Part shown: piece by piece, positions 1 through 64,000 of the stretch
How the letters are laid out: the number at the start of each line of letters is the position of its first letter
Position numbering within the stretch: position 1 is the stretch's first letter
From: Caulobacterales bacterium
GTDB lineage: Bacteria; Pseudomonadota; Alphaproteobacteria; Caulobacterales; Caulobacteraceae
Direction: 5' to 3'
NCBI GenBank assembly: GCA_947474395.1
Contig: CANJID010000001.1
Location: 18,083 to 82,082 of the forward strand
DNA length: 64,000 bases
Translations under genes and position numbers: made by a program
The notes under the pieces: generated by a model
Told to the model about the DNA's origin: nothing
The model's database searches: none
What the model saw: the letters and a program-made list of their open reading frames with translations, nothing else

Positions 1-599
1 CGTACCCCGGTCTTCACATGGCGCATGGCCTCGACCAGCAGGTGCTGGCGCTTGTACGCCTCCAGCCGGGCGACCAGCACCACCGCGTCGCCGTGGTCGC
101 CGCTCCTGAACCGCTCCGGCTCCAGCAGCGGCTGGTAGAGGATGGGCGTCTCGAGGCCGTTGAAGCGCCTGAGCCGGTCCTGGACCGTCCCGCTGAGGGC
201 GTAGACCTGGGCGGCCTCGCCCAGCGCCTCGGTGTCCAGCTCCATCAGGGCCCGGCGCACCGCCAGGGTGCGGGCGTCGTGCGGCAGGTAGCAGAGGGCG
301 GTGTCCCAGAGGTCGTAGAAGACCCGGAAGTGATGGATGAACCAGACCAGCTTGTGGGGGTGGCGGAGCACATAGGCGGGCGGGCGGATGCAGATCAGCC
401 GGTCGCAGCGGTCCGAGAGGTCGATCAGCCGCCAGCCGGCGATCTGGGCCAGCATGGTCTCCGGGTCGTCCACGAAGGGCAGGAGGAAGCTCTCGACCTC
501 GTGGCCCTGCGCCCTCAGCTTCGCCGCCAGCCAGTCGACGATGTGGCGCGCCCCGCCGGTGACGAACGGCACATAGGACGAGGCGATGATCAGCTTCAC
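1..599 (-). CDS. Glycosyltransferase family 1/4, N-terminal part (3' end lies beyond window start)
   Basis: Absent from ORF track because truncated. Manual reverse translation from GTG (complement of 597-599) gives VKLIIASSYVPFVTGGARHIVDWLAAKLRAQGHEVESFLLPF... It is open to position 3 and GC3-rich. GTGA start/stop overlap with the upstream GT gene. Confidence 0.6.
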   Translation of the reverse strand, partial: MKLIIASSYVPFVTGGARHIVDWLAAKLRAQGHEVESFLLPFVDDPETMLAQIAGWRLIDLSDRCDRLICIRPPAYVLRHPHKLVWFIHHFRVFYDLWDTALCYLPHDARTLAVRRALMELDTEALGEAAQVYALSGTVQDRLRRFNGLETPILYQPLLEPERFRSGDHGDAVVLVARLEAYKRQHLLVEAMRHVKTGV

Positions 600-1762
600 C
601 CGCCCGCCCCGGGCAGGGCGGCGCGCAGGATCGCCAAGGCGTCACGCTCACCGAAGGCCGCGGCGCCGGGCGGGGGCGGGGCGAGCTCCCCCCGCACGCC
701 GGCCCGGACCAGGCGGCGGAAATCGCCCGGATCGTCGGCCACGTAGAGTCCCGCGCCGGGCGAGGCGTGCGGATAGCCGACCAGGGCCTTGGGCGTGCAG
801 ACCACGGGCCGCCCGCTCCATAGGGCGTCGGCGGTTTTCATATTGGCGCCCGCGCCTACCCGGACGGGCAGGATCACGCAGGAAGCCGCGCGTAGGACCC
901 TTGCCAGATCGGCGGAGGGCAGGGGCCCGAGACTGCGGAACCGCGACTGGTTCAGGGCGCGAAAACTCCCGAACCGGGCGTCGGCCTCGATGGCCGGACC
1001 GACCGAGCCGGCCGCGGCGACCGTCTCCCCCAGACGCAGGACGCCGAGGCCGTCGGGGAAGGCCCAGAAGAACCCGTCCACGTTGGGCCAGAAGGCGCTG
1101 GCGACCATGGCCGCGTAGCGCTGCGGCCTCGCCGCTTCCGGTTCGGCGACCTCCGGCAGCCCGCTGATCGGCGGCAGGACAGTGGCCTCCACGCCCCAGC
1201 GGTCCCGCATGTACCGGGCGTCCTCGCCCGATATGGCCAGGACCACGTCCGCCGCCTGCGCCAGCTCGCGCTCCATCGCCTCCACAGCGAGCCGCCGCGT
1301 CTCCGCGCCCGGGGCGACAGGGCAGTAGGGGTAGAGCAGGGGCCGCAGCTCGGCCTCGATGTTGTGGGCGGAATAGATCAGCCGGGGCCGCCTGCCGCCC
1401 AGGTCCGCCAGGACCCGCCGCAGCAGCGGCCACGGCCAGGGATGCTCCACCACGATCAGGTCCGGCGCAGCGGCCTCGATGGCGCCCGTCAGCGCCCGTC
1501 TGCCCGCCGGATCGCTCTCCGCCGCCAGGGCCATGTGCAGCCCGCCGAACGCCATGTCCGCCTCCAGGGCGGTCTCAAGGGCAGGGTCAGACAGGAGGAT
1601 GTCGCTGCCGGCGGCGCCACCGGCTCCGGGATAGATGCCGACCGTCGTCACGCTCCAGCCGAGCGCCTCGAACAGGCGCCGGTTCGACAGCGCCCGGGCG
1701 TCGCCTCCCGAGACGGCGTTCTCGCCGAGCGGGAAGGGGGCGAGCATCAGGGCCCTACCCAC
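596..1762 (-). CDS. Glycosyltransferase family 1/4 (GT-B fold)
   Basis: 388-aa ORF. N-terminus MLAPFPLGENAVSGGDARAL and C-terminal GANMKTADALWSGRPVVCT resemble GT4 enzymes. 8-nt overlap with upstream gene and 4-nt overlap with downstream gene. Confidence 0.75.
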   Translation of the reverse strand: MGRALMLAPFPLGENAVSGGDARALSNRRLFEALGWSVTTVGIYPGAGGAAGSDILLSDPALETALEADMAFGGLHMALAAESDPAGRRALTGAIEAAAPDLIVVEHPWPWPLLRRVLADLGGRRPRLIYSAHNIEAELRPLLYPYCPVAPGAETRRLAVEAMERELAQAADVVLAISGEDARYMRDRWGVEATVLPPISGLPEVAEPEAARPQRYAAMVASAFWPNVDGFFWAFPDGLGVLRLGETVAAAGSVGPAIEADARFGSFRALNQSRFRSLGPLPSADLARVLRAASCVILPVRVGAGANMKTADALWSGRPVVCTPKALVGYPHASPGAGLYVADDPGDFRRLVRAGVRGELAPPPPGAAAFGERDALAILRAALPGAGG

Positions 1763-3236
1763 GGGCGGCCCCTGTCACGGCGGCCGTCAGGGCGTCGCCG
1801 AAGGTCGCCGGGCCGAGGTTGGCGAAGCGGTCGCGCGCCGTGGCTCGCAGCACCTCAAGCCGGGCCGGCTCCCGGATCAGGCGTTCGATCTCTTCGGTCC
1901 AGGCCGGGGCGTCGAGCGGGTCGAGCGCCGGCATCAGCCCCTCGGTCGCCTCCAACATGGAGGCATGGTCCGAGGTGATCATCGGCGTGCCGAAGGTCAG
2001 GGGCTCGATATTGCCGAGGCCCTCGTAGAAGGACGGGAACAGGGCGAAGCGGGCATTGCGGTAGAGCCAGATCAGCTCGGCGTCGGAGGCCTTGTTGTAG
2101 ATCCTCAGCTTGCCGCGCAGGCGCCGCCCGTGCTCGGCGAAGAAGCGCACCTCGTCCACACGCCAGCCCCACTTGCCGACGAAGACCAGGATCGGCAGGT
2201 CCTCCGGCGCCAGGCGCTCGGCCAGCCGCTCCCAGACCCGCAGGAGCAGCATGTGGTTCTTGCGCACCTCGATGGTGGCGCAGAAGACCGCGAACGGCCG
2301 CCCGGCCAGTTCGGCTGTCTCGACCTCGCCGATGGCCTCCGCGTGGGCGAACAGCAGGTTCGGGACCCGCCCCGCCACGACCCGGCAGTCGATGTCGTTG
2401 GGCGCGCAGATCACTCGCTGGAAGGCCTCGCGCGAGGTCTCAGACACCGTCAGCACCGTCTCGCTCAGGTGCGCCATCTCGACGAAGTAGCGATGCAGCC
2501 GGTCGGGCGGGACCGCCGCGACCTCGGGGTGCTCGACCACGATGACGTCATAGCAGACGCTCACCAGCCGGACCCCGAGGGCGACGACGGCGGCGAGCTG
2601 ATCGTAGTCGAGGTAGTCCCAGCCGTTGGCGGCGCAGACCAGCACATCGCCGTGGTTCCACTCCACCGCCCGCGATGGGGCGGGCGGCGCCGGTTCGGGC
2701 GCGGGCGGCGGAGGCCCCCTGCGGACGGCGAGGCGCGCGCCCCGGATCACGGTGTTCGCCGACAGGGCCCCGATGTAGAGCCCGACCCGCAGCGCTCGGA
2801 CGGCGAGGGCGTTCGACGGCAGGGCATGGCCGAGCCAGGCGCGCAGGGCTTGCGGCGCCTGGCTCCGCGGGGTCCGCGCCACGGCTTCGGCGAAGCGGGC
2901 AAGACGGGCGCCGACCGAAGGGACCGGCTCACTTACGGGCGGAGGCGCTTCCGCCGGTTCCGGCTCGGCCTCGGGGGTTCGGCCGTGGGCGACCGCGACG
3001 ATCCTCAGGACGGCGCGCGTCTCCTGCGCGGTCGCGTCGCGAAAGCCTCCAGCGGCCGGGTCGAAGCGCACGAAGTTGAGCGGCCGGTCGGCGGTCTTGA
3101 ACAGATGGTCGACGATGTAGTGCTCGACCCGGACGATGCCGACGGCCGTCTCGTCCCCCCAGTGCAGGATCAGGCTGGCGTCGTAGTGGATGAGCGACAT
3201 CGCGGGCAGTAGCCGAGAGGCGGCGCCCATCGTCAA
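1755..3236 (-). CDS. Glycosyltransferase with C-terminal GT1 domain and unassigned N-terminal ~250 aa
   Basis: 493-aa ORF. C-terminal half has LVFVGKWGW... and FALFPSFYEGLGNIEPLTFGTPMITSD (the GT1 E-x7-E region). Confidence 0.7.
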   Translation of the reverse strand: MTMGAASRLLPAMSLIHYDASLILHWGDETAVGIVRVEHYIVDHLFKTADRPLNFVRFDPAAGGFRDATAQETRAVLRIVAVAHGRTPEAEPEPAEAPPPVSEPVPSVGARLARFAEAVARTPRSQAPQALRAWLGHALPSNALAVRALRVGLYIGALSANTVIRGARLAVRRGPPPPAPEPAPPAPSRAVEWNHGDVLVCAANGWDYLDYDQLAAVVALGVRLVSVCYDVIVVEHPEVAAVPPDRLHRYFVEMAHLSETVLTVSETSREAFQRVICAPNDIDCRVVAGRVPNLLFAHAEAIGEVETAELAGRPFAVFCATIEVRKNHMLLLRVWERLAERLAPEDLPILVFVGKWGWRVDEVRFFAEHGRRLRGKLRIYNKASDAELIWLYRNARFALFPSFYEGLGNIEPLTFGTPMITSDHASMLEATEGLMPALDPLDAPAWTEEIERLIREPARLEVLRATARDRFANLGPATFGDALTAAVTGAARG

Positions 3237-3246
3237 GCGCGACCGT

Positions 3247-4032
3247 TCAGGCGTGCATGACCTCCATCTCGCGAGTCTCCTCGCCGAACTGGCAGGCGGT
3301 GTTGGCGCGGTCCGGGATTGCGATGCGGAGCTGGTCGAAGATCGCGCCCCACGCCCCCGTGTCGCCCATCCAGTCGGACTGCGGGTGAGTCGGGAGGGCG
3401 AACACCCGCACGCGGGGGTCGAGGGCGGCGGGGTCGATCGCGACCGGGGTGAAGGCCTCGTAATAGACGAAGGCCAGGGTGAAGCTCAGGCCGGGGAACT
3501 TGGCTTCGAGGGTCCGGCAGAGCCGGTTCAGGTCCTCCGTCTCCACCGTCTTGGGGTCGGCCACGTAGGGGTGCGGCGCGGGGGACTCCAGATGCCCGCC
3601 CAGGCGGATGAACACCGTCCGCCGGCCCTTCCTCATGAAGTCGATGAAGGACCGGTACTTGTGCAGGTGCTTGGCCCGGCAGGCCTCCAGGGCCTCGGCG
3701 CTGACCATGGCCTTGTAGTCTGCGGTCCTGGGGAAATCGTGGTGATGGGCCACGCCGTACCGGTCGCAGACCGCCGTGCCGCCGTCGAACTGCATGGTCA
3801 CGGACTGCCCGAAGCCCGCGCCATCGTCGGTCAGGACGCGCTCGATCGCGCCCAGCGGGGTGACCAGCCAGTCGAACGGGCTCTTGATCCGAAAGCCGAA
3901 CCGCTTTTCGACCTGGTAGGCGACCTGGCACAGGCCGCCGAGGCTGATCAACGCCTCGTAGGCCTCGCCGCGACGCCCGAGACCCAGGGTCCGCAGCAGG
4001 CTCTTGGCCCGTCCTATGATCCGCTCGCCCAT
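3247..4032 (-). CDS. DUF1796 family protein (putative papain-like cysteine peptidase fold)
   Basis: Internal ATG of the 801-aa track ORF (MGERIIGRAKSL...). The ISLGGLCQVAYQVEKRFGFRIKSPFDWLVTP motif is typical of DUF1796. The rest of the long ORF is antisense to the tannase gene. Confidence 0.65.
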   Translation of the reverse strand: MGERIIGRAKSLLRTLGLGRRGEAYEALISLGGLCQVAYQVEKRFGFRIKSPFDWLVTPLGAIERVLTDDGAGFGQSVTMQFDGGTAVCDRYGVAHHHDFPRTADYKAMVSAEALEACRAKHLHKYRSFIDFMRKGRRTVFIRLGGHLESPAPHPYVADPKTVETEDLNRLCRTLEAKFPGLSFTLAFVYYEAFTPVAIDPAALDPRVRVFALPTHPQSDWMGDTGAWGAIFDQLRIAIPDRANTACQFGEETREMEVMHA

Positions 4033-4131
4033 GGCTCTCACCCTGCCCTCGGCCCCCAGCGGCGGCAAGGCGGGGTGCACAGGACGGGCGGGGCGTGCGA
4101 AGCTCGCCCTAACAAGGGTAGGGGAAACGCC

Positions 4132-5868
4132 ATGATGAGATGGGTCGGGCTGATAGGCGCCTTGGTCGTCGCCGGTTCGGTGGGCGGGAGCCTTCAGGCG
4201 GCGTCGCCTTCCGGGACGAGCTGCGACGCGCTGGCGGCCCTGCCGGCGGGGCGGCTCGGCGATCCGACCCTGGTGGTCGCCTCGGCCGTGGCCCAGCCCG
4301 CCCAGGCGGCGAACGGCCGGACCCCCGCCATCCCCGCCAACTGCGAGGTCTTCGCCAAGCTGCAGGAGCGCAAGGGCGCCAACGGTCAGACCTACGCCAT
4401 CAAGCTGCACCTGCGCATGCCCACGGCGTGGAACGGGCGGTTCTTTTTCCAAGGCGGAGGGGGCTCCAACGGCGTTGTCGGCAATGCGGTGGGATCCCTG
4501 CTGGGCGGCCAGACCGGCAGCGCGCTCAGCCTCGGCTATGCGGTGGTCTCCCAGGACTCCGGCCACGACAACGCCGTCAACAACGACCCCAAGCTGCAGG
4601 GGACCGTGACCTTTGGCTGGGATGCCGAGGCCAGGCGCAACTACGGCTTCGCCTCCATCGGCCCGGTGACCCGCGTCGCCAAGGCCATGATCCGGGCCCA
4701 TTACGGGCGCGGCCCGCAGTTCTCCTATTTCGTCGGGGGCTCCAAGGGCGGGCAGGAAGCCATGATGGCCGCCCAGCGCTTCCCCGAGGAATTCGACGCG
4801 ATCCTGGCGGGCTATCCGGGCTTCAGGCTGGCCGACGCGGCCGCCATCGCCCAGATGTCCGACGCCCAGGCCTTCGCCGAGGCGGCGCGGGCCGCCGGCC
4901 AGGTCGACGCCGCGGGCCTGCCGCTGGTCAACAAGGCCATGACCGACGAGGACCTCGACCTGGCGTCCCAGGCCGTGCTGAAGGCCTGCGACAACCTCGA
5001 CGGCACGGTCGACGGCATGGTCGAGAACTTCATGGCCTGCACCACGCCGGTCGTCGCCCCGGCCCTGGCCGCCGTCACCTGCGCCGGGGCCAAGACGCCC
5101 GCCTGCCTGAGCGCGGCCCAGATCACCGCCCTGCGCAAGGTCTACGACGGCCCGCGCGACGCCCGTGGCGCGCCCCTCTACAGCGACTGGGCCTGGGACG
5201 CGGGGATCGGCGGGCGCTCGCCCCAGGGGTTCCAGCAGGGCTGGCGGACCTGGAAGCTCGGCCGCTACGCCAGCGACCGCAACGACGGCCTCGCCGTGGT
5301 GCTGGGCGGGGGGTCTGCCTCCGCGGTCTTTACCTCTCCGCCGACGGCGGTCGCGGACGATCCGGCCGCGCTCACCCGCTACACCCTGTCGGCGGACGTG
5401 ACGCAGAGCCCGGCGAAGGTGCGGACAAAGTGGGGAAGCTTCGGCGAATCCGCAGCCGACTTCATGCACGCAGAGGCCACGGATCTCCGCCGCTTCTACC
5501 GCCGGGGCGGCAAGCTGTTGATCTTCCACGGGGTCAGCGATCCGGTCTTCTCGATCAAGGACACCATCGCCTGGCTGAACAAGGTCGACCGCCGCGAGGC
5601 CGGCCGCGCCGCCCGCTTCGTTCGGCTCTTCGCCGTGCCGGGGATGAACCATGGGGGCGGGGGCCCCGCCACGGACCAGATCGACGCCTTCTCCGCCCTG
5701 GTGGCCTGGCGCGAGAAGAACGTGGCCCCAGTGTCGCTGACGGGGCGGGCGGGGGCCAACACCCCATGGCCCGGCCGCACGCGGCTGCTCTGCCCCTATC
5801 CGCAGCAGCCCCGCCGCAACGGGGGCGACATGGAGCGCGCCGAATCCTTCCGCTGCGTCCTGCCGTGA
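4132..5868 (+). CDS. Secreted tannase/feruloyl esterase family alpha/beta hydrolase
   Basis: Internal ATG of the 892-aa ORF. Signal peptide MMRWVGLIGALVVAGSVGGSLQAAS. FFFQGGGGSNG and YFVGGSKGGQEAMMAAQRFPEEFDAILAGYPGF motifs (nucleophile elbow GxSxG). Confidence 0.8.
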   Translation: MMRWVGLIGALVVAGSVGGSLQAASPSGTSCDALAALPAGRLGDPTLVVASAVAQPAQAANGRTPAIPANCEVFAKLQERKGANGQTYAIKLHLRMPTAWNGRFFFQGGGGSNGVVGNAVGSLLGGQTGSALSLGYAVVSQDSGHDNAVNNDPKLQGTVTFGWDAEARRNYGFASIGPVTRVAKAMIRAHYGRGPQFSYFVGGSKGGQEAMMAAQRFPEEFDAILAGYPGFRLADAAAIAQMSDAQAFAEAARAAGQVDAAGLPLVNKAMTDEDLDLASQAVLKACDNLDGTVDGMVENFMACTTPVVAPALAAVTCAGAKTPACLSAAQITALRKVYDGPRDARGAPLYSDWAWDAGIGGRSPQGFQQGWRTWKLGRYASDRNDGLAVVLGGGSASAVFTSPPTAVADDPAALTRYTLSADVTQSPAKVRTKWGSFGESAADFMHAEATDLRRFYRRGGKLLIFHGVSDPVFSIKDTIAWLNKVDRREAGRAARFVRLFAVPGMNHGGGGPATDQIDAFSALVAWREKNVAPVSLTGRAGANTPWPGRTRLLCPYPQQPRRNGGDMERAESFRCVLP

Positions 5869-5880
5869 GGTTCCCGGCGT

Positions 5881-6954
5881 CTAGAGCTTGAGGGGCGAGG
5901 CATAGCCGGTGAGTTCGAGGTAGCCTCGCCCGCCCTCCACCGTCACCGCGCCCTCCCAGTAGATCGGGCCCCCGGCGGCGCGGCTGTCGAGCTCCTGGTC
6001 GTCGAACAGCGGCCGGACCCGCCAGCGCCGCTCTCCCCCAGGCAGGCGGACCGTGAGCTGCCGCTCGACGGGGTAGGTCACGCGGGTCCGGGGCGAGCGC
6101 CATGTGCGAACGGTCGAAAAGCGCACGGCGTCGGGGCCAAGGCTGGTCGCGGGGCGGTTCGCGGGCCGCAGCGTTCCGCCGGCCCACAAGGGGCGCCCGG
6201 ATGCGTCGCGGATCTGGAACGCCATCAGGGCGCTTCCATCGGCCAGGTTGACCCCCAGCCAGTCCCAGCCGACCGCGCTTGGATCGAGCAGGGTGGACGA
6301 CCACTCCCGGTCCATCCAGGCCTGGCCCGTCACTGCTTGCGCCTTGCGGCCGCGCTGGATCCGGCCGGAAACCTTCAACTGCGGCAGGCTGTAGTAGTAG
6401 CTCGCCTGGCTCGGCGCCGGGCCCTTGCGGCTGTAGCCGCCCTTGCCCTGGAGCAGGACCGGCTGGCTCGAATCGAGGACCAGATCGAGGACGAAGTCGC
6501 TACCCTGCACCTTGGTGCGGATCCGGCCGTCGGCCTGCCGCTTCATGGTCCAGTCGTCGAGGACGATATCGAGGTCGGTCCTCGAGGCCGTGCCCAGGCC
6601 GAAGCCCTCGCGGGCTATGCGCTGGTCGTGGACGAGGCGGCCCGTCCGGGCGTCCGAGACGGCGGCGTGGGCGAACAGCACCTGACGGGGGGCGAAGGCG
6701 CTGGGGTTCGCCGGATCGCTGCCGGTCTTCGAGCGGAAGAAAGTCACCTGAAAGCCCACTGGCGGCCCGTCGCCGGTCTCCAGCCAGCCGGTGACGTACC
6801 ACCACTCGGTACGGAAATCGGGGTGGGCGCCGTGGTCGGCGGGGAAGGCCAGGGCGACGCCGGGACGGACCTCGGCGTAGCGCGGGGATGCGGGGGCCGC
6901 CGCGACGAGGAACATGGTCAGGGCGGCGACCGCCCAGGGCTTCCAGCGCGCCAT
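5881..6954 (-). CDS. AttH/CrtC-like lipocalin-domain secreted protein
   Basis: Start MARWKPWAVAALTMFLVAAAPA (signal peptide) inside the 718-aa ORF. FPADHGAHPDFRTEWWYVTGWL motif of the hydroxyneurosporene-synthase-like/AttH family. TGATG overlap with the permease stop. Confidence 0.7.
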   Translation of the reverse strand: MARWKPWAVAALTMFLVAAAPASPRYAEVRPGVALAFPADHGAHPDFRTEWWYVTGWLETGDGPPVGFQVTFFRSKTGSDPANPSAFAPRQVLFAHAAVSDARTGRLVHDQRIAREGFGLGTASRTDLDIVLDDWTMKRQADGRIRTKVQGSDFVLDLVLDSSQPVLLQGKGGYSRKGPAPSQASYYYSLPQLKVSGRIQRGRKAQAVTGQAWMDREWSSTLLDPSAVGWDWLGVNLADGSALMAFQIRDASGRPLWAGGTLRPANRPATSLGPDAVRFSTVRTWRSPRTRVTYPVERQLTVRLPGGERRWRVRPLFDDQELDSRAAGGPIYWEGAVTVEGGRGYLELTGYASPLKL

Positions 6955-9488
6955 CACCAGTCCTCCCTGACCGCGTCCACGGCGGCCTGCGAGATCGCGC
7001 GGCGCCCGGTCATGAGCGCGGCGATCGCGGACACGCCGATCAGCGCCCCCGCCACGCCGGCGAACAGCGAAAGCGGCAGGTGCGTCTCCATGGTCCAGTG
7101 GAAGGACTGCGGGTTCACCACATGGATCAGCACCTGGCTCATGGCGAGGCCAAGGCCGATGCCGGCGACGCCGCCGACCGCGCCCAGCAGCGCGCCCTCC
7201 GCCGCCAGCATGGCGGCGATCTGCCGGCGCAGGACCCCGACGTGGCGCAGCATGCCGAACTCCTTGATGCGCGCCAGGGTCTGGGCCGACATGGTGGCGG
7301 TCACCCCCGCCAGCCCCACCAGGATGGCGATGGCCTCCAGCAGATAGGTGATCGCGAAGCTGCGGTCGAAGATGCGCAAGGAAAGGGCGCGCAGGGCCCG
7401 GGACTCGGTGATCAGGGTGCGGCCCGCCAGGCGCTCGGGCAGCGCCGCACGCAGGCGCGCGACCACCGCGCCGGGGGCGGCGCCGGGGTCGAGATCGACG
7501 GCCGCTTCGTTGACGAGCCGGTCGCCCGTGAGGCGGACATAGTCGGCCTGCTCCAGGACAATGCTCCCCTGCTGGCGAGCGTAGTCGCGCCAGACGCCCA
7601 TGACGAAGGCGGTGGTCGCCTTGTCCGTCGCCGGGTCGACGAGGGGAAGGAGAAGGCGATCGCCCGGCCGATGGCCATAGATGCGGGCGGCGGGCTCGGA
7701 CAGCCATACCGGCGTCAGGCCAGGCGGCGGGCCTGACGCCCGGCCTCCCACCAGCGGCAGGCTCCCGCCGGGGTCGGGCCGCGCGACCAGCGCCGGCGGC
7801 GGCCGCTCGGCCGAGAGGCGCAGGGAGGTGGTTCTCAGGAAGGCGATCCCGGCGACCCCCGGGGCCGCCGTCATGGCCCGCCGCACGGGCTCGTCGAAGC
7901 CGTCGCCGTCCCCGCGATAGGTGAGATAGATGTCCGCCGGAAAGACCTGCAGCAGCCAGTCGTCGACCGACGAGCGGAAGCTGGTCACCATCACCGCCAT
8001 GGCGATCATCAGACTGGTGCTGGCGACGATCCCGCACAGGGCGACCGCCGCCTGGGACGGCGCGCCCCAGAGCCGGTTCAGGGCCAGTCTCAGGCTGGGC
8101 GCGCCCGGGGCGAGCCGCTGGGCGGGCGAGAGCAGGGCGCGCGCCAGCCAGGGTACGCCGGCGATCCCGCCGCCGAGGATCAGGGCGATCGACACATAGC
8201 CGAACAGCGGAAGCCCCCCGACCGGCGGAAGCAGGGCGCAGAGTGCTCCGGCCACCAGCAGGCCGAGCGCCGGGACGAGGGGCGGGGTCCGGCGCGGGTC
8301 GACGGCGTCGCCGAGGTTCTTCAGGGCCACGGCCGGCGGCGCGCCCACGGCCTGGCGCGCGGGCGCCAGGCCCCCAAGCAGGGCCGAGGCGAGGCCGAGG
8401 CCGCCGAACACCGCCGCGGCGCCGGGCGAGAAGGTCAGGGCGGGCCGGCGGACGTTTCCGAAGAAGCCCCCGCCGAGGTCGCCCCCGAACAGGCTCAGGG
8501 CCGCCTGCGCCAGGCCGAGGCCGATCGCCAATCCCAACCCTGCGCCCAGGAGGCCGACCGCCACGGATTCCAGCAGCACCTGGATCAGGATGGTCCGGCG
8601 ATCCGCGCCCAGCACTTGCAGCAGCGCGAACTGCGGGCGCCGGCGCGCCACCGAAAGGGACTGGGCCGAATAGATCAGGAAGGCGCCGGTCAAGAGGGCC
8701 ACCAGGGCCAGCATGTCGAGATTGACCCGATAGGCGCGCGAAAGATTGTCGGTCTGCCTGACCTCGCTATCGGGACTGGCGATTTCGGCGTCGGGGGGCA
8801 GGAGCGCGGACACCGCCGCCCGCACCGCCCCCGGGTCGGCGCCCTCGGCCAGCTTGAGGTCCAGGCGGTTCAGGCGCCCCACGCGGTCGAAACGCCACTG
8901 GGCCGCGGCGATGTCGATCACGCCGATGCGCTGGCCGTCGGGCGCGGCGGGCAGGTCGCCGACGATGCGGAACGGCTGCGGGCGGCCGCCGGCCGCAACC
9001 TCCACGGTGTCGCCGACCCTATGGCCGCCGGCGCGCAGGGCGGCGTCGGAGAGGAAGAGGCTCCCCTCGTCGAACCGGACCTCGGCGGGACCGCGCCCGA
9101 CCAGCGAGGGGGTCGCCGCGGCGGCGCGCAGGACATCGAGCCCGATCAGGGTCAGCCGGTCGCCGGGCCCCCCGCCCAGGTCGGCCGTCAGCTCCACGAC
9201 GGGGCTGACGGCGGCGACCCCGGCGAGGCGCGCCACCCGGGGATAGAGCTGTTCGTCGAAGCCCCGGGCGCTCACCGCCCGCACCTGCAGGTCCGCGTCG
9301 CCGTTGACCGCGGCGATGGCGCGGGAGAATTCGCTCAAGGCCGAGGTGTTGATCAGATGCACCGCGAAGCCCAGGGCCACGCCGACGGCGATGGCCAGGG
9401 CGCCGAGCGCCACCCGGGCGGGGTGGGCCCGCCATTCCCCCAGGATCATCCAGCGCAGGACCCCGGTGGGCAGGGCCTCAGCCGGCAT
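6954..9488 (-). CDS. ABC transporter permease with duplicated FtsX-like domains
   Basis: 844-aa polytopic protein. Two FtsX-type modules separated by large periplasmic loops. 11-nt overlap with the upstream ATPase gene. Confidence 0.85.
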   Translation of the reverse strand: MPAEALPTGVLRWMILGEWRAHPARVALGALAIAVGVALGFAVHLINTSALSEFSRAIAAVNGDADLQVRAVSARGFDEQLYPRVARLAGVAAVSPVVELTADLGGGPGDRLTLIGLDVLRAAAATPSLVGRGPAEVRFDEGSLFLSDAALRAGGHRVGDTVEVAAGGRPQPFRIVGDLPAAPDGQRIGVIDIAAAQWRFDRVGRLNRLDLKLAEGADPGAVRAAVSALLPPDAEIASPDSEVRQTDNLSRAYRVNLDMLALVALLTGAFLIYSAQSLSVARRRPQFALLQVLGADRRTILIQVLLESVAVGLLGAGLGLAIGLGLAQAALSLFGGDLGGGFFGNVRRPALTFSPGAAAVFGGLGLASALLGGLAPARQAVGAPPAVALKNLGDAVDPRRTPPLVPALGLLVAGALCALLPPVGGLPLFGYVSIALILGGGIAGVPWLARALLSPAQRLAPGAPSLRLALNRLWGAPSQAAVALCGIVASTSLMIAMAVMVTSFRSSVDDWLLQVFPADIYLTYRGDGDGFDEPVRRAMTAAPGVAGIAFLRTTSLRLSAERPPPALVARPDPGGSLPLVGGRASGPPPGLTPVWLSEPAARIYGHRPGDRLLLPLVDPATDKATTAFVMGVWRDYARQQGSIVLEQADYVRLTGDRLVNEAAVDLDPGAAPGAVVARLRAALPERLAGRTLITESRALRALSLRIFDRSFAITYLLEAIAILVGLAGVTATMSAQTLARIKEFGMLRHVGVLRRQIAAMLAAEGALLGAVGGVAGIGLGLAMSQVLIHVVNPQSFHWTMETHLPLSLFAGVAGALIGVSAIAALMTGRRAISQAAVDAVREDW

Positions 9489-10158
9489 CGTTTCCCACCA
9501 GGCCGGCGGGGGTCAGCTTGACCGTCCGGTCGGCGCAGGCGGCGGCGACCTTGGAGTGGGTGACCAGGAGGGTCGCGGCGCCGGCCTCGCGGACGTGGGC
9601 GGCGAAGAGGTCGAGCACCCGCGCGGCGGTCTCGGCGTCGAGATTGCCGGTGGGCTCGTCCGCCAGGATCAGGGCGGGGCGGTGGACGAGGGCGCGGGCG
9701 ATCGCCACCCGCTGCAGCTCGCCGCCGGAAAGTTGGTTCGGATAGTCGTCGCCGCGATCGCCGAGGCCCACGAGGTCCAGCATGCGCCGGCCCTGGTCGG
9801 CCGCCTCGCGGGCGGGACGGCGCTGGAGCATCAGGGGCAGGCTGACGTTCTGAGCCAGGCTGAGATGCGGGAGCACGTGGAAGGCCTGGAAGACAAAGCC
9901 GATCCGATCGCGCCGCAGCCGGGTCCGGCCGTCCTCGCCGAGGTCTCCAAGCGCGACGCCATCGAAGGTGACCGTGCCGCTGTCCGGGAGGTCCAGCCCC
10001 GCGACCAGGTTCAGAAGCGTCGACTTGCCGACGCCAGACTCCCCGGTCACGGCCACGAACTCGCCCGGCGCCAGGGCGAGATCGAGGCCGCGAAACAGCA
10101 CCCTGCCGCCCGGCACGGATTTCGAGAGCGAAGTGATCGAGAGCAGCGGCGACGTCAT
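9478..10158 (-). CDS. ABC transporter ATP-binding protein (LolD/MacB-type)
   Basis: Walker A GESGVGKST, signature LSGGELQRVAIARAL, Walker B ILADEPTGNLD. Confidence 0.9.
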   Translation of the reverse strand: MTSPLLSITSLSKSVPGGRVLFRGLDLALAPGEFVAVTGESGVGKSTLLNLVAGLDLPDSGTVTFDGVALGDLGEDGRTRLRRDRIGFVFQAFHVLPHLSLAQNVSLPLMLQRRPAREAADQGRRMLDLVGLGDRGDDYPNQLSGGELQRVAIARALVHRPALILADEPTGNLDAETAARVLDLFAAHVREAGAATLLVTHSKVAAACADRTVKLTPAGLVGNDAG

Positions 10159-10289
10159 GTGGGAACGTTATACCCCGGCCCGAGCGCTTTCGCGCGACCG
10201 TGACCGAGCCGTTCCGGGTTGGGACGCGACGCCCTTTGCCGACGGCGGGCGCGAACAGCGCCGTCAATTCACTGGTGGGAGCCTGGGAA

Positions 10290-10364
10290 TGGCTCCGCGG
10301 GTAGGATTTGAACCTACGACCCGCCGGTTAACAGCCGGCTGCTCTACCACTGAGCTACCGCGGA
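10290..10364 (-). tRNA. tRNA-Asn: tRNA-Asn (anticodon GTT)
   Basis: 75-nt cloverleaf read on the minus strand. Acceptor TCCGCGG/CCGCGGA, D arm GCTC-AGTGGTA-GAGC, anticodon arm GCCGG-CTGTTAA-CCGGC, T arm GTAGG-TTCAAAT-CCTAC, encoded CCA. Confidence 0.95.
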
Positions 10365-10402
10365 ACAGAGCCTGCGCTGGTGGCGCCGACCCAAGGCGGG
10401 GG

Positions 10403-10432
10403 GCTATAGCAGGCGCTTCGCCCGCTCCGCAA
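10403..10432 (-). promoter_or_regulatory. Possible sigma70-type promoter of tRNA-Asn
   Basis: Minus strand TTGCGGA-N15-GCTATAGC about 38 nt upstream of the tRNA 5' end. Resembles the Caulobacter TTGACGS...GCTANAWC type. Pattern match only. Confidence 0.3.
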
Positions 10433-10454
10433 GCGGCGCCCCCGCGCTGGGGGC

Positions 10455-10480
10455 AAAAAGAAGCCCGGCCGAAGCCGAGC
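10455..10480 (-). terminator. Rho-independent terminator-like hairpin (minus-strand orientation)
   Basis: Minus strand GCTCGGC-TTCG-GCCGGGC followed by TTCTTTTT. There is no annotated minus-strand gene upstream of it. Confidence 0.4.
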
Positions 10481-10702
10481 TTGCAAAGTCGGTGAGGGTG
10501 GGGTGTCTCCAACAGAAAGAAGACGAATCGAAAATTGCGCCTTGAGGGTGAATGAAACCTTAATGGCCGCGGGCGGTTCCGGACCGACGAATTTGTGGCT
10601 TCGCGCGGCCCGCCCTATCTTCCTGACCTGGATCAAGGCGGCCGGCCGCGCACTCCGGTCCGGTCAGTCGGCGCGACCGTCCAGGCAGTCAGAAGGCACT
10701 CC

Positions 10703-11092
10703 ATGTCGTCCCGTCAGCTCGATCTCGACGCCCAGCTGCCGGGGACCTATCCCAACACCTCCGAACGCGCCCAGATGGGGCTGAAGCTGAACCGCTTCTG
10801 CTACGACCTGCGGCTGCCGGAGAACCGGGCCCTCTACAAATCCGACCCGGAAGGGCAGATGGAGCGCTATGGCCTGGACGGGGAGGACCGCCGGCTGATC
10901 CGCGCCAAGGACTGGCTGGGACTGATCCAGCGCGGCGGCAACATCTTTCCCCTGCTGCGCCTGGCGCAGATGCACGGGGACAACCTCGAGGCCGTGGCGG
11001 CCCAGATGCGGGGCGAGACGGTGGAGCAGTACATGGCCAGCCGCGACTTCGACATGTTCGGCGCCGCCCCGCCCAAGCCCAAGGAAAGCTGA
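10703..11092 (+). CDS. Class III extradiol dioxygenase small (alpha, LigA-like) subunit
   Basis: 129 aa from an internal ATG (MSSRQLDLDAQLPGTY...). LNRFCYDLRLPENRALYKSDPE resembles protocatechuate 4,5-dioxygenase alpha chains. ATGA coupling to the beta subunit. Confidence 0.7.
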   Translation: MSSRQLDLDAQLPGTYPNTSERAQMGLKLNRFCYDLRLPENRALYKSDPEGQMERYGLDGEDRRLIRAKDWLGLIQRGGNIFPLLRLAQMHGDNLEAVAAQMRGETVEQYMASRDFDMFGAAPPKPKES

Positions 11093-11976
11093 TGGCCAGG
11101 ATCATCGCCGGGCTCGGCTCGCCCCATTCCCCCGGCATCGGCAACGCCGTGGACAAGAACAAGTGGGACGACCCCGAGTGGAAGGGGCTGATGGACGGCT
11201 TTCGCGTGATGCAGCGCTGGCTGGCCGAACAGAAGCCGGACCTGGCCATCCTGGTCTACAACGACCACGTCACCACCTTCTTCTTCGACGTCTATCCGAT
11301 GATCGCCTTAGGGGTCGCTCCCGAGCACGAGATCGCCGACGAGGGCTGGGGCCCCCGAGCCCTGCCTCCCGTCCCCGGCGACGCCCGCTTCGCCTGGCAC
11401 CTCGCCCACAGCCTGGTGGACGACGAGTTCGACATCACCGTGTGCCAGAAGATGCCCCTCGACCACGGGGCCCTGACCCCGCTTTCGGCGCTCTGGCCGG
11501 ACCGGGAGCACGGCTGGCCCTGCCCGATCATCCCGGTGGCCATCAACGTGCTGCAGTTCCCCATCCCCAGCCCCCGGCGGATGTTCAAGCTCGGGCAGGG
11601 GTTCCGCCGGGCGGCCGAGACCTACGACAAGCCCCTTCGCATCGTGGTGCTGGGCACCGGCGGTCTCTCGCACCGCATTCATGGCGAGCGGTTCGGCGAC
11701 AAGAACTACGCCTGGGACGCCGAGTTCCTCGATCTGATCGAGACCGACCCGGAAGCGCTCGCCTCGCGCCGGCTGCAGGACTATGTGGACGACGCCGGCG
11801 CCGAGGGCGCTGAATCCATCATGTGGCTGGCCATGCGCGGCGCCTTGCCCGACAAGGTGCGCCGGGCCCACCGCAACTATTTCGCCCCCGTGCATACCGG
11901 CTACGCCCAGCTGATCCTGGAGGACCCCGACGCGGTCCTTCCGACCGAAACCAAGGTGAGTGAAGACGTTGCCTGA
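11092..11976 (+). CDS. Class III extradiol ring-cleavage dioxygenase beta (LigB-like) subunit
   Basis: 294 aa. MARIIAGLGSPHSPG..., LVYNDHVTTFFFD and LGTGGLSHRIHG motifs of the LigB family. Confidence 0.85.
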   Translation: MARIIAGLGSPHSPGIGNAVDKNKWDDPEWKGLMDGFRVMQRWLAEQKPDLAILVYNDHVTTFFFDVYPMIALGVAPEHEIADEGWGPRALPPVPGDARFAWHLAHSLVDDEFDITVCQKMPLDHGALTPLSALWPDREHGWPCPIIPVAINVLQFPIPSPRRMFKLGQGFRRAAETYDKPLRIVVLGTGGLSHRIHGERFGDKNYAWDAEFLDLIETDPEALASRRLQDYVDDAGAEGAESIMWLAMRGALPDKVRRAHRNYFAPVHTGYAQLILEDPDAVLPTETKVSEDVA

Positions 11977-12679
11977 CCGTCCCGTCGTCTACCTGCTGCC
12001 CGGCCTGCTCTGCGACGACATCGTCTGGGAGCCGCAGGTGCGTAGCCTCGGGGCCGACTACGACATCCGTATCCCGAAGTTCTTCGGCTTCGATTCGCTT
12101 GCGGCCATGGCCCGCTCGGTGCTGGCGACGGCCCCCGCCCGCTTCTCCATCGCCGGCCATTCCATGGGGGGCCGCGCCGCCATGGAGGTCTTCCGCCTCG
12201 CCCCCGAGCGGATCGAGCGCCTGGGCCTGATGGACACCGGCGTCCACACCGTGCGCGACCATGAGCCGGAGCGCCGCGCGGCCCTGACCGCCCTCGGCTA
12301 CGAGAAGGGCATGGGAGCCGTGGCCGACGCCTGGATCCCGCCCATGATCCACCCCGACCACCTCTCCGACACCGCCATGATGGACGCCCTCCGGGCCATG
12401 GTGATGCGCGCAACGCCTGAAATCTTCGAAGGCCAGCAGAAGGCCCTGCTGGAGCGCCCCGACGCCGGCCCGCTCCTCCCCACCATCGCCTGCCCCACCA
12501 TGGTCCTGTGTGGCCGCCAGGACGCCTGGAGCCCCTTCTCCCACCACGTCGAGATCGCCGCCGACATCAAGGGCGCCGTCCTGGTCCCCATCGAGGACAG
12601 CGGACACATGGTCACCATGGAGCAGCCGCAAGCCGTGAACGCCGCCTTGCGGGCCTGGCTGGAAACGGGAGCGCGTTAG
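11960..12679 (+). CDS. Alpha/beta-fold hydrolase
   Basis: 239 aa, GTG start. Nucleophile elbow IAGHSMGG and C-terminal SGHMVTMEQP. Overlaps the ligB-like stop by 17 nt. Confidence 0.75.
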   Translation: MKTLPDRPVVYLLPGLLCDDIVWEPQVRSLGADYDIRIPKFFGFDSLAAMARSVLATAPARFSIAGHSMGGRAAMEVFRLAPERIERLGLMDTGVHTVRDHEPERRAALTALGYEKGMGAVADAWIPPMIHPDHLSDTAMMDALRAMVMRATPEIFEGQQKALLERPDAGPLLPTIACPTMVLCGRQDAWSPFSHHVEIAADIKGAVLVPIEDSGHMVTMEQPQAVNAALRAWLETGAR

Positions 12680-12717
12680 ACGAAAGTGTGAGCGGTTTCG
12701 CCGCTCGAACGCGCTCC
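12668..12717. repeat. 50-nt structured dispersed repeat, copy 1
   Basis: GGAGCGCGTT...GAGCGG-TTTCG-CCGCTC...AACGCGCTCC. 49/50 identical to the reverse complement of 58728-58777. Its first 12 nt supply the last codons and the TAG stop of the hydrolase gene. Confidence 0.85.
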
Positions 12718-12732
12718 GAGCATCTAAGCGAT

Positions 12733-12768
12733 GGAATGTTCAAGGGGTAGAAACCCCTTGAACATTCC
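12733..12768. repeat. Perfect 16-bp inverted repeat (hairpin)
   Basis: GGAATGTTCAAGGGGT-AGAA-ACCCCTTGAACATTCC with no T tract. Lies between the hydrolase and SnoaL-like genes. Confidence 0.8.
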
Positions 12769-12844
12769 GAGGTGCGGTAGGGGTTGGCGGTCATGGCCGC
12801 CGCCGTCTAGGTTCGCTCCGGACAACCACCGGAGAACAAGAAAA

Positions 12845-13291
12845 ATGGCCGACCTGTCGCCCCTGGACCGCCTGGTCATCGAATCCGAATGCACCCGGCT
12901 CGTCTATCGCTACGCCGGCCTGAACGACGCCGGGGACTATGTGGGGGTGGCCGATCTCTTCACGGCGGACGGGTCCTTCGCCCGCCCGACCGCCCCGGAA
13001 ACGCCCCTGGTCGGGCGCGACGTGATCCGCGCCGCCTTCGCCGCCCGACCCAAGGGACGGATGAGCCGGCACATCGTCTCCAACGTCATCATCGAGGTCG
13101 AGAGCGAGACCCTGGCGCGGGGGACCAGCTACATCCTGCTGTTCACCGCCGCCGCCCCGGAGAGCGGGACCGCCAAGGCCGATCCGGTGCAGCTGGTCGG
13201 CGGCTTCTCCGACACCTTCGCCAAGGAAGACGGCATCTGGAAGTTCAGGCAGCGCCAGGGCTCGGTGTCGCTGTCCAGCGGCGGGAGCTGA
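12845..13291 (+). CDS. SnoaL-like / NTF2-fold protein
   Basis: 148 aa from an internal ATG (MADLSPLDRLVIESECTRLVYRYAGLNDAGDY...). The pattern is typical of the SnoaL_4 family. Confidence 0.65.
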   Translation: MADLSPLDRLVIESECTRLVYRYAGLNDAGDYVGVADLFTADGSFARPTAPETPLVGRDVIRAAFAARPKGRMSRHIVSNVIIEVESETLARGTSYILLFTAAAPESGTAKADPVQLVGGFSDTFAKEDGIWKFRQRQGSVSLSSGGS

Positions 13292-13294
13292 CGC

Positions 13295-13342
13295 ACTCTT
13301 CCCCCTCTGGGGTAAGTACGCCCGAAGGGCGGGAAGGGGGCT
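13295..13342. repeat. Family-A REP/MITE-like element, half copy
   Basis: ACTCTTCCCCCTCTGGGGTAAGTACGCCCGAAGGGCGGGAAGGGGGCT matches the left arms of the elements at 17318 and 36823. It fills the convergent intergenic gap. Confidence 0.8.
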
Positions 13343-13961
13343 ACCGCCGCGGCGCGGTCCCAGGCACCGGCGCGCCCGATGCGCCCGGCGTTCCCGGCGT
13401 CCGGGGCATGGTCAGCCGCAGCGTCATGCCGCGATAGACTTCGACCCGGTCCATCACCACCATGTCCTCGGCGCCGGTCTGGCCCGGATGGGCGCGGGCG
13501 ATCAGGAAGTAGGCGCCGTCCGGCAGGTCCCGGAAGGTGAAGCTGTTCTGGGCGTCGCACTTCTCCGAGCGCACGAACTGGGCGTACTCGGGCGGGGCCG
13601 GGGTGGTGCGGGCGCGCACCTCGGTGACCGAGCGGATCGCTTCCACGTCCGAGCCGTAGAGCGAGACGATGCGGTCGCGGGAGTAGCGGGTCTGCGGCGT
13701 CAGCCCGACGTCGAGGCCGGCGCAGCTCCAGGTCCCGCCGGTGCGGGGCCGATAGGCCAGTGTCCCGACGATGCTGTTGGCGCCCCGGCCGACCGACCAG
13801 GCGAAATCGGCGGTGGTGAACTGGGCCGGGCCGACCGGCGCGGGCGGTGGCGGTGGCGGGGGCGGCGGCGTGGTGGCGCAGGCGGCCAAAGTCAGGACCG
13901 CCAGGGCGGGGCCCGCGATCCTGGAAAACCTACCAAAGCTCGAGCCCTTAGCCATCGTCAC
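13341..13961 (-). CDS. Lipoprotein with poly-proline linker, function unknown
   Basis: 206 aa. Lipobox LTLAAC followed by TTPPPPPPPPPAP. The C-terminal beta-rich domain (DLPDGAYFLIARAHPG) is reminiscent of carboxypeptidase-regulatory-like folds. Overlaps the upstream dioxygenase gene by 14 nt. Confidence 0.6.
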   Translation of the reverse strand: MTMAKGSSFGRFSRIAGPALAVLTLAACATTPPPPPPPPPAPVGPAQFTTADFAWSVGRGANSIVGTLAYRPRTGGTWSCAGLDVGLTPQTRYSRDRIVSLYGSDVEAIRSVTEVRARTTPAPPEYAQFVRSEKCDAQNSFTFRDLPDGAYFLIARAHPGQTGAEDMVVMDRVEVYRGMTLRLTMPRTPGTPGASGAPVPGTAPRR

Positions 13962-14763
13962 ACCCGAAACTTGTATTCCACGCCCGGCTTTCGCTCGATG
14001 TCCGGGGGAAGTTGGCGCGCTTCTCGGAAAAGTAGCGCTGGCGGTGGTCTCCGTCGTCGAGACGGTTGTAGGTGAGATAGAGGATGCGCCGCGCGTCCTT
14101 CGTCAAGTTCGGCTTGGAGGCGTGGGGCACATAGGAGTCGAAAAAGATCACGTCGCCGGGTTCCGTGGGCGTCGGGACGAGGTCGAAGCCCGCCATCTCC
14201 GCCGCCGAAAGGGGCCGCCATTCAGGGCCGATCATGCCGGGCAGGCGCGTGACATTGGCCATTTCCAGGCAGCCGTTCTCCATGGTGGCGCGGTCGATCC
14301 CCACCAGGGCCGTGACGAACAGGTCGGCGTAGGTCGACCAGCCGGCCTGCTGGTCCTGGTGCGGCTCGAAGCCGGCGCCGCCCGCCTCCTTGAAGTTGAT
14401 CTTCTCCTTGAAGAGGCATGCCTCCCCGCCGAGCAGCTGGTCGATCGCCCGGGCCAGCCGGCCCTCGCGCACCAGGCCGTCGAAGCCCGGATGATAGGGG
14501 CAGAAGTTCTCGATCCTCTGGATCACCCGCCGGCCGGCCTCGGTCAGGCTGTCCTCGCGGTAGACCATGTGCTCGCCGGGGACCTCCGGGCGTGCGGTCA
14601 GCTCGTCGGTCCAGGCGGCGATGGCCTGCGCCTCCGCTGGGGGGAAGAAGCCGCGCGCCACCACCCAGCCCATCCGCCGGTATTCGGCCATCTGCCGGGG
14701 GTCGAGCGGTCCGCTCAGAGCCTCGGCGTCCTTCATTCGGGTCGGGCGGGTCGGGGCGTTCAT
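13948..14763 (-). CDS. Phytanoyl-CoA dioxygenase (PhyH) family Fe(II)/2-oxoglutarate dioxygenase
   Basis: 271 aa from an internal ATG (MNAPTRPTRMKD...). HxD facial-triad motif FEPHQDQQ, distal His in FFDSYVPHAS, Arg in ARRILYLTY. 7-nt gap after the upstream nucleotidyltransferase. Confidence 0.75.
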   Translation of the reverse strand: MNAPTRPTRMKDAEALSGPLDPRQMAEYRRMGWVVARGFFPPAEAQAIAAWTDELTARPEVPGEHMVYREDSLTEAGRRVIQRIENFCPYHPGFDGLVREGRLARAIDQLLGGEACLFKEKINFKEAGGAGFEPHQDQQAGWSTYADLFVTALVGIDRATMENGCLEMANVTRLPGMIGPEWRPLSAAEMAGFDLVPTPTEPGDVIFFDSYVPHASKPNLTKDARRILYLTYNRLDDGDHRQRYFSEKRANFPRTSSESRAWNTSFGCDDG

Positions 14764-14770
14764 CGGTCGA

Positions 14771-15532
14771 TCATCGATTGGCGAGCTGGGGAAGGATGGT
14801 GTGACGGGCGCGCTCCACGTCGGCCTCGAAATCGATCTCGGTCCAGGGCAGGTCGCTGACATCCACCGCCCCGAAGCGGGCGGGCTCAGCCAGCATCAGG
14901 TCGCGGATGGCCTCCTCGTACTCGACCTTCAGCACCCCCCTGGCGACATAGTCGTCGCACCGGTCCCACAGGGCCGCCGCCGTCGCCGGTGAGAAGTGGA
15001 AGAAGCCCACCGACTCCCCGTGCCAGTCGTGGGCGTGCTCGGGCTTCTTGCGGAAGTCGACGATGGTCTCGCCGCGGAAGCAGATCTTCACCGGCTCGTC
15101 CCCCGGCTCAATCTCGCGGTCCACGAGAAGCGCGTTTTCCGCCGCGCCTTCGAACAGCCGGTCGATCATCCGCGAATCGTAGAGAACGTCGCCATCCATC
15201 AGCAGCACGGGACGGCCGCTCCGCATCAGCTCGCCCTGGGTCCAGAGCGAGACCAGGCTGCCCTCGGTGTAGCGCGGGTTCTCCACGAAATTCACCCGTC
15301 CTGCCTGTCCCAGCCGCTCGACCTCGGCGCGGATTTCCGCCCCGCGATGGCCCAACGTTATAGAGACGTCCCCGACGCCGGCTTCCCCCAGCGCCTCCAG
15401 ATGGCGCTGCAGCAGAGTCTTGCCGTCGAAGCTTAGCAGGACTTTCGGCCCGTCGTGACTGTCGCCCAGCCGGCGGCCTATCCCCGCGGCAAGGATGATC
15501 GCGCCCGCGTCCCTGTGACCCACGGATGACAC
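14771..15532 (-). CDS. LicC-like nucleotidyltransferase (candidate phosphonate/phosphoalcohol cytidylyltransferase)
   Basis: 253 aa. [13 protein letters not shown]...PKVLL signature of sugar/phosphocholine NTP-transferases, and [10 protein letters not shown]. Confidence 0.8.
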
Positions 15533-15654
15533 GCCCGCGATGCTCCTGCTGCATTTCTTCGAGAACGGCGAAGGTTTATAGAGCGGGCTTGCCGCCCCGC
15601 AAGGGGAACGGGCGGGCTTACGCCCCGCCGCAGTGGAAGTGTTGGATTTTCGCC

Positions 15655-17310
15655 ATGCCCCTCGACCAAGCCCGCCAGGGCGCCGCCTCGACCGACAAGG
15701 CCGCCGCGCCCGCCACGCGCTTCGCCGCGCTGCGGCAGGAAATCTTCGGGGACCGGCTGTCCTTCCTGATGGAGGCCCACGACGGCCTCTCGGCCAAGAT
15801 CGTCCAGGAGCAGGGCTTCCGCGGCATCTGGGCCTCGGGCCTGACCATGTCGGCGGCGCTGGGCCTGCGCGATTCGAACGAGGCCTCCTGGACCCAGGTG
15901 CTGGACGTCCTGGAGTACATGTCCGACGCCGTCTCCATCCCGATCCTGGTGGACGGGGACACCGGCTACGGCAACTTCAACAATGTGCGGCGACTGGTGC
16001 GCAAACTCTGCGATCGCGGGATCGCCGGGGTCTGCATCGAGGACAAGCTGTTCCCCAAGACCAACTCCTTCATCGGCGAGGCCCAGCCGCTCGCCGACAT
16101 CGAGGAGTTCTGCGGGCGCCTCAAGGCGGGCAAGGACAGCCAGACCGACGACGATTTCACCATCGTCGCCCGGGTCGAGGCCCTGATCTCCGGGCGCGGC
16201 ATGGAGGAGGCCCTGCGGCGGGCCGAGGCCTATCATTCGGCCGGCGCCGACGCGATCCTGATCCACTCCAAGAAGGCCGTGGCCGATGAGATCTTCACCT
16301 TCTGCGAGCGCTGGGGAAACCGCGCTCCGGTGGTGATCGTGCCGACCATGTACTACGCCACCCCGACCGACCTGTTCCGGCAGGCGGGGGTCTCCACCAT
16401 CATCTGGGCCAACCACCTGCTGCGCTCCTCGATCTCGGCCATGCGCGAGACCGCCCGCCGCATCCACGAGGACCAGTCCCTGGCCGAGGTGGAGGGCCGC
16501 GTCGCCACGGTGAAGGAAATCTTCGGCCTGGTGGGCAACGCCGAGCTGGAGGAGGCCGAGCGCCGCTACCTGCCGGGCGGGGCCAAGACCCGCGCCATCG
16601 TCCTGGCCGCCTCGGGCGGGGACCTGGGCGAACTGACCCGCGACGCCCCCAAGTGCATGATCGATATCCGTGGCCGCTCCCTGCTGCAGCGCCTGGTCTC
16701 CACCCTCAACGAGGGCGGGGTCCGCGAGGTCGCGGTGGTGCGCGGCTATCGCAAGGAGGCCGTCAGCCTGCCCGGCATCGTCACCGTCGACAACGATCGC
16801 TACGCCGAGACGGGCGAGCTCTATTCGCTCTCGACCGCCCGCCACCTGATCGAAGGCGAGACGGTGGTGGCCTATGGGGACGTCCTCTTCCGCAACTTCA
16901 TCCTCGAGAGCCTGATGGGCAGCGGCGCGGACATTGTCCTGGCCGTCGACGCGCTGAACCTGCCGGGCGCCCGCGCCGGGGTGCGCGACCTCGTGGTCGC
17001 CGACCGGGTCTTCTCCGGGGACTACCTCGACGACGCCCCGGTGAGCCTGGTCCGCATGGGCCACGACGTCCTCTCCGAGGCCGCCAGCGGCGAGTGGATG
17101 GGCCTGGCCCGCTTCAGCGCCAAGGGCGCCGAATGGCTCCGCGCCGAGATCGAGGCCATGGAGGCCGAGGGCCTGCTGGAGACCGCCGACCTGCCCTCCC
17201 TTCTGACGCGCCTTGCCGCCAAGCACCCGGTGCGGGTGAAGTACTTCAGCGGCCACTGGATGGACGTCGACAACCTCACCGACCTCGCCGACGCCCGCAA
17301 CTTCACCTGA
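15655..17310 (+). CDS. ppm: Phosphoenolpyruvate mutase fused to a C-terminal nucleotidyltransferase domain
   Basis: 551 aa from an internal ATG. The N-terminal ~300 aa carry [10 protein letters not shown] and [13 protein letters not shown] (PEP mutase EDKxxxxxNS). The C-terminal ~220 aa carry AIVLAASGG...[14 protein letters not shown]...VAYGDVLF (NTP-transferase fold). Confidence 0.9.
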
Positions 17311-17317
17311 GGCTCAC

Positions 17318-17451
17318 ACTCTTCCCCCGCCTGGGGGAAGTACGCCCGAAGGGCGGGAAGGGGGCTGAAGGGCGTTGCGGCCATGGTCGCGCCCTGCGGC
17401 CCCTATCGGCCCGAGGCAAGCTCGGCCCACTTCCCCCAGAGGGGGAAGAGT
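17318..17451. repeat. Family-A MITE/REP-like element, full copy
   Basis: About 22-bp imperfect terminal inverted repeats: ACTCTTCCCCCGCCTGGGGGAAG and CTTCCCCCAGAGGGGGAAGAGT. Each terminus is itself a GC hairpin. Lies in the 234-nt ppm-ppd gap. Confidence 0.8.
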
Positions 17452-17544
17452 TAGGAACGCTCGTCCTCAGCGCCCATTTGCCCTTTCGACTTCGCCGGCC
17501 AAACGCCTTAAATTGCTGATCATTCCAGGGGCAATTCCGACCGC

Positions 17545-18711
17545 ATGATCACCGCAGACGAGTTCATGGCCGAAGCCGGCCGCCGCGGCTTCGACTTCTA
17601 CACCGGCGTGCCGTGCAGCTATCTCACGCCCCTGATCAACGGGGTGCTCTCCAACCGCGCCCTGACCTATGTGGGGGCGGCAAGCGAGGGGGAGGCGGTG
17701 GCCATCGCGGCAGGCGCGTATCTGGCGGGCCGCAAGACGGTCGTGATGTGCCAGAACTCCGGCCTGGGCAACGCGGTCAATCCGCTGACCTCGCTGAACG
17801 CGCCCTTCCGCATTCCGACCCTGTTCATCACCACCTGGCGCGGCCGCCCCGGCGAGCCTGACGAGCCCCAGCACGAGGTGATGGGCCGCATCACCCAGGA
17901 CCTTATCGGCCTGATGGAGATCGAGCAGGCGCCGTTCCCGAACGAGGCGGCGGCCCTCGCCCCCGCCATCGACGCCGCCGTCCGTCACATGGATTCGGCC
18001 TCGCTTCCCTTCGCCTTCGTGATGAAGAAGGGCGACGTCCAGGATGGCGGCCTCGACCAGTCGCCCCTGTCCCGCCCGGCCGCCGGCCGGCGCGAGGACT
18101 TCGCCACCGGCGGCGAACGTCCGGCCCGCGCCGCCGTGCTGACCCGGTTCCTAGAGCTGACCGACGACCGCACCGCCGTCATCGCCACGACCGGCAAGTG
18201 CGGGCGCGAGCTCTTCACCCTCGCCGACCGGGACCAGCACCTCTACCAGGTCGGCTCCATGGGCGGGGCGAGCGGCATGGCCCTGGGGCTGGCCCTCAAC
18301 ACGGAACGCCCGGTGGTCGTGCTCGACGGGGACGGGGCGGCCCTGATGAAGCTCGGGACCTTCGCCACCGTCGGGGCCTACGCCCCGAAGAACCTGCTCC
18401 ACATCCTCCTGGACAACGGCGTGCACGATTCCACCGGGGGGCAGGCGACCGTCTCGGCGTCCGTGGACTTCGCCGCCATCGCGCTGGCCTGCGGCTACGG
18501 CTACGCGGCGTCCTGCGACAGTCTTGAGGGTTTCACTGCAGCCTTCCGCGCCGCCGCTTCGGCTACACGCCCGGCCCTGATCCACATGCGCATGGCCCCG
18601 GGCTCGATCGACAAGCTCGGCCGCCCGACCGTGACGCCCGCGGAGGTCGCCGCCCGCTTCAAGGCCTTCGTCGCCGGGGCGCCGGTCCGCAGCCCCGAGG
18701 CCGTTGCATGA
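17545..18711 (+). CDS. ppd: Phosphonopyruvate decarboxylase (ThDP-dependent)
   Basis: 388 aa. FYTGVPCSYLTPLIN N-terminus, ThDP motif VLDGDGAALMKLG...LDNGVHDSTGGQ. Confidence 0.9.
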   Translation: MITADEFMAEAGRRGFDFYTGVPCSYLTPLINGVLSNRALTYVGAASEGEAVAIAAGAYLAGRKTVVMCQNSGLGNAVNPLTSLNAPFRIPTLFITTWRGRPGEPDEPQHEVMGRITQDLIGLMEIEQAPFPNEAAALAPAIDAAVRHMDSASLPFAFVMKKGDVQDGGLDQSPLSRPAAGRREDFATGGERPARAAVLTRFLELTDDRTAVIATTGKCGRELFTLADRDQHLYQVGSMGGASGMALGLALNTERPVVVLDGDGAALMKLGTFATVGAYAPKNLLHILLDNGVHDSTGGQATVSASVDFAAIALACGYGYAASCDSLEGFTAAFRAAASATRPALIHMRMAPGSIDKLGRPTVTPAEVAARFKAFVAGAPVRSPEAVA

Positions 18712-19697
18712 AGTGGCCGGCCATCCTCGGCATCCTGATCGGCCTTGGCCTGGCGATCACGCTGATCGCCGCCAACGACGTGGGCAAGATCCTGGCCGCC
18801 CTCGTCGGCGCCGGCTGGGGCATCCTCCTGGTGATCGTCCTGCGCCTGCCCCAGACCATCGCGTCCGCGCTCGGATGGCGCGCCCTGGTGGCCGAGCCGG
18901 GCCCCAATATCGCGGTCTTCACCGGCCTGCGCTGGATCCGGGAGGCGGTGAACAACCTCCTGCCGGTGGCCGGAGTCGGCGGCGACGTCGTCCGCGCCCG
19001 CCTGCTCGCCCTCCAGGGCGTCAGCCTGAAGGGGGCCTCGGCCAGCGCCGCGGTGGACCTCAGCGTCGAGATGGCCAGCCAGATCGTCTTCGCCCTGATG
19101 GGCGTCGGCATGCTGCTGCTCTATCGCCCCGGGGTGGACACCCTCGGTTGGGTGCTGGGCGTCATCGGCGTCGGGGCGGTCATCGCCGGCTCCTTCATGC
19201 TCAGCCAGCGCTTCGGCCTGTTCAAGCTGGTGGAGAAGACCCTGGTCGCGGCCTCCGAGAAGGCCGGCTGGGCGGCGCTCGGCGACATCTCCGGCCTGCA
19301 TGAGGCGGTGGTGGCCCTCTACCGCAGCCCCGGCCGCTTCCTCCATTCGGGCGCCTGGCACATGGCGTCCTGGTTCTTCGGCGTGCTCGAGCTGTGGGCG
19401 GCCCTGCATGTGCTCGGGGTCGAGGCCGGGTGGCGCGAGGCCCTGATCATCGAGAGCCTCGGCCAGGCCATCCGCGGCGCCGCCTTCGCCGTGCCGGGGG
19501 CGCTCGGCGTGCAGGAGGGCGGCTACGTCCTGGTCTGCGCCCTCTTCGGCATCCCGCCGCAGCAGGCCATCGCCCTGTCCCTGATCCGGCGCATCCGCGA
19601 CCTCGTCCTGGGCGTGCCGGCCCTCATCGTCTGGCAGCGCATCGAGGGGCGTATGTTCGCCCGCCGCGCCGCTGCATCCGAGGCCGCGCCGTCGTGA
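18708..19697 (+). CDS. Polytopic membrane protein of the lysyl-PG-synthase TM-region/UPF0104 (flippase-like, HpnL-related) family
   Basis: 329 aa, multiple TM helices. RWIREAVNNLLPVAGVGGDVVRARLL motif is typical of the family. ATGA overlap with ppd and GTGA overlap with the transaminase. Confidence 0.7.
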   Translation: MKWPAILGILIGLGLAITLIAANDVGKILAALVGAGWGILLVIVLRLPQTIASALGWRALVAEPGPNIAVFTGLRWIREAVNNLLPVAGVGGDVVRARLLALQGVSLKGASASAAVDLSVEMASQIVFALMGVGMLLLYRPGVDTLGWVLGVIGVGAVIAGSFMLSQRFGLFKLVEKTLVAASEKAGWAALGDISGLHEAVVALYRSPGRFLHSGAWHMASWFFGVLELWAALHVLGVEAGWREALIIESLGQAIRGAAFAVPGALGVQEGGYVLVCALFGIPPQQAIALSLIRRIRDLVLGVPALIVWQRIEGRMFARRAAASEAAPS

Positions 19698-20797
19698 GCG
19701 ACAGCCCGCTCCTCCTCACCCCCGGGCCCCTGACCACGCGGGTCGAGACCCGCCGCGCCATGATGCGCGACTGGGGCTCGCGCGATCCGGCCTTCATCGC
19801 CCTGACCGCCGAGCTGCGCGAGCGCCTGCTGAAGGTGGCGGGCGGGGAGGGGACGCACGTCGCCATCCCCCTCCAGGGCAGCGGCACCTTCATCGTCGAG
19901 GCGGCCGTCGCCTCCATCGTTCCCCCCGAGGGCAAGCTGCTGGTCCTGGCCAACGGCGCCTACGGCGAGCGGATGATCGAGATCGCGCGCCGCATGGGCC
20001 GCGCCGTCGAGGCCCTGCGCTGGGCCGAGGACCGCCCCGTCGAGCCCGGCGCCGTCGCCTACGCCCTGGCCGCCGACCGGGACATCACCCACGTCGGCCT
20101 GATCCACTGCGAGACCACCACGGGCCTGCTCAATCCGCTGCAGGCGATCGCGCAGGCGGTGTCCGACGCCGGCCGGAGCCTGATCCTGGACGCCATGTCG
20201 AGCTTCGGCGCCCTGCCCATCGATCTTCAGACGACCCCGGTCACGGCCCTGCTCGCCTCTTCCAACAAGTGCCTGGAAGGCGTGCCGGGCATCGGCTTCG
20301 CCCTGGTCGACGCCCTCGCCGTCGGCAAGGCCAAGGGGAACAGCCCCTCCCTCAGCCTGGACCTTGCCGCCCAGCACCAGGGTTTCGAGGCCAACGGCCA
20401 GTGGCGCTTCACCCCGCCGGTCCAGGTGGTCGCCGCGGCCGTGGAGGCCCTGCGTCTGCTGGAGGCCGAGGGCGGCCCACGCATGCGCCTCTCCCGTTAC
20501 CAGGCCAATTTCGATACCCTCGCCGTCGGCATGCTGCGGCTGGGCTTCCCGCTCTACCTCGATCCCGGCCTGCAGGCGCCCATCATCGCCACCTTCCTGC
20601 CGCCCACGGATCGGGCATTCGCCTTCGAGCGGCTGTACGCGGGACTGGCGCAAAGAGGTTTTCTGATCTATCCGGGGAAATTGACGCAGGCGGAAAGCTT
20701 CCGCATTGGTTGTATAGGCGCGCTTGAGCCTGCGGATTTTGCTAGGTTGCTCGTAGCAATAGAGGCGGTCGCCGTCGAAATGGGCCTCTCGGCCTGA
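19694..20797 (+). CDS. phnW: 2-aminoethylphosphonate:pyruvate aminotransferase (PhnW/AepZ type)
   Basis: 367 aa from an internal GTG (VSDSPLLLTPGPLTT...). Class V aminotransferase with PLP lysine in SSNKCLEG. Confidence 0.88.
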   Translation: MSDSPLLLTPGPLTTRVETRRAMMRDWGSRDPAFIALTAELRERLLKVAGGEGTHVAIPLQGSGTFIVEAAVASIVPPEGKLLVLANGAYGERMIEIARRMGRAVEALRWAEDRPVEPGAVAYALAADRDITHVGLIHCETTTGLLNPLQAIAQAVSDAGRSLILDAMSSFGALPIDLQTTPVTALLASSNKCLEGVPGIGFALVDALAVGKAKGNSPSLSLDLAAQHQGFEANGQWRFTPPVQVVAAAVEALRLLEAEGGPRMRLSRYQANFDTLAVGMLRLGFPLYLDPGLQAPIIATFLPPTDRAFAFERLYAGLAQRGFLIYPGKLTQAESFRIGCIGALEPADFARLLVAIEAVAVEMGLSA

Positions 20798-20811
20798 AAC
20801 AACTTGTAACA

Positions 20812-21324
20812 GTGAGCCGGATGCTCAAGTTTTTCGCCATCACTGCCGTCCTGGCCACCCTGGTCTCTTCGCCCGCCGCGGCGGAGACCGGGCCGATCAG
20901 AGACATGGCCGCCGGCCTGAAGCGCCTGGTCGCCGCCGGCGCGCCCGGCGACGACGCCGCGCCGCTGCAGATCGTGGTCTGGAACCTGAAGAAGGCGCTG
21001 GGCACCGTGCGCGTGGCCATCTGCACCCCGGCTACCTTCCTGAAGACCGACTGTCCGTGGGAGGGCGTCGCCCAGGCCACGCCCCAGGGCGCGGTGGTGA
21101 CCATCGCCGGCCTGCCGCCGGGGGTCTACGCGGCCCAGGTGTTCCAGGACGAGAACGACAACCACCAGGTCGACCGCAATGTGCTGGGCGTTCCCAAGGA
21201 AGGGGTGGGCTTCTCCAACGACGCCCCAATCCTGCTGAAGGCGCCCAGCTTCGCCGCCGCCTCCTTCGAATATGCGGGCGAGGGCATGACCCTGCGCGTG
21301 AAGCTGCGCCACTTCACGCCGTAA
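20812..21324 (+). CDS. DUF2141 secreted protein
   Basis: 170 aa, signal peptide. QVFQDENDNHQVDRNVLGVPKEGVGFSNDA motif characteristic of DUF2141. Starts 15 nt after phnW. Confidence 0.6.
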   Translation: MSRMLKFFAITAVLATLVSSPAAAETGPIRDMAAGLKRLVAAGAPGDDAAPLQIVVWNLKKALGTVRVAICTPATFLKTDCPWEGVAQATPQGAVVTIAGLPPGVYAAQVFQDENDNHQVDRNVLGVPKEGVGFSNDAPILLKAPSFAAASFEYAGEGMTLRVKLRHFTP

Positions 21325-21375
21325 GCCCCCACCGGCCCGTCATCGTCGGGCTCTTCCTGAGCGACCGGCTTTGCG

Positions 21376-22758
21376 TCAACCGAACAGGGGGACCGGTCCG
21401 CGGCCGCCGCCGTTCCAACTGGCCCAGTTCGGGAACACGTACGGCATGTCCGCCGCAGGGACGCCGAACCGCTGGACCACGCCGCCAAGATATTCCTCCA
21501 GGGCGATCGACGGGATCCAGCGACCGTCGTCGGACGAATCCTCGGGCCCGCGGAACGTCGTATCTGGGTATCGGCCGTGTATCCGGGCCCCGGCGAGTCC
21601 CCCGCCAATCACCAGATGGTTCGACCCCCAGGCATGGTCCGAGCCCGCCTGTGCGTTGCCGCGATAGACCCGGCCGAAGTCCGAGAGGGTGAAGGTGGTG
21701 ACGTCGGCGGCCACGCCGAGCGCTTCCATCGCTTTTTGGAAGGCGGCGAGCGCGGCGGCGAGGGCGGCGTAGAGGTTGGCCTGCCGGCCTGCGGTGTTGT
21801 CGGTCTCGTCGACCTGGCCCGCGTGGGTGTCGTAGCTGCCGTGGCCGGCGAAAAAGATCTGCCGGGCGTGGCCAAGCGCGGACCGGGCTTCGATCAGCCG
21901 CGCGATCCTCAGGAGCTGGGCCGCGATGTCGGTGTTAAGCATAACGCCCTTGGCATCCTTGAAATAGGCGTCGACGGTGGCGGTTCGGGTCAGGATCGCG
22001 TTTGCGGCGAAGGCCTGATCGTAGGCGCGCGAGAAGCCGAGCCCGGTCAGCCGCGTCACCGGTCCCTGGGAGTCCGCGTCGGCGAAGGCGGTCAGGCCAG
22101 CTTGCCTTGCGACCACCACCGCGTCGCGGCTCGAGGCGTCGTAACCGTGGCGCGCGATGCTCCCCGTGGGCGGCAACACCAGGGGAGAGCTTCGCTGGCC
22201 GAGCAGCGCCAGGCTGGAGCCCGCCACCGAGATCAGCGGCGATATCGCGGGCGCGCCGTCCATCCGGTCATTGATGCGGCCCATGAAGCCGTCGACGTTC
22301 ATGGCTCTGGCCTGCAGCCCTTGCCACACATGCTGCTGGCCAGAGTGTGACATCAGGTGCAGGGGGCGCAGGTCCGGCCGCGACAGGTAGAGCCGTCGGT
22401 CGAGCGGCTGGAACAGCACGCCCGTGTTGAGCACGACGTTCAGCGAGCCCTTGTCCCAGAGGGGGCGAAGCGGCGCCAGGCTCGGGTGCAGACCGAAGGG
22501 CGTGCCCGCAAGGGGCTTGAGAGCCTCCCGCGCGAGCGCGAGCTGGGGTCCCCGGCCGGCGGCGTACCCCGCATAGCGGTCGTCGGTCGGCACGATCATG
22601 TTCCAGCCGTCGGCGCCCCCGAAGAGGAAAACGCCGACCATGGCGCGGTAGGGCGCGCGGGTCTGGGCCATGGAGGCCGACCGGCCAAGCTGGGCCAGGG
22701 CGGCCGCTGCCCCCGATCCGGCGGCGAGCCTGACGATGTCGCGGCGGGAGAGGGTCAT
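21376..22758 (-). CDS. DUF1501 protein (sulfatase/alkaline-phosphatase superfamily) with Tat signal
   Basis: 460 aa from an internal ATG (MTLSRRDIVRLAAGSGAAAALAQ, a twin-arginine signal). C-terminal GSDHAWGSNHLVIGG. Confidence 0.8.
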   Translation of the reverse strand: MTLSRRDIVRLAAGSGAAAALAQLGRSASMAQTRAPYRAMVGVFLFGGADGWNMIVPTDDRYAGYAAGRGPQLALAREALKPLAGTPFGLHPSLAPLRPLWDKGSLNVVLNTGVLFQPLDRRLYLSRPDLRPLHLMSHSGQQHVWQGLQARAMNVDGFMGRINDRMDGAPAISPLISVAGSSLALLGQRSSPLVLPPTGSIARHGYDASSRDAVVVARQAGLTAFADADSQGPVTRLTGLGFSRAYDQAFAANAILTRTATVDAYFKDAKGVMLNTDIAAQLLRIARLIEARSALGHARQIFFAGHGSYDTHAGQVDETDNTAGRQANLYAALAAALAAFQKAMEALGVAADVTTFTLSDFGRVYRGNAQAGSDHAWGSNHLVIGGGLAGARIHGRYPDTTFRGPEDSSDDGRWIPSIALEEYLGGVVQRFGVPAADMPYVFPNWASWNGGGRGPVPLFG

Positions 22759-22760
22759 AT

Positions 22761-24455
22761 CTAGCGGTCCACCTGGAACAGAGGCGAGCTGGCGGCGAGG
22801 TACAGGGCGGTCTGGGCCCGTTGGCGCGCCTGCGTCGTCGCGTTCTTGTTGACGATGGCGGTCAGCGCCCCCCGCATGGCGCTGCGCTGCGTCGCGCTCA
22901 TGCCGTTGCCGAGCAGCAGCAGGTTCACGCGGTCCATCAGCCCCTCGACGTCCGCGGCCGCGGCCTCCCAGTCTGCCCACAGGGGCTTCGTGCCCGTGGC
23001 GCTCTGCGTGTGGGGCTTGAACTCCTTGCGGTCGGCATCGCCTTCGACGGTCCAGTCGTAGACGAGGTTGTGCCGGCCGACGTCGGCCGCCGTCGTCAGC
23101 AGCTTCGACGGGGGGCTCACCAGCGGCGCGCCGAGCGGCAGCGGATAGTCCGGCGGATAGAAGTTGAACACCGAGGGCGCGGACCACAGCGGCTGGCCCA
23201 TCACCCCGTCGCGCGTGGTGAAGACGTAGCCGTCCGTGGTCATGCCGATGGCCCGGGCCAGGGCGACGGCCAGCAGCACCGGCTCCTTCACCTTGCCTTC
23301 GATGGCCGCGAGACGGTCCCCGCGCGCCTCCGGGTCGAGCAGGATCGCCCGCACCACCGACCTCATGCTTCCGCGCACGCCCTGGCCGTTGTCGGCGAAC
23401 ACCCGCGCGACCCGTTCGACGTAGGCGGGGGTGGGGTTGGAGACGACGAGCTGCTGGATCAGCGACTTGGAAACATACGGCGCCACGTTGGGGTGGTTGA
23501 AGACCGCGTCCACGACCGCGTCCACGCTTGCGCTCTGGCTTGCCTGGGCGGGGACCGTCACGCCCAGGAAGCTCTTGGCGTCCGCGTCGTAATCCGAGGC
23601 CGAGCGGATCATCCGCTGGGTGTAGTCGATGCGGCTCTTGTCCTTCGGCGACGCCCCGGGGAAGCGCACGCAGGTCCATCCGGTCAGGGCCCGCGCGACT
23701 TCGTGGACGTCGCTGCCGGTGTAGGCCGGTATCGGCGCGCCTTGGACGTCGAGCTTGAGGCTGCCGTCGAGGTTCAGCATGTCCTCGCCGATCGAGAACA
23801 GCTGCATCAGTTCCCGCGCGTAGTTCTCGTTCGGCGAAGCTTTGGTCGACCCCGCCATGTCGAGGTAGTCGCCCATGTACGCGTTCAGGGTGACCGCCTT
23901 CAGCAGGTCCCGGTAGTTGCCGAAGGCGTTGTCCAGCAGCAGCTGGTGATAGGTCGCGAGGCCGGCCGTCGAGTCGATATCCTGGTTGGCGACGACCAGC
24001 AGCTCGGCCAGGGCGAGCGCCACTCTCTGGCGGAGCTGGTCGTTCCGCATGACCGCGTCGGCGTAGAAGCGCATCGCGACCGGCGTCGACTGCCAATAGG
24101 TCGCCTTGCAGCTCGCGGCCTCCGACCCGGATTTCGACCGGCAATAGCTTTGCGGGATATTCCGGTCGGCGATGATGTCCTGGTAGCCGCTCTCGGCGAG
24201 GGCGAACTGCTCGTCCAGCCAGGCGGCGGGTCCCACCTGGCTCATATGCGCGATCAGCGCCGGGGTCGGTCCGAACGTCGCCTGCTTGGCCAGCCGGACC
24301 GCATCGGGAGCGGAAAACGCCGCAACCGTGACGGCCTCGGGCGCCATGAACCGCGGCTCGGGCGGGTTCGCCCCTGTCAGGGCCGCAGCGCCCGCGCACG
24401 CCGCCGCGCAAGCCAGGGCGGAAGCGGCGAGGATCGACGGCGATGGCGACGCCAT
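22761..24455 (-). CDS. DUF1800 protein
   Basis: 564 aa. ...MGDYLDMAGSTKASPNENYARELMQLFSIG... motif of DUF1800. Stop lies 3 nt before the DUF1501 start (a canonical pair). Confidence 0.8.
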   Translation of the reverse strand: MASPSPSILAASALACAAACAGAAALTGANPPEPRFMAPEAVTVAAFSAPDAVRLAKQATFGPTPALIAHMSQVGPAAWLDEQFALAESGYQDIIADRNIPQSYCRSKSGSEAASCKATYWQSTPVAMRFYADAVMRNDQLRQRVALALAELLVVANQDIDSTAGLATYHQLLLDNAFGNYRDLLKAVTLNAYMGDYLDMAGSTKASPNENYARELMQLFSIGEDMLNLDGSLKLDVQGAPIPAYTGSDVHEVARALTGWTCVRFPGASPKDKSRIDYTQRMIRSASDYDADAKSFLGVTVPAQASQSASVDAVVDAVFNHPNVAPYVSKSLIQQLVVSNPTPAYVERVARVFADNGQGVRGSMRSVVRAILLDPEARGDRLAAIEGKVKEPVLLAVALARAIGMTTDGYVFTTRDGVMGQPLWSAPSVFNFYPPDYPLPLGAPLVSPPSKLLTTAADVGRHNLVYDWTVEGDADRKEFKPHTQSATGTKPLWADWEAAAADVEGLMDRVNLLLLGNGMSATQRSAMRGALTAIVNKNATTQARQRAQTALYLAASSPLFQVDR

Positions 24456-24552
24456 GAGCTGACTCCGCCGCTCGTCCTGAGCGGTGACCGCCCCAGACGA
24501 AACTGCGCCGGTTAACCACCGGTAAGCGGAGAGCGACGATTGCTCGTCAGCG

Positions 24553-25143
24553 CTACGGAGCGCGCTGCTTCATCAGGGCGGCGAGGCTCAGCCACAGCGC
24601 TATGGCCGGGGTGATCAGGCTCGCCGCCACCAGCATGGGCTTGATCTGGCCGAGCCAGATCAGGATCGGCACCAGGATCATCAGGTCGTCGGGATCGACG
24701 TCGAAGCGCCCGAACCGCCAGGGCTTCAGCTCCACCAGCTTCCAGACGTTGAGCTGCCAGAACATCACCCCGATGCCGAGGCCGGCGGACACCCCGAGCC
24801 AGACCGCGATCGAGCCCCACACCGGGATCAGGCCGATGCCGATGCCGATGAAGCCCGCCACCCCGGCGATGCAGTCGCAGATCAGGTCGTAGACGTGCCC
24901 GCCCGGGCTGGACTGGCCGGTTTGGCGGGCCAGCTCCCCGTCCGCCCGGTCGAGCAGCATGGAGAGCACGAACACCAGTCCGCCGACGCCGAGCCACAGG
25001 GCCCCGGCCTTGGCGTAACAGACGGCCGAGGCGATCGCGGTGATCAGGCGCAGGGTGGTGATCTGGTTCGGCGTGACCTTGGTCGGGGCGATCGCCCGCA
25101 CCACGGGCCGCACGATCTGGTGGATCACCGTATTGGAGCTCAC
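24553..25143 (-). CDS. CDP-alcohol phosphatidyltransferase family protein
   Basis: 196 aa. Complete DRADGELARQTGQSSPGGHVYDLICD motif (D-x2-DG-x2-AR-x8-G-x3-D-x3-D). 4-5 TM helices. Confidence 0.85.
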   Translation of the reverse strand: MSSNTVIHQIVRPVVRAIAPTKVTPNQITTLRLITAIASAVCYAKAGALWLGVGGLVFVLSMLLDRADGELARQTGQSSPGGHVYDLICDCIAGVAGFIGIGIGLIPVWGSIAVWLGVSAGLGIGVMFWQLNVWKLVELKPWRFGRFDVDPDDLMILVPILIWLGQIKPMLVAASLITPAIALWLSLAALMKQRAP

Positions 25144-25298
25144 GCGGGCGGGTCCTTAGCCTGGGGCGATGGGCGCGCAATGTGTCGAGGCGACAGGACG
25201 ATGACAAGCCCGCCCCTCCCTACGGTCACGGTTGCGAGGCGTGACCGGCTATGCTCTTGAAAGCTCCCGGCCTTTGCCGGCAAAGGCCCTGAGGCGTC

Positions 25299-27926
25299 AT
25301 GAAGCCATCCCTGATCGCCCGGATCGTCGCCGCCAGCTGCAGCTATGCCTGGGCGGTGATCGCCGCGTCCCTGGTCCTCGTCGCCGTGGCGGTGGTCTAT
25401 GTCGGCGGCCACTTCGCCATGACCACCGACACCGCCGAGCTGATCTCGCCCAAGCTGGCCTGGCGCCAGAACGAGGCGGCCCTCGACAAGGCCTTCCCGC
25501 AGAACAACGACCTGATCGCCGTGGTGGTCGACGGCGCCACGCCCGAGCGCGCGGAGGAGGGGGCCGCCGCCTTGTTCGCCAAGCTGTCGGCCATGAAGGA
25601 CAGTTTCCCCCGCGTCACCCGCCCCGACGGCGGGCCCTTCTTCGCCCAGAACGGCATTCTCCTGCTCCCCACCAAGGAGGTGGAGGCCACCGCCAACCAG
25701 CTCCTCGCGGCCCAGCCCTTCCTCGGCGCCCTGGCCGCCGATCCGAGCCTGCGCGGGGTGATGGGCAGCCTGTCGACCGCCCTGATGGGGGTGAGCGGCG
25801 GGCAGGCCACGATCGACGACCTCGACCGGCCCATGAAGGCCTTCGGCGACGCCCTGCAAGGCGTGGTCGAGGGCAAGCCCAAGCCGTTCTCCTGGCGCGC
25901 CCTGATCTCCGGCCAGACGCCGGGCACCCGCGAGACCCGCAAGTTCATCCTGGTGCAGGCCAAGCTCGACTACGGGGCGCTGGAGCCGGGGTCCAAGGCC
26001 TCCGAGGCCATCCGCGGCGTCGCCCGCTCGCTGCAGCTCGACAAGGACCACGGCGTCGACGTCCGCCTCACGGGCTCGGTGCCGCTGGCCGACGAGGAGT
26101 TCGCCAGCCTGTCGGACCGGGCGGTGCTGATGACCAGCGCCATGATCCTGGCCATGATCGGCATGCTGTGGCTCGGGGTGCGCTCGGTCCGGATCATCGT
26201 CTGCATCCTTGTCGCCACCTTCATCGGCCTGGTCTTCACCGCCGCCGCGGGCCTGGCGGTGGTCGGGCGCTTCAACCTGATCTCGGTCGCCTTCATCCCG
26301 CTCTTCGTCGGCCTGGGAGTGGATTTCGGCATCCAGTTCAGCCTGCGCTACCGGGCCGAGCGGCGGCAGTTCCCGGACCTGAAGCAGGCCCTGGCGGCGG
26401 CGGGCGCCTCGGTCGGCAATTCCCTGGCCCTGGCCGCGGCGGCCATCGCCGTGGGCTTCTTCGCCTTCCTGCCCACCGCCTATATCGGCGTCTCCGAGCT
26501 TGGCGTGATCGCGGGTATCGGCATGATCATCGCCTTCGCCCTGTCGGTGACCCTGCTACCGGCCCTGGTGTGCGTCGCCAAGCCTTCGGGCGAGGACGAG
26601 GAGGTCGGCTACAAGAGCTTCGCCCCCATCGACCGCTTCCTGGAGGAGCGCCGCTCCCTGGTGCTGAAGATCGCCCTGGGCGCGGCCATCGTCTGCGCCT
26701 GCCTGATGCCGTTCCTGCGGTTTGACTTCAATCCGCTGCACCTGCGCAGCCCGCACGTGGAATCCATGCGGGCGCTGGCGGACCTGATGAAGGACCCCGA
26801 CCGCACCCCCAACACCATCGACATCCTCACCCCGTCCCTGGCCGACGCCGACGCCCTGGCCAAGCGCATCTCCGCCCTGCCGGAGGTGTCCCAGGCGGTG
26901 ACCCTGTCGAGCTTCATCCCCTCCGACCAGGACGCCAAGCTGGCCGCCCTGAGCGACGCCTCCCTGCTGCTGGACCCCAGCATCAATCCCTTCGAGACCA
27001 CGCCCCCGCCCACCGACGCCGAAACCATCAAGTCCCTGGCCGAAACCGCCGCCGGCCTGCGCGCGGCCGCCACGGGAGACAGCGGAGGGGCGAAGAACGC
27101 CCGCCGCCTCGCCGACCTCTTGGACCGCCTCGCCAAGGCCGGGCCGGAGCTCCGCACCAAGGCCGCCGCCACCCTGATGTCGCCGCTGGGCACGGTGCTG
27201 GACCAGCTTCGCTCCACCCTCCAGGCGCAAGCTGTGACCAGGGAGAGCCTGCCCGAGGACATCCGGTCCGACTGGGTGGCCGCCGACGGCCGCGCCCGCA
27301 TCCAGGTCTTCCCCAAGGGCGACTCCAACGACAACGCCAACCTGCGGCGCTTCTCCAAGGCCGTGCGCGCCGTGGCCGCCGACGCCGCCGGCACGCCGAT
27401 CTCGATCCAGGAGGCGGGCAACACCATCGTCACCGCCTTCCTGCAGGCCGGGCTGTGGTCGTTCCTGGCCATCATCGCCCTGTTGTGGGCGGTGCTGCGC
27501 CGCCCGAAGGACGTGCTCCTGACCATGGTCCCGGTGGTGCTGACGGGCCTTCTGACGCTGGGCACCTGCGTGGTGATCTTCCAGCCGATCAACTTCGCCA
27601 ACATCATCGCCCTGCCGCTGCTGTTCGGCATCGGGGTCGCCTTCAACATCTACTTCGTCATGGCCTGGCGGGCGGGGGCGACGAACCTGCTGCAGTCCAG
27701 CCTGACGCGAGCGGTGCTGTTCAGCGGTCTGACCACCGGCATGGCCTTCGGCGCCCTGATCCTGTCCAGCCACCCCGGCACGGCCAGCATGGGCAAGCTG
27801 CTGATCATCTCCCTGTTCTGGACCCTGGTGACCGCCCTGCTGTTCGAGCCGGCCTTGCTGGGCAAGCACGACGGCTCCCGCGAGGAAGTCTGCGACCCGG
27901 AGCCGCTAGAGGAGAGGGCGGTCTGA
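25299..27926 (+). CDS. hpnN: Hopanoid-associated RND/MMPL-type transporter
   Basis: 875 aa with two 6-TM bundles and large periplasmic loops. The N-terminal sequence pattern and hpn context match HpnN. Confidence 0.85.
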   Translation: MKPSLIARIVAASCSYAWAVIAASLVLVAVAVVYVGGHFAMTTDTAELISPKLAWRQNEAALDKAFPQNNDLIAVVVDGATPERAEEGAAALFAKLSAMKDSFPRVTRPDGGPFFAQNGILLLPTKEVEATANQLLAAQPFLGALAADPSLRGVMGSLSTALMGVSGGQATIDDLDRPMKAFGDALQGVVEGKPKPFSWRALISGQTPGTRETRKFILVQAKLDYGALEPGSKASEAIRGVARSLQLDKDHGVDVRLTGSVPLADEEFASLSDRAVLMTSAMILAMIGMLWLGVRSVRIIVCILVATFIGLVFTAAAGLAVVGRFNLISVAFIPLFVGLGVDFGIQFSLRYRAERRQFPDLKQALAAAGASVGNSLALAAAAIAVGFFAFLPTAYIGVSELGVIAGIGMIIAFALSVTLLPALVCVAKPSGEDEEVGYKSFAPIDRFLEERRSLVLKIALGAAIVCACLMPFLRFDFNPLHLRSPHVESMRALADLMKDPDRTPNTIDILTPSLADADALAKRISALPEVSQAVTLSSFIPSDQDAKLAALSDASLLLDPSINPFETTPPPTDAETIKSLAETAAGLRAAATGDSGGAKNARRLADLLDRLAKAGPELRTKAAATLMSPLGTVLDQLRSTLQAQAVTRESLPEDIRSDWVAADGRARIQVFPKGDSNDNANLRRFSKAVRAVAADAAGTPISIQEAGNTIVTAFLQAGLWSFLAIIALLWAVLRRPKDVLLTMVPVVLTGLLTLGTCVVIFQPINFANIIALPLLFGIGVAFNIYFVMAWRAGATNLLQSSLTRAVLFSGLTTGMAFGALILSSHPGTASMGKLLIISLFWTLVTALLFEPALLGKHDGSREEVCDPEPLEERAV

Positions 27927-28021
27927 GGCGCGTTTCCACCGCCGGTCTTTGCATATGCGGCCCGCGGGCCTAGTCTCTCCTTATCGGCGGTAACAAAAGA
28001 ACGCCGGATGGGAGGTGACGC

Positions 28022-28309
28022 ATGACGTCCTTTATCCTCGCCCTCTTGCTCGCCGCCGCCGAGCCCTCAGGCCAAGCCGGAACCGCCACGGCGCAGCCGC
28101 CCGTCGCCGTGAAGGCCTCCCAGCCTGTCAACGATCCGAACAAGATGGTCTGCAAGGTGACCGAAAACGCCGGCAGCCGCATCCAGGGCCGCACCTGCAA
28201 GACCCAGGCGCAGTGGGACGCCGCCGAGGAGGAACTGCGCCACCTCTTCAACGACGTCCGCGCCAAGGGCACCCTGACCAACAACAACCCGGGCGCCAGC
28301 GGGCATTAG
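28022..28309 (+). CDS. Small secreted protein, unknown function
   Basis: 95 aa, signal peptide, KMVCKVTENAGSRIQGRTCKTQAQW motif. GGAGG SD upstream. Confidence 0.5.
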   Translation: MTSFILALLLAAAEPSGQAGTATAQPPVAVKASQPVNDPNKMVCKVTENAGSRIQGRTCKTQAQWDAAEEELRHLFNDVRAKGTLTNNNPGASGH

Positions 28310-28326
28310 CGGCCGGCGTCGGCGCC

Positions 28327-28977
28327 TCAGCCCTTCAGCAGGCCGTCGGCGGTGGCGTTGATCTTCTTGACCAGGGCCTCGGCGCCGCCCTTGTCGATGG
28401 TGGCCGAGAAGTCGGAACGCTTGCTGGCAAGCTCCGAGACCCCGCCCAGATAGAGCACGTCCAGCACCTTCCAGGTCGAACCCGATTGGCGGACGCGGAA
28501 GGTGAGGTTCACCGGGTCCTTCTTGGGGGTCACGATCTGGGTCTTGATCAGCTTCTCGGTCCCCCGCGTCACCACATTGGGGTCGATCTTGAAGCTCTGG
28601 CCGGACCAGCCGTCGAAGTTGGAGGCCCAGCTCGCCACGCTCATGCGGGTGAAGGCCTTGACCAGGGCGGCCTGGTCGTCGGCCGACAGGGTGGTCCACT
28701 TGGGGCCGACGGCGAAGCGGGTCATGGCGGGCAGGTCGAAGGCCGCGGTCACGGCCGGCTGCAGCTTCTTGTAGCGGCCGTCCACCCCGGCGGCCTTGCC
28801 GGCCTTCATGGCGTCGATCAGGGAGCCGGTGAAGGCCTCCACCGTGGCGATGGCGGGATCGGCGGCGGCGGCCTGCACATAGGCGGGGACGCTCAGCGCC
28901 AGGAGGGTGAGTGGCGCAATGGCGGCCAGGCCCAGGCGGCGGAGCGGGGAGGCGGTCTTGGTCACGGTAGCCCTCAC
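28327..28977 (-). CDS. hpnM: MlaC/Ttg2D-like periplasmic lipid-binding protein (HpnM-type)
   Basis: 216 aa, signal peptide, toluene-tolerance Ttg2D-like sequence. GTGA-coupled downstream of dxs. Confidence 0.75.
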
Positions 28978-30803
28978 AAGGCTGTTTGGATCACCCGAAC
29001 GATGTCGGCGGCGTTCAACCCGGCCTGATCATACTGCCTTTGCGGATCATCATGCTCGAGGAACGCGTCGGGCAGGGTTAGCGCGCGGAAGCTGAACCCA
29101 GGCCGAACAAGATCCTCATTGAGCAGATATTGCGACACGTGGCTGCCGAACCCGCCGACCGACCCCTCCTCAACGGTGAGCAGCAGGCGATGGTTGCGCG
29201 CCAGGTCGCGGATCAGAGCGTGGTCCAGGGGCTTGGCGAAGCGGGCGTCGGCGACGGTGCAGGAGACGCCCGTCTCGCCGAGGGTCTCCGCCGCCGCCAG
29301 GGCGTGGCTGAGCCGGCCGCCCAGGCTGAGGATGGCCACGTCAGAGCCTTCGCGGACGACGCGGCCCTTGCCGATCTCCAGCGGGGTTCCGCGGGCAGGC
29401 AGCTCGACGCCGACGCCTTCGCCGCGGGGGAAGCGCACGGCGCTCGGCCCGGAATCGTGGGCGGCCATGGTGGCCACCATGTGCATCAGCTCGGCCTCGT
29501 CGGCGGCCGCCATCACCGTGAAGTTGGGCAGGCAGCAGAGGTAGGCGAGGTCGAAGGCGCCCGCGTGGGTCGCCCCGTCGGCGCCGACCAGCCCGGCGCG
29601 GTCCATGGCGAAGCGGACCGGCAGGTTCTGGATCGCCACGTCGTGGACCACCTGGTCGTAGGCCCGCTGCAGGAAGGTCGAGTAGATGGCGCAGAAGGGC
29701 CGATAGCCCTCCGTCGCCATGCCGGCGGCGAAGGTGACCGCGTGCTGCTCGGCGATGCCGACGTCGAAGGTCCGGGTCGGGTGCTTCTTCTCGAACAGGT
29801 CCACGCCCGTGCCCGAAGGCATGGCGGCGGTGATGGCGACGATCTTGGGGTCCGCGTCGGCCTCGGCGATCAGGGCCTCGGCGAAGACCTTGGTATAGGT
29901 CGGATGGCCCGGCTTGCCCTTCACCTGGACGCCGGTGGCGACGTCGAACTTGCCCACCGCATGGCCCCGGTCGGCGGAGGCCTCGGCGGGAGGGTAGCCC
30001 TTGCCCTTCTCGGTGATCAGGTGGAGCAGGACCGGCCCCGGGGCGAGGTCGTCGCGGATCGCTTCCAGCACCTGGGTCAGGCGGTCGATGTCGTGGCCAT
30101 CGACGGGGCCGAAGTAGCGGCAGCCCAGGGCCTCGAACAGGGAGGCCTTGCCCTTGTTCCTGGCCAGATCGACGAGGTGGTCGGCCAGGGCGCCGACCGG
30201 CGGCGCGATCGACATCTGGTTGTCGTTCAGCACGATTAGCATGCGGCTGGGCAGGGAGCCGGCGTTGTTCAGGGCCTCATAGGCCATGCCCGCCGTGATG
30301 GCGCCGTCGCCGATCACCGCGATGACATGGTTGTCCCCGCCCGCCAGGTCGCGCGCGACCGCCATGCCGAGCCCGGCCGAGATCGAGGTGGAGGAGTGGG
30401 CCGCGCCGAAGGGATCGTAGGCGCTCTCCGAGCGTCGCGTGAAGCCGGACAGACCCCCGGCCTTCTTGATGGTGCGGATGCGCTCGCGGCGCCCGGTGAG
30501 GATCTTGTGCGGATAGGCCTGGTGGCCGACGTCCCAGATCACCCGGTCGGCGGGGGTGTCGTAGACGTAGTGCAGGGCGACGGTCAGCTCGATGACGCCC
30601 AGGCCCGCGCCGAAGTGGCCGCCGGTGACCGAACAGGCCTCGATGGTCTCGGAGCGCAGCTCGTCGGCGACCTGGCGCAGGGCCTCGCGGGGAAGCTCGC
30701 GCAGGTCGGCGGGAATGCGGATCTGGTCGAGCAGGGGCGTGCGCGAGCCTTGGCCCAAGGCGATCTCGGCGTCGGTGACGGCGTCGGGGAAGGTGTCGGG
30801 CAT
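28974..30803 (-). CDS. dxs: 1-deoxy-D-xylulose-5-phosphate synthase
   Basis: 609 aa. [51 protein letters not shown]. Confidence 0.95.
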
Positions 30804-31771
30804 CAGGATTCTCGATCGAGCAGATAGAAGGGGAGCTGTCGCAGGTCGTCGGCCTCGGGGCCGTAGATATCCAGGGCGGCGGCGGCCTGGTGCGCGAGGC
30901 GCCTGGCCTCGGCGCGGGCGCCCTCCAGGCCGTGCAGGGAGATCAGGGTGGCCTTGCCCATGTCCTGGTCCTTGCCGACCGCCTTGCCGGCGCTCTCGGC
31001 CGTGCCGGTGGCGTCGATGATGTCGTCGGAAATCTGGAAGGCGAGGCCGAAGTCCCGGGCGAAGCCGCGCAGCCGCGCCTGGTGTTCGGGACCCGCTTGG
31101 CCAAGGAGCGCGCCGGCCTCGCAGCAGAACTCGAACAGGGCGCCGGTCTTCATCCGCTGCAGCTGCACCACCTCGTCCATGCCGTAGCCGGCGGTGGGGG
31201 CGACGATGTCCATCATCTGGCCGCCGATCATCCCGTCCGAGCCGCCCGCGCGGGCCAGGGCCAGGGATAGGGCGCAGCGCACCTCGGCGTCGGGGTGGGT
31301 CTCGCGGCCCGCCAGGATCTCGAAGGCGACGGTCAGCAAGGCGTCGCCGGCCAGGATGGCGGTCGCCTCGTCGAACTTCCTGTGGGTGGTGGGGCGCCCG
31401 CGGCGCAGGTCGTCGTCGTCCATCGCGGGCAGGTCGTCGTGGACCAGGGAGTAGGTGTGCAGGGCCTCGATGGCGGCCGCGGCCCGCAGGCTCTGCGCGT
31501 CGGGCACGCCGAACAGCCGGGCCGAGTGCAGCACCAGGAAGGGACGCAGCCGCTTGCCGCCGGCGAAGATGGCGTAGCGCATGGCCTCCGGCACGCGGCC
31601 GTGGTGGCCGACGGGGCGGGGCAGCACGGCTTCCAGGGTGCGCTCCACGGCGCCCGCGGCCTCGACCATGGCGGCGCTCAGCGATGAGGCGCGGGTCGGC
31701 TGTGTCTTCGTGGCGGTAAGGCTAGGACTGTTCACGCTTCCCCGAGGGTTCTTCTTTGGACGCCTGGACAA
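30803..31771 (-). CDS. ispA: Farnesyl/geranylgeranyl diphosphate synthase (polyprenyl synthetase)
   Basis: First aspartate-rich motif [20 protein letters not shown], second FQISDDIID. The true start may be the ATG at 31669 (MVEAAGA...). 1-nt overlap with the dxs start. Confidence 0.85.
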
Positions 31772-32075
31772 CTTGAAGTCGAATCAGAGACATGGAGGCC
31801 GATCGCGCCCGCGTAGCAAGCCTGCGGGCCGCGACAAAGCTCGCCGTCCGATGCGGATTACACCCCATATTTCGGCGCTCGCCCCCGAGCTCCGTTCCCA
31901 TCGGCAAGATGATAGCCGCGCCGGCGACCGATTTTCCATCGCGGATTGAGGACCTTGGCCTTTTTCTGACAGTTCCGCGACGATCCGCCGCCCTGTCCGG
32001 GAATTCAGCACTTCCAGTCGGGGGCCCCACAGCCTATTCTCGCCGCTTCGTGCGGGGCGCGGGGGATTACATACG

Positions 32076-33035
32076 GTGCGGGTTGTTTTGGCTCAGCCGC
32101 GCGGCTTCTGCGCAGGCGTGGTTCGGGCGATCGACATCGTCGAACGTGCGCTCGAGAAGTACGGGCAGCCGGTCTATGTGCGCCACGAGATCGTCCATAA
32201 CCGCCACGTCGTCGACAGCCTGAAGAACAAGGGCGCCCGCTTCGTCGAGGAACTGGACGAGGTGCCCGAGGGCGCCATCACCATCTTCTCCGCCCATGGC
32301 GTGGCCCAGTCGGTGGTCGAGGAAGCCAAGACCCGCAACCTGCCGGTGCTCGACGCCACCTGTCCCCTGGTCTCCAAGGTGCACAGCCAGGGCAAGCGTT
32401 ACGTCGGCCGCGGCCGGGGCCTGATCCTGATCGGCCACGCCGGCCACCCGGAGGTCGAGGGCACCATGGGCCAGGTCGGCGCCCCGGTGACCCTGGTCTC
32501 CACCGAGGCGGACGTCGAGCAGCTCGACATGCCCGCCGACGCCCCGCTCGCCTACGTCACCCAGACCACCCTGTCGGTGGACGACACCAAGGGCGTGATC
32601 GCCGCCCTGAAGCGCCGCTTCTCCGACATCGTGGGACCTGAGACCACCGACATCTGCTACGCCACCCAGCACCGCCAGTCGGCTGCGCGCGACCTCTGCA
32701 AGGTCGCCGACGTGATCCTGGTGGTGGGCGCCAACAACTCGTCCAACGCCAATCGCCTGCGCGAGATCGGCGTCGAGGAAGGCCTGCCGAGCTACCTGAT
32801 CGCTGACGGCAGCGAACTCGACCCCGCCTGGGTCGCCGGCAAGGAGACCGTGGGCCTGACCGCCAGCGCCTCGGCGCCCGAAGAGCTGGTCCTGGGCGTC
32901 ATCGCCGCCCTGCGCAAGCTGGGTCCTGTCGAGGTCGTGCAGATAGCCGGCATCGAAGAGAACATCGAGTTCCGCCTTCCGGCCGAACTGCGCTATCCGT
33001 CCGAGGAAGAAGCCGCCGAAGAGCTGGCCCTCTAA
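32076..33035 (+). CDS. ispH: 4-hydroxy-3-methylbut-2-enyl diphosphate reductase
   Basis: 319 aa, GTG start. [34 protein letters not shown] motifs. Confidence 0.95.
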
Positions 33036-33068
33036 AACCTGCCGTTTGTTTCGAAGGAGTGCTCCCGC

Positions 33069-34229
33069 GTGGCAATTCCGCTGCACGAAATGGCCCGCAT
33101 CGGGGCCTACATCGTCAAACAGCACCTGACGGGGCGTAAGCGCTATCCGCTCGTGCTGATGCTGGAGCCGTTGTTCCGCTGCAACCTGGCCTGCTCGGGC
33201 TGCGGCAAGATCGACTATCCCGACGATATCCTGAACCAGCGCCTGTCGGTCCAGCAGTGCATGGACGCCATCGACGAGGCGGGCACCCCGGTGGTGTCCA
33301 TCGCGGGCGGCGAGCCCCTGCTGCACCGGGACATGCCCGAGATCGTCAAGGGCTACATCGCCAAGAAAAAGTACGTCATCCTCTGCACCAACGCCCTGCT
33401 GCTGACCAAGAAGATCGACCAGTACACGCCGAGCGACTTCTTCACCTGGTCCATCCACCTCGACGGCGACCAGGCCATGCACGACAAGGCCGTGTCCCTG
33501 GACGGCGTGTACCAGAAGGCCATCGCCGCCATTAAGCTGGCCAAGCAGAAGGGCTTCCGGGTCCAGATCAACTGCACCCTGTTCAACGACGCCCAGCCCG
33601 ACCGGGTGGCGAAGTTCTTCGACGAGATGACGGCGGCGGGCCTCGACGGCATCACCGTCTCCCCGGGCTACGCCTATGAGCGCGCGCCCGACCAGGAGCA
33701 CTTCCTGAACCGGGAGAAGACCAAGACCCTGTTCCGTGGAATCCTCGCCAAGGGCGAGGGCGGCAAGCGCTGGGAGTTCACCCAGTCCCTGATGTTCATG
33801 GACTTCCTGGCCGGCAACCAGACCTACCACTGCACCCCGTGGTCGATGCCGCTGCGCACCGTCTTCGGCTGGCAGAAGCCCTGCTACCTGGTCGGCGAAG
33901 GCTACACCAAGACCTTCCAGGAGCTGATGGACACCACCGAGTGGGACAACTACGGCGTCGGCAACTACGAGAAGTGCGCCGACTGCATGGTCCACTGCGG
34001 CTTCGAGGGCACGGCCGTGGCCGACACCATCAAGCGTCCGTGGGAGGCCCTGAAGGTCGCCATGCGCGGCGTGAAGACCGACGGCGACTTCGCTCCCGAC
34101 ATCTCCCTGGACAACCAGCGCCCGGCCGAATTCGTCCACGCCGGGCACGTCGAGAAGATGCTGGCGGAGATTCACGCCGCCAAGGCCGGCCGCGCCAAGG
34201 GCCCAAAGATCACCGAAGCGGCGGAATAG
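33069..34229 (+). CDS. hpnH: Radical SAM adenosylhopane synthase
   Basis: 386 aa. CNLACSGCGKIDYP radical SAM cluster motif. High similarity pattern to HpnH (LMLEPLFRCNLAC..., SIAGGEPLLH). Confidence 0.9.
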   Translation: MAIPLHEMARIGAYIVKQHLTGRKRYPLVLMLEPLFRCNLACSGCGKIDYPDDILNQRLSVQQCMDAIDEAGTPVVSIAGGEPLLHRDMPEIVKGYIAKKKYVILCTNALLLTKKIDQYTPSDFFTWSIHLDGDQAMHDKAVSLDGVYQKAIAAIKLAKQKGFRVQINCTLFNDAQPDRVAKFFDEMTAAGLDGITVSPGYAYERAPDQEHFLNREKTKTLFRGILAKGEGGKRWEFTQSLMFMDFLAGNQTYHCTPWSMPLRTVFGWQKPCYLVGEGYTKTFQELMDTTEWDNYGVGNYEKCADCMVHCGFEGTAVADTIKRPWEALKVAMRGVKTDGDFAPDISLDNQRPAEFVHAGHVEKMLAEIHAAKAGRAKGPKITEAAE

Positions 34230-34289
34230 GGCCTCCTCGCGCATCGTAGTCGTATCGGCGGGCTACACGCCGAACGAACCATAGGGGTT

Positions 34290-34841
34290 TTGGCGATGGG
34301 CGTTCTTTCCAGGACGTTGCGGATGGGCGGCGTGCTCCTGGCGCTGTCCCTCTCCGCGGCGAGCGTAAGCCTGAAGCTCATCGCCGGGGTGCTGGCCGCC
34401 GCCGGCCTCGCGTCGCAGGCCGCCGCCCAGGGCGCCGCGCCCGCGCCCCAGCCCGACTACCACCCCAGCATGGGCGACCTGATGACCACGGCGGTGCAGC
34501 CGCGCCACACCAAGATCGGCCTGGCGGGCGCCGAGCGGAACTGGGCCTACGCCACCTACGAGATCAGCGAGCTGCGCAACGCCTTCAACCGCATCGCCCG
34601 CACCATTCCCATGACCAACGGCTCGGACACGGCGGCCCTGGTCTCCACCCGCATCAAGGAGCCGATCGACCGGGTCGAGGCGGCGATCAAGGCCAAGGAC
34701 GCCAAGGGCTTCGACACCGCGTACGTCGCCCTGACCAAGGCCTGCAACACCTGCCACGAGACCCAGAACAAGCAGTTTGTGGTGATCAAGGCGCCGTCCG
34801 GCTCGCCCTATCCGGACCAGGACTTCCACGCCGGGAAATAG
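34290..34841 (+). CDS. Putative class II (c-prime/c556-like) c-type cytochrome
   Basis: 183 aa, signal/TM segment, predicted helical. Single haem site CNTCH near the C-terminus. Confidence 0.5.
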   Translation: MAMGVLSRTLRMGGVLLALSLSAASVSLKLIAGVLAAAGLASQAAAQGAAPAPQPDYHPSMGDLMTTAVQPRHTKIGLAGAERNWAYATYEISELRNAFNRIARTIPMTNGSDTAALVSTRIKEPIDRVEAAIKAKDAKGFDTAYVALTKACNTCHETQNKQFVVIKAPSGSPYPDQDFHAGK

Positions 34842-34933
34842 GGGCCGCGCCCTTCCCGCGGGCGGTCCCCGATGCGATCCTGATTCCGCGAGCGTGATGC
34901 AAGAGCCATGACGGCGGTCGGGTCAGGGGAAGC

Positions 34934-36823
34934 GTGATGGGTTTGAGGGCGTCTCTTGGTTTGTCGATTGGCGTGCTGGCGGCGGCGGTCCTGGCCATTG
35001 GAGCGGGATCGGTCCTCGCCCAGCCCCCCGCGCCCGCCGCTCCCGGCGCCGCCCCGCGGCCCGCCACGGCCGCGACCGAGGCGGGGTTCGGCATCTTCCA
35101 GACCCGGTGCCTGGGCTGCCACGGCAACCCCGCCTACGAGCGCGCGCCCTCGCCGAACGTCCTGCGCGAGATGTCGCCTGAGCGAATCTACGAGTCCCTG
35201 ACTACCGGGGTGATGAAGACCATCGTCGGCGACAGCCTGAGCGACGCTCAGCGCCGCACCGTCTCCGAATCCATCGCCGGACGCATCCTGGGCTCGGCGG
35301 GCAAGGGCGACGCCGCCTCCATGGCCAACCGCTGCACGGCGGCCTGGCCCGCGCGCTATGCGCCCCAGGGCGGCTGGCCCGCGTGGGGCGTGGACGGAGC
35401 CAATACCCGCAACCAGTCGCTCAAGGCCGGTGGCCTGGCCGCCGTGGACATCCCCAAGCTGAAGCTGAAGTGGGCGTTCGGCCTGCCGCAGAGCACCTCC
35501 TCCTACAGCCAGCCGGCGGTTGCGGGCGGGCGCCTCTTCGTCGGCGCCGACACCGGCTACGTCTACGCCCTCGACGCCAAGACCGGCTGCGTGCAGTGGT
35601 CCTTCCTCGCCAAGGCCGGCGTGCGCGCGACCCCGGTGATCGGCAAGGCCGGGACGACCCCGGCCGTTTTCGTGGGCGACCTTCGCGCCTACGTCTATGC
35701 GCTCGACGCCCGCACCGGAAAGCTGCTCTGGAGCCTGAAGGTCGAGGACAACTTCACCCAGCGCGTCACCGCCTCGCCGACCCTCTATCGCGACCGGCTC
35801 TATGTGCCGATCTCCGAGTGGGAGGAGTTCTCGGCCGGCAACCTCGACTACGGCTGCTGCACGGCGGTGGGGGGCATCGCGGCCCTCGACACCGCCACCG
35901 GCAAGATGGTGTGGAAGACCTATGTGATGGACCGGCCGCAGCCCACGCGGAAGAACTCGAAGGGGGTGCAGCAGTACGCCCCGGCGGGCGGGGCGGTCTG
36001 GAACACCCCGGCGATCGATCCCATCCGCAACGCCGTCTACTTCGGCACCGGGGACGCCACCACCTATCCGGCCGCCGGGACCTCGGACTCGATCATGGCG
36101 CTCGACATGGCCTCGGGCCGTGTCCTGTGGTCGACCCAGGTGCACGGGAACGACTCATTCCTCGGCGGCTGCAACGGGACCGCCGCCACCAAGTCCGACA
36201 ACTGCCCGCAGGTGCAGGGTCCCGACTGGGACATTCCCGCGCCGGTGATCCTGACCCGTCAGCCCTCCGGCCAACGCATGGTGCTGGTCTCCACCAAGCC
36301 CGGCGACGTCCTGGCCCTCGATCCAGACAAGGGCGGCAAGGTGATCTGGCGCGTGCACACCAGCGGCGGCGCGCCGCTCGGCGACGGCCCGGGCCGCGCG
36401 GGCGGCCAGCAGTTCGGCATGCTGTGGGGCGGGGCCCTGGACGGATCGACCGTCTACTACGGCCTCACCGACGGCGGGGTGGCGGCGCTGAACGTCGCGG
36501 ACGGCAAGCGGGTGTGGCTGAACCGCCTGGGCTCCGCGCCCGGCCGCACGGTCAACAACGGCTCGCCGGGGACCGGCGTGCCGGGAGCCCTGCTGATCGG
36601 CGGCGGCGACGGCAAGGTGCACGCCCTCGACAAGAAGACCGGCGACGAGCTCTGGGTGACCGAAACCGCCAAGCCCTTCGACACGGTCAACAAGGTCCCG
36701 GCCAAGGGCGGCTCGATCAGCTCCTTCGGCCCGGTGGTCGCCGACGGCATGCTCTACATCGGCTCAGGCTACGCCGTGATCGGCGGCCAGCCGGGCAATG
36801 TGCTGCTGGCGTATGGGAAGTAA
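34934..36823 (+). CDS. PQQ-type beta-propeller quinohaemoprotein dehydrogenase (polyvinyl-alcohol-dehydrogenase-like)
   Basis: 629 aa, signal peptide. N-terminal cytochrome c domain (CLGCH). Repeated propeller blades (GYVYALDAKTGCVQW, AYVYALDARTGKLLW, KVHALDKKTGDELW). Confidence 0.7.
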   Translation: MMGLRASLGLSIGVLAAAVLAIGAGSVLAQPPAPAAPGAAPRPATAATEAGFGIFQTRCLGCHGNPAYERAPSPNVLREMSPERIYESLTTGVMKTIVGDSLSDAQRRTVSESIAGRILGSAGKGDAASMANRCTAAWPARYAPQGGWPAWGVDGANTRNQSLKAGGLAAVDIPKLKLKWAFGLPQSTSSYSQPAVAGGRLFVGADTGYVYALDAKTGCVQWSFLAKAGVRATPVIGKAGTTPAVFVGDLRAYVYALDARTGKLLWSLKVEDNFTQRVTASPTLYRDRLYVPISEWEEFSAGNLDYGCCTAVGGIAALDTATGKMVWKTYVMDRPQPTRKNSKGVQQYAPAGGAVWNTPAIDPIRNAVYFGTGDATTYPAAGTSDSIMALDMASGRVLWSTQVHGNDSFLGGCNGTAATKSDNCPQVQGPDWDIPAPVILTRQPSGQRMVLVSTKPGDVLALDPDKGGKVIWRVHTSGGAPLGDGPGRAGGQQFGMLWGGALDGSTVYYGLTDGGVAALNVADGKRVWLNRLGSAPGRTVNNGSPGTGVPGALLIGGGDGKVHALDKKTGDELWVTETAKPFDTVNKVPAKGGSISSFGPVVADGMLYIGSGYAVIGGQPGNVLLAYGK

Positions 36824-36941
36824 CTCTTCCCCCTCTGGGGGAAGTACCCGCGAAGCGGGGGAAGGGGGCTAAACGCGGCGCCCTTCAGCCCTCTCAGTCA
36901 GGCCGTTCGGCCTGCCAGCTCCCCCAGAGGGGGAGCAGTTA
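36821..36941. repeat. Family-A MITE/REP-like element, full copy
   Basis: TAACTCTTCCCCCTCTGGGGGAAG...GCTCCCCCAGAGGGGGAGCAGTTA. It fills the whole convergent gap, and its two TAA termini are the stop codons of the flanking genes. Confidence 0.8.
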
Positions 36942-37598
36942 GAGCCCCAACAACGGCCCCAGCGCCGTCCGGTGGCGCTGCAGGGCCTTGAACGCGGCCT
37001 CCACCTCGCGGGCGGTGCGCATCAGGGCGGGGAGCTGGCCGGGGTCCTTCAGGATCGAGCCGGTGATGGCGGCGTAGTTGATCCCCCCGTCCGGCTTCAT
37101 GCAGTTCAGGAAGGCCGGCGGCAGGTCGTGGTGGGTGGTGTCCGACACCACCCGCACGGCGGCGAAGGGCAGGCCGTGCTCGGCGGCGACGCGGGCGGCC
37201 ACGTGGCTTTCCATGTCCACCGCCAGGGCCCCGGTTCCTTCGCGGAGGCGCCGCTTCTCCGCTCCCTCCATGACGATCACCTCCGAGCCGTAGAAGTCCG
37301 CGTGCCGGGCCCCCGCCAGGGCCGCCAGGATCGCCGCCGTCCAGGCCTCGTCGGCGGCATGCCGCGCGCCCTCGCTGATCACCTCGCGGGCCACCAGGCA
37401 GTCCGCCACCTGCAACGAGGGGTCCAGGGCGCCGGCGATGCCGATGCTGATCACCCCCCGGGGGCGCCGCTCGGCGATCGCCGCGGCGATGCGCTCCGCC
37501 AGGGCGCCTGAGAGCCCTCCGCCCGCGATGGTGCGTATTTCGGGGTGGCCGACGATGCGCTCCTCGCGCGTCAGGCCCATCACCGCCAGCACGGCCAT
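36939..37598 (-). CDS. hpnG: Hopanoid-associated nucleoside phosphorylase-family enzyme (adenosylhopane nucleosidase)
   Basis: 219 aa. PNP/UDP fold (GIAGALDP..., AVDMESHVAARVA). Matches the HpnG pattern and context. Confidence 0.8.
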   Translation of the reverse strand: MAVLAVMGLTREERIVGHPEIRTIAGGGLSGALAERIAAAIAERRPRGVISIGIAGALDPSLQVADCLVAREVISEGARHAADEAWTAAILAALAGARHADFYGSEVIVMEGAEKRRLREGTGALAVDMESHVAARVAAEHGLPFAAVRVVSDTTHHDLPPAFLNCMKPDGGINYAAITGSILKDPGQLPALMRTAREVEAAFKALQRHRTALGPLLGL

Positions 37599-37727
37599 GC
37601 CGCATCCCTCCCGTCAGAAGCCTGGGGTTCTAGCGTCCGCGGCCGGGGTGCGCACCTGCCGGCGGAGCCAAAAGCGCGCGGGGACGTTCCGCTCTCGCAC
37701 TATCCCCCTGAAAACCGGAGTTCCGCC

Positions 37728-38210
37728 ATGCGTAGGCTTCTCGCCACGACCCTAGCCGCCCTGATGGCGGCCTCCAGCGTGGCGGCCTCGGCCGGCGCGG
37801 TCCAGGCCGCCCCGACCACAATCCATGCTCAGCCGGGCGCCTTCGCGCCGGTGCAGTACCGGGGCGACAACCGGGACAACAACCGCGGCGGCAATTATCG
37901 GGGCGCCGACCGGGGCCCGAACCGCGACGCCTTCCGCGACCGCGGCTACTGGGACCGCCGCAACGGCCGCGGCTACTACGACCGCACCTATCGCAACACC
38001 CGCCGGGACGACACCTCGGCCATCGCGGCCGGCTTCCTCGGCTTCGTCCTCGGCGCCGCCATCGCCGGCTCGCCCAACGACCGGACCTACGCCAGGGGGC
38101 GCCTGAGCGACTCCAGCTGGGTGACCAATTGCTCGCGCCGCTATCGCTCCTTCGACCGGAGCAGCGGCACCTACCTCGGCAACGACGGCTATCGCCACTA
38201 CTGCCGCTAA
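37728..38210 (+). CDS. BA14K-family secreted protein
   Basis: 160 aa from an internal ATG, signal peptide. C-terminal CSRRYRSFDRSSGTYLGNDGYRHYC motif. Confidence 0.7.
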   Translation: MRRLLATTLAALMAASSVAASAGAVQAAPTTIHAQPGAFAPVQYRGDNRDNNRGGNYRGADRGPNRDAFRDRGYWDRRNGRGYYDRTYRNTRRDDTSAIAAGFLGFVLGAAIAGSPNDRTYARGRLSDSSWVTNCSRRYRSFDRSSGTYLGNDGYRHYCR

Positions 38211-38232
38211 GCGCTTAGCCCGGAGCTAAAAA

Positions 38233-38260
38233 AGGCCCCGCCGGTCGCCCGGCGGGGCCT
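38233..38260. terminator. Bidirectional rho-independent terminator
   Basis: AGGCCCCGCCGG-TCGC-CCGGCGGGGCCT, flanked by AAAAA upstream and TT downstream. Lies between convergent genes. Confidence 0.7.
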
Positions 38261-38306
38261 TTCCTATCTGCGGCGGGGGACAGGGATCCTCCGCGCCGGC
38301 AGGTCT

Positions 38307-38621
38307 CTACTTCGAGGCGGCCTTGGCCTTGTCGCCGGCGGCCTTGGCGGCGTCGCCGGCCTTCTCGGCGGCGGCCCCGGCGGCGGCGGCGGTGTCGCCC
38401 GCGTTGGCGGCGGCGGCGGTGGCCGTCTCGTTGGCCGCGGTGGTGGCGGCCACGGTGTTGGCGGCCTCGGCGGCCGTGTTGGCGGCGGTGGACGCTTCAG
38501 CAGCGGCGGAGGCCGCGTTCGAAGCGGCGTTGGCGGCGTCGGCGGCCTTGTCGGCGGGCTTGGTGCAGGCGGCGAGGCTGAGGGCGGCGATGGCCGCGGC
38601 GGTGATCACGATAGCGCGCAT
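38307..38621 (-). CDS. Alanine-rich low-complexity lipoprotein
   Basis: 104 aa, lipobox LSLAAC, remainder A/T/N/K-rich. GGAG SD upstream. Confidence 0.5.
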   Translation of the reverse strand: MRAIVITAAAIAALSLAACTKPADKAADAANAASNAASAAAEASTAANTAAEAANTVAATTAANETATAAAANAGDTAAAAGAAAEKAGDAAKAAGDKAKAASK

Positions 38622-38909
38622 GGTGGAGGTCTCCTTCTTGACCGTTTCGCGTCCTCGGCGTGAGGGCGCAAGTACAGCGCGCGCATAGTCTTGCAGCCGG
38701 GGCCGCGGTCAACTGCGTACGGCTAAGCTGTCGGGGCGTCTCTCTCGGGGAAAGCCGTCCTCCTTACAAATTTGTAAGTTCAGCAGCCCGAAACGCCCGG
38801 CGAATCCTTTGTTTCGAGGGCCGCAACGGCCGCGCCGCGACTCGGCAATTCGCCCGCCGATCGGCGCCGGCTGGGCGCCCGGCGGCCGGGCCATTATGGT
38901 CCGCGCCCC

Positions 38910-39233
38910 ATGAGCACCGACCCCCGACCCTTTTGGCGTAACCTCTTCTCCAGGCCCGATCCGGCGGCCGACGAGGCCCGCCTCCGCGAAGAGCAGCGCG
39001 CCATCGAACTGGAGCGCCAGGCCATAGAGGACGCCGTGGCCCGCGCCGGCCCCGTGCCCCCAGCCGCGCCGAAGGTCCCGCCGAGGCCCGCGATCCAGCT
39101 CCCGCCGCCGGCCCCCCGGCCGGACCCGGAGCGGCCGTTGCTTAAGCTGAAGCGGCATCCCTCCTGGTTGGTGGCGGCCCTGACCCTGCTCTTCGTTCTG
39201 CTGGTGATCTGGGCGAGCAACGGCGCGCCGTGA
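38910..39233 (+). CDS. Hypothetical proline-rich protein with C-terminal TM anchor
   Basis: 107 aa, GC3-rich frame, C-terminal WLVAALTLLFVLLVIW helix. No family recognised. Confidence 0.45.
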   Translation: MSTDPRPFWRNLFSRPDPAADEARLREEQRAIELERQAIEDAVARAGPVPPAAPKVPPRPAIQLPPPAPRPDPERPLLKLKRHPSWLVAALTLLFVLLVIWASNGAP

Positions 39234-39386
39234 CCCCCCTTCTCTCCGGCGGGGAGAGGTCGAGCAGGCGCCCAGCCTGCCGGGTGAGGGGCCCAAGGAT
39301 GAAGGGGCGCCACGCCAGTCCGCCTCACCTTCCCACGCCGCTTCGCAGCGCGGGCCCCCCCTCTCCCCACTGGGGAGAGGGGAGCC
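39234..39386. repeat. Family-B ~153-bp structured repeat, copy 1
   Basis: Terminal hairpins CTCTCC-GGCGG-GGAGAG and CTCTCCCC-ACT-GGGGAGAG. About 80% identical (by eye) to the reverse complement of 45189-45341. Confidence 0.85.
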
Positions 39387-39408
39387 AGGGGTTCCCCTGC
39401 GAATTAAC

Positions 39409-39444
39409 GCGCCATTTACAAGTCTTCCCTGCGGCGCCTAACCT
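39409..39444 (+). promoter_or_regulatory. Conserved promoter-like motif upstream of 4-TM paralogue 1
   Basis: GCGCCATTTACA-N14-CGCCTAACCT (TTTACA-N17-CTAACC). The same motif with identical spacing occurs at 42663-42698. Confidence 0.35.
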
Positions 39445-39502
39445 CTCGACCATCGAGGGGCCCGCGTTCAATGACGGGTCCTGAAGACATTGGGAGGGCG
39501 CT

Positions 39503-39946
39503 ATGAAGTACCCTGTATGGTTCATCCGCTTCCTGTTCGGAAGTTGGATGGTCGTCAACGGCATGAACCACTTTGCTCCCCTGTTTCCGCAGCCGATGGG
39601 CTCCAAGCCCCTCAGCCACGAGCTGATCGTGGCCCTGCTGGACAGTCATCTGTTCGACCTCGTCAAGGCGGTCGAGCTCGTCGCCGGCCTCAGCGTCCTG
39701 TCCGGGTTCTACGCCCCGCTGGCGGTGATCCTGTGCCTGCCGGTGTCGTTCTGCGTCTTCTACTGGGACGGACCCCTGGAAGGCATGACCTCGCGGGCGG
39801 CCCAGATGGGCGACAGCGTGATCATCTGCAACCTCATCCTCTGCGCGGCCTACGTGAAGAGCTACAAGTCGATGTTCGCCTTCAAGTCGACGCCGCGGAA
39901 CCTCGGCGCCTCCGGCGGCGCGCACGCTCAACCGGCGGGAGCCTGA
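39503..39946 (+). CDS. Small 4-TM membrane protein (DoxX-like architecture), paralogue 1
   Basis: 147 aa. Shares long identical blocks with 42749-43189 (PLFPQPMGS, ALLDSHLFDLVK, CLPVSFCVFYWDGPLEGMTS). Confidence 0.65.
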   Translation: MKYPVWFIRFLFGSWMVVNGMNHFAPLFPQPMGSKPLSHELIVALLDSHLFDLVKAVELVAGLSVLSGFYAPLAVILCLPVSFCVFYWDGPLEGMTSRAAQMGDSVIICNLILCAAYVKSYKSMFAFKSTPRNLGASGGAHAQPAGA

Positions 39947-39949
39947 GCC

Positions 39950-40372
39950 ATGAAGAACCTTGTCATGATCGGGCGCCTCGTCTTCGGCGCCTGGATGCTC
40001 GTCAACGGCGTCAACCACTTCGGGACCCTCTCCGGGTCCTTCAGCCTGTTCGCCGAACCCGTCGGCACCCAGCCCCTCGCCGTGCAGCTGATGGCCGCCT
40101 TCAACCACTCCAGCCTGATCAACGTGGCTTACGCCATCCAGCTGATTGGCGGCGCCCTCGTCCTCGCCGGCGTGTTCACGCCCTTCGCTCTTTGCGCCCT
40201 CATGCCGGTCTCCACCTGCGCGGCCTATTGGGCGGTGGTGCTGGAGCATGAGCCGGTCGGGGCGCTTCTGGCCCTGGTGGCGTTCGCGCTCAACGGCCTG
40301 CTGATGCTGGCCTATGTCGACTACTACAAAGGCGTCCTGGCTCGGTATGCACCGACCCTTGGCGAAGCTTGA
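39950..40372 (+). CDS. Small 4-TM membrane protein, divergent paralogue 2
   Basis: 140 aa. Starts 4 nt after paralogue 1. Conserves the FGxWMxVNGxNHF, QPL and PxSxCxxYW positions. Confidence 0.6.
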   Translation: MKNLVMIGRLVFGAWMLVNGVNHFGTLSGSFSLFAEPVGTQPLAVQLMAAFNHSSLINVAYAIQLIGGALVLAGVFTPFALCALMPVSTCAAYWAVVLEHEPVGALLALVAFALNGLLMLAYVDYYKGVLARYAPTLGEA

Positions 40373-40386
40373 GGGAGGACGGACAC

Positions 40387-40773
40387 ATGAACTTCGACAC
40401 CCTTTTCGCCAACCCGAAGGGCCGCACCGGCCAGAAGCTGTTCGTTCCGGCCCTGCTCGTCCTGCTGCTCGCCATGGCGGTCTACGGCTTCTACACCCGC
40501 GGCCGCACGGGCCAGTGGTGCCTGCTGGTGCTCTTGGCGCCGGCCCTGGTGCTGCACGCCCGTCGCCTGCACGACATGGGCAAGAGCGCCATCCTGCTCC
40601 TCGTCCCCGTCGTGCTCGTGGCCGGCGGCATCTACCTGCGGATCGCGAGCCGAGGCTCCCAGATCGAGGTCGCCGTCACCCTGGCGGCCCTCGCTTCCTG
40701 CGCCCTCTTCGCCCTCTGGGGCCTGATCGGCAAGGGCCAGGCGGAAGCCAACAAGTACGGCGAACCAGCCTGA
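40387..40773 (+). CDS. DUF805 inner-membrane protein
   Basis: 128 aa from the ATG preceded by GGAGG. RRLHDMGKSA and C-terminal NKYGEP motifs of DUF805. Confidence 0.7.
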   Translation: MNFDTLFANPKGRTGQKLFVPALLVLLLAMAVYGFYTRGRTGQWCLLVLLAPALVLHARRLHDMGKSAILLLVPVVLVAGGIYLRIASRGSQIEVAVTLAALASCALFALWGLIGKGQAEANKYGEPA

Positions 40774-40806
40774 CAAACGGGGCTGAAAAGCGCCGCTGAA
40801 AACAGC

Positions 40807-40841
40807 GAGGGGCCGGGTGCGAACCCGGCCCCTCTTCTTTT
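40807..40841 (+). terminator. Rho-independent terminator
   Basis: GAGGGGCCGGG-TGCGAA-CCCGGCCCCTC followed by TTCTTTT. Confidence 0.8.
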
Positions 40842-40852
40842 GTCGGGGCGGA

Positions 40853-41275
40853 TTAACCCCTGGGCGTCAGCAGCGAGCGCGGCACGTAGCCGATGCCGAC
40901 GCCGTCCTTGCCGACCAGCAGCCAGTCGTAGCCCTTCACCTTGGCCAGCACCGTCACCGGGGCCCCGACCGTGTCGAGCCGTCCGGTCTGGGCGCTGGTG
41001 TGGTCGAGGTCGCTGAAGATCGGCGTGGGGTTGGCCACCATCAGCCGCTCGGTCGGCGCCTCATAGCCAGCCTGCGGCTTGACCCCAGGAGCGAGCCGCG
41101 GCGCCGCCGCCAAAGGGGTCCCTGGGGCCGCCGTCGCCCCCGTCGTAGCCGTCGCCGCGGCGGCGTCTCCGGGGGAGAACAGGCCGACGGCCAGGGCCGC
41201 CGCCAGCACCGCGATCAGAGCCAGCGGCCACAGGTCGGCGATAGCTTCCAGCTTGCGGATCTTCTGCAGAGTCAT
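40853..41275 (-). CDS. Membrane-anchored bacterial SH3-domain protein
   Basis: 140 aa from the ATG with a GGAGGG SD (the track ORF starts at an upstream TTG). N-terminal TM helix, Ala/Pro linker, C-terminal VTVLAKVKGYDWLLVGKDGVGIGYVP. Confidence 0.6.
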   Translation of the reverse strand: MTLQKIRKLEAIADLWPLALIAVLAAALAVGLFSPGDAAAATATTGATAAPGTPLAAAPRLAPGVKPQAGYEAPTERLMVANPTPIFSDLDHTSAQTGRLDTVGAPVTVLAKVKGYDWLLVGKDGVGIGYVPRSLLTPRG

Positions 41276-41303
41276 GGCGATATCCCTCCACAACCGGCAT
41301 GGC

Positions 41304-41783
41304 TCAGGCCGCCTTGCGCCCGGTCGGGCGCTCGAGGCGCTCGATCCGGTTCGCCTCGGCGCCGGCGATCTCGATCCGCCGCGGCTTCAACGCCTCGGGG
41401 ACCTCCCGCGCCAGGTCGATGGACAGCAACCCGTCCGCATAGTGCGCGCCCTTGACCGCCACATAGTCGGCCAGCTCGAAGCGCCGCACGAAGCCCCGCC
41501 CGGCGATGCCGCGATGCAGGAAGGCGCGGCCGTCCTGGTCGCCGCCCTCCTTGCGGCCGGCGATCACCAGCAGGTTCGGCTGCGCCGTGATCTCCAGCTC
41601 ATGGGGCGCGAAACCGGCCGCGGCCAGGCTGATGCGATAGCTGTCCTCGCCGGTCTTCTCGATGTCGTAGGGAGGCCAGTTCCCCGCCTCGTCGGACCGC
41701 ATCGCGGTCTCCACGAGGTCGGCAAGGCGGTCGACGCCGATCATCGACCGGTACAGGGGAGAGAAGTCGAATGCCGTTCTCAT
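41304..41783 (-). CDS. Small heat-shock protein, Hsp20/IbpA family
   Basis: 159 aa from the second ATG (MRTAFDFSPLYRSMIGVDRL...), 6 nt after GAGGAG. Alpha-crystallin core PPYDIEKTGEDSYRISLAAAGF...ADGLLSIDL. Confidence 0.9.
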   Translation of the reverse strand: MRTAFDFSPLYRSMIGVDRLADLVETAMRSDEAGNWPPYDIEKTGEDSYRISLAAAGFAPHELEITAQPNLLVIAGRKEGGDQDGRAFLHRGIAGRGFVRRFELADYVAVKGAHYADGLLSIDLAREVPEALKPRRIEIAGAEANRIERLERPTGRKAA

Positions 41784-41875
41784 TTCCATCTCCTCGAACG
41801 AGCAAGTTGGACCTGAGGGCGCGCCTGGAACGCGCGCGCCCCTGACACACCGGGCCCCGAAAAGCGCCCGGCGGC
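41784..41875 (-). promoter_or_regulatory. ROSE-like RNA thermometer 5' leader of hsp20
   Basis: Minus-strand leader folds into three hairpins. First, CCGGGC...GCCCGG. Second, GGGCGCGC...GCGCGCCC. Third, CUU(G)CUC-GUUC-GAGGAG, which pairs the SD with a UUGCU anti-SD and leaves a bulged G. Confidence 0.55.
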
Positions 41876-41880
41876 TAGCG

Positions 41881-41930
41881 AGATAGAAAGGCCGAAAACG
41901 GCTTCAAGAGCCTGGCCGCAATTTTTTTTG
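41881..41930 (-). promoter_or_regulatory. Sigma32-like heat-shock promoter with upstream A-tract
   Basis: Minus strand CTTG-N17-TCTATCT (alphaproteobacterial RpoH type CTTG-N17/18-CYTATNT), preceded by AAAAAAAATT at about -47 to -57. Confidence 0.35.
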
Positions 41931-42051
41931 CGGCGGCCGTTTCGGTGTAGAGGGGGTCCGTTCCCGACTAAACCTCCGCTAGACGGGACCTAAGCTTCAC
42001 CCTAGGGTTGAAGGACTGCAAAATGCAGTTTTCCTTGGGGGGAAACAGAAA

Positions 42052-42465
42052 ATGCGTAGCCTTTTTCGGGTGACGGCGCTTGTCGTCGCCGCAGGGTCGC
42101 TTGGCGCTTGTGCAACCGTAACCAGGGGCACCAATACAGCGTGGGAGGTCAACACCTCGCCGCCAGGCGCCAAGGTCAAGACCACGAACGGCTTCTTCTG
42201 CGATTCGACTCCTTGCGCGCTCAAGATGCCGCGCAAGTCGGAGTTCACCGCGGAGATCACCAAGGATGGCTACAAGCCGGCTAGCGTCCACGTGACCAAT
42301 AAGGTTGGCAGCGGCGGCGGCGCTGGCATGGCCGGAAATGTTCTCGTCGGGGGCATCATCGGCGCGGCGGTGGACGTCGGCTCCGGGGCGATGCTCGACC
42401 TCACCCCGAACCCTGTGAACGTGACGCTGGAAAAGGACGGCGGTGGTCCCGTCGCGTCCCGCTAG
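42052..42465 (+). CDS. Lipoprotein (PEGA-like beta domain plus Gly-rich C-terminal segment)
   Basis: 137 aa, lipobox GSLGAC. VNTSPPGAKVKTTNGFFCDSTPCALKM resembles PEGA domains. Gly-rich hydrophobic tail. Confidence 0.6.
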   Translation: MRSLFRVTALVVAAGSLGACATVTRGTNTAWEVNTSPPGAKVKTTNGFFCDSTPCALKMPRKSEFTAEITKDGYKPASVHVTNKVGSGGGAGMAGNVLVGGIIGAAVDVGSGAMLDLTPNPVNVTLEKDGGGPVASR

Positions 42466-42662
42466 ACGTCGGCCCGCCCGGCTCTAAGGGGTCCTTCGGA
42501 GGCAGGCCGCGCCTGGCTTGCCTCCATTCCCCACCAGCCCGGGCCGCGCCGCTTGGTCGGCCGATACCTGGTAGTTTGAGTAACAGCCCGCGTTGCGGCG
42601 TTGCGTCACCAATCCTTGCTGCGGCCTTGCGAGTCGTCGCGAATATTTTTGGCCCGCCCCGG

Positions 42663-42698
42663 GCGCCATTTACAGGCCGAAGACTTCTCGCCTAACCT
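42663..42698 (+). promoter_or_regulatory. Conserved promoter-like motif upstream of 4-TM paralogue 3
   Basis: GCGCCATTTACA-N14-CGCCTAACCT, with spacing identical to 39409-39444. Confidence 0.35.
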
Positions 42699-42748
42699 GA
42701 GCGTTGATAAATGCGCGCAGGCGCCATCGTAATACGAAGGAAGCGGCC

Positions 42749-43189
42749 GTGAAGTATCCCATCTGGTTCTTCCGCCTGCTGTTCGGCAGCTGGATGACGA
42801 TCGCCGGCATCAACCACTTCTACCCGCTGTTCCCCCAGCCCATGGGGAGCCAGCCGCTGAGCAACGAGCTGATCCACGCCTTGCTGGACAGCCACCTGTT
42901 CGACCTCGTCAAGTTCGTGGAGTTCATCGCCGGGGTCATGGTCCTGACCGGCTTCTACGCGCCCCTGGCGGTGGTCATCTGCCTGCCGGTCTCGTTCTGC
43001 GTCTTCTACTGGGACGGCCCCCTGGAAGGCATGACCTCCATCGCCGCCATCTACGGCGACGCCGCCCTGATCTCGAACCTGGTCCTGTGCGTGGCCTACT
43101 GGAAGAGCTACCGCGCGATGTTCACGCTGAGGGCGAAGCCGCGGGGGCTGGGGTCCGCTGACGCCGCCGGAGAGCCCGCCAAGGCCTGA
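42749..43189 (+). CDS. Small 4-TM membrane protein, paralogue 3
   Basis: 146 aa from the GTG preceded by GAAGGAAG. Close paralogue of 39503-39946. Confidence 0.65.
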   Translation: MKYPIWFFRLLFGSWMTIAGINHFYPLFPQPMGSQPLSNELIHALLDSHLFDLVKFVEFIAGVMVLTGFYAPLAVVICLPVSFCVFYWDGPLEGMTSIAAIYGDAALISNLVLCVAYWKSYRAMFTLRAKPRGLGSADAAGEPAKA

Positions 43190-43196
43190 GCCGGCC

Positions 43197-45140
43197 CTAC
43201 AACCCCCAAACCACCGCTCTCGTATTCCCCCGCTTGAGGTTGCGATACCGCGCCAGGGCCCAGAGCGGGAAGAACTTCGGGTAGCCGTGGTAGCGGAGGT
43301 AGAAGACGCGGGGGAAGCCGCCGCCGGTGTAGTGGTCCTGGCTCCAGAGGCCGTCCGCTTCCTGGCGCGCGCGCAGCCACTCGATCCCCCGCGCGGTCGC
43401 CTCATGGTCCACCTCGCCCGCCGCCATCAGGCCGAGCACCGCCCAGGCGGTCTGTGAGGCGTTGGAGGGGGCCGGCTCGTAGCCACGATAGTCCAGCTTG
43501 TAGCTGTCGCAGTCCTCGCCCCAGCCGCCGTCCGCGTTCTGGATGGCGATCAGCCAGGCGGCGCCGCGCTTCATGGGTGGCGCTTCGGGAGGAACGCCGG
43601 CGCCGTTGAGGGCGGCCAGGGCCGACCAGGTGCCATAGACGTAGTTCACCCCCCAGCGGCCGAACCAGCTTCCGTCCTTCTCCTGGTCGGCCTCGATATA
43701 GGCCACGCCCTCGGCGGTGACGCTGTCCTCCATCCCCCGCCCGAGCTGGGCCAGCATGCCGACGCAGCGCGCCGAGACGTCCACCGTCGGCGGGTCGAGC
43801 AGGGCCCCATGGTCGGCGAAGGGGATGTTGTTGAGGTAGTGGTAGGTGTTGTCGGCGTCGAAGGCGCCCCAGCCGCCGCCCTTGGACTGCAGCCCGTCCA
43901 CCCATTCGGCGCCGCGGGATATGGCCTCGTCGAAGCGGGCGGCGTCGCCCTTCAGCAGGGGTTTGGCGCGATCCATGGCCATCACCACCACGGCGGTGTC
44001 GTCCACGTCCGGATAGTGGGGGTTGGCGTACTGGAAGCCCCAGCCGCCGGGGCGCACGTCCGGGCGCCGCTCGGCCCAGTCGCCTTTCACGTCGAGGATC
44101 TGCAAGGGTGCGAGCCAATCCAGCCCACGCTCGACGGCCCTGGTCGCCGGTTCTCCCCCGGCCTCCAAAAGCGCGTGGGCGGCGAGGCCCGTATCCCACA
44201 CCGGCGAGACGCAGGGCTGGCAGTAGGCCTCGTCCTCATGGACGACCAGCAGCTTCTCCACCGCCTTGCGGGCGATGGCGCGGTGGGGGTGGTCCGGGGC
44301 GTAACCCAGGGCGTCGAACATCATCACGGTGTTGGCCATGGCGGGGTAGATGGCGCCCAGGCCGTCCTCCCCGTTCAGCCGTTCCACCACGAAGTCGCGG
44401 CAGGCGGCGATGGCCTTCTTGCGCGTCGCCTTGGGGAAGTGCGGCTCCACCACCCGCAGGATCGCGTCGATGATCCCGAAGATGACGATCCATTCGCGCT
44501 TGCGGTGGGTGGGCTTCTTCGGCGGCGGCGGGGCGCCCGCGGCCCGGAACAGCTCGGGCACGCCCACGCCGCGGGCGTTCTTCGCCCGGGGCCGCATCGA
44601 AGTCAGGACCAGCAGCGGCACGATCACCGTCCGCGCCCAGTAGCTCATCTTCGACAGGTGCACCGGGAACCAGCGCGGCATCAGGATCAGCTCGACCGGC
44701 ATGCGGGGGATCGACTCCCAGGCGATCTGTCCGAACAGGGCGAGCTGGAAGCGGGTGAAGACATTGACCTCAGAGGCCCCGCCACGGGCCAGCACGGCTT
44801 CCCGGGCGCGCACCATGTGCGGACTGTTCGGATCGTCGCCGATCATCTTCAGGCAGAAATAGGCCTTCACCGTCGCCGAGATGTTGAAGGCGCCTCCGTG
44901 GAAAAGCGGCCAGCCGCCGTGCTCGCCCTGGATGCGGCGCAGGTACACGCCGATCTTGCGTTCAAGCTCGAGGTCCTCGGGCTCGCCCAGATAGTGGCGC
45001 AGCAGGACGTACTCGGCCGGGATGGTGGCGTCGGCCTCCAGCTCGAACACCCAATGCCCGTCGGCGCGCTGCAGCTTGAGCAGCCCCGCCGTCGCGCGGT
45101 CCACCGCCTCGTCCAGACTGTTCAGGTCGGCGTCGTACAT
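43197..45140 (-). CDS. shc: Squalene-hopene cyclase
   Basis: 647 aa from the internal ATG (MYDADLNSLDEAV...). Catalytic DVDDTAVVVMA (DxDD) and multiple QW repeats. The 50-aa N-terminal extension in the track ORF is a translated family-B repeat. Confidence 0.95.
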   Translation of the reverse strand: MYDADLNSLDEAVDRATAGLLKLQRADGHWVFELEADATIPAEYVLLRHYLGEPEDLELERKIGVYLRRIQGEHGGWPLFHGGAFNISATVKAYFCLKMIGDDPNSPHMVRAREAVLARGGASEVNVFTRFQLALFGQIAWESIPRMPVELILMPRWFPVHLSKMSYWARTVIVPLLVLTSMRPRAKNARGVGVPELFRAAGAPPPPKKPTHRKREWIVIFGIIDAILRVVEPHFPKATRKKAIAACRDFVVERLNGEDGLGAIYPAMANTVMMFDALGYAPDHPHRAIARKAVEKLLVVHEDEAYCQPCVSPVWDTGLAAHALLEAGGEPATRAVERGLDWLAPLQILDVKGDWAERRPDVRPGGWGFQYANPHYPDVDDTAVVVMAMDRAKPLLKGDAARFDEAISRGAEWVDGLQSKGGGWGAFDADNTYHYLNNIPFADHGALLDPPTVDVSARCVGMLAQLGRGMEDSVTAEGVAYIEADQEKDGSWFGRWGVNYVYGTWSALAALNGAGVPPEAPPMKRGAAWLIAIQNADGGWGEDCDSYKLDYRGYEPAPSNASQTAWAVLGLMAAGEVDHEATARGIEWLRARQEADGLWSQDHYTGGGFPRVFYLRYHGYPKFFPLWALARYRNLKRGNTRAVVWGL

Positions 45141-45188
45141 CCCGTTTGGGCTACACGATTTGAGCGCGGGGACCAATGCGGCGGGGTG

Positions 45189-45341
45189 TTTCCCTCTCCC
45201 CGGCGGGGAGAGGGAGGGGCCCGTTCGGCGTAGCCGAATGGGAAGGTGAGGGGGACTGGCGTGGTGCGGCCGTATCCCTGTCCCCCTCACCCGGCAGGCT
45301 GACGCCTGCTCGACCTCTCCCCACCGGGGAGAGGGAAAGGG
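45189..45341. repeat. Family-B ~153-bp structured repeat, copy 2 (inverted relative to copy 1)
   Basis: Terminal hairpins CTCTCCCC-GGC-GGGGAGAG and CTCTCCCC-ACC-GGGGAGAG. Occupies most of the intra-operon gap between the small ORF and shc. Confidence 0.85.
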
Positions 45342-45342
45342 A

Positions 45343-45540
45343 CTACTTCGCCTGGAAACTGCGCGGCTCGCCGGCGACCTTCACCTGGGTCGCGCTGCCG
45401 CTGCTCCTCAGGATGACGGCGGCGGACTTCGCCAGGTCGGCGGCGGCCTGCTTGGTTTCCGCCAGGACGAGGACCTCGCCCTCGGAGCTCACGCTCCACT
45501 GCTTGTCGTGTCGTGCGATGACCAGGACGCTGGGATTCAT
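45343..45540 (-). CDS. Small (65 aa) hypothetical protein, DUF2188-like
   Basis: Strong GC3 bias, AGGAGA SD 7 nt upstream. VIARHDKQWSVSSEGEVLVLAETKQAAADLAKSAA resembles DUF2188 proteins. Confidence 0.55.
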   Translation of the reverse strand: MNPSVLVIARHDKQWSVSSEGEVLVLAETKQAAADLAKSAAVILRSSGSATQVKVAGEPRSFQAK

Positions 45541-45598
45541 GAGCCGGTCTCCTGAGAACCATCAACAAAGGGCGGGCCGGAGTGTTCCCGTCGCCTCG

Positions 45599-46849
45599 TC
45601 AGCTCAGCGTCAGCCGGGCCGCCTCCACCCCCGACCGCACCGCCCCCTCGATGGTGGCGGGCAGTCCCGTGCGCGTCCAATCCCCAGCGAGGACCAGGTT
45701 GGAAAGCTCCGTGCGTGCGGGCGGGCGCTTGGCCTCCTGCTCCGGCGTGGCGGCGAAGGTCGCGCGCTTTTCCTTGACGATCTGCCAGGGGGGCAGGTCG
45801 GGGCCGAGGCCGTGCAGGGCGGCGACATCGGCCCACAGGGCGTGGGCCAGCCGCTCCCGGTCCCAGTCGACGATGCGGTCGGCGGCCGAGGTGGTGGTGG
45901 AGATGCGGCCCGGAAAGCAGAACACCCACTCCGCCGTGCCGCCGATCACCCCCACCATGGGGAGGGCCCCCGCGGGGGGCTCGATACGGAAGTGGCCGTT
46001 GACGATGGAGCGGAAGTCGTCGGGCGCCGACAGGCCCGGCAGGAGCTGTTGCGCCACCCAGGGCGGGACGGCCAGGACCACGGCCTCGCCCGCCGCCACC
46101 GGCGTCGTCTCGTCTCCGAAGTCGAGGCCGACGACCCGGCCGCCTTCGACGTCGAGCTTCTTCAGCCGCTGTCCCAGCCGCACCGATCCGCCGTGCGCGG
46201 TGAGCCAGGCCACCGCCGGATCGACGAAGGCCGCCGCCAGGGTCGGCTCGGCGATGCGCGGGCGATAGTGGGCGCCGCCCTTGGCCAGGGTTTCGCGCAG
46301 AACCGCCCCCGCCAGTTCGGCCGACGACGCTTCGGCTTCGGTATTGAGCGCCGCGACCAGGAAGGGCTGCATCAGCCGGTCCCACAGGGGCCCGCGGCAG
46401 GCCATGGCCTGGTCCACCCGCCGCGCCGCCGGCTGGGCGGGCAGGAGCTTGGCGATTTGCAGATAGTCGGCTGCCCTGGTTCCCGGCACGCGGCGCGCCT
46501 GCGACAGGACCCACCAGGCCAGCGGCCCCTCGTTGGGGCGCAGGCGCCAGCGCTCGCCGGTGCGGATGTCGGCCCAGTCGAACACCGCCCGGTCCGGCCC
46601 GGCCAGCCGGTCGCTCGCGCCGATGGTCGCCAGATAGTCCCGGACCGCGTGGTTGCCCGACAGGACCAGGTGGTTGCCGTTGTCGATGGTGAGGCCCAGC
46701 TCCTTGTCGAAGTAGGACCGGCACCGCCCCCCCGCTTGCGCCGCGGCTTCCGACACCTCGACGGAAAGGCCGCGTTCGGCCAGGCGCACGGCGGCGGACA
46801 GACCCGCCAGCCCGGCCCCGATCACGTGGACCTTGGCCCGGGCGCTCAT
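45599..46849 (-). CDS. hpnE: Hydroxysqualene dehydroxylase (FAD-dependent amine-oxidase fold)
   Basis: 416 aa. Dinucleotide motif VIGAGLAGLSAAVRLAERG. ATGA overlap with hpnD. Confidence 0.85.
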   Translation of the reverse strand: MSARAKVHVIGAGLAGLSAAVRLAERGLSVEVSEAAAQAGGRCRSYFDKELGLTIDNGNHLVLSGNHAVRDYLATIGASDRLAGPDRAVFDWADIRTGERWRLRPNEGPLAWWVLSQARRVPGTRAADYLQIAKLLPAQPAARRVDQAMACRGPLWDRLMQPFLVAALNTEAEASSAELAGAVLRETLAKGGAHYRPRIAEPTLAAAFVDPAVAWLTAHGGSVRLGQRLKKLDVEGGRVVGLDFGDETTPVAAGEAVVLAVPPWVAQQLLPGLSAPDDFRSIVNGHFRIEPPAGALPMVGVIGGTAEWVFCFPGRISTTTSAADRIVDWDRERLAHALWADVAALHGLGPDLPPWQIVKEKRATFAATPEQEAKRPPARTELSNLVLAGDWTRTGLPATIEGAVRSGVEAARLTLS

Positions 46850-47700
46850 CCCCCCAGCGCGCTCCGCAGCGCCAGCCAGATCTTGCGGGGTTTGGAGAGG
46901 CTCACCCGCGTGCGGGGCGCGGCCCAGCCCTGGCGTTCGGTGCGGCGCAGGATCTCGCTGTAGACCGCCTCCATCATCCGGGGCGCGGTGAGCCGCCCCT
47001 TGGGACGCTTTCGCATCAGGGCGTCGGCGTCGTGGTAGTGGGCGCGGGCGAGCGCGGCGACCTCGCGGGCCGCGGCGTCGATATTGGGATGGGCGATCAC
47101 CGCCGCCGGGGTGGTGACGGGCACGCCCGCCCGCTCCAGCGCCTCGCGGGGCAGGTAGAGGCGCCCGATGGCGGCGTCCTCGTCGAGGTCGCGCAGGATG
47201 TTGGTGAGCTGCAGCGCCTGGCCGAGGCTGCGGGCGAGGGCGATCCCTGGCTCCCGGTCCATGCCGAACACCTTGACCGACAGGCGTCCGACCGAGCTCG
47301 CCACCCGATCGCAGTAGAGGTCGAGTTCGGCGAGCGTCGGGGCCACGATGTCGCCGTCGGCGTCCATCTGCATGCCGTCGATCATGTCGATGAAGTCCGC
47401 GCGTTCCAGCCCGAACCGCCGCACAGCCTCGGCGAGGAACGCCGCCTGGCCCGCGTCGCCGCCGGCGTAGAGGGCGTCGATGTCGGCGCGCCAGGCGTCC
47501 AACTGCTTCTTGCGGTCCGCCCGGCTGCCCTCCCCATCGTCGGCGATGTCGTCCACCGCCCGGCAGAAGGCGTAGATGGCGAACATCCCCGCCCGCTCGG
47601 CCGGGGGCATCAGCTTCATGGCCGCATAGAAGGACGAGCCGGCGACCTTGGCCTCTAACGAGGCGATATTTGGCGCCGCCATGTCGGGGGCCGCGCTCAT
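46846..47700 (-). CDS. hpnD: Presqualene diphosphate synthase (squalene/phytoene synthase family)
   Basis: 284 aa. FCRAVDDIADD and ILRDLDEDA Asp-rich motifs. ATGA overlap with hpnC. Confidence 0.88.
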   Translation of the reverse strand: MSAAPDMAAPNIASLEAKVAGSSFYAAMKLMPPAERAGMFAIYAFCRAVDDIADDGEGSRADRKKQLDAWRADIDALYAGGDAGQAAFLAEAVRRFGLERADFIDMIDGMQMDADGDIVAPTLAELDLYCDRVASSVGRLSVKVFGMDREPGIALARSLGQALQLTNILRDLDEDAAIGRLYLPREALERAGVPVTTPAAVIAHPNIDAAAREVAALARAHYHDADALMRKRPKGRLTAPRMMEAVYSEILRRTERQGWAAPRTRVSLSKPRKIWLALRSALGG

Positions 47701-48533
47701 CGCCGCCTCAAGATGAGGCCGCCCGCCGCCAGCAGGGCGAGGCCCGCCATCTGCGGCTTGGAGTGGTGCACCTTTTCCGAAAGCGGATCGCGCACCTTCA
47801 GCAGCCGCGTCAGGCTCTCGGCCAGCCGCTGGATCACCGCCACCTCGAGGGCGAGGCGGGTGTCGTCGATCATCCGGGCGAAGGGCGCCGACGTCGCCAG
47901 CAGCCCCTCAGTCTGGATGGCCAGACTCCGGATCACACCGCGCAGGGCAGGGGAGGCGGATGGCTCGGCCAATGCTTCCACCCCGATCCCGGCCGCCGCC
48001 AGGGCGTCCGCGGGGATGTAGACCCGGTCGATGTCGCGGTAGTCCTTCCCGCAGTCCTGCAGGTGGTTGATCACCTGCAGCGCCGCGCAGAGGGCGTCGT
48101 TGGCGGGCCAGGAGCTGCGGTCCTCTCCGTGCACGTCCAGCACGTAGCGGCCGACCGGCGCGGCGGAATAGCGGCAGTAGTCCATCAGGTCGGACCAGTC
48201 GCGGTAGCGCGTCTTGGTGCAGTCCCGCCGGAAGGCTTCCAGGAGGTCGAGGGCGTGCTGCTCGCTCAAGGAGCGCTCGGCCAGGATCGCGCGCAGGGCC
48301 ACGCCCTCCCGGTTCTCGTCGCTCTCGCCGACCAGGCTGGCGCGCATGATCTCCAGGAGGCGCAGCTTCTCCTCGGCGGGGGCGGTAGCGTGGTCGGCCA
48401 CGTCGTCGGCGGCGCGCACGAAACGGTAGAAGGCCAGGATCGGCGCCCGGTGCTGCGGCTTGACGATCCCGGCGACGGGGAAGTTCTCATCCGAGTGCCC
48501 CTTGCCCGAGGCGAGGTCCGCCGCGCCCGTCAT
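47697..48533 (-). CDS. hpnC: Hydroxysqualene synthase (squalene synthase family)
   Basis: 278 aa from the internal ATG (MTGAADLASGKGHSDENFPVA...). FVRAADDVAD and HLQDCGKDY motifs. ATGA overlap with hpnB. Confidence 0.88.
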   Translation of the reverse strand: MTGAADLASGKGHSDENFPVAGIVKPQHRAPILAFYRFVRAADDVADHATAPAEEKLRLLEIMRASLVGESDENREGVALRAILAERSLSEQHALDLLEAFRRDCTKTRYRDWSDLMDYCRYSAAPVGRYVLDVHGEDRSSWPANDALCAALQVINHLQDCGKDYRDIDRVYIPADALAAAGIGVEALAEPSASPALRGVIRSLAIQTEGLLATSAPFARMIDDTRLALEVAVIQRLAESLTRLLKVRDPLSEKVHHSKPQMAGLALLAAGGLILRRR

Positions 48534-49684
48534 GCGTCGGGGCCCGTGATGGCCTGGGCGCGGCCTTTCCACATGCCGCCCTTGCCGCGCCAGACCTGCA
48601 CCGCCGAGGCGATGGTGAAGCCGGTGTAGATGGTCCCGATCACCGGCAGGGCCAGGGCCCAGAGGGGCGAGACGCGGTAGAACTTCAGCATGGGCAGGAA
48701 GGCGAGCGTCATCATCGCCCAGACCACGGCGCCGATGATCTGCTGCAGGCCGTGGCCGAACAGGGTCAGGACGATCGGCGCCAGGTAGGTGACGATCATG
48801 GCCATGACCGTGCCGACCAGGACCCAGACCGAATATTTCAGCTGTGCGAAGGCCGTGCGCGAGATCATCCGCCCGATCTCGCCGACGGTCAGATAGGGGC
48901 GCAGGCTGGTCGCCCGCTCGGTGAGGCCGAGCCAGATCGGGCCCTGCTCCTTCATCCGCCGCCCCAGGGCGCAGTCGTCGATGATCTCGCGGCGAATGGA
49001 CTCGATCCCGCCCGCCGCCTCCAGGGCTTCGCGCCTGGCCAGCATGCAGCCCCCCGCCGCGGCGGCGACAGCATGGTCGGGTTGGTTCACCCAGGCGAAG
49101 GGGAACAGCATGTCGAAGAAGAAGACGAAGGCGGGGATCAGCAGGCGCTCGGGCAGGGTGGCGCAATGCAGCCTGGCCATCAGCGAGACCAGGGTCAGGC
49201 CGCCGGCCTCGGCGCGCGCCACGAGCCTGCGCAGGTTATCCGGCGAATGGGCGATGTCGGCGTCGGTGAACCAGAGGTAGGCCGGCTTATTGCCCGCCTT
49301 CGCGACGCCCTGCTGCATAGCCCAGAGCTTGCCGGTCCAGCCTTCGGGCGGGGCTTTGCCGATCAGGATGGTGAGGCGGTCGGCGGCCTGCTGGACCGTC
49401 GCCGCCGCCTTGGCGGCCTCGGCGGTGCCGTCGTCCGACTGGTCGTCGATCAAGATCACGCGGAAGTCGCCGGGATAGTCCTGGGCCAGGAGGCTTCCCA
49501 CCGAGGTCGCGATCACGTCGGCCTCGTTGCGGGCCGGGACCACGGCGACGACGGCGGGCCAGGTCTCCGGATCGGACGGCTCGTTGCGGTCGTCCCGCTC
49601 GCGGGTCAGCCAGAACCAGCCGCGCCCGAACATCAGGTGCAGCCAGATCCCCAGGGTCGCGAGGGCGAAGAGCCAGGCCATCAT
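48530..49684 (-). CDS. hpnB: Hopene-associated family 2 glycosyltransferase
   Basis: 384 aa. VVAVVPARNEADVI...ILIDDQSDDGT (GT2 DxD region) and C-terminal TM helices. ATGA overlap with hpnA. Confidence 0.85.
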   Translation of the reverse strand: MMAWLFALATLGIWLHLMFGRGWFWLTRERDDRNEPSDPETWPAVVAVVPARNEADVIATSVGSLLAQDYPGDFRVILIDDQSDDGTAEAAKAAATVQQAADRLTILIGKAPPEGWTGKLWAMQQGVAKAGNKPAYLWFTDADIAHSPDNLRRLVARAEAGGLTLVSLMARLHCATLPERLLIPAFVFFFDMLFPFAWVNQPDHAVAAAAGGCMLARREALEAAGGIESIRREIIDDCALGRRMKEQGPIWLGLTERATSLRPYLTVGEIGRMISRTAFAQLKYSVWVLVGTVMAMIVTYLAPIVLTLFGHGLQQIIGAVVWAMMTLAFLPMLKFYRVSPLWALALPVIGTIYTGFTIASAVQVWRGKGGMWKGRAQAITGPDA

Positions 49685-50682
49685 TTCAGATAGCCGGAAG
49701 CGGCGAACCAGGCGACCGCGTCGGCGAGTCCCTCACGATAGGGGCGGGCGGTGTAGCCGAGCTCGCCTTGCGCCTTGGCCGAGGAGAAGAACATCTTGCG
49801 GCCGGCCATCTTCAGGGCGTCGGCGGTCAGGAAGGGCTCCTTGCCGGTGATCCGCGCCACCGCCTCGGCGGCGTAGGCGAGGGGATAGAGCGGCCCGGTC
49901 GGCAGGCTGACGGTGGGGGCCTTGCGCCCCGTCAGGGCGGCGATGCCGGCCAGCATGTCGCGCAAGGAGACGTCCTCGCCCCCGAGGATATAGCGCTCGC
50001 CGATCCTGCCCTTGGCGAAGGCCAGGAGGTGCCCCTCGGCCACGTCGTCCACATGCACCAGGTTCAGCCCGGTATCGACGAAGGCCGGCACCTTGCCGGT
50101 CGCGGCTTCCACGATCACCCGGCCCGTGGGCGTCGGCTTCACGTCGCGGGGGCCGATGGGGGTGGAAGGGTTGACGATCACGGCCGGCAGGCCCTCGGCG
50201 ACCATCCGCTCGACCAGCCGCTCGGCCGCCACCTTGCTGCGCTTGTAGGCCCCGATCGCGCCCGCCTCGGTCAGGGGCCGGGTCTCGTCCACGGGGGCGG
50301 TCGCGCCCTTCAGGTCCAGGGTGGCGACGCTGGAGGTGTAGACGATGCGCTCGACCCCGGCGTCGCGGGCCGCCTCCATAACGCTGCGCGTGCCGACCAG
50401 GTTGTTGCGGACGATCTCCTCGGGGTCCCGCGCCCAAAGCCGGTAGTCGGCGGCGACGTGGAAGAGGTAGCGCGCGCCCTGCATCGCCTTGGTCATGGAG
50501 GCGGGATCGCGCATGTCCCCCTCCACCAGCTCGGCGTCGAGACCGGCGAGGTTCTGGCGGGGGCTGGACTGGCGGATCAGGCAGCGGACATTGAAGCCGC
50601 GGGCGGCCAGGGCCCGGGCCACCGCCGAGCCGACGAAGCCCGAAGCCCCCGTCACCAGCACGCTGTCCCCGCCCGTCGCCAT
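49681..50682 (-). CDS. hpnA: Hopanoid-associated NAD-dependent sugar epimerase/dehydratase
   Basis: 333 aa from the internal ATG (MATGGDSVLVTGASGFVGSAV...). Rossmann TGxxGxxG and YxxxK (YKRSK). Confidence 0.85.
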   Translation of the reverse strand: MATGGDSVLVTGASGFVGSAVARALAARGFNVRCLIRQSSPRQNLAGLDAELVEGDMRDPASMTKAMQGARYLFHVAADYRLWARDPEEIVRNNLVGTRSVMEAARDAGVERIVYTSSVATLDLKGATAPVDETRPLTEAGAIGAYKRSKVAAERLVERMVAEGLPAVIVNPSTPIGPRDVKPTPTGRVIVEAATGKVPAFVDTGLNLVHVDDVAEGHLLAFAKGRIGERYILGGEDVSLRDMLAGIAALTGRKAPTVSLPTGPLYPLAYAAEAVARITGKEPFLTADALKMAGRKMFFSSAKAQGELGYTARPYREGLADAVAWFAASGYLK

Positions 50683-50749
50683 GTCCGCGCTGTTCCTCAC
50701 GTTTGCCGCCCCGTCCTTACACGGTTTCGCAGGCGTCGTGAGGGTCCCC

Positions 50750-50789
50750 AAACGCAACATCGGCCGCCCCAGGGTTGGAGCGGTCGATG
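50750..50789 (-). terminator. Rho-independent terminator of S-layer gene 1
   Basis: Minus strand CATCGACCGC-loop-GCGGCCGATG (9/10 bp) followed by TTGCGTTT. Homologous to 53366-53407. Confidence 0.65.
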
Positions 50790-50834
50790 CCGAAGGTCTC
50801 GAAGATGGGTTGCGCCGACGCTGGGCGCATCCGC

Positions 50835-53087
50835 TCAGAAGAGGAAGGTGAAGTCGCTCGCGGCGACGCCGGTCAGGCCGGCCGCGTTGACGCCGACGAG
50901 GCTGGCGATCAGCACGGTCCCGCCGGCGGTTCCGCCATTGGTGTCGAGGTAGAGCTCGGCGTTGCCGGTGGTGGTGTTGGCCACCATCACCAGGAAGCGG
51001 GCGGTCGTGACCGCAGCCACCATGGTGTCCTCGGCGGCGGCGAAGCCGCCGGTCGTGGTCGAGGTGGTGTTGACCACGATCACTTCGGCGTTCACGGCGC
51101 CCATGGCGGTGAAATTGGCCCGGTTGGTGAAGCCGTCGACCACCGTGTCGCCGTTGCCGAGGTTGTAGTGCGTGGCGTTCCCGGCGACGACCAGCTTGTC
51201 CGTGCCGAAGGCGAACCCGGTGATGAGGTCGCCGGCTTCCGCCGCGATGTCGGCGGTCAGGGCCAGGAAGATGACACTCTGAGCGCCGGCGCCGAGGGTG
51301 ATGTTGTCCGCGCCTGCGCCGCCCATCAGGGCGTCGGCTCCGCCGCCGCTGGTGATGGTGTCGGCGCCGCCGTTGCCGATCAGCAGGTCGGCCCCGGTGT
51401 TGCCCGTCAGGGTGTCCGCGCCGTCGCCGCCCGTCACGCCGGTTATCCCCGCGCCGTTCGAGGCGTTGGTGAGGTTGGCGACGCCCAGGCCGATCACGAC
51501 GGTGCCGCCCGTACCGGTGCTGATGACCAGCTGGCCGTCAGTCTCAAGGTGGCCGTCGATCTGCAGGGTGCTGACGGCGACGGCCGTGCCGTTGATGGTC
51601 AGGGTGGCGGCGGCCGCCGTGTTGGCGTCCACGAGTTTGATGCTGGTCTCGGCGTTCCCCAGGATCACCGTCTGGATGTTGGTCACGCCGTTCAGGTCGT
51701 TGTTGGCCCCGCCGTCGTTGTCGGTGAAGGTCAGGGTGTTGGTCCCCGTCCCACCGTTGATGGTGTCGGCCGAGGTGAGGGTGGCGCCGAGGGCGATGGT
51801 GTCGTTGCCCGTGCCGGTGTTGATGGTGTCGTTACCGGCCGCGGTGTGGCTGACCGACAGGTCCGCCGTATAGGCGCCGGCAGCGACGGTGACGGCGCCG
51901 GCGGTGGTGTCGGTGATCGTGACGACGCCCTTCGCCTGGGCCGTGGCCCCGAGGGTGTAGGTCCCCGCGCCTGCCAGATCGAGGGTCTGGATGGTGGTCC
52001 CTGTGATTCCGCCGAAGTCCGCGTCCGCCACAGCGGTGAGGACGCGCAGGACGTTGGCGCCGCCGCCGGCGTTGATCGTGTCGGCCGCCGTCAGGTTGGC
52101 GCCCATGATGATCAGGTCGGCGCCGCTGCCGGTGGTGATGGTCTCGTTGCCGGTGCTGGAGCCAAGATTGACCGTGTTGGCCCCGTTGCCGAGCGTGATG
52201 GTGTAATTGAAGGGCCCGCCCGCGGCCCCGGTGACGGTGAAGTCACGGTTGTCGGTCGAGGAGTTCCAGGTCTGGTTCGAGGCAGACAGGTTGATGATCG
52301 TCGGCCCGAGGTCCGGCGTGATCGGGGTGGTGGGGGTCGCGGGGGCGCCGCCGCCGACGGGCGACAGGGACGCGGCCGGCGAGGCGTAGGCGGTCAGGCT
52401 GCCGCCGTAGCGGGCCGTGCCGTCGATCACCGCGCTGGAGAAGTTGTTCATGGCCGAGGCGTAGACGCCGACATCGGCCTTCATCGCCTCGGACATCAGG
52501 TAGCCGACCATGGCCGCCTTGATCGCCAGGTCGAGCTGGGCGGGCGTGGCGTTGGGCAGGCTGCCCTTGGCGACGGCGGTGAAATAGGCGAGGCGGCTGT
52601 TGATGTCGCCCTTGGCGGCGAAGGCGTTCAGGCGCTGGGCTTCGACGTACTGCGGGCCGATGATGGTGTCATAGGCCGCATCGACCGCCGCGGCGAAGGT
52701 CAGCCGCCCGTAGGTGGTGTTGAAGCTGGCCGCGCCGTCCCCGACCACGCCGAGGTTGATGGCGAAGTTGATGTATCGGTTCTCGGCGTTGAAGCGCGCG
52801 TAGTAGGCGTCGTTCAGGTCTGTGGCGTTGTTGGCCGAATTGACCAGGTAGGTCAGGCCTGCCGCCGTCGGCGCGGCGCCGGTGAAGAACTGGTAGTTCA
52901 AGGCCGCGACGGCGGTGTCGGCGTCCCCGGAATTGACCACCACCGCACGGGCCTGCACGTCCGTGAGAATTCCCGAGGCGTTGCGGGACGCCGCTGCGTC
53001 CAGGGCCGCGCCATTGGCGGCGTCGGGGAACAGGCCGAAGTGTTCGGCCGAATACATCGCACGAAGCTGAGCAGCAGAATAAGCCAT
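50835..53087 (-). CDS. RsaA-like S-layer protein with RTX calcium-binding repeats (paralogue 1)
   Basis: 750 aa from the internal ATG (MAYSAAQLRAMYSAEHFG...). YQFFTGAAPTAAGLTYLVNSANNATDLNDAYYARFNAENRYINFAINL closely matches the C. crescentus RsaA N-terminal anchoring domain. GGDGADTLTGNTGADLLIGNGGADTITSGGGADALMGGAGADNI are RTX nonapeptides. No signal peptide, so a type I secretion substrate. Confidence 0.85.
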   Translation of the reverse strand: MAYSAAQLRAMYSAEHFGLFPDAANGAALDAAASRNASGILTDVQARAVVVNSGDADTAVAALNYQFFTGAAPTAAGLTYLVNSANNATDLNDAYYARFNAENRYINFAINLGVVGDGAASFNTTYGRLTFAAAVDAAYDTIIGPQYVEAQRLNAFAAKGDINSRLAYFTAVAKGSLPNATPAQLDLAIKAAMVGYLMSEAMKADVGVYASAMNNFSSAVIDGTARYGGSLTAYASPAASLSPVGGGAPATPTTPITPDLGPTIINLSASNQTWNSSTDNRDFTVTGAAGGPFNYTITLGNGANTVNLGSSTGNETITTGSGADLIIMGANLTAADTINAGGGANVLRVLTAVADADFGGITGTTIQTLDLAGAGTYTLGATAQAKGVVTITDTTAGAVTVAAGAYTADLSVSHTAAGNDTINTGTGNDTIALGATLTSADTINGGTGTNTLTFTDNDGGANNDLNGVTNIQTVILGNAETSIKLVDANTAAAATLTINGTAVAVSTLQIDGHLETDGQLVISTGTGGTVVIGLGVANLTNASNGAGITGVTGGDGADTLTGNTGADLLIGNGGADTITSGGGADALMGGAGADNITLGAGAQSVIFLALTADIAAEAGDLITGFAFGTDKLVVAGNATHYNLGNGDTVVDGFTNRANFTAMGAVNAEVIVVNTTSTTTGGFAAAEDTMVAAVTTARFLVMVANTTTGNAELYLDTNGGTAGGTVLIASLVGVNAAGLTGVAASDFTFLF

Positions 53088-53365
53088 GATCTGACGTTCC
53101 CTTTGGAGGGAAGCCTTTAAGCGTTCCATCCAGGCCTAAAGCCGGACGCCAAATGGCAACGCCAGACCAAATTATTGATTATCGAACTTGTTGGGAGACT
53201 AAGGGCCGAATCTATTCTGGGGGGCAAGGCGTAAACTCCATACCCTCGGCCTCGAGCCAAAAGATCCACGCTTAAGCTCTCAAAAGATGGCTTTTGCGCG
53301 CGTTCGGTGAAGCTTGGCCGGCGAAGCCGCCGCCCGCCTCGCCGGCTGTGGCCGTCGGGCAAGGC

Positions 53366-53407
53366 CAAAACGCAACATCGGCCGCCCCAGTGTTGGAGCG
53401 GCCGATG
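53366..53407 (-). terminator. Rho-independent terminator of S-layer gene 2
   Basis: Minus strand CATCGGCCGC-TCCAACACTGGG-GCGGCCGATG (10/10 bp) followed by TTGCGTTTT. Confidence 0.75.
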
Positions 53408-53448
53408 CCGAAGTCTCAAGATGGGTTCGCCGGAGACCGGCGGGCCCG

Positions 53449-55665
53449 CTAGCCGATGAAGGTGAACTCGGTCCCGTCGAAGGCGTCCACGCCGGCTTGG
53501 TTGATGCCGACCAGGGTGGCGATCTTGGTGATGCCGCCCGCGGTCAGGCCGTTGGAGTCGAACCAGACTTCGCCGGCGCCCGTGGTGCTGTTCTCGATCA
53601 CGACCAGCACGCCGTTGCCCGCCGTCACCGAGGCGGTGATGGTGGCGATGTCCGCCGCGCCGGTCCCCGTGGTGGTCGCCGCGGTGGTGATGATGATCAG
53701 CTCGGCGTTGGCCGTGGCGGCGTCGGCGATAGCGGCCTTGGTCGTGATGTTGTCCACCACGGCGTCGGCGTTGCCGATCTTGTAGTGCGTCGCGTCCGAG
53801 CTGAAGACCAGCTTGTCGTCGGCGCGGGTGAAGGCCGTGATGCTGTCGCCGGCTTCGGCAGAGATCCCAGCGGCCAGGGCGATGTAGGCGATGCTGTCGA
53901 CGCCGCCGCCGCCAGTGATGGCGTCCGCGCCCGCTCCGCCCACCACAGTGTCGGCGCCGCCGTTGGTCGCGATGGTGTCGATCCCGGCGTTGCCGATCAG
54001 GACGTCATTGCCGGCCGCGCCGGTGAGGGTGTCGTCCCCAGCGCCGCCGACGATGCCGGTCGCCGCCGCGGTGAGGGCCGCAGTGGTCAGGGCGATGGCG
54101 CTGGTGCCGCCGGCGCCGGTCGTGATCGCCAGCTTGCCGTCAGCTTCGGCCGAACCGTTGATGTCCAGGGTGACGGCGGCCAGGGCCGCGCCGTTGATGG
54201 TCAGGGTGGCGGCGGCGGCCGTGGTCGCGTCCAGCAGGGTGATGACGGTCGCGGCGTTGCCCAGGGTCACCGTCTGGATGTTGGTGACCTTGTCCATGTC
54301 GGTGGCGGCGCCGTTGCCGTCGGTGAAGGTCAGGGTGTTGGTGCCCGTACCGCCGTTGACGGTGTCCACAGCGGCCAGGTTGGTGCCCATGTTGAAGGTG
54401 TCGTTGCCGGTGCCGCCCGTGAACGAGGTCGTCGTGGCGTTGTAGGCGGCGTCAGTGGCCGTGACGGTGATGCCGCCGTTGCCGCTGTTGGTCAGGGTCA
54501 CGATGCCGGCGGCCTTGGCGGCGGCGGCGAGGACCGCCGAACCGGTCGCGCTGTAGTCCAGGGTCTGGATGGTGCCGGCGGTGATGCCGCCGAAGGCGAC
54601 GTCGGCGACGGCGCCGCTGACGCGCAGGGTGTTGACGCCCGTGCCGGCGTTGATGAGGTCAGCAGCGGTGAGGTTGGCGCCGTAGACGAGCAGGTCGTTG
54701 CCCGTACCGGTGGTGACCTTGTCGTTACCGGTGGTGCCGGCGAGGTTGACCGTGTTGGCCCCGTTGCCGAGGGTGATCGTATAGTTGAAGGCGCCCGCGG
54801 CGCCGTTGACGGTGAAGTCGCGGTTGTCCGCCTGGGAATTCCAGGTCTGGTCCGAGCCGGGCAGGTTGATGACCGTCGGCCCGAGGTCGGGCGCGGTGGG
54901 CGTGCCCGGAGCCGTCGGCGAGGTGCCGCCGACGGGGGTCAGTGACGAGGCCGGGGAGGCGTAGGCGGTGAGGCTGCCGCCGTAGGTGGCCCGGCCGTCG
55001 ATGATGGCGTTGGAGAAGTTGTTCATCGCCGAGGCGTAGACGCCGACGTCGGCCTTCATGGCTTCGGACATCAGGTAGCCGACCATGGCCGCCTTGATCC
55101 CCAGGTCGAGCTGGGCGGCGGTGGCGTTGGCGGGCAGGCTCGCCCTGGCCACGGCGGTGAAGTAGGCGAGGCGGCTGACGATGTCGCCCTTGGCGGCGAA
55201 GGCGTTCAGGCGCTGCGATTCGACGTACTGCGGACCGATGACGGTGTCATAGGCCGCCGCCACCGCCGCGGCGAAGGTCAGGCTGCCGTAGGTGGTGCTG
55301 AAGGTCGCTGCGCCCGCGCCCATCACGCCGAGGTTGATGGCGAAGTTGATGTAGCGGTTATCCGAGCTGAACCGGCTGTAGTAGGCGTCGCTCAGGTCGG
55401 TCGAATTGAGGTTCGAGTTGACCAGGTACTGCATGCCGGCGGCCGACGGGGCCGAGCCGGTGAAGAACTGGTAGCTGAGGGCCGCGACGGCGGTGTCGCC
55501 GTCGCCGGTGTTGACCACCGCGGCCCGGGTCTGCTCGTCCGTCAGGGCGCCCGAGGCGTTGCGGGAAGCCGCGAGATCCAGGGCGGCGCCGGTCGTGGCG
55601 TCAGGGAAGAGGCCGAAGTGTTCGGCCGCGTACATCGCGCGAAGCTGGGCGGCGGAATAAGCCAT
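53449..55665 (-). CDS. RsaA-like S-layer protein with RTX repeats (paralogue 2)
   Basis: 738 aa. MAYSAAQLRAMYAAEHFG..., YQFFTGSAPSAAGMQYLVNSNLNSTDLSDAYYSRFSSDNRYINFAINL. RTX block GGAGDDTLTGAAGNDVLIGNAGIDTIATNGGADTVVGGAGADAITGGGGVD. Collinear with paralogue 1. Confidence 0.85.
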   Translation of the reverse strand: MAYSAAQLRAMYAAEHFGLFPDATTGAALDLAASRNASGALTDEQTRAAVVNTGDGDTAVAALSYQFFTGSAPSAAGMQYLVNSNLNSTDLSDAYYSRFSSDNRYINFAINLGVMGAGAATFSTTYGSLTFAAAVAAAYDTVIGPQYVESQRLNAFAAKGDIVSRLAYFTAVARASLPANATAAQLDLGIKAAMVGYLMSEAMKADVGVYASAMNNFSNAIIDGRATYGGSLTAYASPASSLTPVGGTSPTAPGTPTAPDLGPTVINLPGSDQTWNSQADNRDFTVNGAAGAFNYTITLGNGANTVNLAGTTGNDKVTTGTGNDLLVYGANLTAADLINAGTGVNTLRVSGAVADVAFGGITAGTIQTLDYSATGSAVLAAAAKAAGIVTLTNSGNGGITVTATDAAYNATTTSFTGGTGNDTFNMGTNLAAVDTVNGGTGTNTLTFTDGNGAATDMDKVTNIQTVTLGNAATVITLLDATTAAAATLTINGAALAAVTLDINGSAEADGKLAITTGAGGTSAIALTTAALTAAATGIVGGAGDDTLTGAAGNDVLIGNAGIDTIATNGGADTVVGGAGADAITGGGGVDSIAYIALAAGISAEAGDSITAFTRADDKLVFSSDATHYKIGNADAVVDNITTKAAIADAATANAELIIITTAATTTGTGAADIATITASVTAGNGVLVVIENSTTGAGEVWFDSNGLTAGGITKIATLVGINQAGVDAFDGTEFTFIG

Positions 55666-55912
55666 GTCGAATCAGTCCCGTTTTTTGAGGGTGAAGCGCG
55701 AGGCTTCCCCAGGCCTCGACGGGACCGAACGCTCTCGCGCCGCGCCGACCGTCTCTTATCGAATAGAAAAGCAAGATTAACGGAGTGACAAGACGAAAGC
55801 TAGACCGCATGGAAACTGCAGTTTCAAGCTTAAGTCGCTGAAAAATCTGAATCCGGTGGGGGGCAAGGCCGCGCGCCCTGTCATGCGGCCGTTACAGTCC
55901 AGGGGCCGCGTC

Positions 55913-56863
55913 CTACGGTCGCGGGGCGCCGGCTGGTTCGACGGGGGGGCCTTCGCTTCCCGTGGGCTGCGCGGGGGCCGCGGGAGCCGCACCGGCCGAA
56001 TCAGCGCCGCCCGCCGCGGCAGGCGTGGCGGCGGGCTCGTCCTCGAACTCAGGCAGGGCCTGGAGGTCCACGTCGCCCCCGCGAATCTGGGCCTGGCGGC
56101 TCTGCAGATAGAACGAGCGCAGGGTGGCGTAGGAATCGGTCGAGAGCTTCTCAAGTTGCTGCAGCTGGTCGTCCGAGCGAGCGCGCAGGTCGAGCCCCCC
56201 CGCGACCGCGCGGGTCACCGAGACGGCCGTGTCGCCCCGATAGCGGGTCCAGGCCAGCGGGTCGGACGCCATGTCCACCCCCTTGCCGAACAGGTCGCGC
56301 GCCGTGGAGGGGCCGACCATGGGCAGGAAGATGTAGGGGCCCGGCCGCACGCCCCAGACGCCGAGGGTGGTGCCGAAGCCGTTGTCGTGGTGGGCGACGC
56401 CCGCCCCATAGGCCGCGACATCGACCAGGCCGCCGATGCCGAACACCGTATTGGTCATGAAGCGGGCCAGGGTCTCCATGGCGTGGGAGAAGCGGAACTG
56501 GGCCACGTCGTTCATCAGCACGACCGGCTCGGACAGGTTGACGATGGCGTTGTGGATGCCGCTGCCGATCGGCCCGGGCGTGACGGCCCGGTAGCCCATG
56601 GCGGCGGGACGCAGCACGGCCCGGTCGATGCTCTGGTGGATGCCGTAGAACTGCCGGTTGGTCGCTTCCCACGGATCGGGATTGGCGCCGGTGCCCGGCG
56701 GCGGGCCCGCGGGCGGCGTCGGGCCGATCCCGACCGATGTGGGGGCTGGCTGGGCCTGGGTCTCGCCCGACGCCTGCGCCTGAGGCTGAGGCTGAGCCTG
56801 GGCCAGGACGGGGCTCGCGGAAAGCAGGAGGAAGGCCGCCACGGCGGACAGAGCTCGAACCAA
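55913..56863 (-). CDS. mlaA: MlaA/VacJ family outer-membrane lipoprotein
   Basis: The core NPDPWEATNRQFYGIHQSIDRAVLRPAAMGYRAV...FGIGGLVDVA is typical of VacJ. Start placed at the TTG 4 nt after GGAGGG, which gives signal peptide (M)VRALSAVAAFLLLSASPVLA. The track ORF extends to 56992. Pro/Ala-rich C-terminal tail. Confidence 0.75.
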   Translation of the reverse strand: MVRALSAVAAFLLLSASPVLAQAQPQPQAQASGETQAQPAPTSVGIGPTPPAGPPPGTGANPDPWEATNRQFYGIHQSIDRAVLRPAAMGYRAVTPGPIGSGIHNAIVNLSEPVVLMNDVAQFRFSHAMETLARFMTNTVFGIGGLVDVAAYGAGVAHHDNGFGTTLGVWGVRPGPYIFLPMVGPSTARDLFGKGVDMASDPLAWTRYRGDTAVSVTRAVAGGLDLRARSDDQLQQLEKLSTDSYATLRSFYLQSRQAQIRGGDVDLQALPEFEDEPAATPAAAGGADSAGAAPAAPAQPTGSEGPPVEPAGAPRP

Positions 56864-57065
56864 TCTTCCCTCCCTCAGGTCCGGCGGCGCGAAACGGCGA
56901 CGCTTCACAGCAAATGAACGGGAACGCAAAACGTTCAACGCCCACACCGTCTCCAGCGAAGGTTTCGCGCGGAGTGCACCAAGGCCGCGCAACCCTAGGC
57001 CGAATCGATAGCGGAAAGGCTAAGGCCGGGCCGGGCTCCGGCCAAGCTTGGGGCCAAGCTTCCGC

Positions 57066-58547
57066 TCAGCGCGCGGCGACGGGTTTGATGTCCGAACTGG
57101 CGCTTTTCCACGTCACGTCCGAGGGGGTCCAGCCTCCGCCCAGCGCCTTGAAGGCGTTGACCGCCCCCTGGAGGTTGGCGGTGCGCACATTGGTCAGGGC
57201 GGCGCGGGCCTGGCGCCAGCCCTGCTCGGCCTGCAGCAGGGTGGTGAGGTCGGTGAGCCCGGCCCGGTAGCCCTTGTCGGCGGCGTCGAAGGCGAAGCGC
57301 GAGCGCGCTTCGGCCTGGGTCAGGAGTTCGGCGCGGCGCTGGTCCGCCTGCAGGGTGGTCAGGGTGTTCTCGGCGTCGGCGTAAGCGGACTGCACGGCCT
57401 TCTCGTAGGCGACGGCGGCCTGTTCGGCGCGGGCGTTCTGGGCGCGAATCTCGGCCAGGAGGCGCGGCCGGTCCAGGATCGGCACGGTCGCCCCCAGCCC
57501 CATCGACCACATGCGGGTGGTGGATTCGAACACCCCGGAGCTGCGGGTGAAGCTGATCCCCGGCTCGAGGGTCAGGTTGGGGAAGAGTTGCAGCTTGTCG
57601 AGCTTGACCGTGGTGGTCTGGGATTCCAGCCGGGCCTCGGCCTGCCGCACGTCCGGCCGGCGGGCCAGGAGCGCGCCTGGGGTGGAGGCGGGGACCTGCG
57701 GAGCGGCGGCCAGGCGCGGCTCGACGGTCAGGCTGTCCTGCGGCTGATATCCCCGCCCGACCAGGGTCAGGAGGGTGCGCTTGGCGCCGCGCAGGGCCCC
57801 GTCCAGGCGCGCGACCTCCGCCTCGCCGCTGAGCGCCGTGCTTTCCAGCCGGGCCGTGTCGGAGGTGGGACTGAAGCCGTAGTCCGACTTGCGCTTGCCG
57901 AGGTCGGCCATGCTGCGGGTGATGCGGGCGTTGTCCTGGGCGTCGGCGAGCTGGACCGCGATGCTGCGGGCCTGGATCAGGTCGCTCGCCACCTGGGCGG
58001 CGAGGGCCAGGCGGCTGGCCTCGACATCGAAGCGGGCGTCGGCGAGGTCGGCGTCGGCGCGGCGACGCACCGTGTGCCTGGCGCCCATGAAGTCCAGCTC
58101 CCAGGTCGGGTTGAACTGCAGATTGTAGGATGTCGACTGGCCGCCCGGGCTGGCGAAGGCGAAGCTGGTGGTCTGGCGGCTGTTCGAGGTGCGGGCCGTG
58201 CCCGACAGGTTCCCTTGGGGCAGGAAGGGCAGCAGGGCCTGCGAGCGGACGGCCTCCGCTTCTTCGAGCCGGGCCGCGGCGCTGCGGGCGTCGGGGGCGG
58301 CGGTCAGGGCCGCCTCGACCAGCGAAGTCAGCTGGGCGTCGTCGAACAGCAGCCACCACTTGTCGAGGGCCTGCTCGGGCAGGGCGGCGTTGATGGCCGT
58401 TCCCTTGGGCGTCTCGAAGGCGACGGGCAGGCGGGTGTCGGGGGTGGAGATGTGCGTCGCGGGCGCGCAGGCGGTCACGGCGGCGGAAGCCAGCAGACAG
58501 GCGGCCAAGCTAGGCGAGAGAGGGCCGGGAAGGCGGAAGGACTTCAT
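57066..58547 (-). CDS. Outer-membrane factor lipoprotein, NodT/TolC family
   Basis: 493 aa, lipobox AAVTAC. Two OEP repeats with coiled-coil-rich sequence. Confidence 0.85.
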   Translation of the reverse strand: MKSFRLPGPLSPSLAACLLASAAVTACAPATHISTPDTRLPVAFETPKGTAINAALPEQALDKWWLLFDDAQLTSLVEAALTAAPDARSAAARLEEAEAVRSQALLPFLPQGNLSGTARTSNSRQTTSFAFASPGGQSTSYNLQFNPTWELDFMGARHTVRRRADADLADARFDVEASRLALAAQVASDLIQARSIAVQLADAQDNARITRSMADLGKRKSDYGFSPTSDTARLESTALSGEAEVARLDGALRGAKRTLLTLVGRGYQPQDSLTVEPRLAAAPQVPASTPGALLARRPDVRQAEARLESQTTTVKLDKLQLFPNLTLEPGISFTRSSGVFESTTRMWSMGLGATVPILDRPRLLAEIRAQNARAEQAAVAYEKAVQSAYADAENTLTTLQADQRRAELLTQAEARSRFAFDAADKGYRAGLTDLTTLLQAEQGWRQARAALTNVRTANLQGAVNAFKALGGGWTPSDVTWKSASSDIKPVAAR

Positions 58548-58727
58548 TGAAGGGTTCGGGCTCCCCGCGGCCCCCGCCGCGATCCGTCAGTCGGCCCTAT
58601 CTAATGCTGCTAAGCGGCGACGGAAAGACGGCGGCGCAACGTCCGGTCGAATAAGCTTCGCGCAGAGCCTTTTAGGGTCGGATGGGATCATCCGGCCCGT
58701 GTGAAAAGGCTCCCATTTTTAGCATTT

Positions 58728-58777
58728 GGAGCGCGTTCGAGCGGCGAAACCGCTCACACTTTCGCCTAACGCGCTCC
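58728..58777. repeat. 50-nt structured dispersed repeat, copy 2
   Basis: GGAGCGCGTTCGAGCGGCGAAACCGCTCACACTTTCGCCTAACGCGCTCC. 49/50 identical to the reverse complement of 12668-12717. Confidence 0.85.
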
Positions 58778-58906
58778 AGGTTCGTCCCACTTTTCCGTCC
58801 CACCTTTCGAGTGGGGCGAGATTCCATTTTACGCGCCCGATCGTCTGGGTCTTAATCAATGGGGAAGCGCGGCGTCAGACTGCGCTCTTATGAGGGAACG
58901 GCCGGG

Positions 58907-60268
58907 ATGAACGCGGAAGACCTTTTGCGCGCGATTTCCGACTACTGCCGTCAGGCTGAGATGGCCGAATCCACCTTCGGCCGGCTCGCCGTCAACGACG
59001 GAAAGTTCGTGAACCGCCTGAGGTACGGCGGTCGAGTGACGCCAATCACCGCGGAACGGGTGCAAAAATTCATGCTGAAAGCAGCTGCCACCACCAAGGC
59101 CAAGACGCCGGTCCCGCCGCCGGGCCTCGATCCTGAACAGAACTTCCGCTTCTACGACAACCGTCAGAAGTACCTGATGTTCGTCAACACCTGCTCCGAG
59201 AAGTGGGTCGTGGCGCACCGGGTGGCGGAAGAGTTCAAGAACATGCACCCGCGCCCGCCCGCCATCCGCATCTTCGACGCGGGGGTTGGCGACGGCACGG
59301 TGCTGACGCGCGTGATGCGCACCATGCACTCCAAGTTCGACAAGATGCCGTTCTACATCGTCGGCAAGGAGATCAGCCTCGAGGACGTGCGGCTGGCCCT
59401 GGAGAAGATGCCCGACCGCTTCTACGAGCATCCGGCGACCGTCCTGATCATGACCAACATGAACTACGCCGAGGCGCCGTGGCTGCAGCCGGCCAACCTC
59501 AACGCCGCCGCCAGCATGGTCTGGAAGGAAGTGGCGCTGAAGGGCAACAGCGCCGCCGAGTTCGACGAGCAGATCACCGACCTGCAGGACTTCCTGGCCG
59601 ACGCCTGGAAGGCGGGCGTCAGCCCCAAGACCGGCAACCCGGTCTATGAGAAGCCGGTGGTGCTGGTGCTCTACCGAGACGACTGCCGGTTCATGCTGGA
59701 CTCGGTGATCCCCAAGCGCGGCGCCATCCGGGCCGATTACGACCTCGTCATCGCCTCCCAGCCCTACCGGGCGCGGGCCTCGACGGCGTTCAAGGCCAAG
59801 CGGGTGATCGCGCCCCTGGCCCGGGCCCTGGCGCCCGGCGGCCGGCTCCTCGGCATCCACTCCTGCGGCAACGACCCGGCGCTGGAGATCGTGCAGAAGG
59901 TCTGGCCGAACGAGAAGCCCTTCGGCACCAACCGCCACGACCTCCTGGCCGCCACCAAGATGGAGCTGGGCAAGGCGGCGCGGAATTACAACTTCGTCGC
60001 CGGCTCGGATTCCAAGGCCATCTTCAAGTACGACATGCACACCCTGCCGGGGGAGATCGACTCCGACTCCAGCGCCTCGATCGGCACCTCGACCCTGTTC
60101 GCGGCCTGGAACGACGCGGCCTATGTGGCCCAGATCGAGGACCAGCGCCTCGAGCAGGCCATGACCAACGACGGCTATCTGCAGGCCACCCGCGAGGTGC
60201 TGAAGAAGCACGGCGCCCTGTGGTTCAACGACGAGTCCTTCGTGATCTCGCGCAAGCGGGACGACTAG
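58907..60268 (+). CDS. Class I methyltransferase-like protein with N-terminal ~60-aa extension, function unknown
   Basis: 453 aa from the ATG after GAGGGA (MNAEDLLRAISDY...). IRIFDAGVGDGTVL resembles SAM-binding motif I. No closer family recognised. Confidence 0.55.
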   Translation: MNAEDLLRAISDYCRQAEMAESTFGRLAVNDGKFVNRLRYGGRVTPITAERVQKFMLKAAATTKAKTPVPPPGLDPEQNFRFYDNRQKYLMFVNTCSEKWVVAHRVAEEFKNMHPRPPAIRIFDAGVGDGTVLTRVMRTMHSKFDKMPFYIVGKEISLEDVRLALEKMPDRFYEHPATVLIMTNMNYAEAPWLQPANLNAAASMVWKEVALKGNSAAEFDEQITDLQDFLADAWKAGVSPKTGNPVYEKPVVLVLYRDDCRFMLDSVIPKRGAIRADYDLVIASQPYRARASTAFKAKRVIAPLARALAPGGRLLGIHSCGNDPALEIVQKVWPNEKPFGTNRHDLLAATKMELGKAARNYNFVAGSDSKAIFKYDMHTLPGEIDSDSSASIGTSTLFAAWNDAAYVAQIEDQRLEQAMTNDGYLQATREVLKKHGALWFNDESFVISRKRDD

Positions 60269-60399
60269 AGCCGGAGCACGCCCCTGGGCGTTTGCCCCGA
60301 AGGCGTGTCACAAGCGCACTGGCCTCCGCCCACGTCTTTCGCTATCTGGCGCCGGCGCGGCCTCGGCCGTGGGCAGATTCAAGACGGAACGGGAAATCC

Positions 60400-61284
60400 A
60401 TGTTCGGGCTCTTCAAGCGTAAGCAGGCGGCCAAGCCGTCCCAGCCGAAAAGGCTCGCTATTCTGGACGGCTATACCGTCGAGGTGACGACGCGCGACAA
60501 GAAGTCCGTCGACGCGGCCAAGGAGTCCCTCAAGCCGGGCACGGAAGTGTTCGTCGCCCAGATTCCGGGCGAGACCCCCCTGAAGCTGGTGGACGTCTGC
60601 GTCTCCCTGCGCCAGGCCGACCTGATCCCGGTGCCGCACATCGTCGCCCGCAACATCGAGAGCGCGGCGCTCGCCGACGAGCTTCTGTCGCGCCTGGTGG
60701 GCGAGGCGGGGGTGGACCGCTGCTTCACCCCGGGCGGGGACGTCGATACTCCGGCCGGCCCTTACGCCTCCGCCTTCGAACTCCTGCAGAGTGGCGTCTA
60801 CGCCAAGCATGGCGTCAAGAAGCTCGGCTTCACCTGCTATCCGGAAGGCCACCCCAAGATCTCGGAAGAGGCCCTCGCCGAGGCCCGGCAGTCCAAGGCC
60901 AAGCTCGCCCGCGAGCAGGGCATCGACCACTGGTTCATCAGCCAGATGTGCTTCGACGCCGACGCCGTCATCAGCCTGGCCGAGACCCTGCGCGCCGAGG
61001 GCGTGACTGTTCCCCTGCGTATCGGCGTCGCCGGTCCGACCGACCGCAAGAAGCTGATCCGCTACGCCATGGTCTGCGGCGTCGGCGCCTCGATGAAGGT
61101 GCTGACTTCCAACCCCGAGACCATGGGCCAGCTGATGACCCACGACACGCCGGAGGACTTGCTGCGCACCGTGCAGGCCGCGGTGGACGCCAAGCCGTCG
61201 CTGGGCCCCGTCACCACTCACTTCTTCACCTTCGGCGACCTCGCCGGCGCGGCGAAGTGGGCCGAGGAGGCGAAGGGCGCCTAA
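60400..61284 (+). CDS. Methylenetetrahydrofolate reductase (MetF-like) family protein
   Basis: 294 aa from the internal ATG (MFGLFKRKQ...). TIM-barrel MTHFR-like pattern (VPHIVARNI..., GFTCYPEGHP..., FISQMCFDAD..., PLRIGVAGP). Confidence 0.65.
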   Translation: MFGLFKRKQAAKPSQPKRLAILDGYTVEVTTRDKKSVDAAKESLKPGTEVFVAQIPGETPLKLVDVCVSLRQADLIPVPHIVARNIESAALADELLSRLVGEAGVDRCFTPGGDVDTPAGPYASAFELLQSGVYAKHGVKKLGFTCYPEGHPKISEEALAEARQSKAKLAREQGIDHWFISQMCFDADAVISLAETLRAEGVTVPLRIGVAGPTDRKKLIRYAMVCGVGASMKVLTSNPETMGQLMTHDTPEDLLRTVQAAVDAKPSLGPVTTHFFTFGDLAGAAKWAEEAKGA

Positions 61285-61288
61285 GCTC

Positions 61289-61849
61289 TCAGTCCTTCGG
61301 CAGGGGTGGGCGCGTCATGGGGAAGATCGACATCTCGTTGATGATCCGCCGCTGGGTGAAGCGCCAGCGGCCGCCCTGTTTCACCAGCCGGTCGTCATAG
61401 CGCCCCGAGGCTCGGAGCACGGGCGCGCCGGACGTGCCGTCCACCACCGTCCAGTAGGCGCGCACCCGCGCCCGGTCGCCGTCGATCTGCATGGTCACGT
61501 TGGAGAAGGGGTGGCGGACCACCGGGTTGGCGGGGCGGGGCGCGTCGGGGGCGGTAGGCCGCAGACCGGGCGTGCCCGCCATCTTCGCCAGGGCGGCGTG
61601 GCCGCGGTACTCGGTCCCGTCGCCGGCGATTATGACCGCGTCGTCGGTGAAGAGCCCGGCGTAGCCCTCGCCGTCCGCGGAATCCAGCGCGAGGCCGTAC
61701 TGGCCCATCAGCTCGAGGATGGCTCTCCGGTCGGCCATGTGCCGGACAATCTCCGCCGTCGTGCGGGGCTCGGCGGCGGACGCGGCTTCGGGCAGGGCGA
61801 CCACCCAGACTCCGAGCATCAAGGCCGCGAGCGCGAGGACGGTCCTCAT
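61289..61849 (-). CDS. Secreted SnoaL-like/NTF2-fold protein
   Basis: 186 aa from the internal ATG (MRTVLALAALMLGVWVVALPEAASA). ILELMGQYGLALDSADGEGYAGLFTDDAVI pattern. ATGA overlap with the upstream paralogue. Confidence 0.65.
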   Translation of the reverse strand: MRTVLALAALMLGVWVVALPEAASAAEPRTTAEIVRHMADRRAILELMGQYGLALDSADGEGYAGLFTDDAVIIAGDGTEYRGHAALAKMAGTPGLRPTAPDAPRPANPVVRHPFSNVTMQIDGDRARVRAYWTVVDGTSGAPVLRASGRYDDRLVKQGGRWRFTQRRIINEMSIFPMTRPPLPKD

Positions 61850-62391
61850 CGCGCGGGCGCCGCCGCCGGGGCTGCGGTCATGTCGGTGGTGATCCGGCGC
61901 TCGGTCCACAGCCATTTGCCGTTCCGCTTCACCAGGGTGTCCTGGTAGCGCCCCATCGATGCGAGGGCGGGCGCCCCGCCGCCGGCGCTGGAGGTCGTGG
62001 TCCAGTAGGCGCGCACGGTGGCGCGATCGCCGTTGATGTCGACCACCGCGTTGTGGAAGGCGTGGCGGTTGATCCGCGCGGCCGAAGGGGCGCCGGGGGC
62101 CGGCTTGCGTCCGTCCACATAGGCCTTGATCGCGGCGCGCCCCTTCTGGACGTTCGCGCCGTTGCCCGAAATCAGAACCCCGTCCTGGGTGAACATGGCC
62201 GCGTAAGTCGCCCCGTCCGCGTCGTCCAGGGCGAAGCAGTAGCGGGCCATCATGTCGAGGATCAGCTCCTTGTCGTAGAGCTGGCGCACTGTGGCCGCCT
62301 CGGATTGCGCGCGGGCGGGGGCCGGCGCGGCCGAGACCGCGAGCCCCAGCGCCATAGCGGACATGGCGAGAGCGATCGCCAACTTCGACAT
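61846..62391 (-). CDS. Secreted SnoaL-like/NTF2-fold protein (paralogue)
   Basis: 181 aa, signal peptide. ILDMMARYCFALDDADGATYAAMFTQDGVL is collinear with the downstream paralogue. Confidence 0.65.
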   Translation of the reverse strand: MSKLAIALAMSAMALGLAVSAAPAPARAQSEAATVRQLYDKELILDMMARYCFALDDADGATYAAMFTQDGVLISGNGANVQKGRAAIKAYVDGRKPAPGAPSAARINRHAFHNAVVDINGDRATVRAYWTTTSSAGGGAPALASMGRYQDTLVKRNGKWLWTERRITTDMTAAPAAAPAR

Positions 62392-62591
62392 GCAGTCCTC
62401 CCCCGGTTCTTGGGTGCAGCATGCTGTGTCGCCGCCGCTAACTCAACGGCCATCTAGCGGCGCTAGGCCAGGGCTGGCGCCGCTGCGCGCATCTGACGAT
62501 CCGCCTTGAAGCTCCTGCACGGCGGGGCTGCGAAGACCGCACGGCCTTTTGCGGCCTAATCTCTGTCCGCAACCGCGAGGCGTGAGAAGCC

Positions 62592-63410
62592 GTGACCACC
62601 GCATCAGAACGAGCCGCCGCCGTCTTCGCCTTCTTAGCCGCGGCCCTGGCCGGCGGCCCGGCCCTGGCGGCCAAGGCTCCCGCACTTCCCGACTTCGAGG
62701 GGGTGTGGATGATCCAGCCCGGCTACTACCTCGGCAAGCCGCTGCTGCCCGCCCCCAGGCTCGCCCCGGCGGTGGCGGAACGGAACCTGAAGAAGCGCGC
62801 GGCGGAGAAGGCGGGCTATGTGCGGGAGGTTTCCGGCATGCTGTGCGGCCAGAACGGCGGGCCGAACATGTACCAGATCCGCTCGCCCTTCGAGGTCTTC
62901 GGCGGCTTCGGGCGCATCACCTTCATCTTCGAGACGGAGATGAACAACCAGCCGCACACCATCTACCTGGAAGAAAAGGCGCACTCGCCGGACGTCTATC
63001 CCAGCTTCAACGGCCACTCGATCGGCCGCTGGGAGGGCAGGACCCTGGTGGTCGACACGGTCGGCTTCATCGGGCGGGGGACCCTGCTCGGACCCGTGCC
63101 GCGCACCCCCACCACCCACACGGTCGAGCGCTTCACCTGGTCGGCCGACGGCAAGACCATGAGCGATGCGATCACCATCGAGGACCCGGCGAGCCTGACA
63201 GAGCCCTGGACCACCACCCTGGTGTTCGACCGCAAGCCCCGCACCGAGGAGCGCTTCGAGGTCTGGTGCGACGCCGACCTCGCCGCCTTCAAGGCCCTGG
63301 ACCTGCAGGCCTACAAGGACGCCGACCCGGAGATCGCCCTGATCCTGGAGGGCGGCTTCACCGACCCGGCGGTGACCATCGCCGCCGAGGCCAAGGCCGC
63401 CCTGCAGTAG
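62592..63410 (+). CDS. Secreted hypothetical protein
   Basis: 272 aa, GTG start, signal peptide AFLAAALAGGPALAA, GC3-rich. No family recognised. Confidence 0.55.
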   Translation: MTTASERAAAVFAFLAAALAGGPALAAKAPALPDFEGVWMIQPGYYLGKPLLPAPRLAPAVAERNLKKRAAEKAGYVREVSGMLCGQNGGPNMYQIRSPFEVFGGFGRITFIFETEMNNQPHTIYLEEKAHSPDVYPSFNGHSIGRWEGRTLVVDTVGFIGRGTLLGPVPRTPTTHTVERFTWSADGKTMSDAITIEDPASLTEPWTTTLVFDRKPRTEERFEVWCDADLAAFKALDLQAYKDADPEIALILEGGFTDPAVTIAAEAKAALQ

Positions 63411-63493
63411 GCTGGGTCGGGCCTGTCTGGTATTCTGCAGGCGTCGAATGCATCGAGGCTCGAGGCCAAGCCGTGCTCAGGTCTGATGGGAAG

Positions 63494-63829
63494 ATGGTCC
63501 CGAGGCGGCCTCCGCCACGGACGCCCGTGACCCCCAAAATTCGCCTCTTCCTCCGGATCGTGAAGGCGATGGGCGTTGTCGCCGTGGGGTTATGGTTCTC
63601 CTGGGGTGGACTCGTGATGAGTTGGGCGGGGAACCGGCCCCTCAAGCCCGACGCGCTACATCCGTACGCCTACAACAACCACGGCATAATGTACGTGTCG
63701 GCGATGGACTTAGCCTGGAGCAATGGGCTGCAGATCGGCGCGCTCGTCATGCTCTGCGCTACCCTGCTGGTCCAGAGAATGGCGTTGAAGATCGATCCCG
63801 ACTTCGATCGCCGATGGACCAACCCCTGA
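63494..63829 (+). CDS. Small hypothetical membrane protein
   Basis: 111 aa tail of the 426-aa track ORF. Two hydrophobic helices. Locally lower GC and GC3 than the surroundings. Start uncertain. Confidence 0.4.
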   Translation: MVPRRPPPRTPVTPKIRLFLRIVKAMGVVAVGLWFSWGGLVMSWAGNRPLKPDALHPYAYNNHGIMYVSAMDLAWSNGLQIGALVMLCATLLVQRMALKIDPDFDRRWTNP

Positions 63830-63847
63830 GGGTCCGAGGAAGGCCTC

Positions 63848-64000
63848 TTACGCCGCCGCCTTGCCCCACAGGCGCTTGGAGGCGATGGCGGCGCCTTCGG
63901 TCAGGGAGCGCAGCTTCTTGTAGCTGATGTCCATGTCCATCTTGCCGTAGCCGGCGAAGGTGCCGAAGCCGCAGTCGGTGCCGGCGATGACCCGTTCGCG
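63848..64000 (-). CDS. Cobalamin-independent methionine synthase (MetE C-terminal/UROD-like) family protein, 3' end only
   Basis: Manual reverse translation: ...RERVIAGTDCGFGTFAGYGKMDMDISYKKLRSLTEGAAIASKRLWGKAAA*. The TDCGF zinc-ligand motif is typical of the family. Confidence 0.55.
   Translation of the reverse strand, partial: RERVIAGTDCGFGTFAGYGKMDMDISYKKLRSLTEGAAIASKRLWGKAAA

Follow-up and report, generated by a model that had tools for sequence, protein, structure and literature searches.

The window examined here, a 64,000-nucleotide stretch of DNA from a Caulobacterales bacterium, places genes for phosphonate synthesis beside genes for MEP isoprenoids, hopanoids and lipid trafficking. 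This raises the question of whether the two sets of genes act together and, if so, on which molecule. A first-pass annotation had raised the possibility of a hopanoid or outer-membrane lipid decorated with a phosphonate or phosphonoglycan. A profile search of the window located the 2-aminoethylphosphonate (AEP) pathway, the CDP-alcohol transferase and every hopanoid gene that this annotation had named (Table 1). Most of the named genes exceed the NCBIfam cut-offs, and those of the hopanoid side, from hpnN to hpnA, all score above curated cut-offs. With junctions and motifs inspected as well, all seven genes of the phosphonate cassette and all core hpn genes were found to be present and intact.

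Table 1. Coordinates, strands and family matches of the phosphonate, hopanoid and intervening genes of the window.
Feature	Position	Strand	Match
PhyH-family Fe(II)/2-oxoglutarate oxygenase, PhnY*-like	13948-14862	-	Pfam PF05721, 82 bits
Stand-alone PntC-like cytidylyltransferase ("NTP2")	14771-15532	-	NTP_transf_3, 61 bits
PEP mutase fused to C-terminal nucleotidyltransferase (Ppm::PntC)	15526-17310	+	TIGR02320, 388 bits (cut-off 320)
Ppd, phosphonopyruvate decarboxylase	17545-18711	+	TIGR03297, 430 bits (cut-off 313)
HpnL-family / LPG_synthase_TM flippase-like membrane protein	18708-19697	+	TIGR03476, 286 bits (cut-off 196); PF03706, 110 bits
2-aminoethylphosphonate:pyruvate transaminase (AEPT/PhnW-type)	about 19694-20797	+	NF010006, 465 bits (cut-off 296)
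Secreted DUF2141 protein	20812-21324	+	PF09912, 88 bits; signal-peptide-like N-terminus
DUF1501	21376-22764	-	Pfam match
DUF1800	22761-24455	-	Pfam match
CDP-alcohol phosphotransferase	24553-25143	-	PF01066
hpnN, RND hopanoid transporter	25299-27926	+	NF052374, 1158 bits (cut-off 1100)
hpnM, MlaC-like periplasmic protein	28327-28977	-	TIGR03481, 192 bits
dxs	28974-30803	-	family match
ispA	30803-31771	-	family match
ispH	32076-33035	+	family match
hpnH, adenosylhopane synthase	33069-34229	+	family match
hpnG, hopanoid-associated phosphorylase	36939-37598	-	TIGR03468, 191 bits (cut-off 187)
shc, squalene-hopene cyclase	43197-45290	-	TIGR01507, 739 bits
hpnA-hpnB-hpnC-hpnD-hpnE operon	45599-50760	-	TIGR03466, TIGR03469, TIGR03464, TIGR03465, TIGR03467, all above cut-offs
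MlaA-like lipoprotein	55913-57019	-	NF011672, 119 bits, partial

By its predicted gene products, the phosphonate part of the window is a full copy of the seven-gene "Group 1 phosphonolipid / Burkholderiales_CDP-OH" cassette, which comprises Ppm::PntC, Ppd, the AEP transaminase, a PhnY*-like oxygenase, a second PntC, a CDP-alcohol phosphotransferase and an HpnL-type flippase-like protein. In Ppm::PntC, TIGR02320 covers residues 70-338 and the NTP-transferase matches cover residues 356-476. The top PDB match of the stand-alone PntC is 6pd1, a nucleotidyltransferase/aminotransferase fusion, and its orthologues are confined to hpnH-positive genomes among those sampled. The HpnL-family gene is translationally coupled at both ends by ATGA and GTGA overlaps, and the window copy clusters with Pseudoroseomonas/Acetobacteraceae copies in the HpnL tree. 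PhyH-type homologues of the oxygenase were found in 32 of 108 related loci; the protein, which also matches the NCBIfam methylphosphonate hydroxylase NF052437 (148 bits, under its cut-off), is predicted to be, probably, the 1-hydroxylase of 2-AEP.

The DUF2141, DUF1501 and DUF1800 genes separate the AEP operon from the transferase. Homologues of the DUF2141 protein, possibly an accessory envelope protein, adjoin hpnM/hpnN in 5 of the 108 loci. The DUF1800/DUF1501 pair lies downstream of the transferase in the same orientation, the transferase heading an operon with these two genes and not with hpn genes; no homologue of either was present in any of the 108 loci, and the pair is best read as a local insertion outside the conserved system. 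The transferase, of which the genome holds a single copy, diverges from hpnN with 155 nt between them, keeps an intact DxxDGxxAR...GxxxDxxxD catalytic motif and falls in a clade with PhnW, Ppd and HpnN as gene neighbours. Its PDB matches, to PI synthase (6h53) and CHPT1/CEPT1 (8ero, 8gyw), are weak, the latter being distant (E about 1e-5 to 1e-6) and covering most of its length, and a profile search also matched PIP/archaetidylinositol-phosphate synthases. CHPT1/CEPT1 use a soluble CDP-alcohol as donor and a lipid alcohol as acceptor. We predict that the window enzyme is a CMP-phosphonate:lipid-alcohol phosphonotransferase, the acceptor specificity of which is not readable from its sequence.

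On the hopanoid side, the junctions are exactly as first described, with GTGA at dxs/hpnM, TGATG at ispA/dxs and four ATGA overlaps in hpnA-B-C-D-E. The dxs and ispA genes are second, cluster-dedicated copies coupled to hpnM, with the housekeeping copies on contig C2, and ispH is also a second copy, the other being on contig C18. All members of the proposed run hpnG-shc-hpnEDCBA are present, but hpnG and shc are not contiguous, being separated by small, unrelated genes (ibpA among them) that span about 5.6 kb. A cytochrome c and PQQ-propeller pair is located between hpnH and hpnG. The reported absence of hpnP, hpnR, hpnO, hpnI, hpnJ and hpnK held among the large ORFs of the window, and another contig of the same genome carries hpnJ with a second hpnL. 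The MlaA-like lipoprotein gene, which lies beyond the region first annotated, is a candidate for the outer-membrane partner of HpnM/HpnN ("HpnS" type); the MlaA family is reported to be enriched near shc (bioRxiv 10.1101/2025.07.29.667474). Two RsaA-like RTX S-layer genes are also nearby.

The co-occurrence of ppm and hopanoid genes was analysed in 401 genomes of the class. In this sample shc was present in 37 of the 40 ppm genomes as against 122 of 401 (30%) overall (Fisher odds ratio 40, p = 4e-18, kinship among genomes being ignored). The three ppm genomes without shc have Ppm open frames of 310-439 aa, compared with about 555-740, too short for the fusion, and all ppm::pntC fusion genomes carry shc and hpnH; hpnH was found in 36/36 other genomes with both ppm and shc. 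Within the window's own family, shc and hpnN were present in 22/22 ppm genomes versus 58/151 genomes overall. Among the 49 genomes with the nearest Ppm relatives 44 have shc, including all 19 Burkholderiaceae, and every genome without shc lacks the transferase and HpnL as well. In the phylum sample, pntC orthologues occurred in only four other genomes, each with hpnH.

The comparison of ppm, shc and hpnN positions in related genomes that the first-pass annotation had proposed gave a positive outcome: in 16 of 36 class genomes, representing 12 families, ppm and shc are 7-17 kb apart. Synteny restricted to one strain is ruled out by co-occurrence and co-location across numerous alpha-, beta- and gammaproteobacterial families, and the Fisher p value together with this widely recurring synteny indicates that the ppm/shc adjacency is far beyond chance. 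Same-strand adjacent cassette-hpn pairs were found in 35 of the 108 related loci (transferase-hpnA in 15, hpnN-pntC in 14, hpnM-ppm in 13 and transferase-hpnN in 8), and in locus L003 the hpnN-pntC and transferase-hpnA pairs are coupled by 4-nt overlaps. In Ppm-free genomes, one of which (G316) is 98% complete, the tailoring genes (those for PntC, the oxygenase, HpnL and the transferase) are still found within hpn clusters. In the window itself the modules lie side by side, less interleaved than elsewhere. Two complete genomes of the same family (G011 and G036) have ppm far from shc and hpnN; in four other complete genomes (G453, G198, G502 and G166), where hpnN was not located, the distance between ppm and shc is 0.9-2 Mb, and 17 of 19 cassette-bearing Burkholderiaceae loci have no hpn gene within 10 kb. 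As to the suggested involvement of hpnA and hpnB, hpnA is the most frequent hopanoid partner of the transferase, but neither hpnB, which adjoins a cassette gene in a single locus, nor the phosphonoglycan suggestion received specific support. Since ppm and the tailoring genes co-occur with hpn genes, lie near them or share operons with them, a functional coupling of the two modules is well supported by these comparisons and very likely.

The reading that we favour over its rivals, with a little less than even confidence, is that the neighbourhood forms a conserved two-module envelope-lipid supercluster the product of which, as predicted from gene context only, would be a covalent phosphono-hopanoid. 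With the steps of the first module assigned from family membership, Ppm would convert PEP to phosphonopyruvate, Ppd would draw the reaction onward to phosphonoacetaldehyde and the transaminase would yield AEP, which the PhnY*-like oxygenase probably hydroxylates at C1. CMP-phosphonate would be formed by the Ppm-fused PntC domain, the stand-alone PntC or both, and the CDP-alcohol phosphotransferase would hand the phosphonyl head group to a membrane-lipid hydroxyl at the cytoplasmic face. In the second module, squalene is made via HpnCDE with supply from the dedicated dxs, ispA and ispH copies, cyclised by Shc and extended by HpnH and HpnG. The gene context suggests an extended bacteriohopanetetrol (BHT)-type hopanoid polyol as the likeliest acceptor and, as the product, a zwitterionic phosphono-hopanoid, which the HpnL-type protein may bring to the periplasmic leaflet and HpnN/HpnM, perhaps with the MlaA-like lipoprotein, to the outer membrane. 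Of the original suggestion, the pathway link is borne out by recurrent co-occurrence and shared operons, but the choice of a hopanoid as the acceptor, over diacylglycerol or some other molecule, is not. The association of the modules thus suggests that a hopanoid or a partner lipid, chemically unobserved so far, carries a phosphonate.

The cassette might instead make a non-hopanoid phosphonolipid such as diacylglyceryl-(1-hydroxy)-AEP, the hopanoid link then reflecting joint outer-membrane deployment through shared HpnN/HpnM/HpnL trafficking, shared regulation or packing dependence on hopanoids. Diacylglycerol is the precedent acceptor in eukaryotic AEP lipids. We take this possibility seriously while doubting it: a diacylglyceryl-type lipid is the "Group 1 phosphonolipid" as first predicted (Yu et al.), the transferase matches CDP-diacylglycerol enzymes (PI synthase 6h53 and the PIP/archaetidylinositol-phosphate synthases), the cassette stands alone, distant from hpn genes, in Burkholderia and several complete genomes, and no phosphono-hopanoid is known. 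Such a lipid leaves unexplained, however, the near-restriction of the cassette to hpnH/shc genomes, the translational coupling of pntC/transferase to hpnN/hpnA and the persistence of tailoring genes in ppm-free hpn clusters, and none has been found in Burkholderia despite extensive lipid work (PMC8942020).

It is improbable that CMP-phosphonate decorates a glycan or protein (LPS core/lipid A, exopolysaccharide or the S-layer protein encoded nearby) within an envelope-remodelling island, even though glycan decoration is typical of most characterised Pnt pathways (PMC6697681), because the transferase belongs with the CDP-alcohol (membrane lipid) enzymes and not with the LicD-type glycan phosphotransferases. 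The two S-layer genes, hpnB (GT2) and hpnA (SDR) are nearby, and HpnL relatives (AglD/LPG_synthase_TM family) are tied to S-layer modification in InterPro (bioRxiv 10.1101/2025.07.29.667474), but S-layer genes do not recur with the cassette, nor do any glycan-assembly genes in the 108 loci, whereas hpnN, hpnA and hpnM do. A functionally meaningless adjacency, arising by chance or by hitch-hiking of two unrelated pathways on a transferred island, would fit the mere neighbourhood of the modules in the window, the unrelated insertions (DUF1800/1501, cytochrome c/PQQ and the ibpA island), the shared promoter motif that was looked for and not found, and an HpnL tree hinting at transfer of the AEP operon from an Acetobacteraceae-like source. 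The comparative data strongly disfavour it and make it very improbable, as 12 or more families of the class, and three proteobacterial classes, show the association, with varied gene orders and shared operons, and co-occurrence with shc/hpnH is near-absolute.

The claim that a phosphono-hopanoid is undescribed holds within the searchable literature, which reports no phosphorus-containing bacteriohopanepolyol. In a 2025 survey by UHPLC-MS, which covered 52 alphaproteobacterial strains that may or may not carry the cassette, 63 structures are given and phosphonates go unmentioned (PMC12583986). The cassette is very common and ppm is expressed, yet no phosphonolipid has been characterised from it (PMC8942020). 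Two recent studies, of synteny and chemotaxonomy, assign no known function to hpnL, hpnA or hpnB and are silent on phosphonates (bioRxiv 10.1101/2025.07.29.667474; PMC12583986). The phosphonate-hopanoid hypothesis is not new, having been voiced in passing in 2021-2022: an "undiscovered terpene-phosphonate" was suggested for Roseomonas spp., where shc is linked to ppm (PMC8776678), and a "phosphonoterpene" for Nitrosococcus ppm neighbourhoods with squalene synthase/cyclase (PMC8942020). These one-sentence antiSMASH/BiG-SCAPE survey remarks concern an adjacency of this kind and speculate in the same way, without co-occurrence statistics, operon-level analysis or chemistry, and in families other than Caulobacteraceae, that of the window.

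Among known systems, the window shares its seven-gene core with the Group 1 phosphonolipid (Yu et al. 2013) and Burkholderiales_CDP-OH families (Li & Horsman 2022, PMC8942020), from which it differs in gene order and in having one transferase paralogue instead of two or three. The Burkholderiaceae loci recovered in the comparison hold homologues of each cassette gene at 33-55% identity, a likeness at the level of the genes; in most Burkholderia the cassette stands alone, whereas in the window and many Alphaproteobacteria it abuts or interleaves with hopanoid genes. The Pnt pathway (Rice et al. 2019, PMC6697681) likewise makes AEP by Ppm/Ppd/AEPT and activates it to CMP-AEP by a LicC-like nucleotidyltransferase, often Ppm-fused. 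The characterised Pnt systems (Atopobium, Treponema; PMC6697681) have LicD-type or glycosyl transferase neighbours and are thought to decorate glycans, unlike the window with its downstream CDP-alcohol phosphotransferase and hopanoid partners; shc was absent from the Treponemataceae genomes checked. The predicted logic resembles the eukaryotic CHPT1/CEPT1, Tetrahymena-type AEP-lipid route in passing a soluble CMP-linked head group to a lipid alcohol, the acceptor in the window possibly being, by gene context, a hopanoid polyol and not diacylglycerol. Canonical hpn clusters (Zymomonas, Rhodopseudomonas palustris TIE-1, Burkholderia; TIGRFAM HpnA-HpnN) share with the window shc, hpnCDE, hpnH, hpnG, hpnN, hpnM, hpnA, hpnB, hpnL and dedicated MEP-pathway genes, but are described without phosphonate genes. 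The nearest named layout is that of Pseudoroseomonas coralli, in which the order pntC / ppm-ppd-hpnL-phnW / transferase / hpnN / hpnM is identical.

Genes were chosen by third-position G+C, the window being ~70% G+C, and their products were scanned with the NCBIfam and Pfam models. All of the phosphonate and hopanoid genes named in the first-pass annotation were recovered in these scans. The seven phosphonate genes correspond to the 'Group 1 phosphonolipid' clusters that Yu et al. described in 2013, for which Li & Horsman use the name 'Burkholderiales_CDP-OH' (PMC8942020) and whose core comprises Ppm::PntC, Ppd, an AEP transaminase, an alpha-ketoglutarate/Fe(II) oxygenase, a second PntC and two 'phospholipid biosynthesis' genes. 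This family makes up ~36% of RefSeq ppm neighbourhoods; a 1-hydroxy-AEP lipid is predicted as its product, and no member's product has ever been characterised chemically (PMC8942020).

Features of the window discussed in the text (2-aminoethylphosphonate, AEP)
Feature	Position	Strand	Evidence or remark
PhyH-type oxygenase	13948-14862	-	PF05721 82 bits
Stand-alone nucleotidyltransferase (pntC)	14771-15532	-	NTP_transf_3, 253 aa
PEP mutase::nucleotidyltransferase fusion (ppm::pntC)	15526-17310	+	TIGR02320 388 bits, above cut-off
ppm-ppd spacer	17311-17544		234 nt
Phosphonopyruvate decarboxylase (Ppd)	17545-18711	+	TIGR03297 430 bits, above cut-off
HpnL-family membrane protein	18708-19697	+	TIGR03476 286 bits (cut-off 196); PF03706
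AEP transaminase (phnW)	about 19694-20797	+	NF010006 465 bits, above cut-off
Secreted DUF2141 protein	20812-21324	+	after phnW
DUF1800-DUF1501 pair	21376-24455	-	downstream of the transferase, same orientation
CDP-alcohol phosphotransferase	24553-25143	-	PF01066; catalytic motif intact
97-aa ORF	28019-28309	+	third-position G+C 0.91
dxs, ispA, ispH of the hopanoid cluster	28974-33035		
Small cytochrome c and 629-aa haem-c/PQQ-propeller protein	34290-36823	+	between hpnH and hpnG
Tandem genes of ~740-765 aa	50835-55665	-	right after hpnA
MlaA-like lipoprotein	55913-57019	-	119 bits, partial
MlaA-like lipoprotein and NodT-family efflux factor	55913-58586	-	adjoining pair

The AEP core of the family (Ppm, Ppd and transaminase) is complete in the window. 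As in Group 1 there are two PntC-type cytidylyltransferases with predicted substrates, one standing alone and one fused to Ppm, where the NTP-transferase domain occupies residues 356-476. The two 'phospholipid biosynthesis' genes are represented by the CDP-alcohol phosphotransferase (hereafter the transferase) and an LPG_synthase_TM-type membrane protein, which are 33-39% identical to their Burkholderiaceae cassette homologues; homologues of the same cassette genes were found in the Burkholderia, Caballeronia, Cupriavidus, Pandoraea and Pararobbsia loci of the Ppm alignment. The oxygenase scores 148 bits against NF052437 (methylphosphonate hydroxylase), under the cut-off of that equivalog, and is thus a relative of this enzyme and not an equivalog. 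The top PDB match of the stand-alone nucleotidyltransferase is 6pd1, a nucleotidyltransferase/aminotransferase fusion, presumably the Treponema PntC-AEPT described by Rice et al. PDB matches of the transferase are weak (PI synthase and choline/ethanolamine phosphotransferases), and its weak matches in PDB and NCBIfam fall partly on CDP-diacylglycerol enzymes and partly on CHPT1/CEPT1/DIPPS-type enzymes; its sequence is no guide to acceptor specificity. In clusters of this kind the transferase family forms at least four paralogous clades, with two or three copies in many clusters, and the window's genome carries one copy. The spacer between ppm and ppd is flanked by a long palindrome (CTCTTCCCCC ... 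GGGGGAAGAG), contains internal G/C hairpins and looks like a REP-like element within the operon.

The hopanoid genes of the window (hpnN, hpnM-dxs-ispA, ispH-hpnH, hpnG, shc and hpnEDCBA) all score above curated cut-offs. They cover squalene-hopene cyclisation and squalene synthesis by HpnCDE (shc, TIGR01507 739 bits; TIGR03464, TIGR03465 and TIGR03467, 272, 326 and 407 bits), side-chain extension (HpnH, TIGR03470 531 bits; HpnG, TIGR03468 191 bits) and export (HpnN, NF052374 1158 bits; HpnM, TIGR03481 192 bits). The start/stop overlaps described from the sequence (GTGA, TGATG and four ATGA) are exact. All genes of the proposed hpnG-shc-hpnEDCBA run are present, but hpnG is split from shc by ~5.6 kb of small genes that are unrelated, ibpA among them. 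In the scan of the window's large ORFs, hpnP, hpnR, hpnO, hpnI, hpnJ and hpnK, which had been called absent, were not found. On another contig of the same genome (C33:20590-25155) we found hpnJ (TIGR03471, 819 bits), a second HpnL (273 bits) and a GT4 glycosyltransferase, with hpnL between the other two. Cyclitol-ether-type hopanoids are probably also made by this bacterium, although hpnIJK were not found among the large ORFs of the window. The dxs, ispA and ispH genes of the cluster are 59%, 50% and 54% identical to copies on contigs C2 and C18, which are taken to be the housekeeping ones; the hopanoid cluster therefore holds its own isoprenoid supply genes as extra copies.

The first-pass annotation had suggested asking whether ppm lies near shc in related genomes, and both co-occurrence and recurrent co-location were found. 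The closest relatives of the window's Ppm are in Caulobacter, Caulobacteraceae and Phenylobacterium MAGs. Genomes of the window's own family fall with these in the HpnL tree, and together with the RsaA-like S-layer genes of the window this makes membership in Caulobacteraceae probable. Among 151 genomes of the same family, 22 have a true ppm and all 22 carry shc and hpnN, shc being present in 58 of the 151. Linkage of ppm to hopanoid genes was seen in four of these genomes: the window's own, G035 with 4 kb between ppm and hpnN, and G037 and G089 with 14-21 kb between ppm and shc. There is no such linkage in G011 and G036, both complete genomes, or in G054, whose ppm and hopanoid genes are on different large contigs. 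In G011 and G036 (loci L106 and L107) ppm::pntC is accompanied only by pntC and the oxygenase, distant from hopanoid genes, and no Ppd, transaminase or transferase homologue was detected within 10 kb of it.

At the level of the class we used an even sample of 401 genomes and counted ppm above the cut-off. Ppm was found in 40 genomes, 37 of which have shc, versus 122 of 401 overall (Fisher odds ratio 40, p = 4e-18, kinship among genomes being ignored). The three ppm-positive genomes without shc have Ppm frames of 310-439 aa, too short for the fusion, and also lack hpnH, which is present in 36/36 of the other genomes carrying ppm and shc. Fusion-type ppm occurs in about 23 families, all hopanoid-positive, when by our own tally shc is found in ~72 of the ~205 families sampled. 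Of 36 genomes, 16 (belonging to 12 families) have ppm and shc on one contig at a distance of 7-17 kb, and four have them megabases apart; in the other 16 the two genes are on different contigs and their distance is mostly not resolvable. Among the 49 genomes of a species-level collection that carry the closest Ppm relatives, 44 have shc, including 19/19 Burkholderiaceae, and the five that do not (two Treponemataceae, a Cyclobacteriaceae, a deltaproteobacterial MAG and a Bacteroidales) also lack transferase and HpnL homologues. Finally, a phylum-wide sample of 401 genomes gave pntC orthologues in four other genomes, all with hpnH, which in one of them is 10 kb from pntC.

To compare operons, the window's proteins were searched by tblastn against 108 related loci; at least three contigs are included twice (L026 = L009, L027 = L014 and L028 = L006), so that locus counts are slightly too high. 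Interleaving of cassette and hpn genes is seen in many unrelated Alphaproteobacteria, the typical order being hpnD-hpnE-shc-hpnG / hpnH-ispH / hpnA-transferase-pntC-hpnN / hpnM-ppm::pntC-ppd / phnW. Same-strand neighbouring pairs of a hopanoid and a cassette gene were observed in 35 of the 108 loci, the recurrent junctions being transferase-hpnA (15 loci), hpnN-pntC (14 loci), hpnM-ppm (13 loci) and transferase-hpnN (8 loci), and in L003 the hpnN/pntC and transferase/hpnA pairs have 4-nt overlaps. The cassette is also joined to dxs, hpnN or hpnH in a gammaproteobacterial MAG (L097) and in Pararobbsia/Pandoraea (L075 and L088). Stand-alone pntC orthologues were found in only 9 of the 80 shc-positive genomes without a Ppm above the cut-off, one of which (G501) has a Ppm cut short at the end of a contig. 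In eight of the pntC loci (L098-L105) some or all of the oxygenase, HpnL and transferase accompany pntC, which is inside an hpn cluster in six. In G316 (L098, contig C3), a 98% complete genome in which Ppm was not detected, the order is hpnN-pntC-oxygenase-hpnL, with the transferase beside shc. The tailoring genes are thus bound to hpn genes at least as tightly as they are to ppm. Carriers in which Ppm was not detected may take up AEP from the environment or attach a head group other than a phosphonate.

In the window the two modules lie side by side and are not interleaved: hpnM is coupled to dxs-ispA and not to ppm, and the transferase is the first gene of an operon on the minus strand that includes DUF1800/DUF1501, with 155 nt between the transferase and the divergent hpnN. 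The order pntC / ppm-ppd-hpnL-phnW / transferase / hpnN / hpnM is shared with Pseudoroseomonas coralli (Acetobacteraceae, L018). The operon's HpnL, a predicted flippase, belongs to TIGR03476 by its score and lies 5.6 kb from hpnN. In the HpnL tree it groups with Pseudoroseomonas/Acetobacteraceae copies (support 100/98) and the hpnJ-linked copy of the same genome groups with Caulobacteraceae copies, a hint of lateral acquisition of the AEP operon. The Caulobacteraceae copies clustering with the hpnJ-linked one adjoin hpnN, transferase or pntC, and cassette-linked and hpn-linked copies are not cleanly separated in this tree, the grouping of which does not support an operon HpnL subfamily apart from the 'true' hopanoid HpnL.

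Neither the adjacency nor the idea of a phosphono-hopanoid is new. Linkage of shc to ppm in several Roseomonas species led to the proposal of an 'undiscovered terpene-phosphonate' in 2021 (PMC8776678), and in 2022 squalene synthase and cyclase genes were reported in Nitrosococcus ppm neighbourhoods, with mention of a 'phosphonoterpene' citing earlier speculation (PMC8942020). The window is thus another example of a known, uncharacterised kind of cassette, and the contribution of the present analysis is to show how broad and how tight the ppm/hopanoid association is. HpnL, HpnA and HpnB are called unexplained, with phosphonates unmentioned, in bioRxiv 10.1101/2025.07.29.667474 and PMC12583986. 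In the 2025 survey, which covered 52 alphaproteobacterial strains that may or may not carry the cassette, none of the 63 structures listed contains phosphorus (PMC12583986). The searchable literature yielded no phosphono-hopanoid, in agreement with the view that such a molecule is undescribed.

Judging by family membership, Ppm, Ppd and the transaminase would produce 2-AEP, the PhnY*-like oxygenase would probably convert it to 1-hydroxy-2-AEP, the PntC domains would form the CMP-phosphonate and the transferase would pass the head group to a lipid hydroxyl. Gene context points to an extended hopanoid polyol as the putative acceptor, to HpnL as the candidate flippase of the product and to HpnN/HpnM, perhaps with the MlaA-like protein, as its candidate exporters. 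The frequency of the transferase-hpnA junction suggests a step for HpnA adjacent to that of the transferase, and we speculate that HpnA might prepare the acceptor hydroxyl.

That the phosphonate and hopanoid modules are functionally linked in some way is very probable. Chance adjacency was rejected in view of co-occurrence and recurrent synteny, and a meaningless association is accordingly most improbable. The first-pass annotation had proposed a phosphonate-decorated hopanoid or outer-membrane lipid; its functional link is upheld by the same co-occurrence and synteny, whereas the molecule is unproven. For a covalent phosphono-hopanoid, to which co-occurrence and shared operons point, we see a chance not far from even. 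Counted against a hopanoid acceptor are the cassettes unlinked to hpn genes, both in most Burkholderiaceae loci and in several complete genomes, and the fact that we know of no phosphorus-containing bacteriohopanepolyol; a non-hopanoid phosphonolipid that travels or works with hopanoids is a serious possibility, though we would not call it probable. Decoration of a glycan or protein by the CMP-phosphonate is unlikely.

We tentatively put forward, at somewhat under an even chance, that the Group 1 / CDP-OH cassette, Burkholderia copies included, makes phosphono-hopanoids with HpnL as flippase and HpnN/HpnM as exporters. In such a product 2-AEP or 1-hydroxy-2-AEP would be esterified to a hydroxyl on the side chain of a bacteriohopanepolyol, and HpnA may supply or prepare that hydroxyl. 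Hopanoids rank among the major membrane lipids of bacteria and serve as key geological biomarkers, and a large pool of phosphorus, biological and marine, consists of phosphonates. The association ties a phosphonate orphan, the product of the commonest ppm cluster class, to the roles of HpnL, HpnA and HpnB, and the near-obligate coupling opens both this product and HpnL function to direct testing. If phosphono-hopanoids are made, they would constitute a new lipid class, zwitterionic and located in the outer membrane, a new C-P phosphorus sink and a potential new biomarker, with a bearing on how robust the outer membrane is in Burkholderia and in many environmental Alphaproteobacteria; functions would be assigned to HpnL and the orphan cassette, and the lack of glycerophosphonolipid finds in carriers would be explained. 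Should the product instead be a hopanoid-dependent glycerophosphonolipid, this would still be an unrecognised coupling of two envelope lipids.

Several other genes and regions of the window were considered. A comparison of the divergent or upstream intergenic regions (pntC|ppm, transferase|hpnN, ispA|ispH and upstream of hpnG, hpnA and shc) gave no common promoter motif, only trivial GC-rich 11-mers being shared. The cytochrome c/PQQ-propeller pair has no homologue in any of the 108 related loci; it is therefore a lineage-specific insertion and was ruled out as a core part of the system. DUF1800/DUF1501, which with DUF2141 lie between the AEP operon and the transferase, were ruled out on the same ground, having no homologue in any of these loci. 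The tandem genes following hpnA have a SapA-like N-terminal region (S-layer-associated protease) and C-terminal RTX repeats of the S-layer type; such RsaA-like genes do not recur in the related loci. The 97-aa ORF, in the convergent hpnN/hpnM gap, has a signal-peptide-like start and may encode a small secreted protein. In five distant loci (L005, L011, L012, L021 and L022) homologues of the DUF2141 protein directly adjoin hpnM or hpnN, and this protein may act in the periplasm as an uncharacterised accessory to the hopanoid/phosphonate system. The MlaA-like lipoprotein, ~5 kb past hpnA and adjoined by a NodT-family outer-membrane efflux factor, extends the lipid-trafficking theme past the 13341-50682 span of the first-pass annotation. 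MlaA-family genes ('HpnS') are reported to be enriched near shc (bioRxiv 10.1101/2025.07.29.667474), and in L005 an MlaA-like ORF lies between hpnM and the oxygenase.

Follow-up and report, generated by a model that had tools for sequence, protein, structure and literature searches.

Organisation of the locus

The window, by which we mean the whole stretch of 64,000 nucleotides analysed here, contains a short minus-strand operon that is divergent from a set of phosphonate biosynthesis genes, and these genes abut a hopanoid locus. The features on which the analysis is based, with family model scores and cut-offs where available, are as follows.

13341..13955, minus strand: lipoprotein with a poly-Pro tether and a predicted PA1324-like beta-sandwich; 204 aa, ATG at 13955
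13948..14763, minus strand: PhyH-family Fe(II)/2-oxoglutarate dioxygenase (hereafter PhyH); 271 aa
14771..15532, minus strand: stand-alone LicC/PntC-like nucleotidyltransferase (NT2); 253 aa, GTG start
15533..15654, no strand: divergent intergenic region between NT2 and ppm; 122 nt, read directly
15655..17310, plus strand: Ppm-NT1, PEP mutase fused to a LicC-like nucleotidyltransferase; TIGR02320 389 bits (cut-off 319.55) and NTP_transf_3
17545..18711, plus strand: phosphonopyruvate decarboxylase (Ppd); TIGR03297 430 bits (cut-off 312.5)
18708..19697, plus strand: HpnL-family membrane protein (LPG_synthase_TM, flippase-like); TIGR03476 286 bits (cut-off 195.65), PF03706
19694..20797, plus strand: 2-aminoethylphosphonate:pyruvate transaminase (AEPT); NF010006 465 bits (cut-off 296)
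20812..21324, plus strand: DUF2141 secreted protein; PF09912, E = 4.9e-25
24553..25143, minus strand: CDP-alcohol phosphatidyltransferase, PIP-synthase-like; PF01066, E = 7.7e-13
25299..27926, plus strand: hopanoid transporter HpnN; NF052374 1158 bits (cut-off 1100)

In the open reading frames, NT2, PhyH and a lipoprotein with nine consecutive prolines follow each other at tight spacing from 15532 to 13341, and the gap between NT2 and the start of the ppm fusion (ATG 15655) is exactly 122 nt. A preliminary description had proposed a packed minus-strand operon at this distance from the divergent fusion, and its coordinates hold; the Pfam matches of the two enzymes and a lipobox followed by nine Pro likewise bear out the three gene products that it named. 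The maximal open reading frame of PhyH covers 13948-14862 (304 aa) and as such would overlap NT2 by 92 nt, for which reason the start is likely the ATG at 14763, 7 nt past the NT2 stop, giving a predicted protein of 271 aa next to homologues of 252-270 aa. Between the PhyH stop and the start of the lipoprotein gene there is an overlap of 8 nt (ATGGCTAA). Third-position GC reaches 0.86-0.92 in the three operon reading frames versus approximately 0.70 overall, which is a coding signature for all three. A consensus scan of 13100-15800 returned neither sigma-70-like nor terminator-like sites, a result that is uninformative at 70% GC. The sequencing runs found (n = 14) were all of DNA type and originated from freshwater or lake metagenomes.

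Among the remaining cluster genes, the NT1 domain has LicC as its top PDB match (1jyk, E = 4e-11), and the alignment of the transaminase to NF010006 begins at residue 102 of a long open reading frame. The DUF2141 protein found no match among PDB sequences and was detected by tblastn in three of 80 loci (L002, L003 and L027). The CDP-alcohol phosphatidyltransferase, the likely head-group transferase, scores approximately 55 bits on the NCBIfam archaetidylinositol-P and PIP synthase models, under their cut-offs, and is separated from the other cluster genes by a DUF1501/DUF1800 pair. Starting with hpnN, the hopanoid region continues through hpnM, dxs, ispA, ispH, hpnH, hpnG, shc and hpnE-A to position 50760; HpnM, HpnH, HpnG, Shc, HpnE, HpnD, HpnC, HpnB and HpnA are all above their own cut-offs, and the hpn locus abutting the cluster is complete. 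The preliminary description had overlooked the adjoining hopanoid locus as well as two genes, those for the HpnL-like membrane protein and the CDP-alcohol transferase.

The nucleotidyltransferase and the dioxygenase

NT2 matches the Pfam family NTP_transf_3 (PF12804, E = 1.4e-16), and its sequence supports a PntC/LicC-like enzyme (LicC-like had been suggested earlier), with T. denticola PntC as the closest solved relative (6pd1, E = 7.7e-9, residues 11-251 aligned to 5-239). It is 35% identical over 136 aa to the fused NT1 domain, and its top NCBIfam match is the inositol-1-phosphate cytidylyltransferase (IPCT) domain at 57 bits. Across 61 orthologues, the N-terminal G-x-G-x-R loop is retained with R21 invariant and G17 and G19 present in at least 95%, and D113, D115 and E206 are invariant in 61/61. 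Based on the 6pd1 alignment and passages of Rice et al. 2019 (PMC6697681), these three residues are the predicted equivalents of metal and amine ligands: E206 aligns with Glu196 of Tde-PntC, and D113 with Glu104, where LicC also has Asp, a residue that the same passages link to a roomier pocket. NT2 shares with PntC (Tde1415, PDB 6PD1/6PD2) the LicC-like fold over a full-length alignment, the putative Glu196 equivalent and an adjoining ppm, lying 122 nt from the fusion and so within the span of about five genes from ppm used to recognise PntC. It differs from PntC in that the match amounts to only 38 bits, in the LicC-like Asp at the Glu104 position and in its occurrence also in genomes without ppm (G172, G297, G016). 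An ordinary sugar-1-phosphate transferase was considered and rejected, because NT2 is matched best by PntC, LicC and IPCT-type cytidylyltransferases and because the gene is paired with PhyH at most of the loci compared below.

The dioxygenase matches Pfam PhyH (PF05721) at E = 1.1e-22 and has at least 414 relatives in genome_contigs. The Fe(II) triad HxD...H and the 2-oxoglutarate Arg, initially noted as HQD...H...R, are real and correspond to H135, D137, H214 and R225, invariant in 96/96 aligned relatives. The top NCBIfam match is NF052437 (methylphosphonate hydroxylase PhnY*) with 148 bits (147.9), a lead of over 100 bits on the next family, and compared with 41 bits on the model for ectoine hydroxylase. 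Since the cut-off of NF052437 is 500 bits, the protein is not a PhnY* equivalogue; its orthologues reach up to 184 bits, also below 500, and a separate paralogue clade, approximately 35% identical, scores 114-125 bits. The earlier suggestion of a phosphonate hydroxylase thus stands as far as the closest curated family is concerned, and falls short at the level of the equivalogue cut-off. Compared with the phosphonate alpha-hydroxylases PhnY, PhnY* and FzmG, the window's enzyme has the same PhyH fold and HxD...H...R motif, with NF052437 as closest curated model, but it lies far below the 500-bit cut-off and is found in a biosynthetic rather than a catabolic setting, with no PhnZ partner in the scanned part of the window (11 to 25 kb).

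Conservation of the cluster and its published counterpart

The linkage of NT2 and PhyH to phosphonate genes proposed in the preliminary description is supported by synteny, as the pair is kept beside ppm across many genomes. Among 80 PhyH loci, NT2 is located directly upstream of PhyH in 57, ppm is present in 41, and NT2 and ppm occur together in 40; a CDP-alcohol transferase homologue lies at most 8 kb from PhyH in 42.

This arrangement corresponds to a known cluster family. Passages of Li & Horsman 2022 (PMC8942020) describe a seven-gene core consisting of Ppm fused to PntC, Ppd, AEPT, an aKG/Fe oxygenase, a second PntC and two phospholipid genes, and name the family, citing Yu et al. 2013, as the 'Group 1' or 'Burkholderiales_CDP-OH' phosphonolipid cluster. 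According to the same passages, the family accounts for approximately one third of ppm neighbourhoods in RefSeq, and the predicted product is a 1-hydroxy-AEP lipid, none having been isolated from any family member. All seven core genes are present in the window when gene content is compared by description, provided that the CDP-alcohol transferase and the LPG_synthase_TM/HpnL protein are taken as the two phospholipid genes, an identity suggested by the group name and by the loci studied here. The hydroxylated AEP head group and the two cytidylyltransferases of the preliminary description agree with the prediction for this family in those passages, and with the full seven-gene core in the window the idea of two transferases plus a hydroxylase was already in print. 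Further literature searches on 1-hydroxy-AEP biosynthesis and on phosphonolipid Ppm/CDP-alcohol genes returned nothing relevant or new. The window differs from the published cluster in that it comes from an alphaproteobacterial freshwater MAG, not from Burkholderiales, and in that its CDP-alcohol transferase is set apart by the DUF1501/DUF1800 pair, a lipoprotein gene is appended and hpnN, with the hopanoid genes, directly adjoins the cluster.

Association with hopanoid genes

The strong link to hopanoids is the result added here beyond the published cluster. In a class sample of 400 genomes, in which PhyH was scored at E <= 1e-30 and ppm by model cut-off, squalene-hopene cyclase (shc) was found in 35 of the 36 PhyH carriers versus 121 of the 400 genomes overall and in 36 of the 39 carriers of an above-cut-off ppm, and HpnL in 34 of the 36 PhyH carriers, counts whose co-occurrence overstates independence because the sampled genomes are related. 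On one contig, ppm and shc were at most 20 kb apart in 16 of the 36 genomes with both; the distance was 0.9-3.7 Mb in G021, G358, G309 and G053, all four of them large or closed assemblies. Nine of the 36 genomes with ppm and shc were without PhyH at E <= 1e-30.

HpnL (TIGR03476) is described in passages of bioRxiv 10.1101/2025.07.29.667474 and PMC12583986 as a hopanoid-locus membrane protein without assigned function. The window's protein, encoded between ppd and the transaminase, passes the family cut-off (286 vs 195.65 bits), and differs in being located in the phosphonate cluster instead of an hpn operon; a second HpnL copy is found on another contig of the same genome.

Proposed pathway and alternative readings

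With a probability of roughly 55%, we consider NT2 and PhyH to form the tailoring part of a conserved pathway in which a membrane lipid receives an AEP-type head group, and the lipoprotein to be a passenger. From the observed gene identities, synteny and co-occurrence we infer which substrates are used, how the steps follow each other and which lipid is the acceptor. In this scheme, AEP would come from Ppm, Ppd and the transaminase, and NT1, fused to Ppm, and the stand-alone NT2 would yield CMP-activated head groups. PhyH, as a PhnY-like Fe(II)/2-oxoglutarate hydroxylase, would most likely hydroxylate AEP at C1, and its substrate could be AEP in free, CMP-bound or lipid-bound form; NT2, found together with PhyH at most loci, most likely belongs to this hydroxylated or tailoring branch. 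From its activated form, the head group would then be transferred by the CDP-alcohol phosphatidyltransferase to a lipid alcohol, and the HpnL-type protein would handle the product in the inner membrane.

The genomic linkage suggests that synthesis and export of the AEP-type lipid go hand in hand with those of hopanoids, and the acceptor lipid may be bacteriohopanepolyol itself. As a tentative extension, NT2, PhyH, the HpnL-type protein and the CDP-alcohol transferase could form a hopanoid head-group module, in which CMP-(1-hydroxy-)2-aminoethylphosphonate would be esterified onto bacteriohopanepolyol and the resulting phosphono-hopanoid would be moved by HpnL/HpnN to the outer membrane. In literature searches on phosphonates and hopanoids, we found no report of a phosphono-hopanoid lipid class. 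The only relevant item on aminoethylphosphonate and hopanoids was a genome-mining study of Acetobacteraceae, and a B. cenocepacia preprint concerned the PhnU permease only.

The genomes without ppm bring in a different, rather unlikely explanation, namely that NT2 and PhyH are hopanoid-tailoring enzymes acting on no phosphonate and that the AEP genes were a later add-on in some lineages. Here, the substrate activated by NT2 might be a phosphate ester, for instance phosphoethanolamine or a phosphorylated hopanoid intermediate, and PhyH might add a hydroxyl group either to that head group or to the side chain of the hopanoid. At least three of the PhyH genomes without Ppm are fairly complete (G172 98%, G297 95%, G319 91%), with best Ppm matches of 108, 49 and 102 bits, respectively. 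Both G172 and G297 retain NT2, PhyH and the CDP-alcohol transferase; in G172 these genes and HpnL are located beside hpnN and shc, and G297 and G016 are similar. The NT2-PhyH module therefore does not strictly need home-made AEP, and a strictly phosphonate reading is weakened by its presence in genomes without detectable ppm. In seven loci (L040, L054, L065, L067, L075, L078, L079), PhyH is embedded in an hpn operon between hpnC and hpnB, and these copies form a basal grade with the ppm-adjacent ones nested within, in a tree that is a quick IQ-TREE search with a midpoint root. The inositol-1-phosphate cytidylyltransferase match of NT2 also fits this explanation. Against it, PhyH has its nearest curated relative in a small-phosphonate hydroxylase, by more than 100 bits, 27 of the 36 PhyH carriers have an above-cut-off Ppm and two more a fragmented or sub-cut-off one, all five genomes with an hpn-embedded PhyH (5/5) have the Ppm fusion elsewhere, and genomes without ppm could import AEP.

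For the lipoprotein, the preliminary description had envisaged a pathway component at the periplasmic face, and this role is not sustained. The protein carries a lipobox, which is defined as [LVI][ASTVI][GAS]C at the end of a signal peptide, at L23-A24-A25-C26, followed by TT and nine consecutive Pro. Its homologues number only 23 among 5.8 billion proteins; the family retains the lipobox, the Pro run and two Cys, with the lipobox Cys conserved wherever a member includes its N-terminus. In the AF2 model (pLDDT 85.3), the predicted C-terminal domain matches at TM 0.46-0.63 the fold of the P. aeruginosa protein PA1324 (PDB 1XPN, 3QEC), which putatively binds carbohydrate, and PA1324 entries are the top Foldseek matches (3qec 1.5e-7, 1xpn 1.1e-6, probability 1.00); by sequence, phmmer gives E = 0.03 and identity is approximately 20%, and the lipobox, the poly-Pro tether and the conserved Cys pair are additions of the lipoprotein family. 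Judging from the overlap of its start with the PhyH stop, the lipoprotein is probably co-expressed with PhyH in this genome. Translational coupling is likely across these 8 nt, the PA1324-like beta-sandwich is putatively ligand-binding and a second secreted protein of beta-sandwich type (DUF2141) is encoded at the other end of the cluster, all of which would suit a true lineage-specific periplasmic component, for example one that binds the completed lipid or head group once at the outer membrane. We nevertheless regard such a component as improbable, given that none of the 80 PhyH loci carries the lipoprotein, that PhyH, NT2, ppm, ppd, AEPT, HpnL and the CDP-alcohol transferase are absent from all 80 lipoprotein-homologue loci, that the homologues adjoin housekeeping genes (Zn-ADH, enoyl-CoA hydratase, threonine dehydratase-like, HemY) and that the lipoprotein and the cluster's DUF2141 protein show no similarity (best E = 0.36). 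The two zero counts in particular place it outside the system, and on comparative grounds we interpret it as a lineage-specific passenger behind PhyH, a predicted PA1324-like periplasmic lipoprotein.

A catabolic PhnY-type role, in which hydroxylation of AEP by PhyH would open a route of oxidative C-P cleavage for phosphate recovery, is very improbable: several close homologues bear the JGI label '2-aminoethylphosphonate dioxygenase' and an HD gene is located directly upstream of PhyH in one locus (L075), but that HD protein matches a YfbR-like 5'-deoxynucleotidase about as well as a generic HD, a scan of window proteins from 11 to 25 kb found no PhnZ-like HD-domain gene, and in 40 of 80 loci PhyH has a nucleotidyltransferase as its partner and is divergent from genes for AEP biosynthesis.

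Implications

The layout of two transferases plus a hydroxylase was known already, and the lipoprotein is incidental. What the present observations contribute is that the question of the product of this cluster family and the question of HpnL function are joined into one, because NT2-PhyH, HpnL and the CDP-alcohol transferase travel together, beside or inside hopanoid operons and almost never without squalene-hopene cyclase. HpnL is among the last hopanoid-locus genes to lack a function. If true, a phosphono-hopanoid would provide the first function for HpnL and a named product for a very common family of phosphonate clusters, and it would have a bearing on the reading of hopanoid biomarkers and on estimates of the environmental phosphonate that is locked in membranes.

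Gene organisation and protein families

Three minus-strand open reading frames lie divergent from the gene in which the PEP mutase Ppm is fused to a nucleotidyltransferase domain (NT1), and both their coordinates and the gap of 122 nt between the first start and the fusion ATG (15655) agree with the preliminary description:

15532 to 14771 (-), stand-alone nucleotidyltransferase (NT2), GTG start, 253 aa
14763 to 13948 (-), PhyH-family dioxygenase, likely ATG start at 14763, 7 nt past the NT2 stop
13955 to 13341 (-), poly-proline lipoprotein, ATG within the final dioxygenase codons (ATGGCTAA)

Third-position GC is 0.86-0.92 in all three, in a window of ~70% GC. The longest dioxygenase frame, from 14862, would share 92 nt with NT2, and homologues measure 252-270 aa; the ATG at 14763 is most likely the true start.

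NT2 is an NTP-transferase as claimed, matching NTP_transf_3 (E = 1.4e-16), and its best solved relatives are the PntC domain of T. denticola Tde1415 (6pd1; residues 11-251, E = 7.7e-9) and, second, LicC (1jyk, E = 3.9e-5). NT1, 35% identical to NT2 across 136 residues, favours LicC (4e-11) above 6pd1 (2.5e-6). In the NT2-6pd1 alignment, E206 and D113 align with Tde-PntC Glu196 and Glu104, respectively, which are ligands of the amine of 2-aminoethylphosphonate (AEP), while LicC has Asp at these two positions and a bigger pocket, according to the accessible text of Rice et al. 2019 (PMC6697681). D113, D115 and E206 of NT2 are invariant in 61/61 orthologues.

The second gene likewise proved to encode a PhyH-family Fe(II)/2-oxoglutarate dioxygenase (E = 1.1e-22), with H135, D137, H214, R225 and R226 invariant in 96/96 aligned relatives. 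Its top curated NCBI family is the methylphosphonate hydroxylase PhnY* at 147.9 bits, far below the model cut-off of 500 bits, followed by ectoine hydroxylase (40.9 bits). Some homologues 65-70% identical to it carry the JGI name '2-aminoethylphosphonate dioxygenase', an automated label and not an experimental result.

A quick maximum-likelihood search (96 rows, midpoint root) grouped 89 dioxygenase orthologues as a single clade (support 100) that excludes seven paralogues of ~35% identity. These paralogues (loci L175-L181 of genomes G169, G166, G371, G376, G244, G073 and G148) match the PhnY* model at 114-125 bits and have diverse, unrelated neighbours, including a peptide ABC transporter, aspartate 4-decarboxylase, a methyltransferase and a sterol-type monooxygenase.

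Conservation across loci

One genome per species was scanned for dioxygenase relatives, at least 414 were found, and the best 80 loci (mostly Alphaproteobacteria, 52-74% identity) were retained and probed by tblastn with the window proteins. In 57/80 loci the gene immediately upstream of the dioxygenase is NT2, so the two form a conserved pair. Ppm was present in 41/80 and NT2 together with Ppm in 40/80, many other loci being short contigs, and a homologue of the CDP-alcohol phosphatidyltransferase (window 24553-25143) in 42/80. The gene downstream of the dioxygenase differs among loci and is mostly convergent.

In the window, a DUF1501/DUF1800 pair (21376-24455 (-); PF07394 5e-23, PF08811 6e-89) lies between a DUF2141 gene and the CDP-alcohol transferase gene, interrupting a cluster that is contiguous in other genomes (e.g. 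L002, L009). In three loci that carry the labels Solirubrobacterales (Actinomycetota) and Janthinobacterium lividum (L064, L071, L073), NT2-PhyH(-ppm) clusters are present whose sequences fall among those of Acetobacteraceae in the tree, which points to mis-binning or recent transfer.

Whereas NT2 and PhyH are conserved together, the lipoprotein has been added locally, because tblastn found it in 0/80 of these best dioxygenase loci and the reverse search agrees: 0/80 metagenome loci of lipoprotein homologues held a cluster gene at >=50 bits, bar two weak SDR-HpnA matches, and the neighbours there were housekeeping genes. The proposal that it is a pathway component thus finds no support. The nine-proline lipoprotein itself was correctly read (...LTLAAC-ATT-PPPPPPPPP-AP..., a lipobox and then nine Pro), and its overlapping start suggests co-expression with the dioxygenase here. 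It matched no Pfam or NCBIfam family and had only 23 homologues among a 5.8-billion-protein collection; the lipobox, Pro run and two invariant Cys are kept across this family. An AlphaFold model built from the family alignment (pLDDT 85.3) matches the putative carbohydrate-binding beta-sandwich PA1324 of P. aeruginosa (Foldseek E = 1.5e-7 and 1.1e-6, probability 1.00). A BA14K-like protein is encoded in the hopanoid region of the window (37545-38210 (+)), and in four metagenome loci (L147, L161, L165, L173) the next gene after the lipoprotein homologue is BA14K-like; this recurrence may be coincidence or a common envelope theme.

Association with hopanoid genes

One membrane protein encoded within the ppm cluster scores 286 bits against the HpnL model, above its cut-off of 195.65, and the CDP-alcohol transferase gene is divergent from hpnN, from which the window continues with hpnM, dxs, FPP synthase, ispH, hpnH, hpnG, the squalene-hopene cyclase gene (shc) and hpnE, D, C, B and A, every hpn gene scoring above its model cut-off. 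The genome has a second HpnL-family gene outside the window (G000:C33:21933-22871, 273 bits), giving two HpnL paralogues with one in the phosphonate cluster. Just past hpnA (50835-55665 (-)) are two large neighbouring frames of 764 and 738 aa that in part resemble SapA-type protease and serralysin.

In 22/80 dioxygenase loci, one or more hopanoid genes lie within 8 kb. Among the 23 loci without adjacent NT2, the dioxygenase sits within hpn operons in seven (L040, L054, L065, L067, L075, L078, L079), adjoining GT2/HpnB and squalene synthase genes, and next to a CDP-alcohol transferase and an LPG_synthase_TM gene in four (L026, L028, L032, L054). The Ppm fusion was on another contig in 5/5 tested genomes with an hpn-embedded dioxygenase. 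In L075 alone, a 200-aa HD-domain gene (3198-3800 (+)) directly precedes the PhyH homologue; its product fits YfbR-like 5'-deoxynucleotidase and generic HD about equally.

Co-occurrence was counted in a class sample of 400 genomes, with identical handles in every search; the counts are descriptive and carry no statistical test because the genomes are related.

Occurrence of cluster genes and shc in the class sample
PhyH orthologue: 36/400 genomes; shc in 35/36, the exception 62% complete
Ppm above cut-off: 39/400 genomes; shc in 36/39, the three exceptions short, unfused frames
HpnL-like: 90/400 genomes; shc in 88/90
Shc: 121/400 genomes

One unpublished genome (G245) is counted in both the shc and HpnL tallies. 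HpnL also occurs in 34/36 PhyH carriers. Ppm and shc lie within 20 kb on one contig in 16/36 genomes with both, and 0.9-3.7 Mb apart in four assemblies that are large or closed (G021, G358, G309, G053). The only sampled members of the window's family (two genomes) and order (one genome), G075, G373 and G246, had no PhyH, Ppm, Shc or HpnL at the thresholds used, so acquisition or retention of the entire phosphonate and hopanoid region may be specific to the window's lineage.

No Ppm was seen in 7/36 PhyH genomes, and for four of them a permissive search confirmed this, with best matches of 108 bits in G172 (98% complete), 49 in G297 (95%), 102 in G319 (91%) and none in G033 (88%); in G055, Ppm is split over contig ends. 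G172 has the order hpnN - NT2 - PhyH - HpnL - CDP-alcohol transferase beside shc, hpnD and hpnB, and NT2, PhyH and CDP-alcohol transferase are present in G297 and G016. In the tree, hpn-embedded dioxygenase copies form a basal grade within which NT2- and ppm-adjacent copies are nested under midpoint rooting. Together, the Ppm-less carriers and the tree pattern suggest a division of labour, with NT2 in a four-gene, hopanoid-tied transfer and tailoring module and NT1 in an AEP-supply module, and this separation gives a data-based reason for two transferases.

Predicted pathway and earlier work

The cluster family has been described before. Li & Horsman 2022 (PMC8942020) assign 318/882 ppm neighbourhoods to a 'Burkholderiales_CDP-OH' group and equate it with the phosphonolipid Group 1 of Yu et al. 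2013. Its seven-gene core comprises Ppm, phosphonopyruvate decarboxylase (Ppd), AEP:pyruvate transaminase (AEPT), a putative aKG/Fe(II) oxygenase, two PntC (one Ppm-fused) and two phospholipid-biosynthesis genes. All seven are present in the window. Because their accessible text already predicts 1-hydroxy-AEP as product, the lipid being uncharacterised at that time, the preliminary proposal of a phosphonate pathway with two transferases and a hydroxylase was right in direction and not new; the observation behind it is real, and its interpretation was partly right and mostly anticipated. For the hopanoid link, the accessible text of earlier papers offers passing remarks only, namely 'an undiscovered terpene-phosphonate' in Roseomonas-type Acetobacteraceae (Guzman et al. 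2021, PMC8776678) and a 'possible phosphonoterpene' in Nitrosococcus (Li & Horsman 2022), and supplementary tables of hopanoid papers may already include PhyH-type shc neighbours. Two recent hopanoid surveys (bioRxiv 10.1101/2025.07.29.667474; PMC12583986) give HpnL function as unknown in their accessible text.

The head group handled by the four-gene module may be a non-phosphonate or may be imported. The best reading, to which we assign a probability slightly better than even (about 0.55), is that an AEP-type head group is made, CMP-activated, hydroxylated at C1, passed to a lipid and handled by HpnL. Ppm, Ppd and AEPT would supply AEP, which would be activated with CMP, PhyH would hydroxylate C1, NT2 would serve the tailored branch, the CDP-alcohol transferase would place the head group on a lipid alcohol, and HpnL would handle the product in the inner membrane, the resulting lipid being tied to hopanoid biogenesis. 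Gene families, synteny and co-occurrence are observed, whereas the substrates, the sequence of reactions and the acceptor are all inferred. What is new and useful as a lead is how tightly, and quantifiably, the tailoring module is coupled to hopanoid loci.

Follow-up and report, generated by a model that had tools for sequence, protein, structure and literature searches.

A phosphonate biosynthesis gene set beside a hopanoid island in a Caulobacterales bacterium points to a probable membrane phosphonolipid

We analyzed a 64,000-nucleotide stretch of a Caulobacterales contig (CANJID010000001.1; hereafter, the window). Its phosphonate unit extends from about 13948 to 25143 and is interrupted by inserted genes (Table 1). 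An earlier note, made from the sequence alone, had described a smaller unit at 15655-20797. The fusion ORF, decarboxylase, membrane protein and aminotransferase genes that it reported are real and correctly located, but it missed a divergent operon encoding a PntC-like enzyme and a PhyH-type oxygenase, as well as a CDP-alcohol phosphotransferase.

Table 1 Features of the phosphonate unit and its borders, in window positions.
Feature	Size	Position	Strand	Remark
PhyH-family Fe(II)/2-oxoglutarate oxygenase	271 aa	13948..14763	-	ATG at 14763; maximal ORF to 14862
Standalone PntC-like cytidylyltransferase	253 aa	14771..15532	-	Divergent from fusion gene
Divergent intergenic region, putative promoter region		15533..15654	.	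Between PntC2-PhyH and ppm operons
Ppm::NTP_transf_3 fusion	551 aa	15655..17310	+	PEP mutase residues ~24-307, NTase-like ~311-551
Intergenic gap	234 nt	17311..17544	.	REP-like palindromic element
Phosphonopyruvate decarboxylase Ppd/AepY	388 aa	17545..18711	+	TIGR03297
HpnL polytopic membrane protein	329 aa	18708..19697	+	MprF flippase domain homologue
2-Aminoethylphosphonate:pyruvate aminotransferase (AEPT/AepZ/PhnW type)	367 aa	19694..20797	+	
DUF2141 secreted protein	170 aa	20812..21324	+	PF09912, E 4.9e-25
CDP-alcohol phosphotransferase	196 aa	24553..25143	-	PF01066, E 7.7e-13
HpnN RND lipid transporter	875 aa	25299..27926	+	Divergent from CDP-alcohol phosphotransferase gene; hopanoid island start

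The frame of the fusion gene is unbroken and starts at an ATG that is codon 44 of a 594-aa maximal ORF, and public gene callers give the identical 551-aa product (P0001, 100% identity). Its N-terminal domain matches PF13714 (PEP_mutase, E 6.6e-65), carries the Ppm-specific motif EDKxxxxxNS and has the Mytilus PEP mutase as its closest solved structure (1M1B, E 1.2e-120). On TIGR02320 it scored 388.7 bits (cutoff 319.55), vs 136 for PrpB, 97 for carboxy-PEP mutase and 22 for isocitrate lyase, so that the comparison with (methyl)isocitrate lyase and carboxy-PEP mutase suggested earlier rules those families out and leaves a true Ppm. The corresponding check of the C-terminal half returned PF12804 (NTP_transf_3), with matches to LicC (1JYK, E 3.7e-11) and to PntC of Treponema denticola (Tde-PntC; 6PD1, E 2.6e-6). 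In the loop of this domain, whose family-wide pattern is LAAS[R/G]G..LG..PK, the Arg of GxG(T/S)R is missing, and a Tyr is found where Tde-PntC has Glu104, the acidic amine-binding residue. At least 8000 database proteins share the fused architecture, which is therefore not a chance product, and such fusions make up ~60% of all Ppm proteins (Rice 2019, PMC6697681), so the fusion here is ordinary.

The next genes complete the route to 2-aminoethylphosphonate (AEP). Ppd scored 429.6 bits on TIGR03297 (cutoff 312.5) and carries TPP_enzyme_N and TPP_enzyme_C, with the GDG...NG ThDP motif read in its translation, and the aminotransferase exceeded every cutoff (PRK13479, 466 bits; TIGR03301, 425; TIGR02326, 419). 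The reported gene overlaps were confirmed on the sequence, i.e., gcATGAag at 18708-18711 (ppd/hpnL) and tcGTGAgc at 19694-19697 (hpnL/AEPT).

In the divergent operon, the standalone PntC-like enzyme (PF12804, E 1.4e-16) has Tde-PntC as its best solved relative over its full length (residues 11-251 vs 5-239 of 6PD1, E 7.7e-9). It has the canonical loop and keeps the equivalents of Arg15 and Lys25, either of which reduces Tde-PntC activity to <10% when changed to alanine (PMC6697681). Because the fused domain is without the catalytic-loop arginine, the standalone enzyme appears from these residues to be the better candidate for the CMP-AEP synthase. The activation step proposed earlier is thus retained but reassigned, as the fused domain also lacks the acidic amine-binding residue and the standalone enzyme has both. 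The oxygenase (PF05721 PhyH, E 1.1e-22) is matched best in NCBIfam by PhnY*-type methylphosphonate hydroxylase, with a score of 148 bits that is far under the 500-bit equivalog cutoff; HxD (HQD), distal His (VPHAS) and Arg (ARRILY) residues were read in its translation, and it is a candidate C1-hydroxylase of AEP or an AEP conjugate. A direct repeat, GCGGGCTTnCGCCCCGC, is located at 15583-15600 and 15612-15629 in the intergenic region between the divergent operons, where a search for the sigma-70 consensus gave no match.

The polytopic membrane protein, rightly placed but left without an identity in the earlier note, is HpnL (TIGR03476, 286 bits, cutoff 195.65; PF03706, 110 bits). Its AlphaFold model (pLDDT 89.9, pTM 0.87) retrieved MprF as the top four Foldseek PDB matches (probability 1.0, TMq 0.46-0.55), vs probability <=0.6 and TMq <=0.27 for matches other than MprF. 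From fold homology only, we propose that HpnL may be the flippase of the lipid product. HpnL homologues also occur with hopanoid but no phosphonate genes (loci L053, L073, L078 and L079), or with neither, and HpnL is therefore not phosphonate-specific. The CDP-alcohol phosphotransferase has the full signature D-x2-DG-x2-AR-x8-G-x3-D-x3-D (DRADGELARQTGQSSPGGHVYDLICD), and its solved relatives include PI synthase (6H53, E 9e-7) and CHPT1/CEPT1 (E 2e-6 to 1e-5); we propose that it uses CMP-AEP as donor and a lipid alcohol as acceptor of the aminoethylphosphonyl group. CDP-OH_P_transf domains are fused to HpnL-family proteins in both orders (P0160 and P0244), and in many Acetobacteraceae loci the genes lie adjacent on one strand in the order hpnL-CDPOH-hpnN.

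The module borders a complete hopanoid island (hpnN/M, dxs, ispH, hpnH/G, shc, hpnA-E). HpnN, a possible exporter of the product, scored 1158 bits on NF052374 (cutoff 1100), and the HpnN-family gene directly 3' of hpnL-CDPOH that we checked in one Acetobacteraceae locus scored 953 bits on TIGR03480. In the window, as in many related loci, the module is flanked by genes for HpnN, HpnM and an MlaA-like protein. The linkage of module and hopanoid genes recurs in Roseomonas, Inquilinus, Sphingomonas, Mycetohabitans and Salinisphaera, and was not found in Burkholderia cenocepacia.

We profiled 80 HpnL loci, on contigs at one genome per species, and detected the full Ppm, Ppd and AEPT core in 30. 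All 30 core loci contained the CDP-alcohol phosphotransferase, 29 the standalone PntC adjoining the AEP core, 29 the fused NTase domain and 21 a PhyH oxygenase. The same seven gene families are present in Burkholderia cenocepacia, Cupriavidus and Mycetohabitans, and the oxygenase slot is filled by PhyH in the alphaproteobacterial version and by a non-orthologous HalD-like enzyme in the beta- and gammaproteobacterial versions. Such a seven-gene core (Burkholderiales_CDP-OH / Group 1 phosphonolipid) has been published with a predicted 1-hydroxy-AEP phosphonolipid, although no member of the cluster family has yielded a characterized phosphonolipid (PMC8942020). The locus is probably the alphaproteobacterial form of this "Group 1 / CDP-OH" set, by which an AEP lipid would be made, flipped and exported. 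The gene set itself is not new, having been catalogued in many bacteria, and the novelty claimed in the earlier note was overrated, given that Ppm occurs most often in this fused form (PMC6697681), the core is published (PMC8942020) and a ppm-shc linkage was noted in Roseomonas (PMC8776678).

The family models support a biosynthetic reading, as first proposed, in which Ppm converts PEP to phosphonopyruvate, decarboxylation by Ppd to phosphonoacetaldehyde draws the unfavourable Ppm equilibrium forward, and AEPT yields AEP, which would then undergo nucleotide activation and be joined to an envelope acceptor. The PhyH-type oxygenase may then hydroxylate C1 to give 1-hydroxy-AEP, and the standalone PntC-like enzyme would combine the phosphonate with CTP to form CMP-(hydroxy)AEP; the domain fused to Ppm may contribute to this step, or its role may be different or non-catalytic. 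At the cytoplasmic face, the CDP-alcohol phosphotransferase would move the phosphonyl head group from CMP-AEP to a membrane-lipid hydroxyl, the default acceptor being diacylglycerol by analogy with CDP-ethanolamine:DAG ethanolaminephosphotransferase. HpnL, translationally coupled within the AEP operon, may carry the product to the outer leaflet, and the neighbouring HpnN, HpnM and MlaA-like (HpnS) proteins may deliver it along with hopanoids to the outer membrane. The product is most likely a membrane lipid with a (1-hydroxy-)AEP head group, for which HpnL would be the flippase and HpnN/M/S the exporters. If this reading is true, the embedding of the module in a hopanoid island would reflect a common envelope-lipid programme. 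Against this scheme, the nearest named relatives of the transferase use CDP-diacylglycerol and inositol(-phosphate), 3.2 kb of inserted DUF1501/DUF1800 genes separate its gene from the operon, and a single activation step leaves two nucleotidyltransferase domains unaccounted for.

It is also conceivable, though doubtful, that the CDP-alcohol phosphotransferase adds the (hydroxy)aminoethylphosphonyl group to the polyol side chain of an extended hopanoid, e.g., bacteriohopanetetrol, with HpnL flipping and HpnN/M/S exporting the product. The module lies in or beside hpn clusters across three proteobacterial classes: for Alphaproteobacteria, in the window, Inquilinus and Sphingomonas, and between FPPS and ispH-hpnH-hpnG-shc in Roseomonas marmotae (L088) and Plastoroseomonas (L015); for Betaproteobacteria, in nine Mycetohabitans replicons, where ppm and shc are about 16 kb apart; and for Gammaproteobacteria, in Salinisphaera aquimarina (L065), which has hpnL, pntC, ppm, ppd and aept on one strand between hpnA and hpnH. 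The presence of hpnL in hpn clusters without ppm suggests a hopanoid-related substrate, fusions of HpnL and the CDP-OH transferase exist, and a "terpene-phosphonate" has been speculated for Roseomonas (PMC8776678) and Nitrosococcus (PMC8942020). However, about 1-2 Mb separate the core from shc in four Burkholderia replicons, and Cupriavidus P-10 has no hpn gene within 15 kb, its replicon being absent from the shc matches. Eleven of the 30 core loci have no hopanoid-family gene within 10 kb, and the linkage is mostly to the transporters hpnN/M, with shc or hpnA-H within 10 kb in only six. One HpnL-CDPOH fusion is in a locus without ppm and hpn genes (L086), and the string 'phosphon' is absent from two hopanoid studies that discuss hpnL, one of them a survey of BHP composition in Alphaproteobacteria.

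The acceptor, regarded earlier as unreadable from the sequence, can be narrowed in part, since the CDP-alcohol phosphotransferase in 30/30 loci and the MprF-like flippase homologue in the operon favour a lipid over a glycan. It is accordingly unlikely that CMP-AEP decorates a polysaccharide, lipid A/core or a surface protein in a LicC/LicD-like manner, even though PntC-type activation was first characterized in putative phosphonoglycan clusters (PMC6697681), AglD-type HpnL relatives are linked to S-layer glycosylation, and two glycosyltransferase genes are encoded at 596-3236. These two are about 10 kb off, past unrelated tannase, ABC-transporter and LigAB genes, and the conserved module has no LicD-like phosphotransferase or glycan-assembly gene alongside its invariant transferase. 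Another reading, which we consider improbable, is that CDP-diacylglycerol is the donor and the C1 hydroxyl of 1-hydroxy-AEP the acceptor, giving phosphatidyl-hydroxy-AEP, in which the lipid is linked through phosphate and the phosphonate stays free. The named families nearest to the transferase do depend on CDP-DAG (archaetidylinositol-phosphate, PIP and PI synthases), and a hydroxyl-making oxygenase recurs in the alpha and beta/gamma modules despite non-orthology; yet one or two conserved cytidylyltransferases would be left without a role, and the oxygenase is absent from nine of the 30 core loci, including Roseomonas, whereas the transferase is in all. A catabolic or salvage locus, a soluble AEP pool or a small-molecule phosphonate natural product is very improbable: the aminotransferase passes the catabolic PhnW model (TIGR02326) and, among named families, the catabolic PhnY* hydroxylase is the one closest to the PhyH enzyme, but Ppm and Ppd belong to biosynthesis, the core is conserved together with three membrane-lipid genes, and, in agreement with the earlier note, phnX, phnA, phnY (ALDH), phnZ and C-P lyase families had no match in the roughly 50 ORFs called in the window, which also contains no phosphonate transporter.

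Two further features accompany the module. The gap between the fusion gene and ppd is 234 nt here vs 9-80 nt in the Roseomonas and Inquilinus loci, and contains a REP-like palindrome, CTTCCCCCAGAGGGGGAAG, at 17430-17448 with a partner at ~17319-17341. This element, which had no match in an Rfam search, is found in three copies in the window vs 0.06 expected and is not part of the pathway. The DUF2141 gene is an accessory one that in some lineages accompanies either the module or hpnN: it adjoins AEPT in Inquilinus as well, and Sphingomonas and Sphingobium have it between dxs and hpnN.

The window has a G+C content of ~70% and many open reading frames (ORFs), and genes were picked by third-position GC content together with family matches. 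The single fused ORF described in the earlier note was recovered as an uninterrupted frame of 551 aa, and the identical protein (database protein P0001) is called on several public metagenome contigs. Its N-terminal 300 residues are the phosphoenolpyruvate (PEP) mutase domain that had been claimed, as they match Pfam PEP_mutase (E = 6.6e-65), and the protein scored 388.7 bits on TIGR02320, above the equivalog cutoff of 319.55. It beat the sister models of the isocitrate lyase (ICL) superfamily, i.e., phosphonopyruvate hydrolase (235.8, below the cutoff of 374.4), PrpB (methylisocitrate lyase; 136.4), carboxy-PEP (CPEP) mutase (97.1), and ICL (21.8), and the much lower scores on the last three place the domain with PEP mutase (Ppm) rather than with the ICL-type enzymes. 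The nearest solved structure is Mytilus PEP mutase (E = 1.2e-120), and the EDKxxxxxNS motif, which is diagnostic of Ppm (PMC6697681), is present in the translation. The C-terminal 250 residues matched NTP_transf_3 (PF12804), LicC (E = 3.7e-11), and PntC of T. denticola (E = 2.6e-6), in agreement with the nucleotidyltransferase (NTase) domain read there before.

Downstream of the fusion gene, the phosphonopyruvate decarboxylase (Ppd) and the 2-aminoethylphosphonate (AEP) aminotransferase (AEPT) proposed earlier were both borne out by family models (TIGR03297, 429.6 bits against a cutoff of 312.5; PRK13479, 466.4 against 296; TIGR03301, 425 against 360.8). The polytopic membrane protein said to lie between them was found, and the ATGA and GTGA overlaps linking the three genes were read directly. 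Family models support a route in which Ppm would convert PEP to phosphonopyruvate, Ppd would yield phosphonoacetaldehyde, and AEPT would yield AEP. None of the ~50 called ORFs of the window matched a phosphonate catabolic family, as the earlier note had stated; the catabolic reading of the locus was rejected, and we conclude that the gene set is real and that the biosynthetic reading is correct.

Four further genes were assigned to the unit, i.e., a second NTP_transf_3 protein, a PhyH-family oxygenase, the membrane protein now identified as HpnL, and a CDP-alcohol phosphotransferase (hereafter, the transferase). CDP-alcohol phosphotransferases share the signature D-x2-D-G-x2-A-R-x7-8-G-x3-D-x3-D, and DRADGELARQTGQSSPGGHVYDLICD, read directly in the transferase, is the full signature. 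The transferase is parted from the AEP operon by a DUF2141 gene and an inserted DUF1501/DUF1800 pair. The pair was rejected as a member of the module because it is missing at that position in all related loci, including those of Inquilinus, Roseomonas, and Sphingobium. In the window and in Inquilinus the DUF2141 gene follows AEPT, whereas in Sphingomonas and Sphingobium its neighbours are dxs and hpnN, between which it lies (comparison loci for both arrangements, L005, L006, and L092), and given this varied position it may be a transport-side rather than a phosphonate-synthesis gene. On the other side of the module, a lipoprotein gene overlaps the end of the PhyH gene; the protein matched no family, none of the related loci has a homologue, and it was rejected as an extra member since it is not conserved outside the source organism. 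The genes upstream of it form an aromatic-catabolism cassette that is unrelated to the phosphonate module.

Features of the phosphonate module and its surroundings (window positions)
Feature	Position	Strand	Remarks
LigA/LigB-type extradiol dioxygenase subunits, alpha/beta hydrolase, SnoaL-like protein	10595-13291		Upstream neighbours
REP-like palindrome, first copy	13298-13316
Lipoprotein, 206 aa	13341-13961	-	Poly-proline linker; overlaps PhyH gene end by 14 nt
All seven published core families	13948-25143
PhyH-family Fe(II)/2-oxoglutarate oxygenase	13948-14763	-	Divergent from fusion gene; nearest named family is phosphonate alpha-hydroxylase PhnY*, far below equivalog cutoff
Second NTP_transf_3 protein, PntC-like (standalone NTase)	14771-15532	-	Divergent from fusion gene; two-gene operon with PhyH oxygenase
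Direct repeat	15583-15600, 15612-15629		29 nt apart
Ppm-NTase fusion	15655-17310	+	551 aa
Fused NTase domain	16585-17310	+	C-terminal part of the fusion
REP-like palindrome, second copy	17430-17448
Ppd	17545-18711	+
ATGA overlap	18708-18711
HpnL	18708-19697	+	329-aa membrane protein
GTGA overlap	19694-19697
AEPT	19694-20797	+
DUF2141	20812-21324
DUF1501 (Tat-signal) and DUF1800 pair	21376-24455	-	Between AEP operon/DUF2141 and transferase
CDP-alcohol phosphotransferase, 196 aa	24553-25143	-	PF01066, 49.5 bits against a cutoff of 22; complete catalytic signature
Hopanoid island	25299-50760		hpnN, hpnM, dxs, FPP synthase, ispH, then hpnH, hpnG, shc, then hpnE/D/C/B/A; complete
REP-like palindrome, third copy	36826-36844
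Two paralogous ~750-aa proteins	50835-53129, 53449-55665	-	Directly after hpnA
MlaA-like lipoprotein and NodT-type outer-membrane factor	55913-58547	-	After the hopanoid island

The composition of the module corresponds to that of a published neighbourhood type. "Burkholderiales_CDP-OH" accounts for 318 of 882 (36%) RefSeq ppm neighbourhoods and is the most abundant type (Microb Genom 2022, PMC8942020), with a core of seven genes, namely those for a Ppm-PntC fusion, Ppd, AEPT, and an Fe/2OG oxygenase, a further PntC gene, and two genes of phospholipid type. The same study equates this type with the Group 1 phosphonolipid clusters of Yu et al. 2013 and predicts a 1-hydroxy-AEP phosphonolipid as its product, which has never been characterised. 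All seven families are present in the window, and tblastn recovered the same seven in the cores of B. cenocepacia, Cupriavidus, and Mycetohabitans, with 34-69% protein identity between the window and Burkholderiaceae for six components. The oxygenase slot is filled by apparently non-orthologous enzymes of different subfamilies, PhyH in the alpha version and HalD/2OG-FeII_Oxy_3 in the beta and gamma versions, and the similarity between the window and Burkholderiaceae oxygenases was not detectable (BLASTP E = 0.13). The gene order also differs: all seven genes are co-linear in Burkholderiaceae (CDPOH, oxygenase, hpnL, pntC, ppm, ppd, aept), whereas those of the window form two divergent operons, in one of which hpnL separates ppd from aept, and the transferase gene has the opposite orientation. 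Moreover, the window module abuts the hopanoid island, which is not the case in Burkholderia proper. The sole chemically known bacterial lipid with the predicted head group is the 1-hydroxy-2-aminoethylphosphonate sphingophosphonolipid of Bacteriovorax stolpii (cited in PMC8942020); its genes fall into a remote gene-cluster family (GCF 761), and it is a ceramide lipid. For carriers of the window module, such a lipid is a prediction.

The fusion itself is ordinary, and the module belongs to a catalogued and very common kind. Roughly 60% of all Ppm proteins carry a fused nucleotidyltransferase, with 33% carrying PF12804 (PMC6697681), and a search with the fused protein of the window at E ≤ 1e-20 gave at least 8000 relatives. 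The top 120 of these all have the same two-domain architecture, are 72-81% identical to it, and are named "phosphoenolpyruvate mutase"; their sources are Roseomonas/Muricoccus, Inquilinus, Caulobacter/Phenylobacterium, Sphingomonas, and Sphingobium. Fom1 of the fosfomycin pathway is likewise a Ppm fused to an NTase that activates a phosphonate intermediate (PMC6697681), but its CyTase domain (PF01467) is N-terminal, its substrate is hydroxyethylphosphonate, and it serves to make a diffusible antibiotic, whereas the window protein has a C-terminal PF12804 domain and is encoded in a lipid-type cluster.

We compared the two NTase domains of the module, both of which belong to PF12804 and match LicC (1JYK) and PntC, with low identity to Tde-PntC (T. 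denticola) and S. pneumoniae LicC (E = 1e-5 to 1e-11). In Tde-PntC, Arg15 and Lys25 of GxG(T/S)R-x4-8-PK are needed for activity and Glu104 touches the AEP amine, and a preference for AEP over phosphocholine, with CTP, is a biochemical property that characterises PntC (PMC6697681). The standalone NTase aligns end to end with Tde-PntC (residues 5-239, E = 7.7e-9), has this signature, and carries Asp at the Glu104 position. The window PntC is not fused to the aminotransferase, unlike its T. denticola counterpart (Tde1415, 6PD1/6PD2). The fused domain, in contrast, retains the PF12804 fold family and the Lys of the signature but departs from it otherwise, with Ser replacing the first Gly, Asp/Leu where Tde-PntC has Arg15, and Tyr where it has Glu104; many of its relatives carry SRG. 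A canonical loop in the standalone enzyme and a degenerate one in the fused domain were likewise found in ~40 species of three classes, over the alpha, beta, and gamma loci that the genome scan gave. The standalone NTase is thus the safer candidate for the CMP-AEP synthase. The fused domain may still be active via compensating residues, but this widespread Ppm-fused domain with its degenerate catalytic loop should not be assumed to be a CMP-AEP synthase.

To profile the genomic context of HpnL, one genome per species was scanned with an alignment of 14 HpnL sequences, which gave 556 confirmed relatives, and the best 80 loci were inspected with 10-kb flanks. HpnL was flanked by phosphonate biosynthesis genes in 39 of these 80 loci, and 30 contained the full core of Ppm, Ppd, and AEPT. 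Among these core loci, the transferase was detected in all 30, the standalone NTase and the fused NTase domain in 29 each, and the PhyH oxygenase in 21. A constant link of HpnL to phosphonate genes was rejected, as 41 of the 80 loci had no such genes, 8 of them with hopanoid-family genes. A rough neighbor-joining tree (no bootstraps) has several HpnL clades without phosphonate genes and places phosphonate-linked HpnLs in three separate parts, one of them a large alphaproteobacterial clade that holds the window HpnL.

Three layouts were distinguished. In the first, seen in the window and in Roseomonas, Plastoroseomonas, Inquilinus, Sphingomonas, and Sphingobium, the PhyH and PntC genes are transcribed away from those for Ppm-NTase, Ppd, HpnL, and AEPT, and the opposite strand encodes the transferase. 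The second, of Acetobacteraceae MAGs, Acidisphaera, and Rhodopila, has hpnL directly followed on the same strand by the transferase gene and then by an HpnN-family RND gene, often with MlaA-like and MlaC-like genes on the other flank. In loci of this second type (L019-L067), e.g., L063 (9884-14124), where the RND gene scored 953 bits on TIGR03480, a second CDP-alcohol phosphotransferase often follows downstream. In the third, found in Gammaproteobacteria such as Salinisphaera aquimarina, hpnA and hpnH bracket hpnL, pntC, ppm, ppd, and aept, which all share one strand. A lichen-associated MAG (L091; NCBI names the fusion protein for Caulobacter sp. S45) has a Mn-catalase gene (6023-6931) between the fusion gene and ppd, and its 12.9-kb contig carries no CDP-alcohol phosphotransferase.

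The window HpnL scored 286.4 bits on TIGR03476 (cutoff, 195.65) and matches Pfam LPG_synthase_TM. By sequence it had no match in the PDB (phmmer, E ≤ 1). Its AlphaFold model (pLDDT 89.9, pTM 0.87) was compared with the PDB using Foldseek, and the only convincing neighbours were four MprF structures (7DUW, 9GOE, 9J8S, and 9J8Q; probability 1.0, TMq 0.46-0.55), the remaining matches having a probability ≤0.6 and TMq ≤0.27. MprF is an aminoacyl-phosphatidylglycerol synthase fused to a flippase domain, whereas HpnL superposes only on the MprF transmembrane region, lacks the aminoacyl-transferase (DUF2156) domain, and shares 15-19% sequence identity with MprF. In other organisms, HpnL-family proteins are fused to CDP-OH_P_transf domains in both orders; the neighbourhood of one such fusion (L086) contains no ppm or hpn genes, and the contig of another (L085) is too short, so that neither informs on the head group. 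Because this fusion parallels the synthase and flippase of MprF, we propose that HpnL translocates the product of the transferase, with fold and gene fusion pointing to a flippase-like protein. HpnL-family domains are also fused to a sulfotransferase, a SAM methyltransferase, and in one case a toxin-37 domain (P0165, P0270, and P0234), a hint that diverse enzymes of head-group modification may partner with this family.

In the hopanoid literature, HpnL is an orphan hopanoid gene product whose function is not known, and phosphonates are not mentioned (bioRxiv 10.1101/2025.07.29.667474; Geobiology 2025, PMC12583986). The window HpnL is of the same TIGR03476 family, with its gene ~6 kb from hpnN and ~24 kb from shc. 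The membrane protein of the B. cenocepacia core also passes TIGR03476 (369 bits), and therefore the gene that hopanoid studies call hpnL and the one that phosphonate studies call the "phospholipid gene" of the seven-gene core belong to a single family. This bridges the two literatures through an MprF-flippase homologue that is elsewhere fused to the transferase.

Taken as a pathway, AEP would be hydroxylated at C1 by the PhyH-type oxygenase and activated with CMP by the standalone PntC, and a lipid alcohol would then receive the phosphonyl head group through the transferase. The lipid product would then be flipped by HpnL and exported by HpnN, HpnM, and MlaA-like proteins. We regard this whole model, i.e., an AEP-headed lipid with flipping and export as described, as reasonably probable. 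The product of the commonest ppm neighbourhoods has never been isolated, and any tractable carrier of the module would offer a route to a missing class of membrane lipids.

Whether hopanoids are themselves involved was considered from the gene neighbourhoods. At least one hopanoid-family gene was found within 10 kb in 19 of the 30 core loci; shc or hpnA-H was present in 6 and hpnN or hpnM in 16. In R. marmotae and Plastoroseomonas, the module interrupts the hpn island midway, and ppm is ~16 kb from shc in all nine Mycetohabitans replicons. On four Burkholderia replicons, the ppm core is ~1-2 Mb from shc, and no hpn gene was found within 15 kb of the core in Cupriavidus P-10, so that an invariable hopanoid linkage of the core was rejected for Burkholderia and Cupriavidus. 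Some hpn clusters that include HpnL lack phosphonate genes altogether (L053, L073, L078, and L079), and other loci with HpnL have neither kind. The linkage between the module and hopanoid genes is real and recurrent, but not obligatory. An shc gene linked to ppm has been noted in several Roseomonas species, with speculation on a terpene-phosphonate (PMC8776678), and searches of the literature for a characterised product or a link between phosphonates and hopanoids turned up speculation alone.

This linkage bears on the first alternative, that a hopanoid is the acceptor of the phosphonyl group, which we consider unlikely, though not negligible. In its specific form, CMP-(1-hydroxy-)AEP and the transferase would phosphonylate the polyol side chain of bacteriohopanetetrol, with HpnL as dedicated flippase and HpnN/HpnM/MlaA-like export, and this we hold to be unlikely. 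If true, phosphono-hopanoids would be a new class of bacterial lipids, i.e., C-P bonded hopanoids, and the orphan hpnL would gain a function. The recurrence of the module inside hopanoid islands of Alpha-, Beta-, and Gammaproteobacteria leads to the testable hypothesis of a phosphonolipid or phosphono-hopanoid that is flipped by HpnL and exported by HpnN/M/S. Decoration of a glycan, lipopolysaccharide (LPS), or protein appears improbable. A phosphatidyl transfer onto the hydroxyl of hydroxy-AEP is in our view quite improbable, and a catabolic or soluble role very improbable. The fusion, the seven-gene core, and the ppm-shc linkage in Roseomonas are already known, and the remaining interest lies in the product of the phosphonolipid core, in hpnL as its flippase-like component, and in the recurrent coupling to hopanoid synthesis and transport in three proteobacterial classes.

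Several observations concern the genes that follow the hopanoid island. Each of the two ~750-aa paralogues has an N-terminal part like the C-terminal part of the protease SapA and a serralysin/RTX-like C-terminal part, and they may be secreted or S-layer-associated. The MlaA-like lipoprotein is what the Belin preprint calls "HpnS", and genes of this type are likewise found beside the phosphonate module in Acetobacteraceae loci without shc within 10 kb (L019, L027, L033, L036, and L063).

Intergenic regions of the module were also inspected. A REP-like palindrome, CTTCCCCC-N3-GGGGGAAG, occurs in three copies in the window (0.06 expected by chance), and the copy at 17430 sits in the gap between the fusion gene and ppd, accounting for its unusual length of 234 nt. 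An Rfam scan of 13000-26000 (E ≤ 1) gave no match, with no riboswitch or leader in this gap, and scans for sigma-70 promoters and terminators gave nothing over the shuffled expectation. In the divergent promoter region between the PntC-PhyH and ppm operons, the direct repeat GCGGGCTTnCGCCCCGC possibly represents a binding site for a putative regulator.
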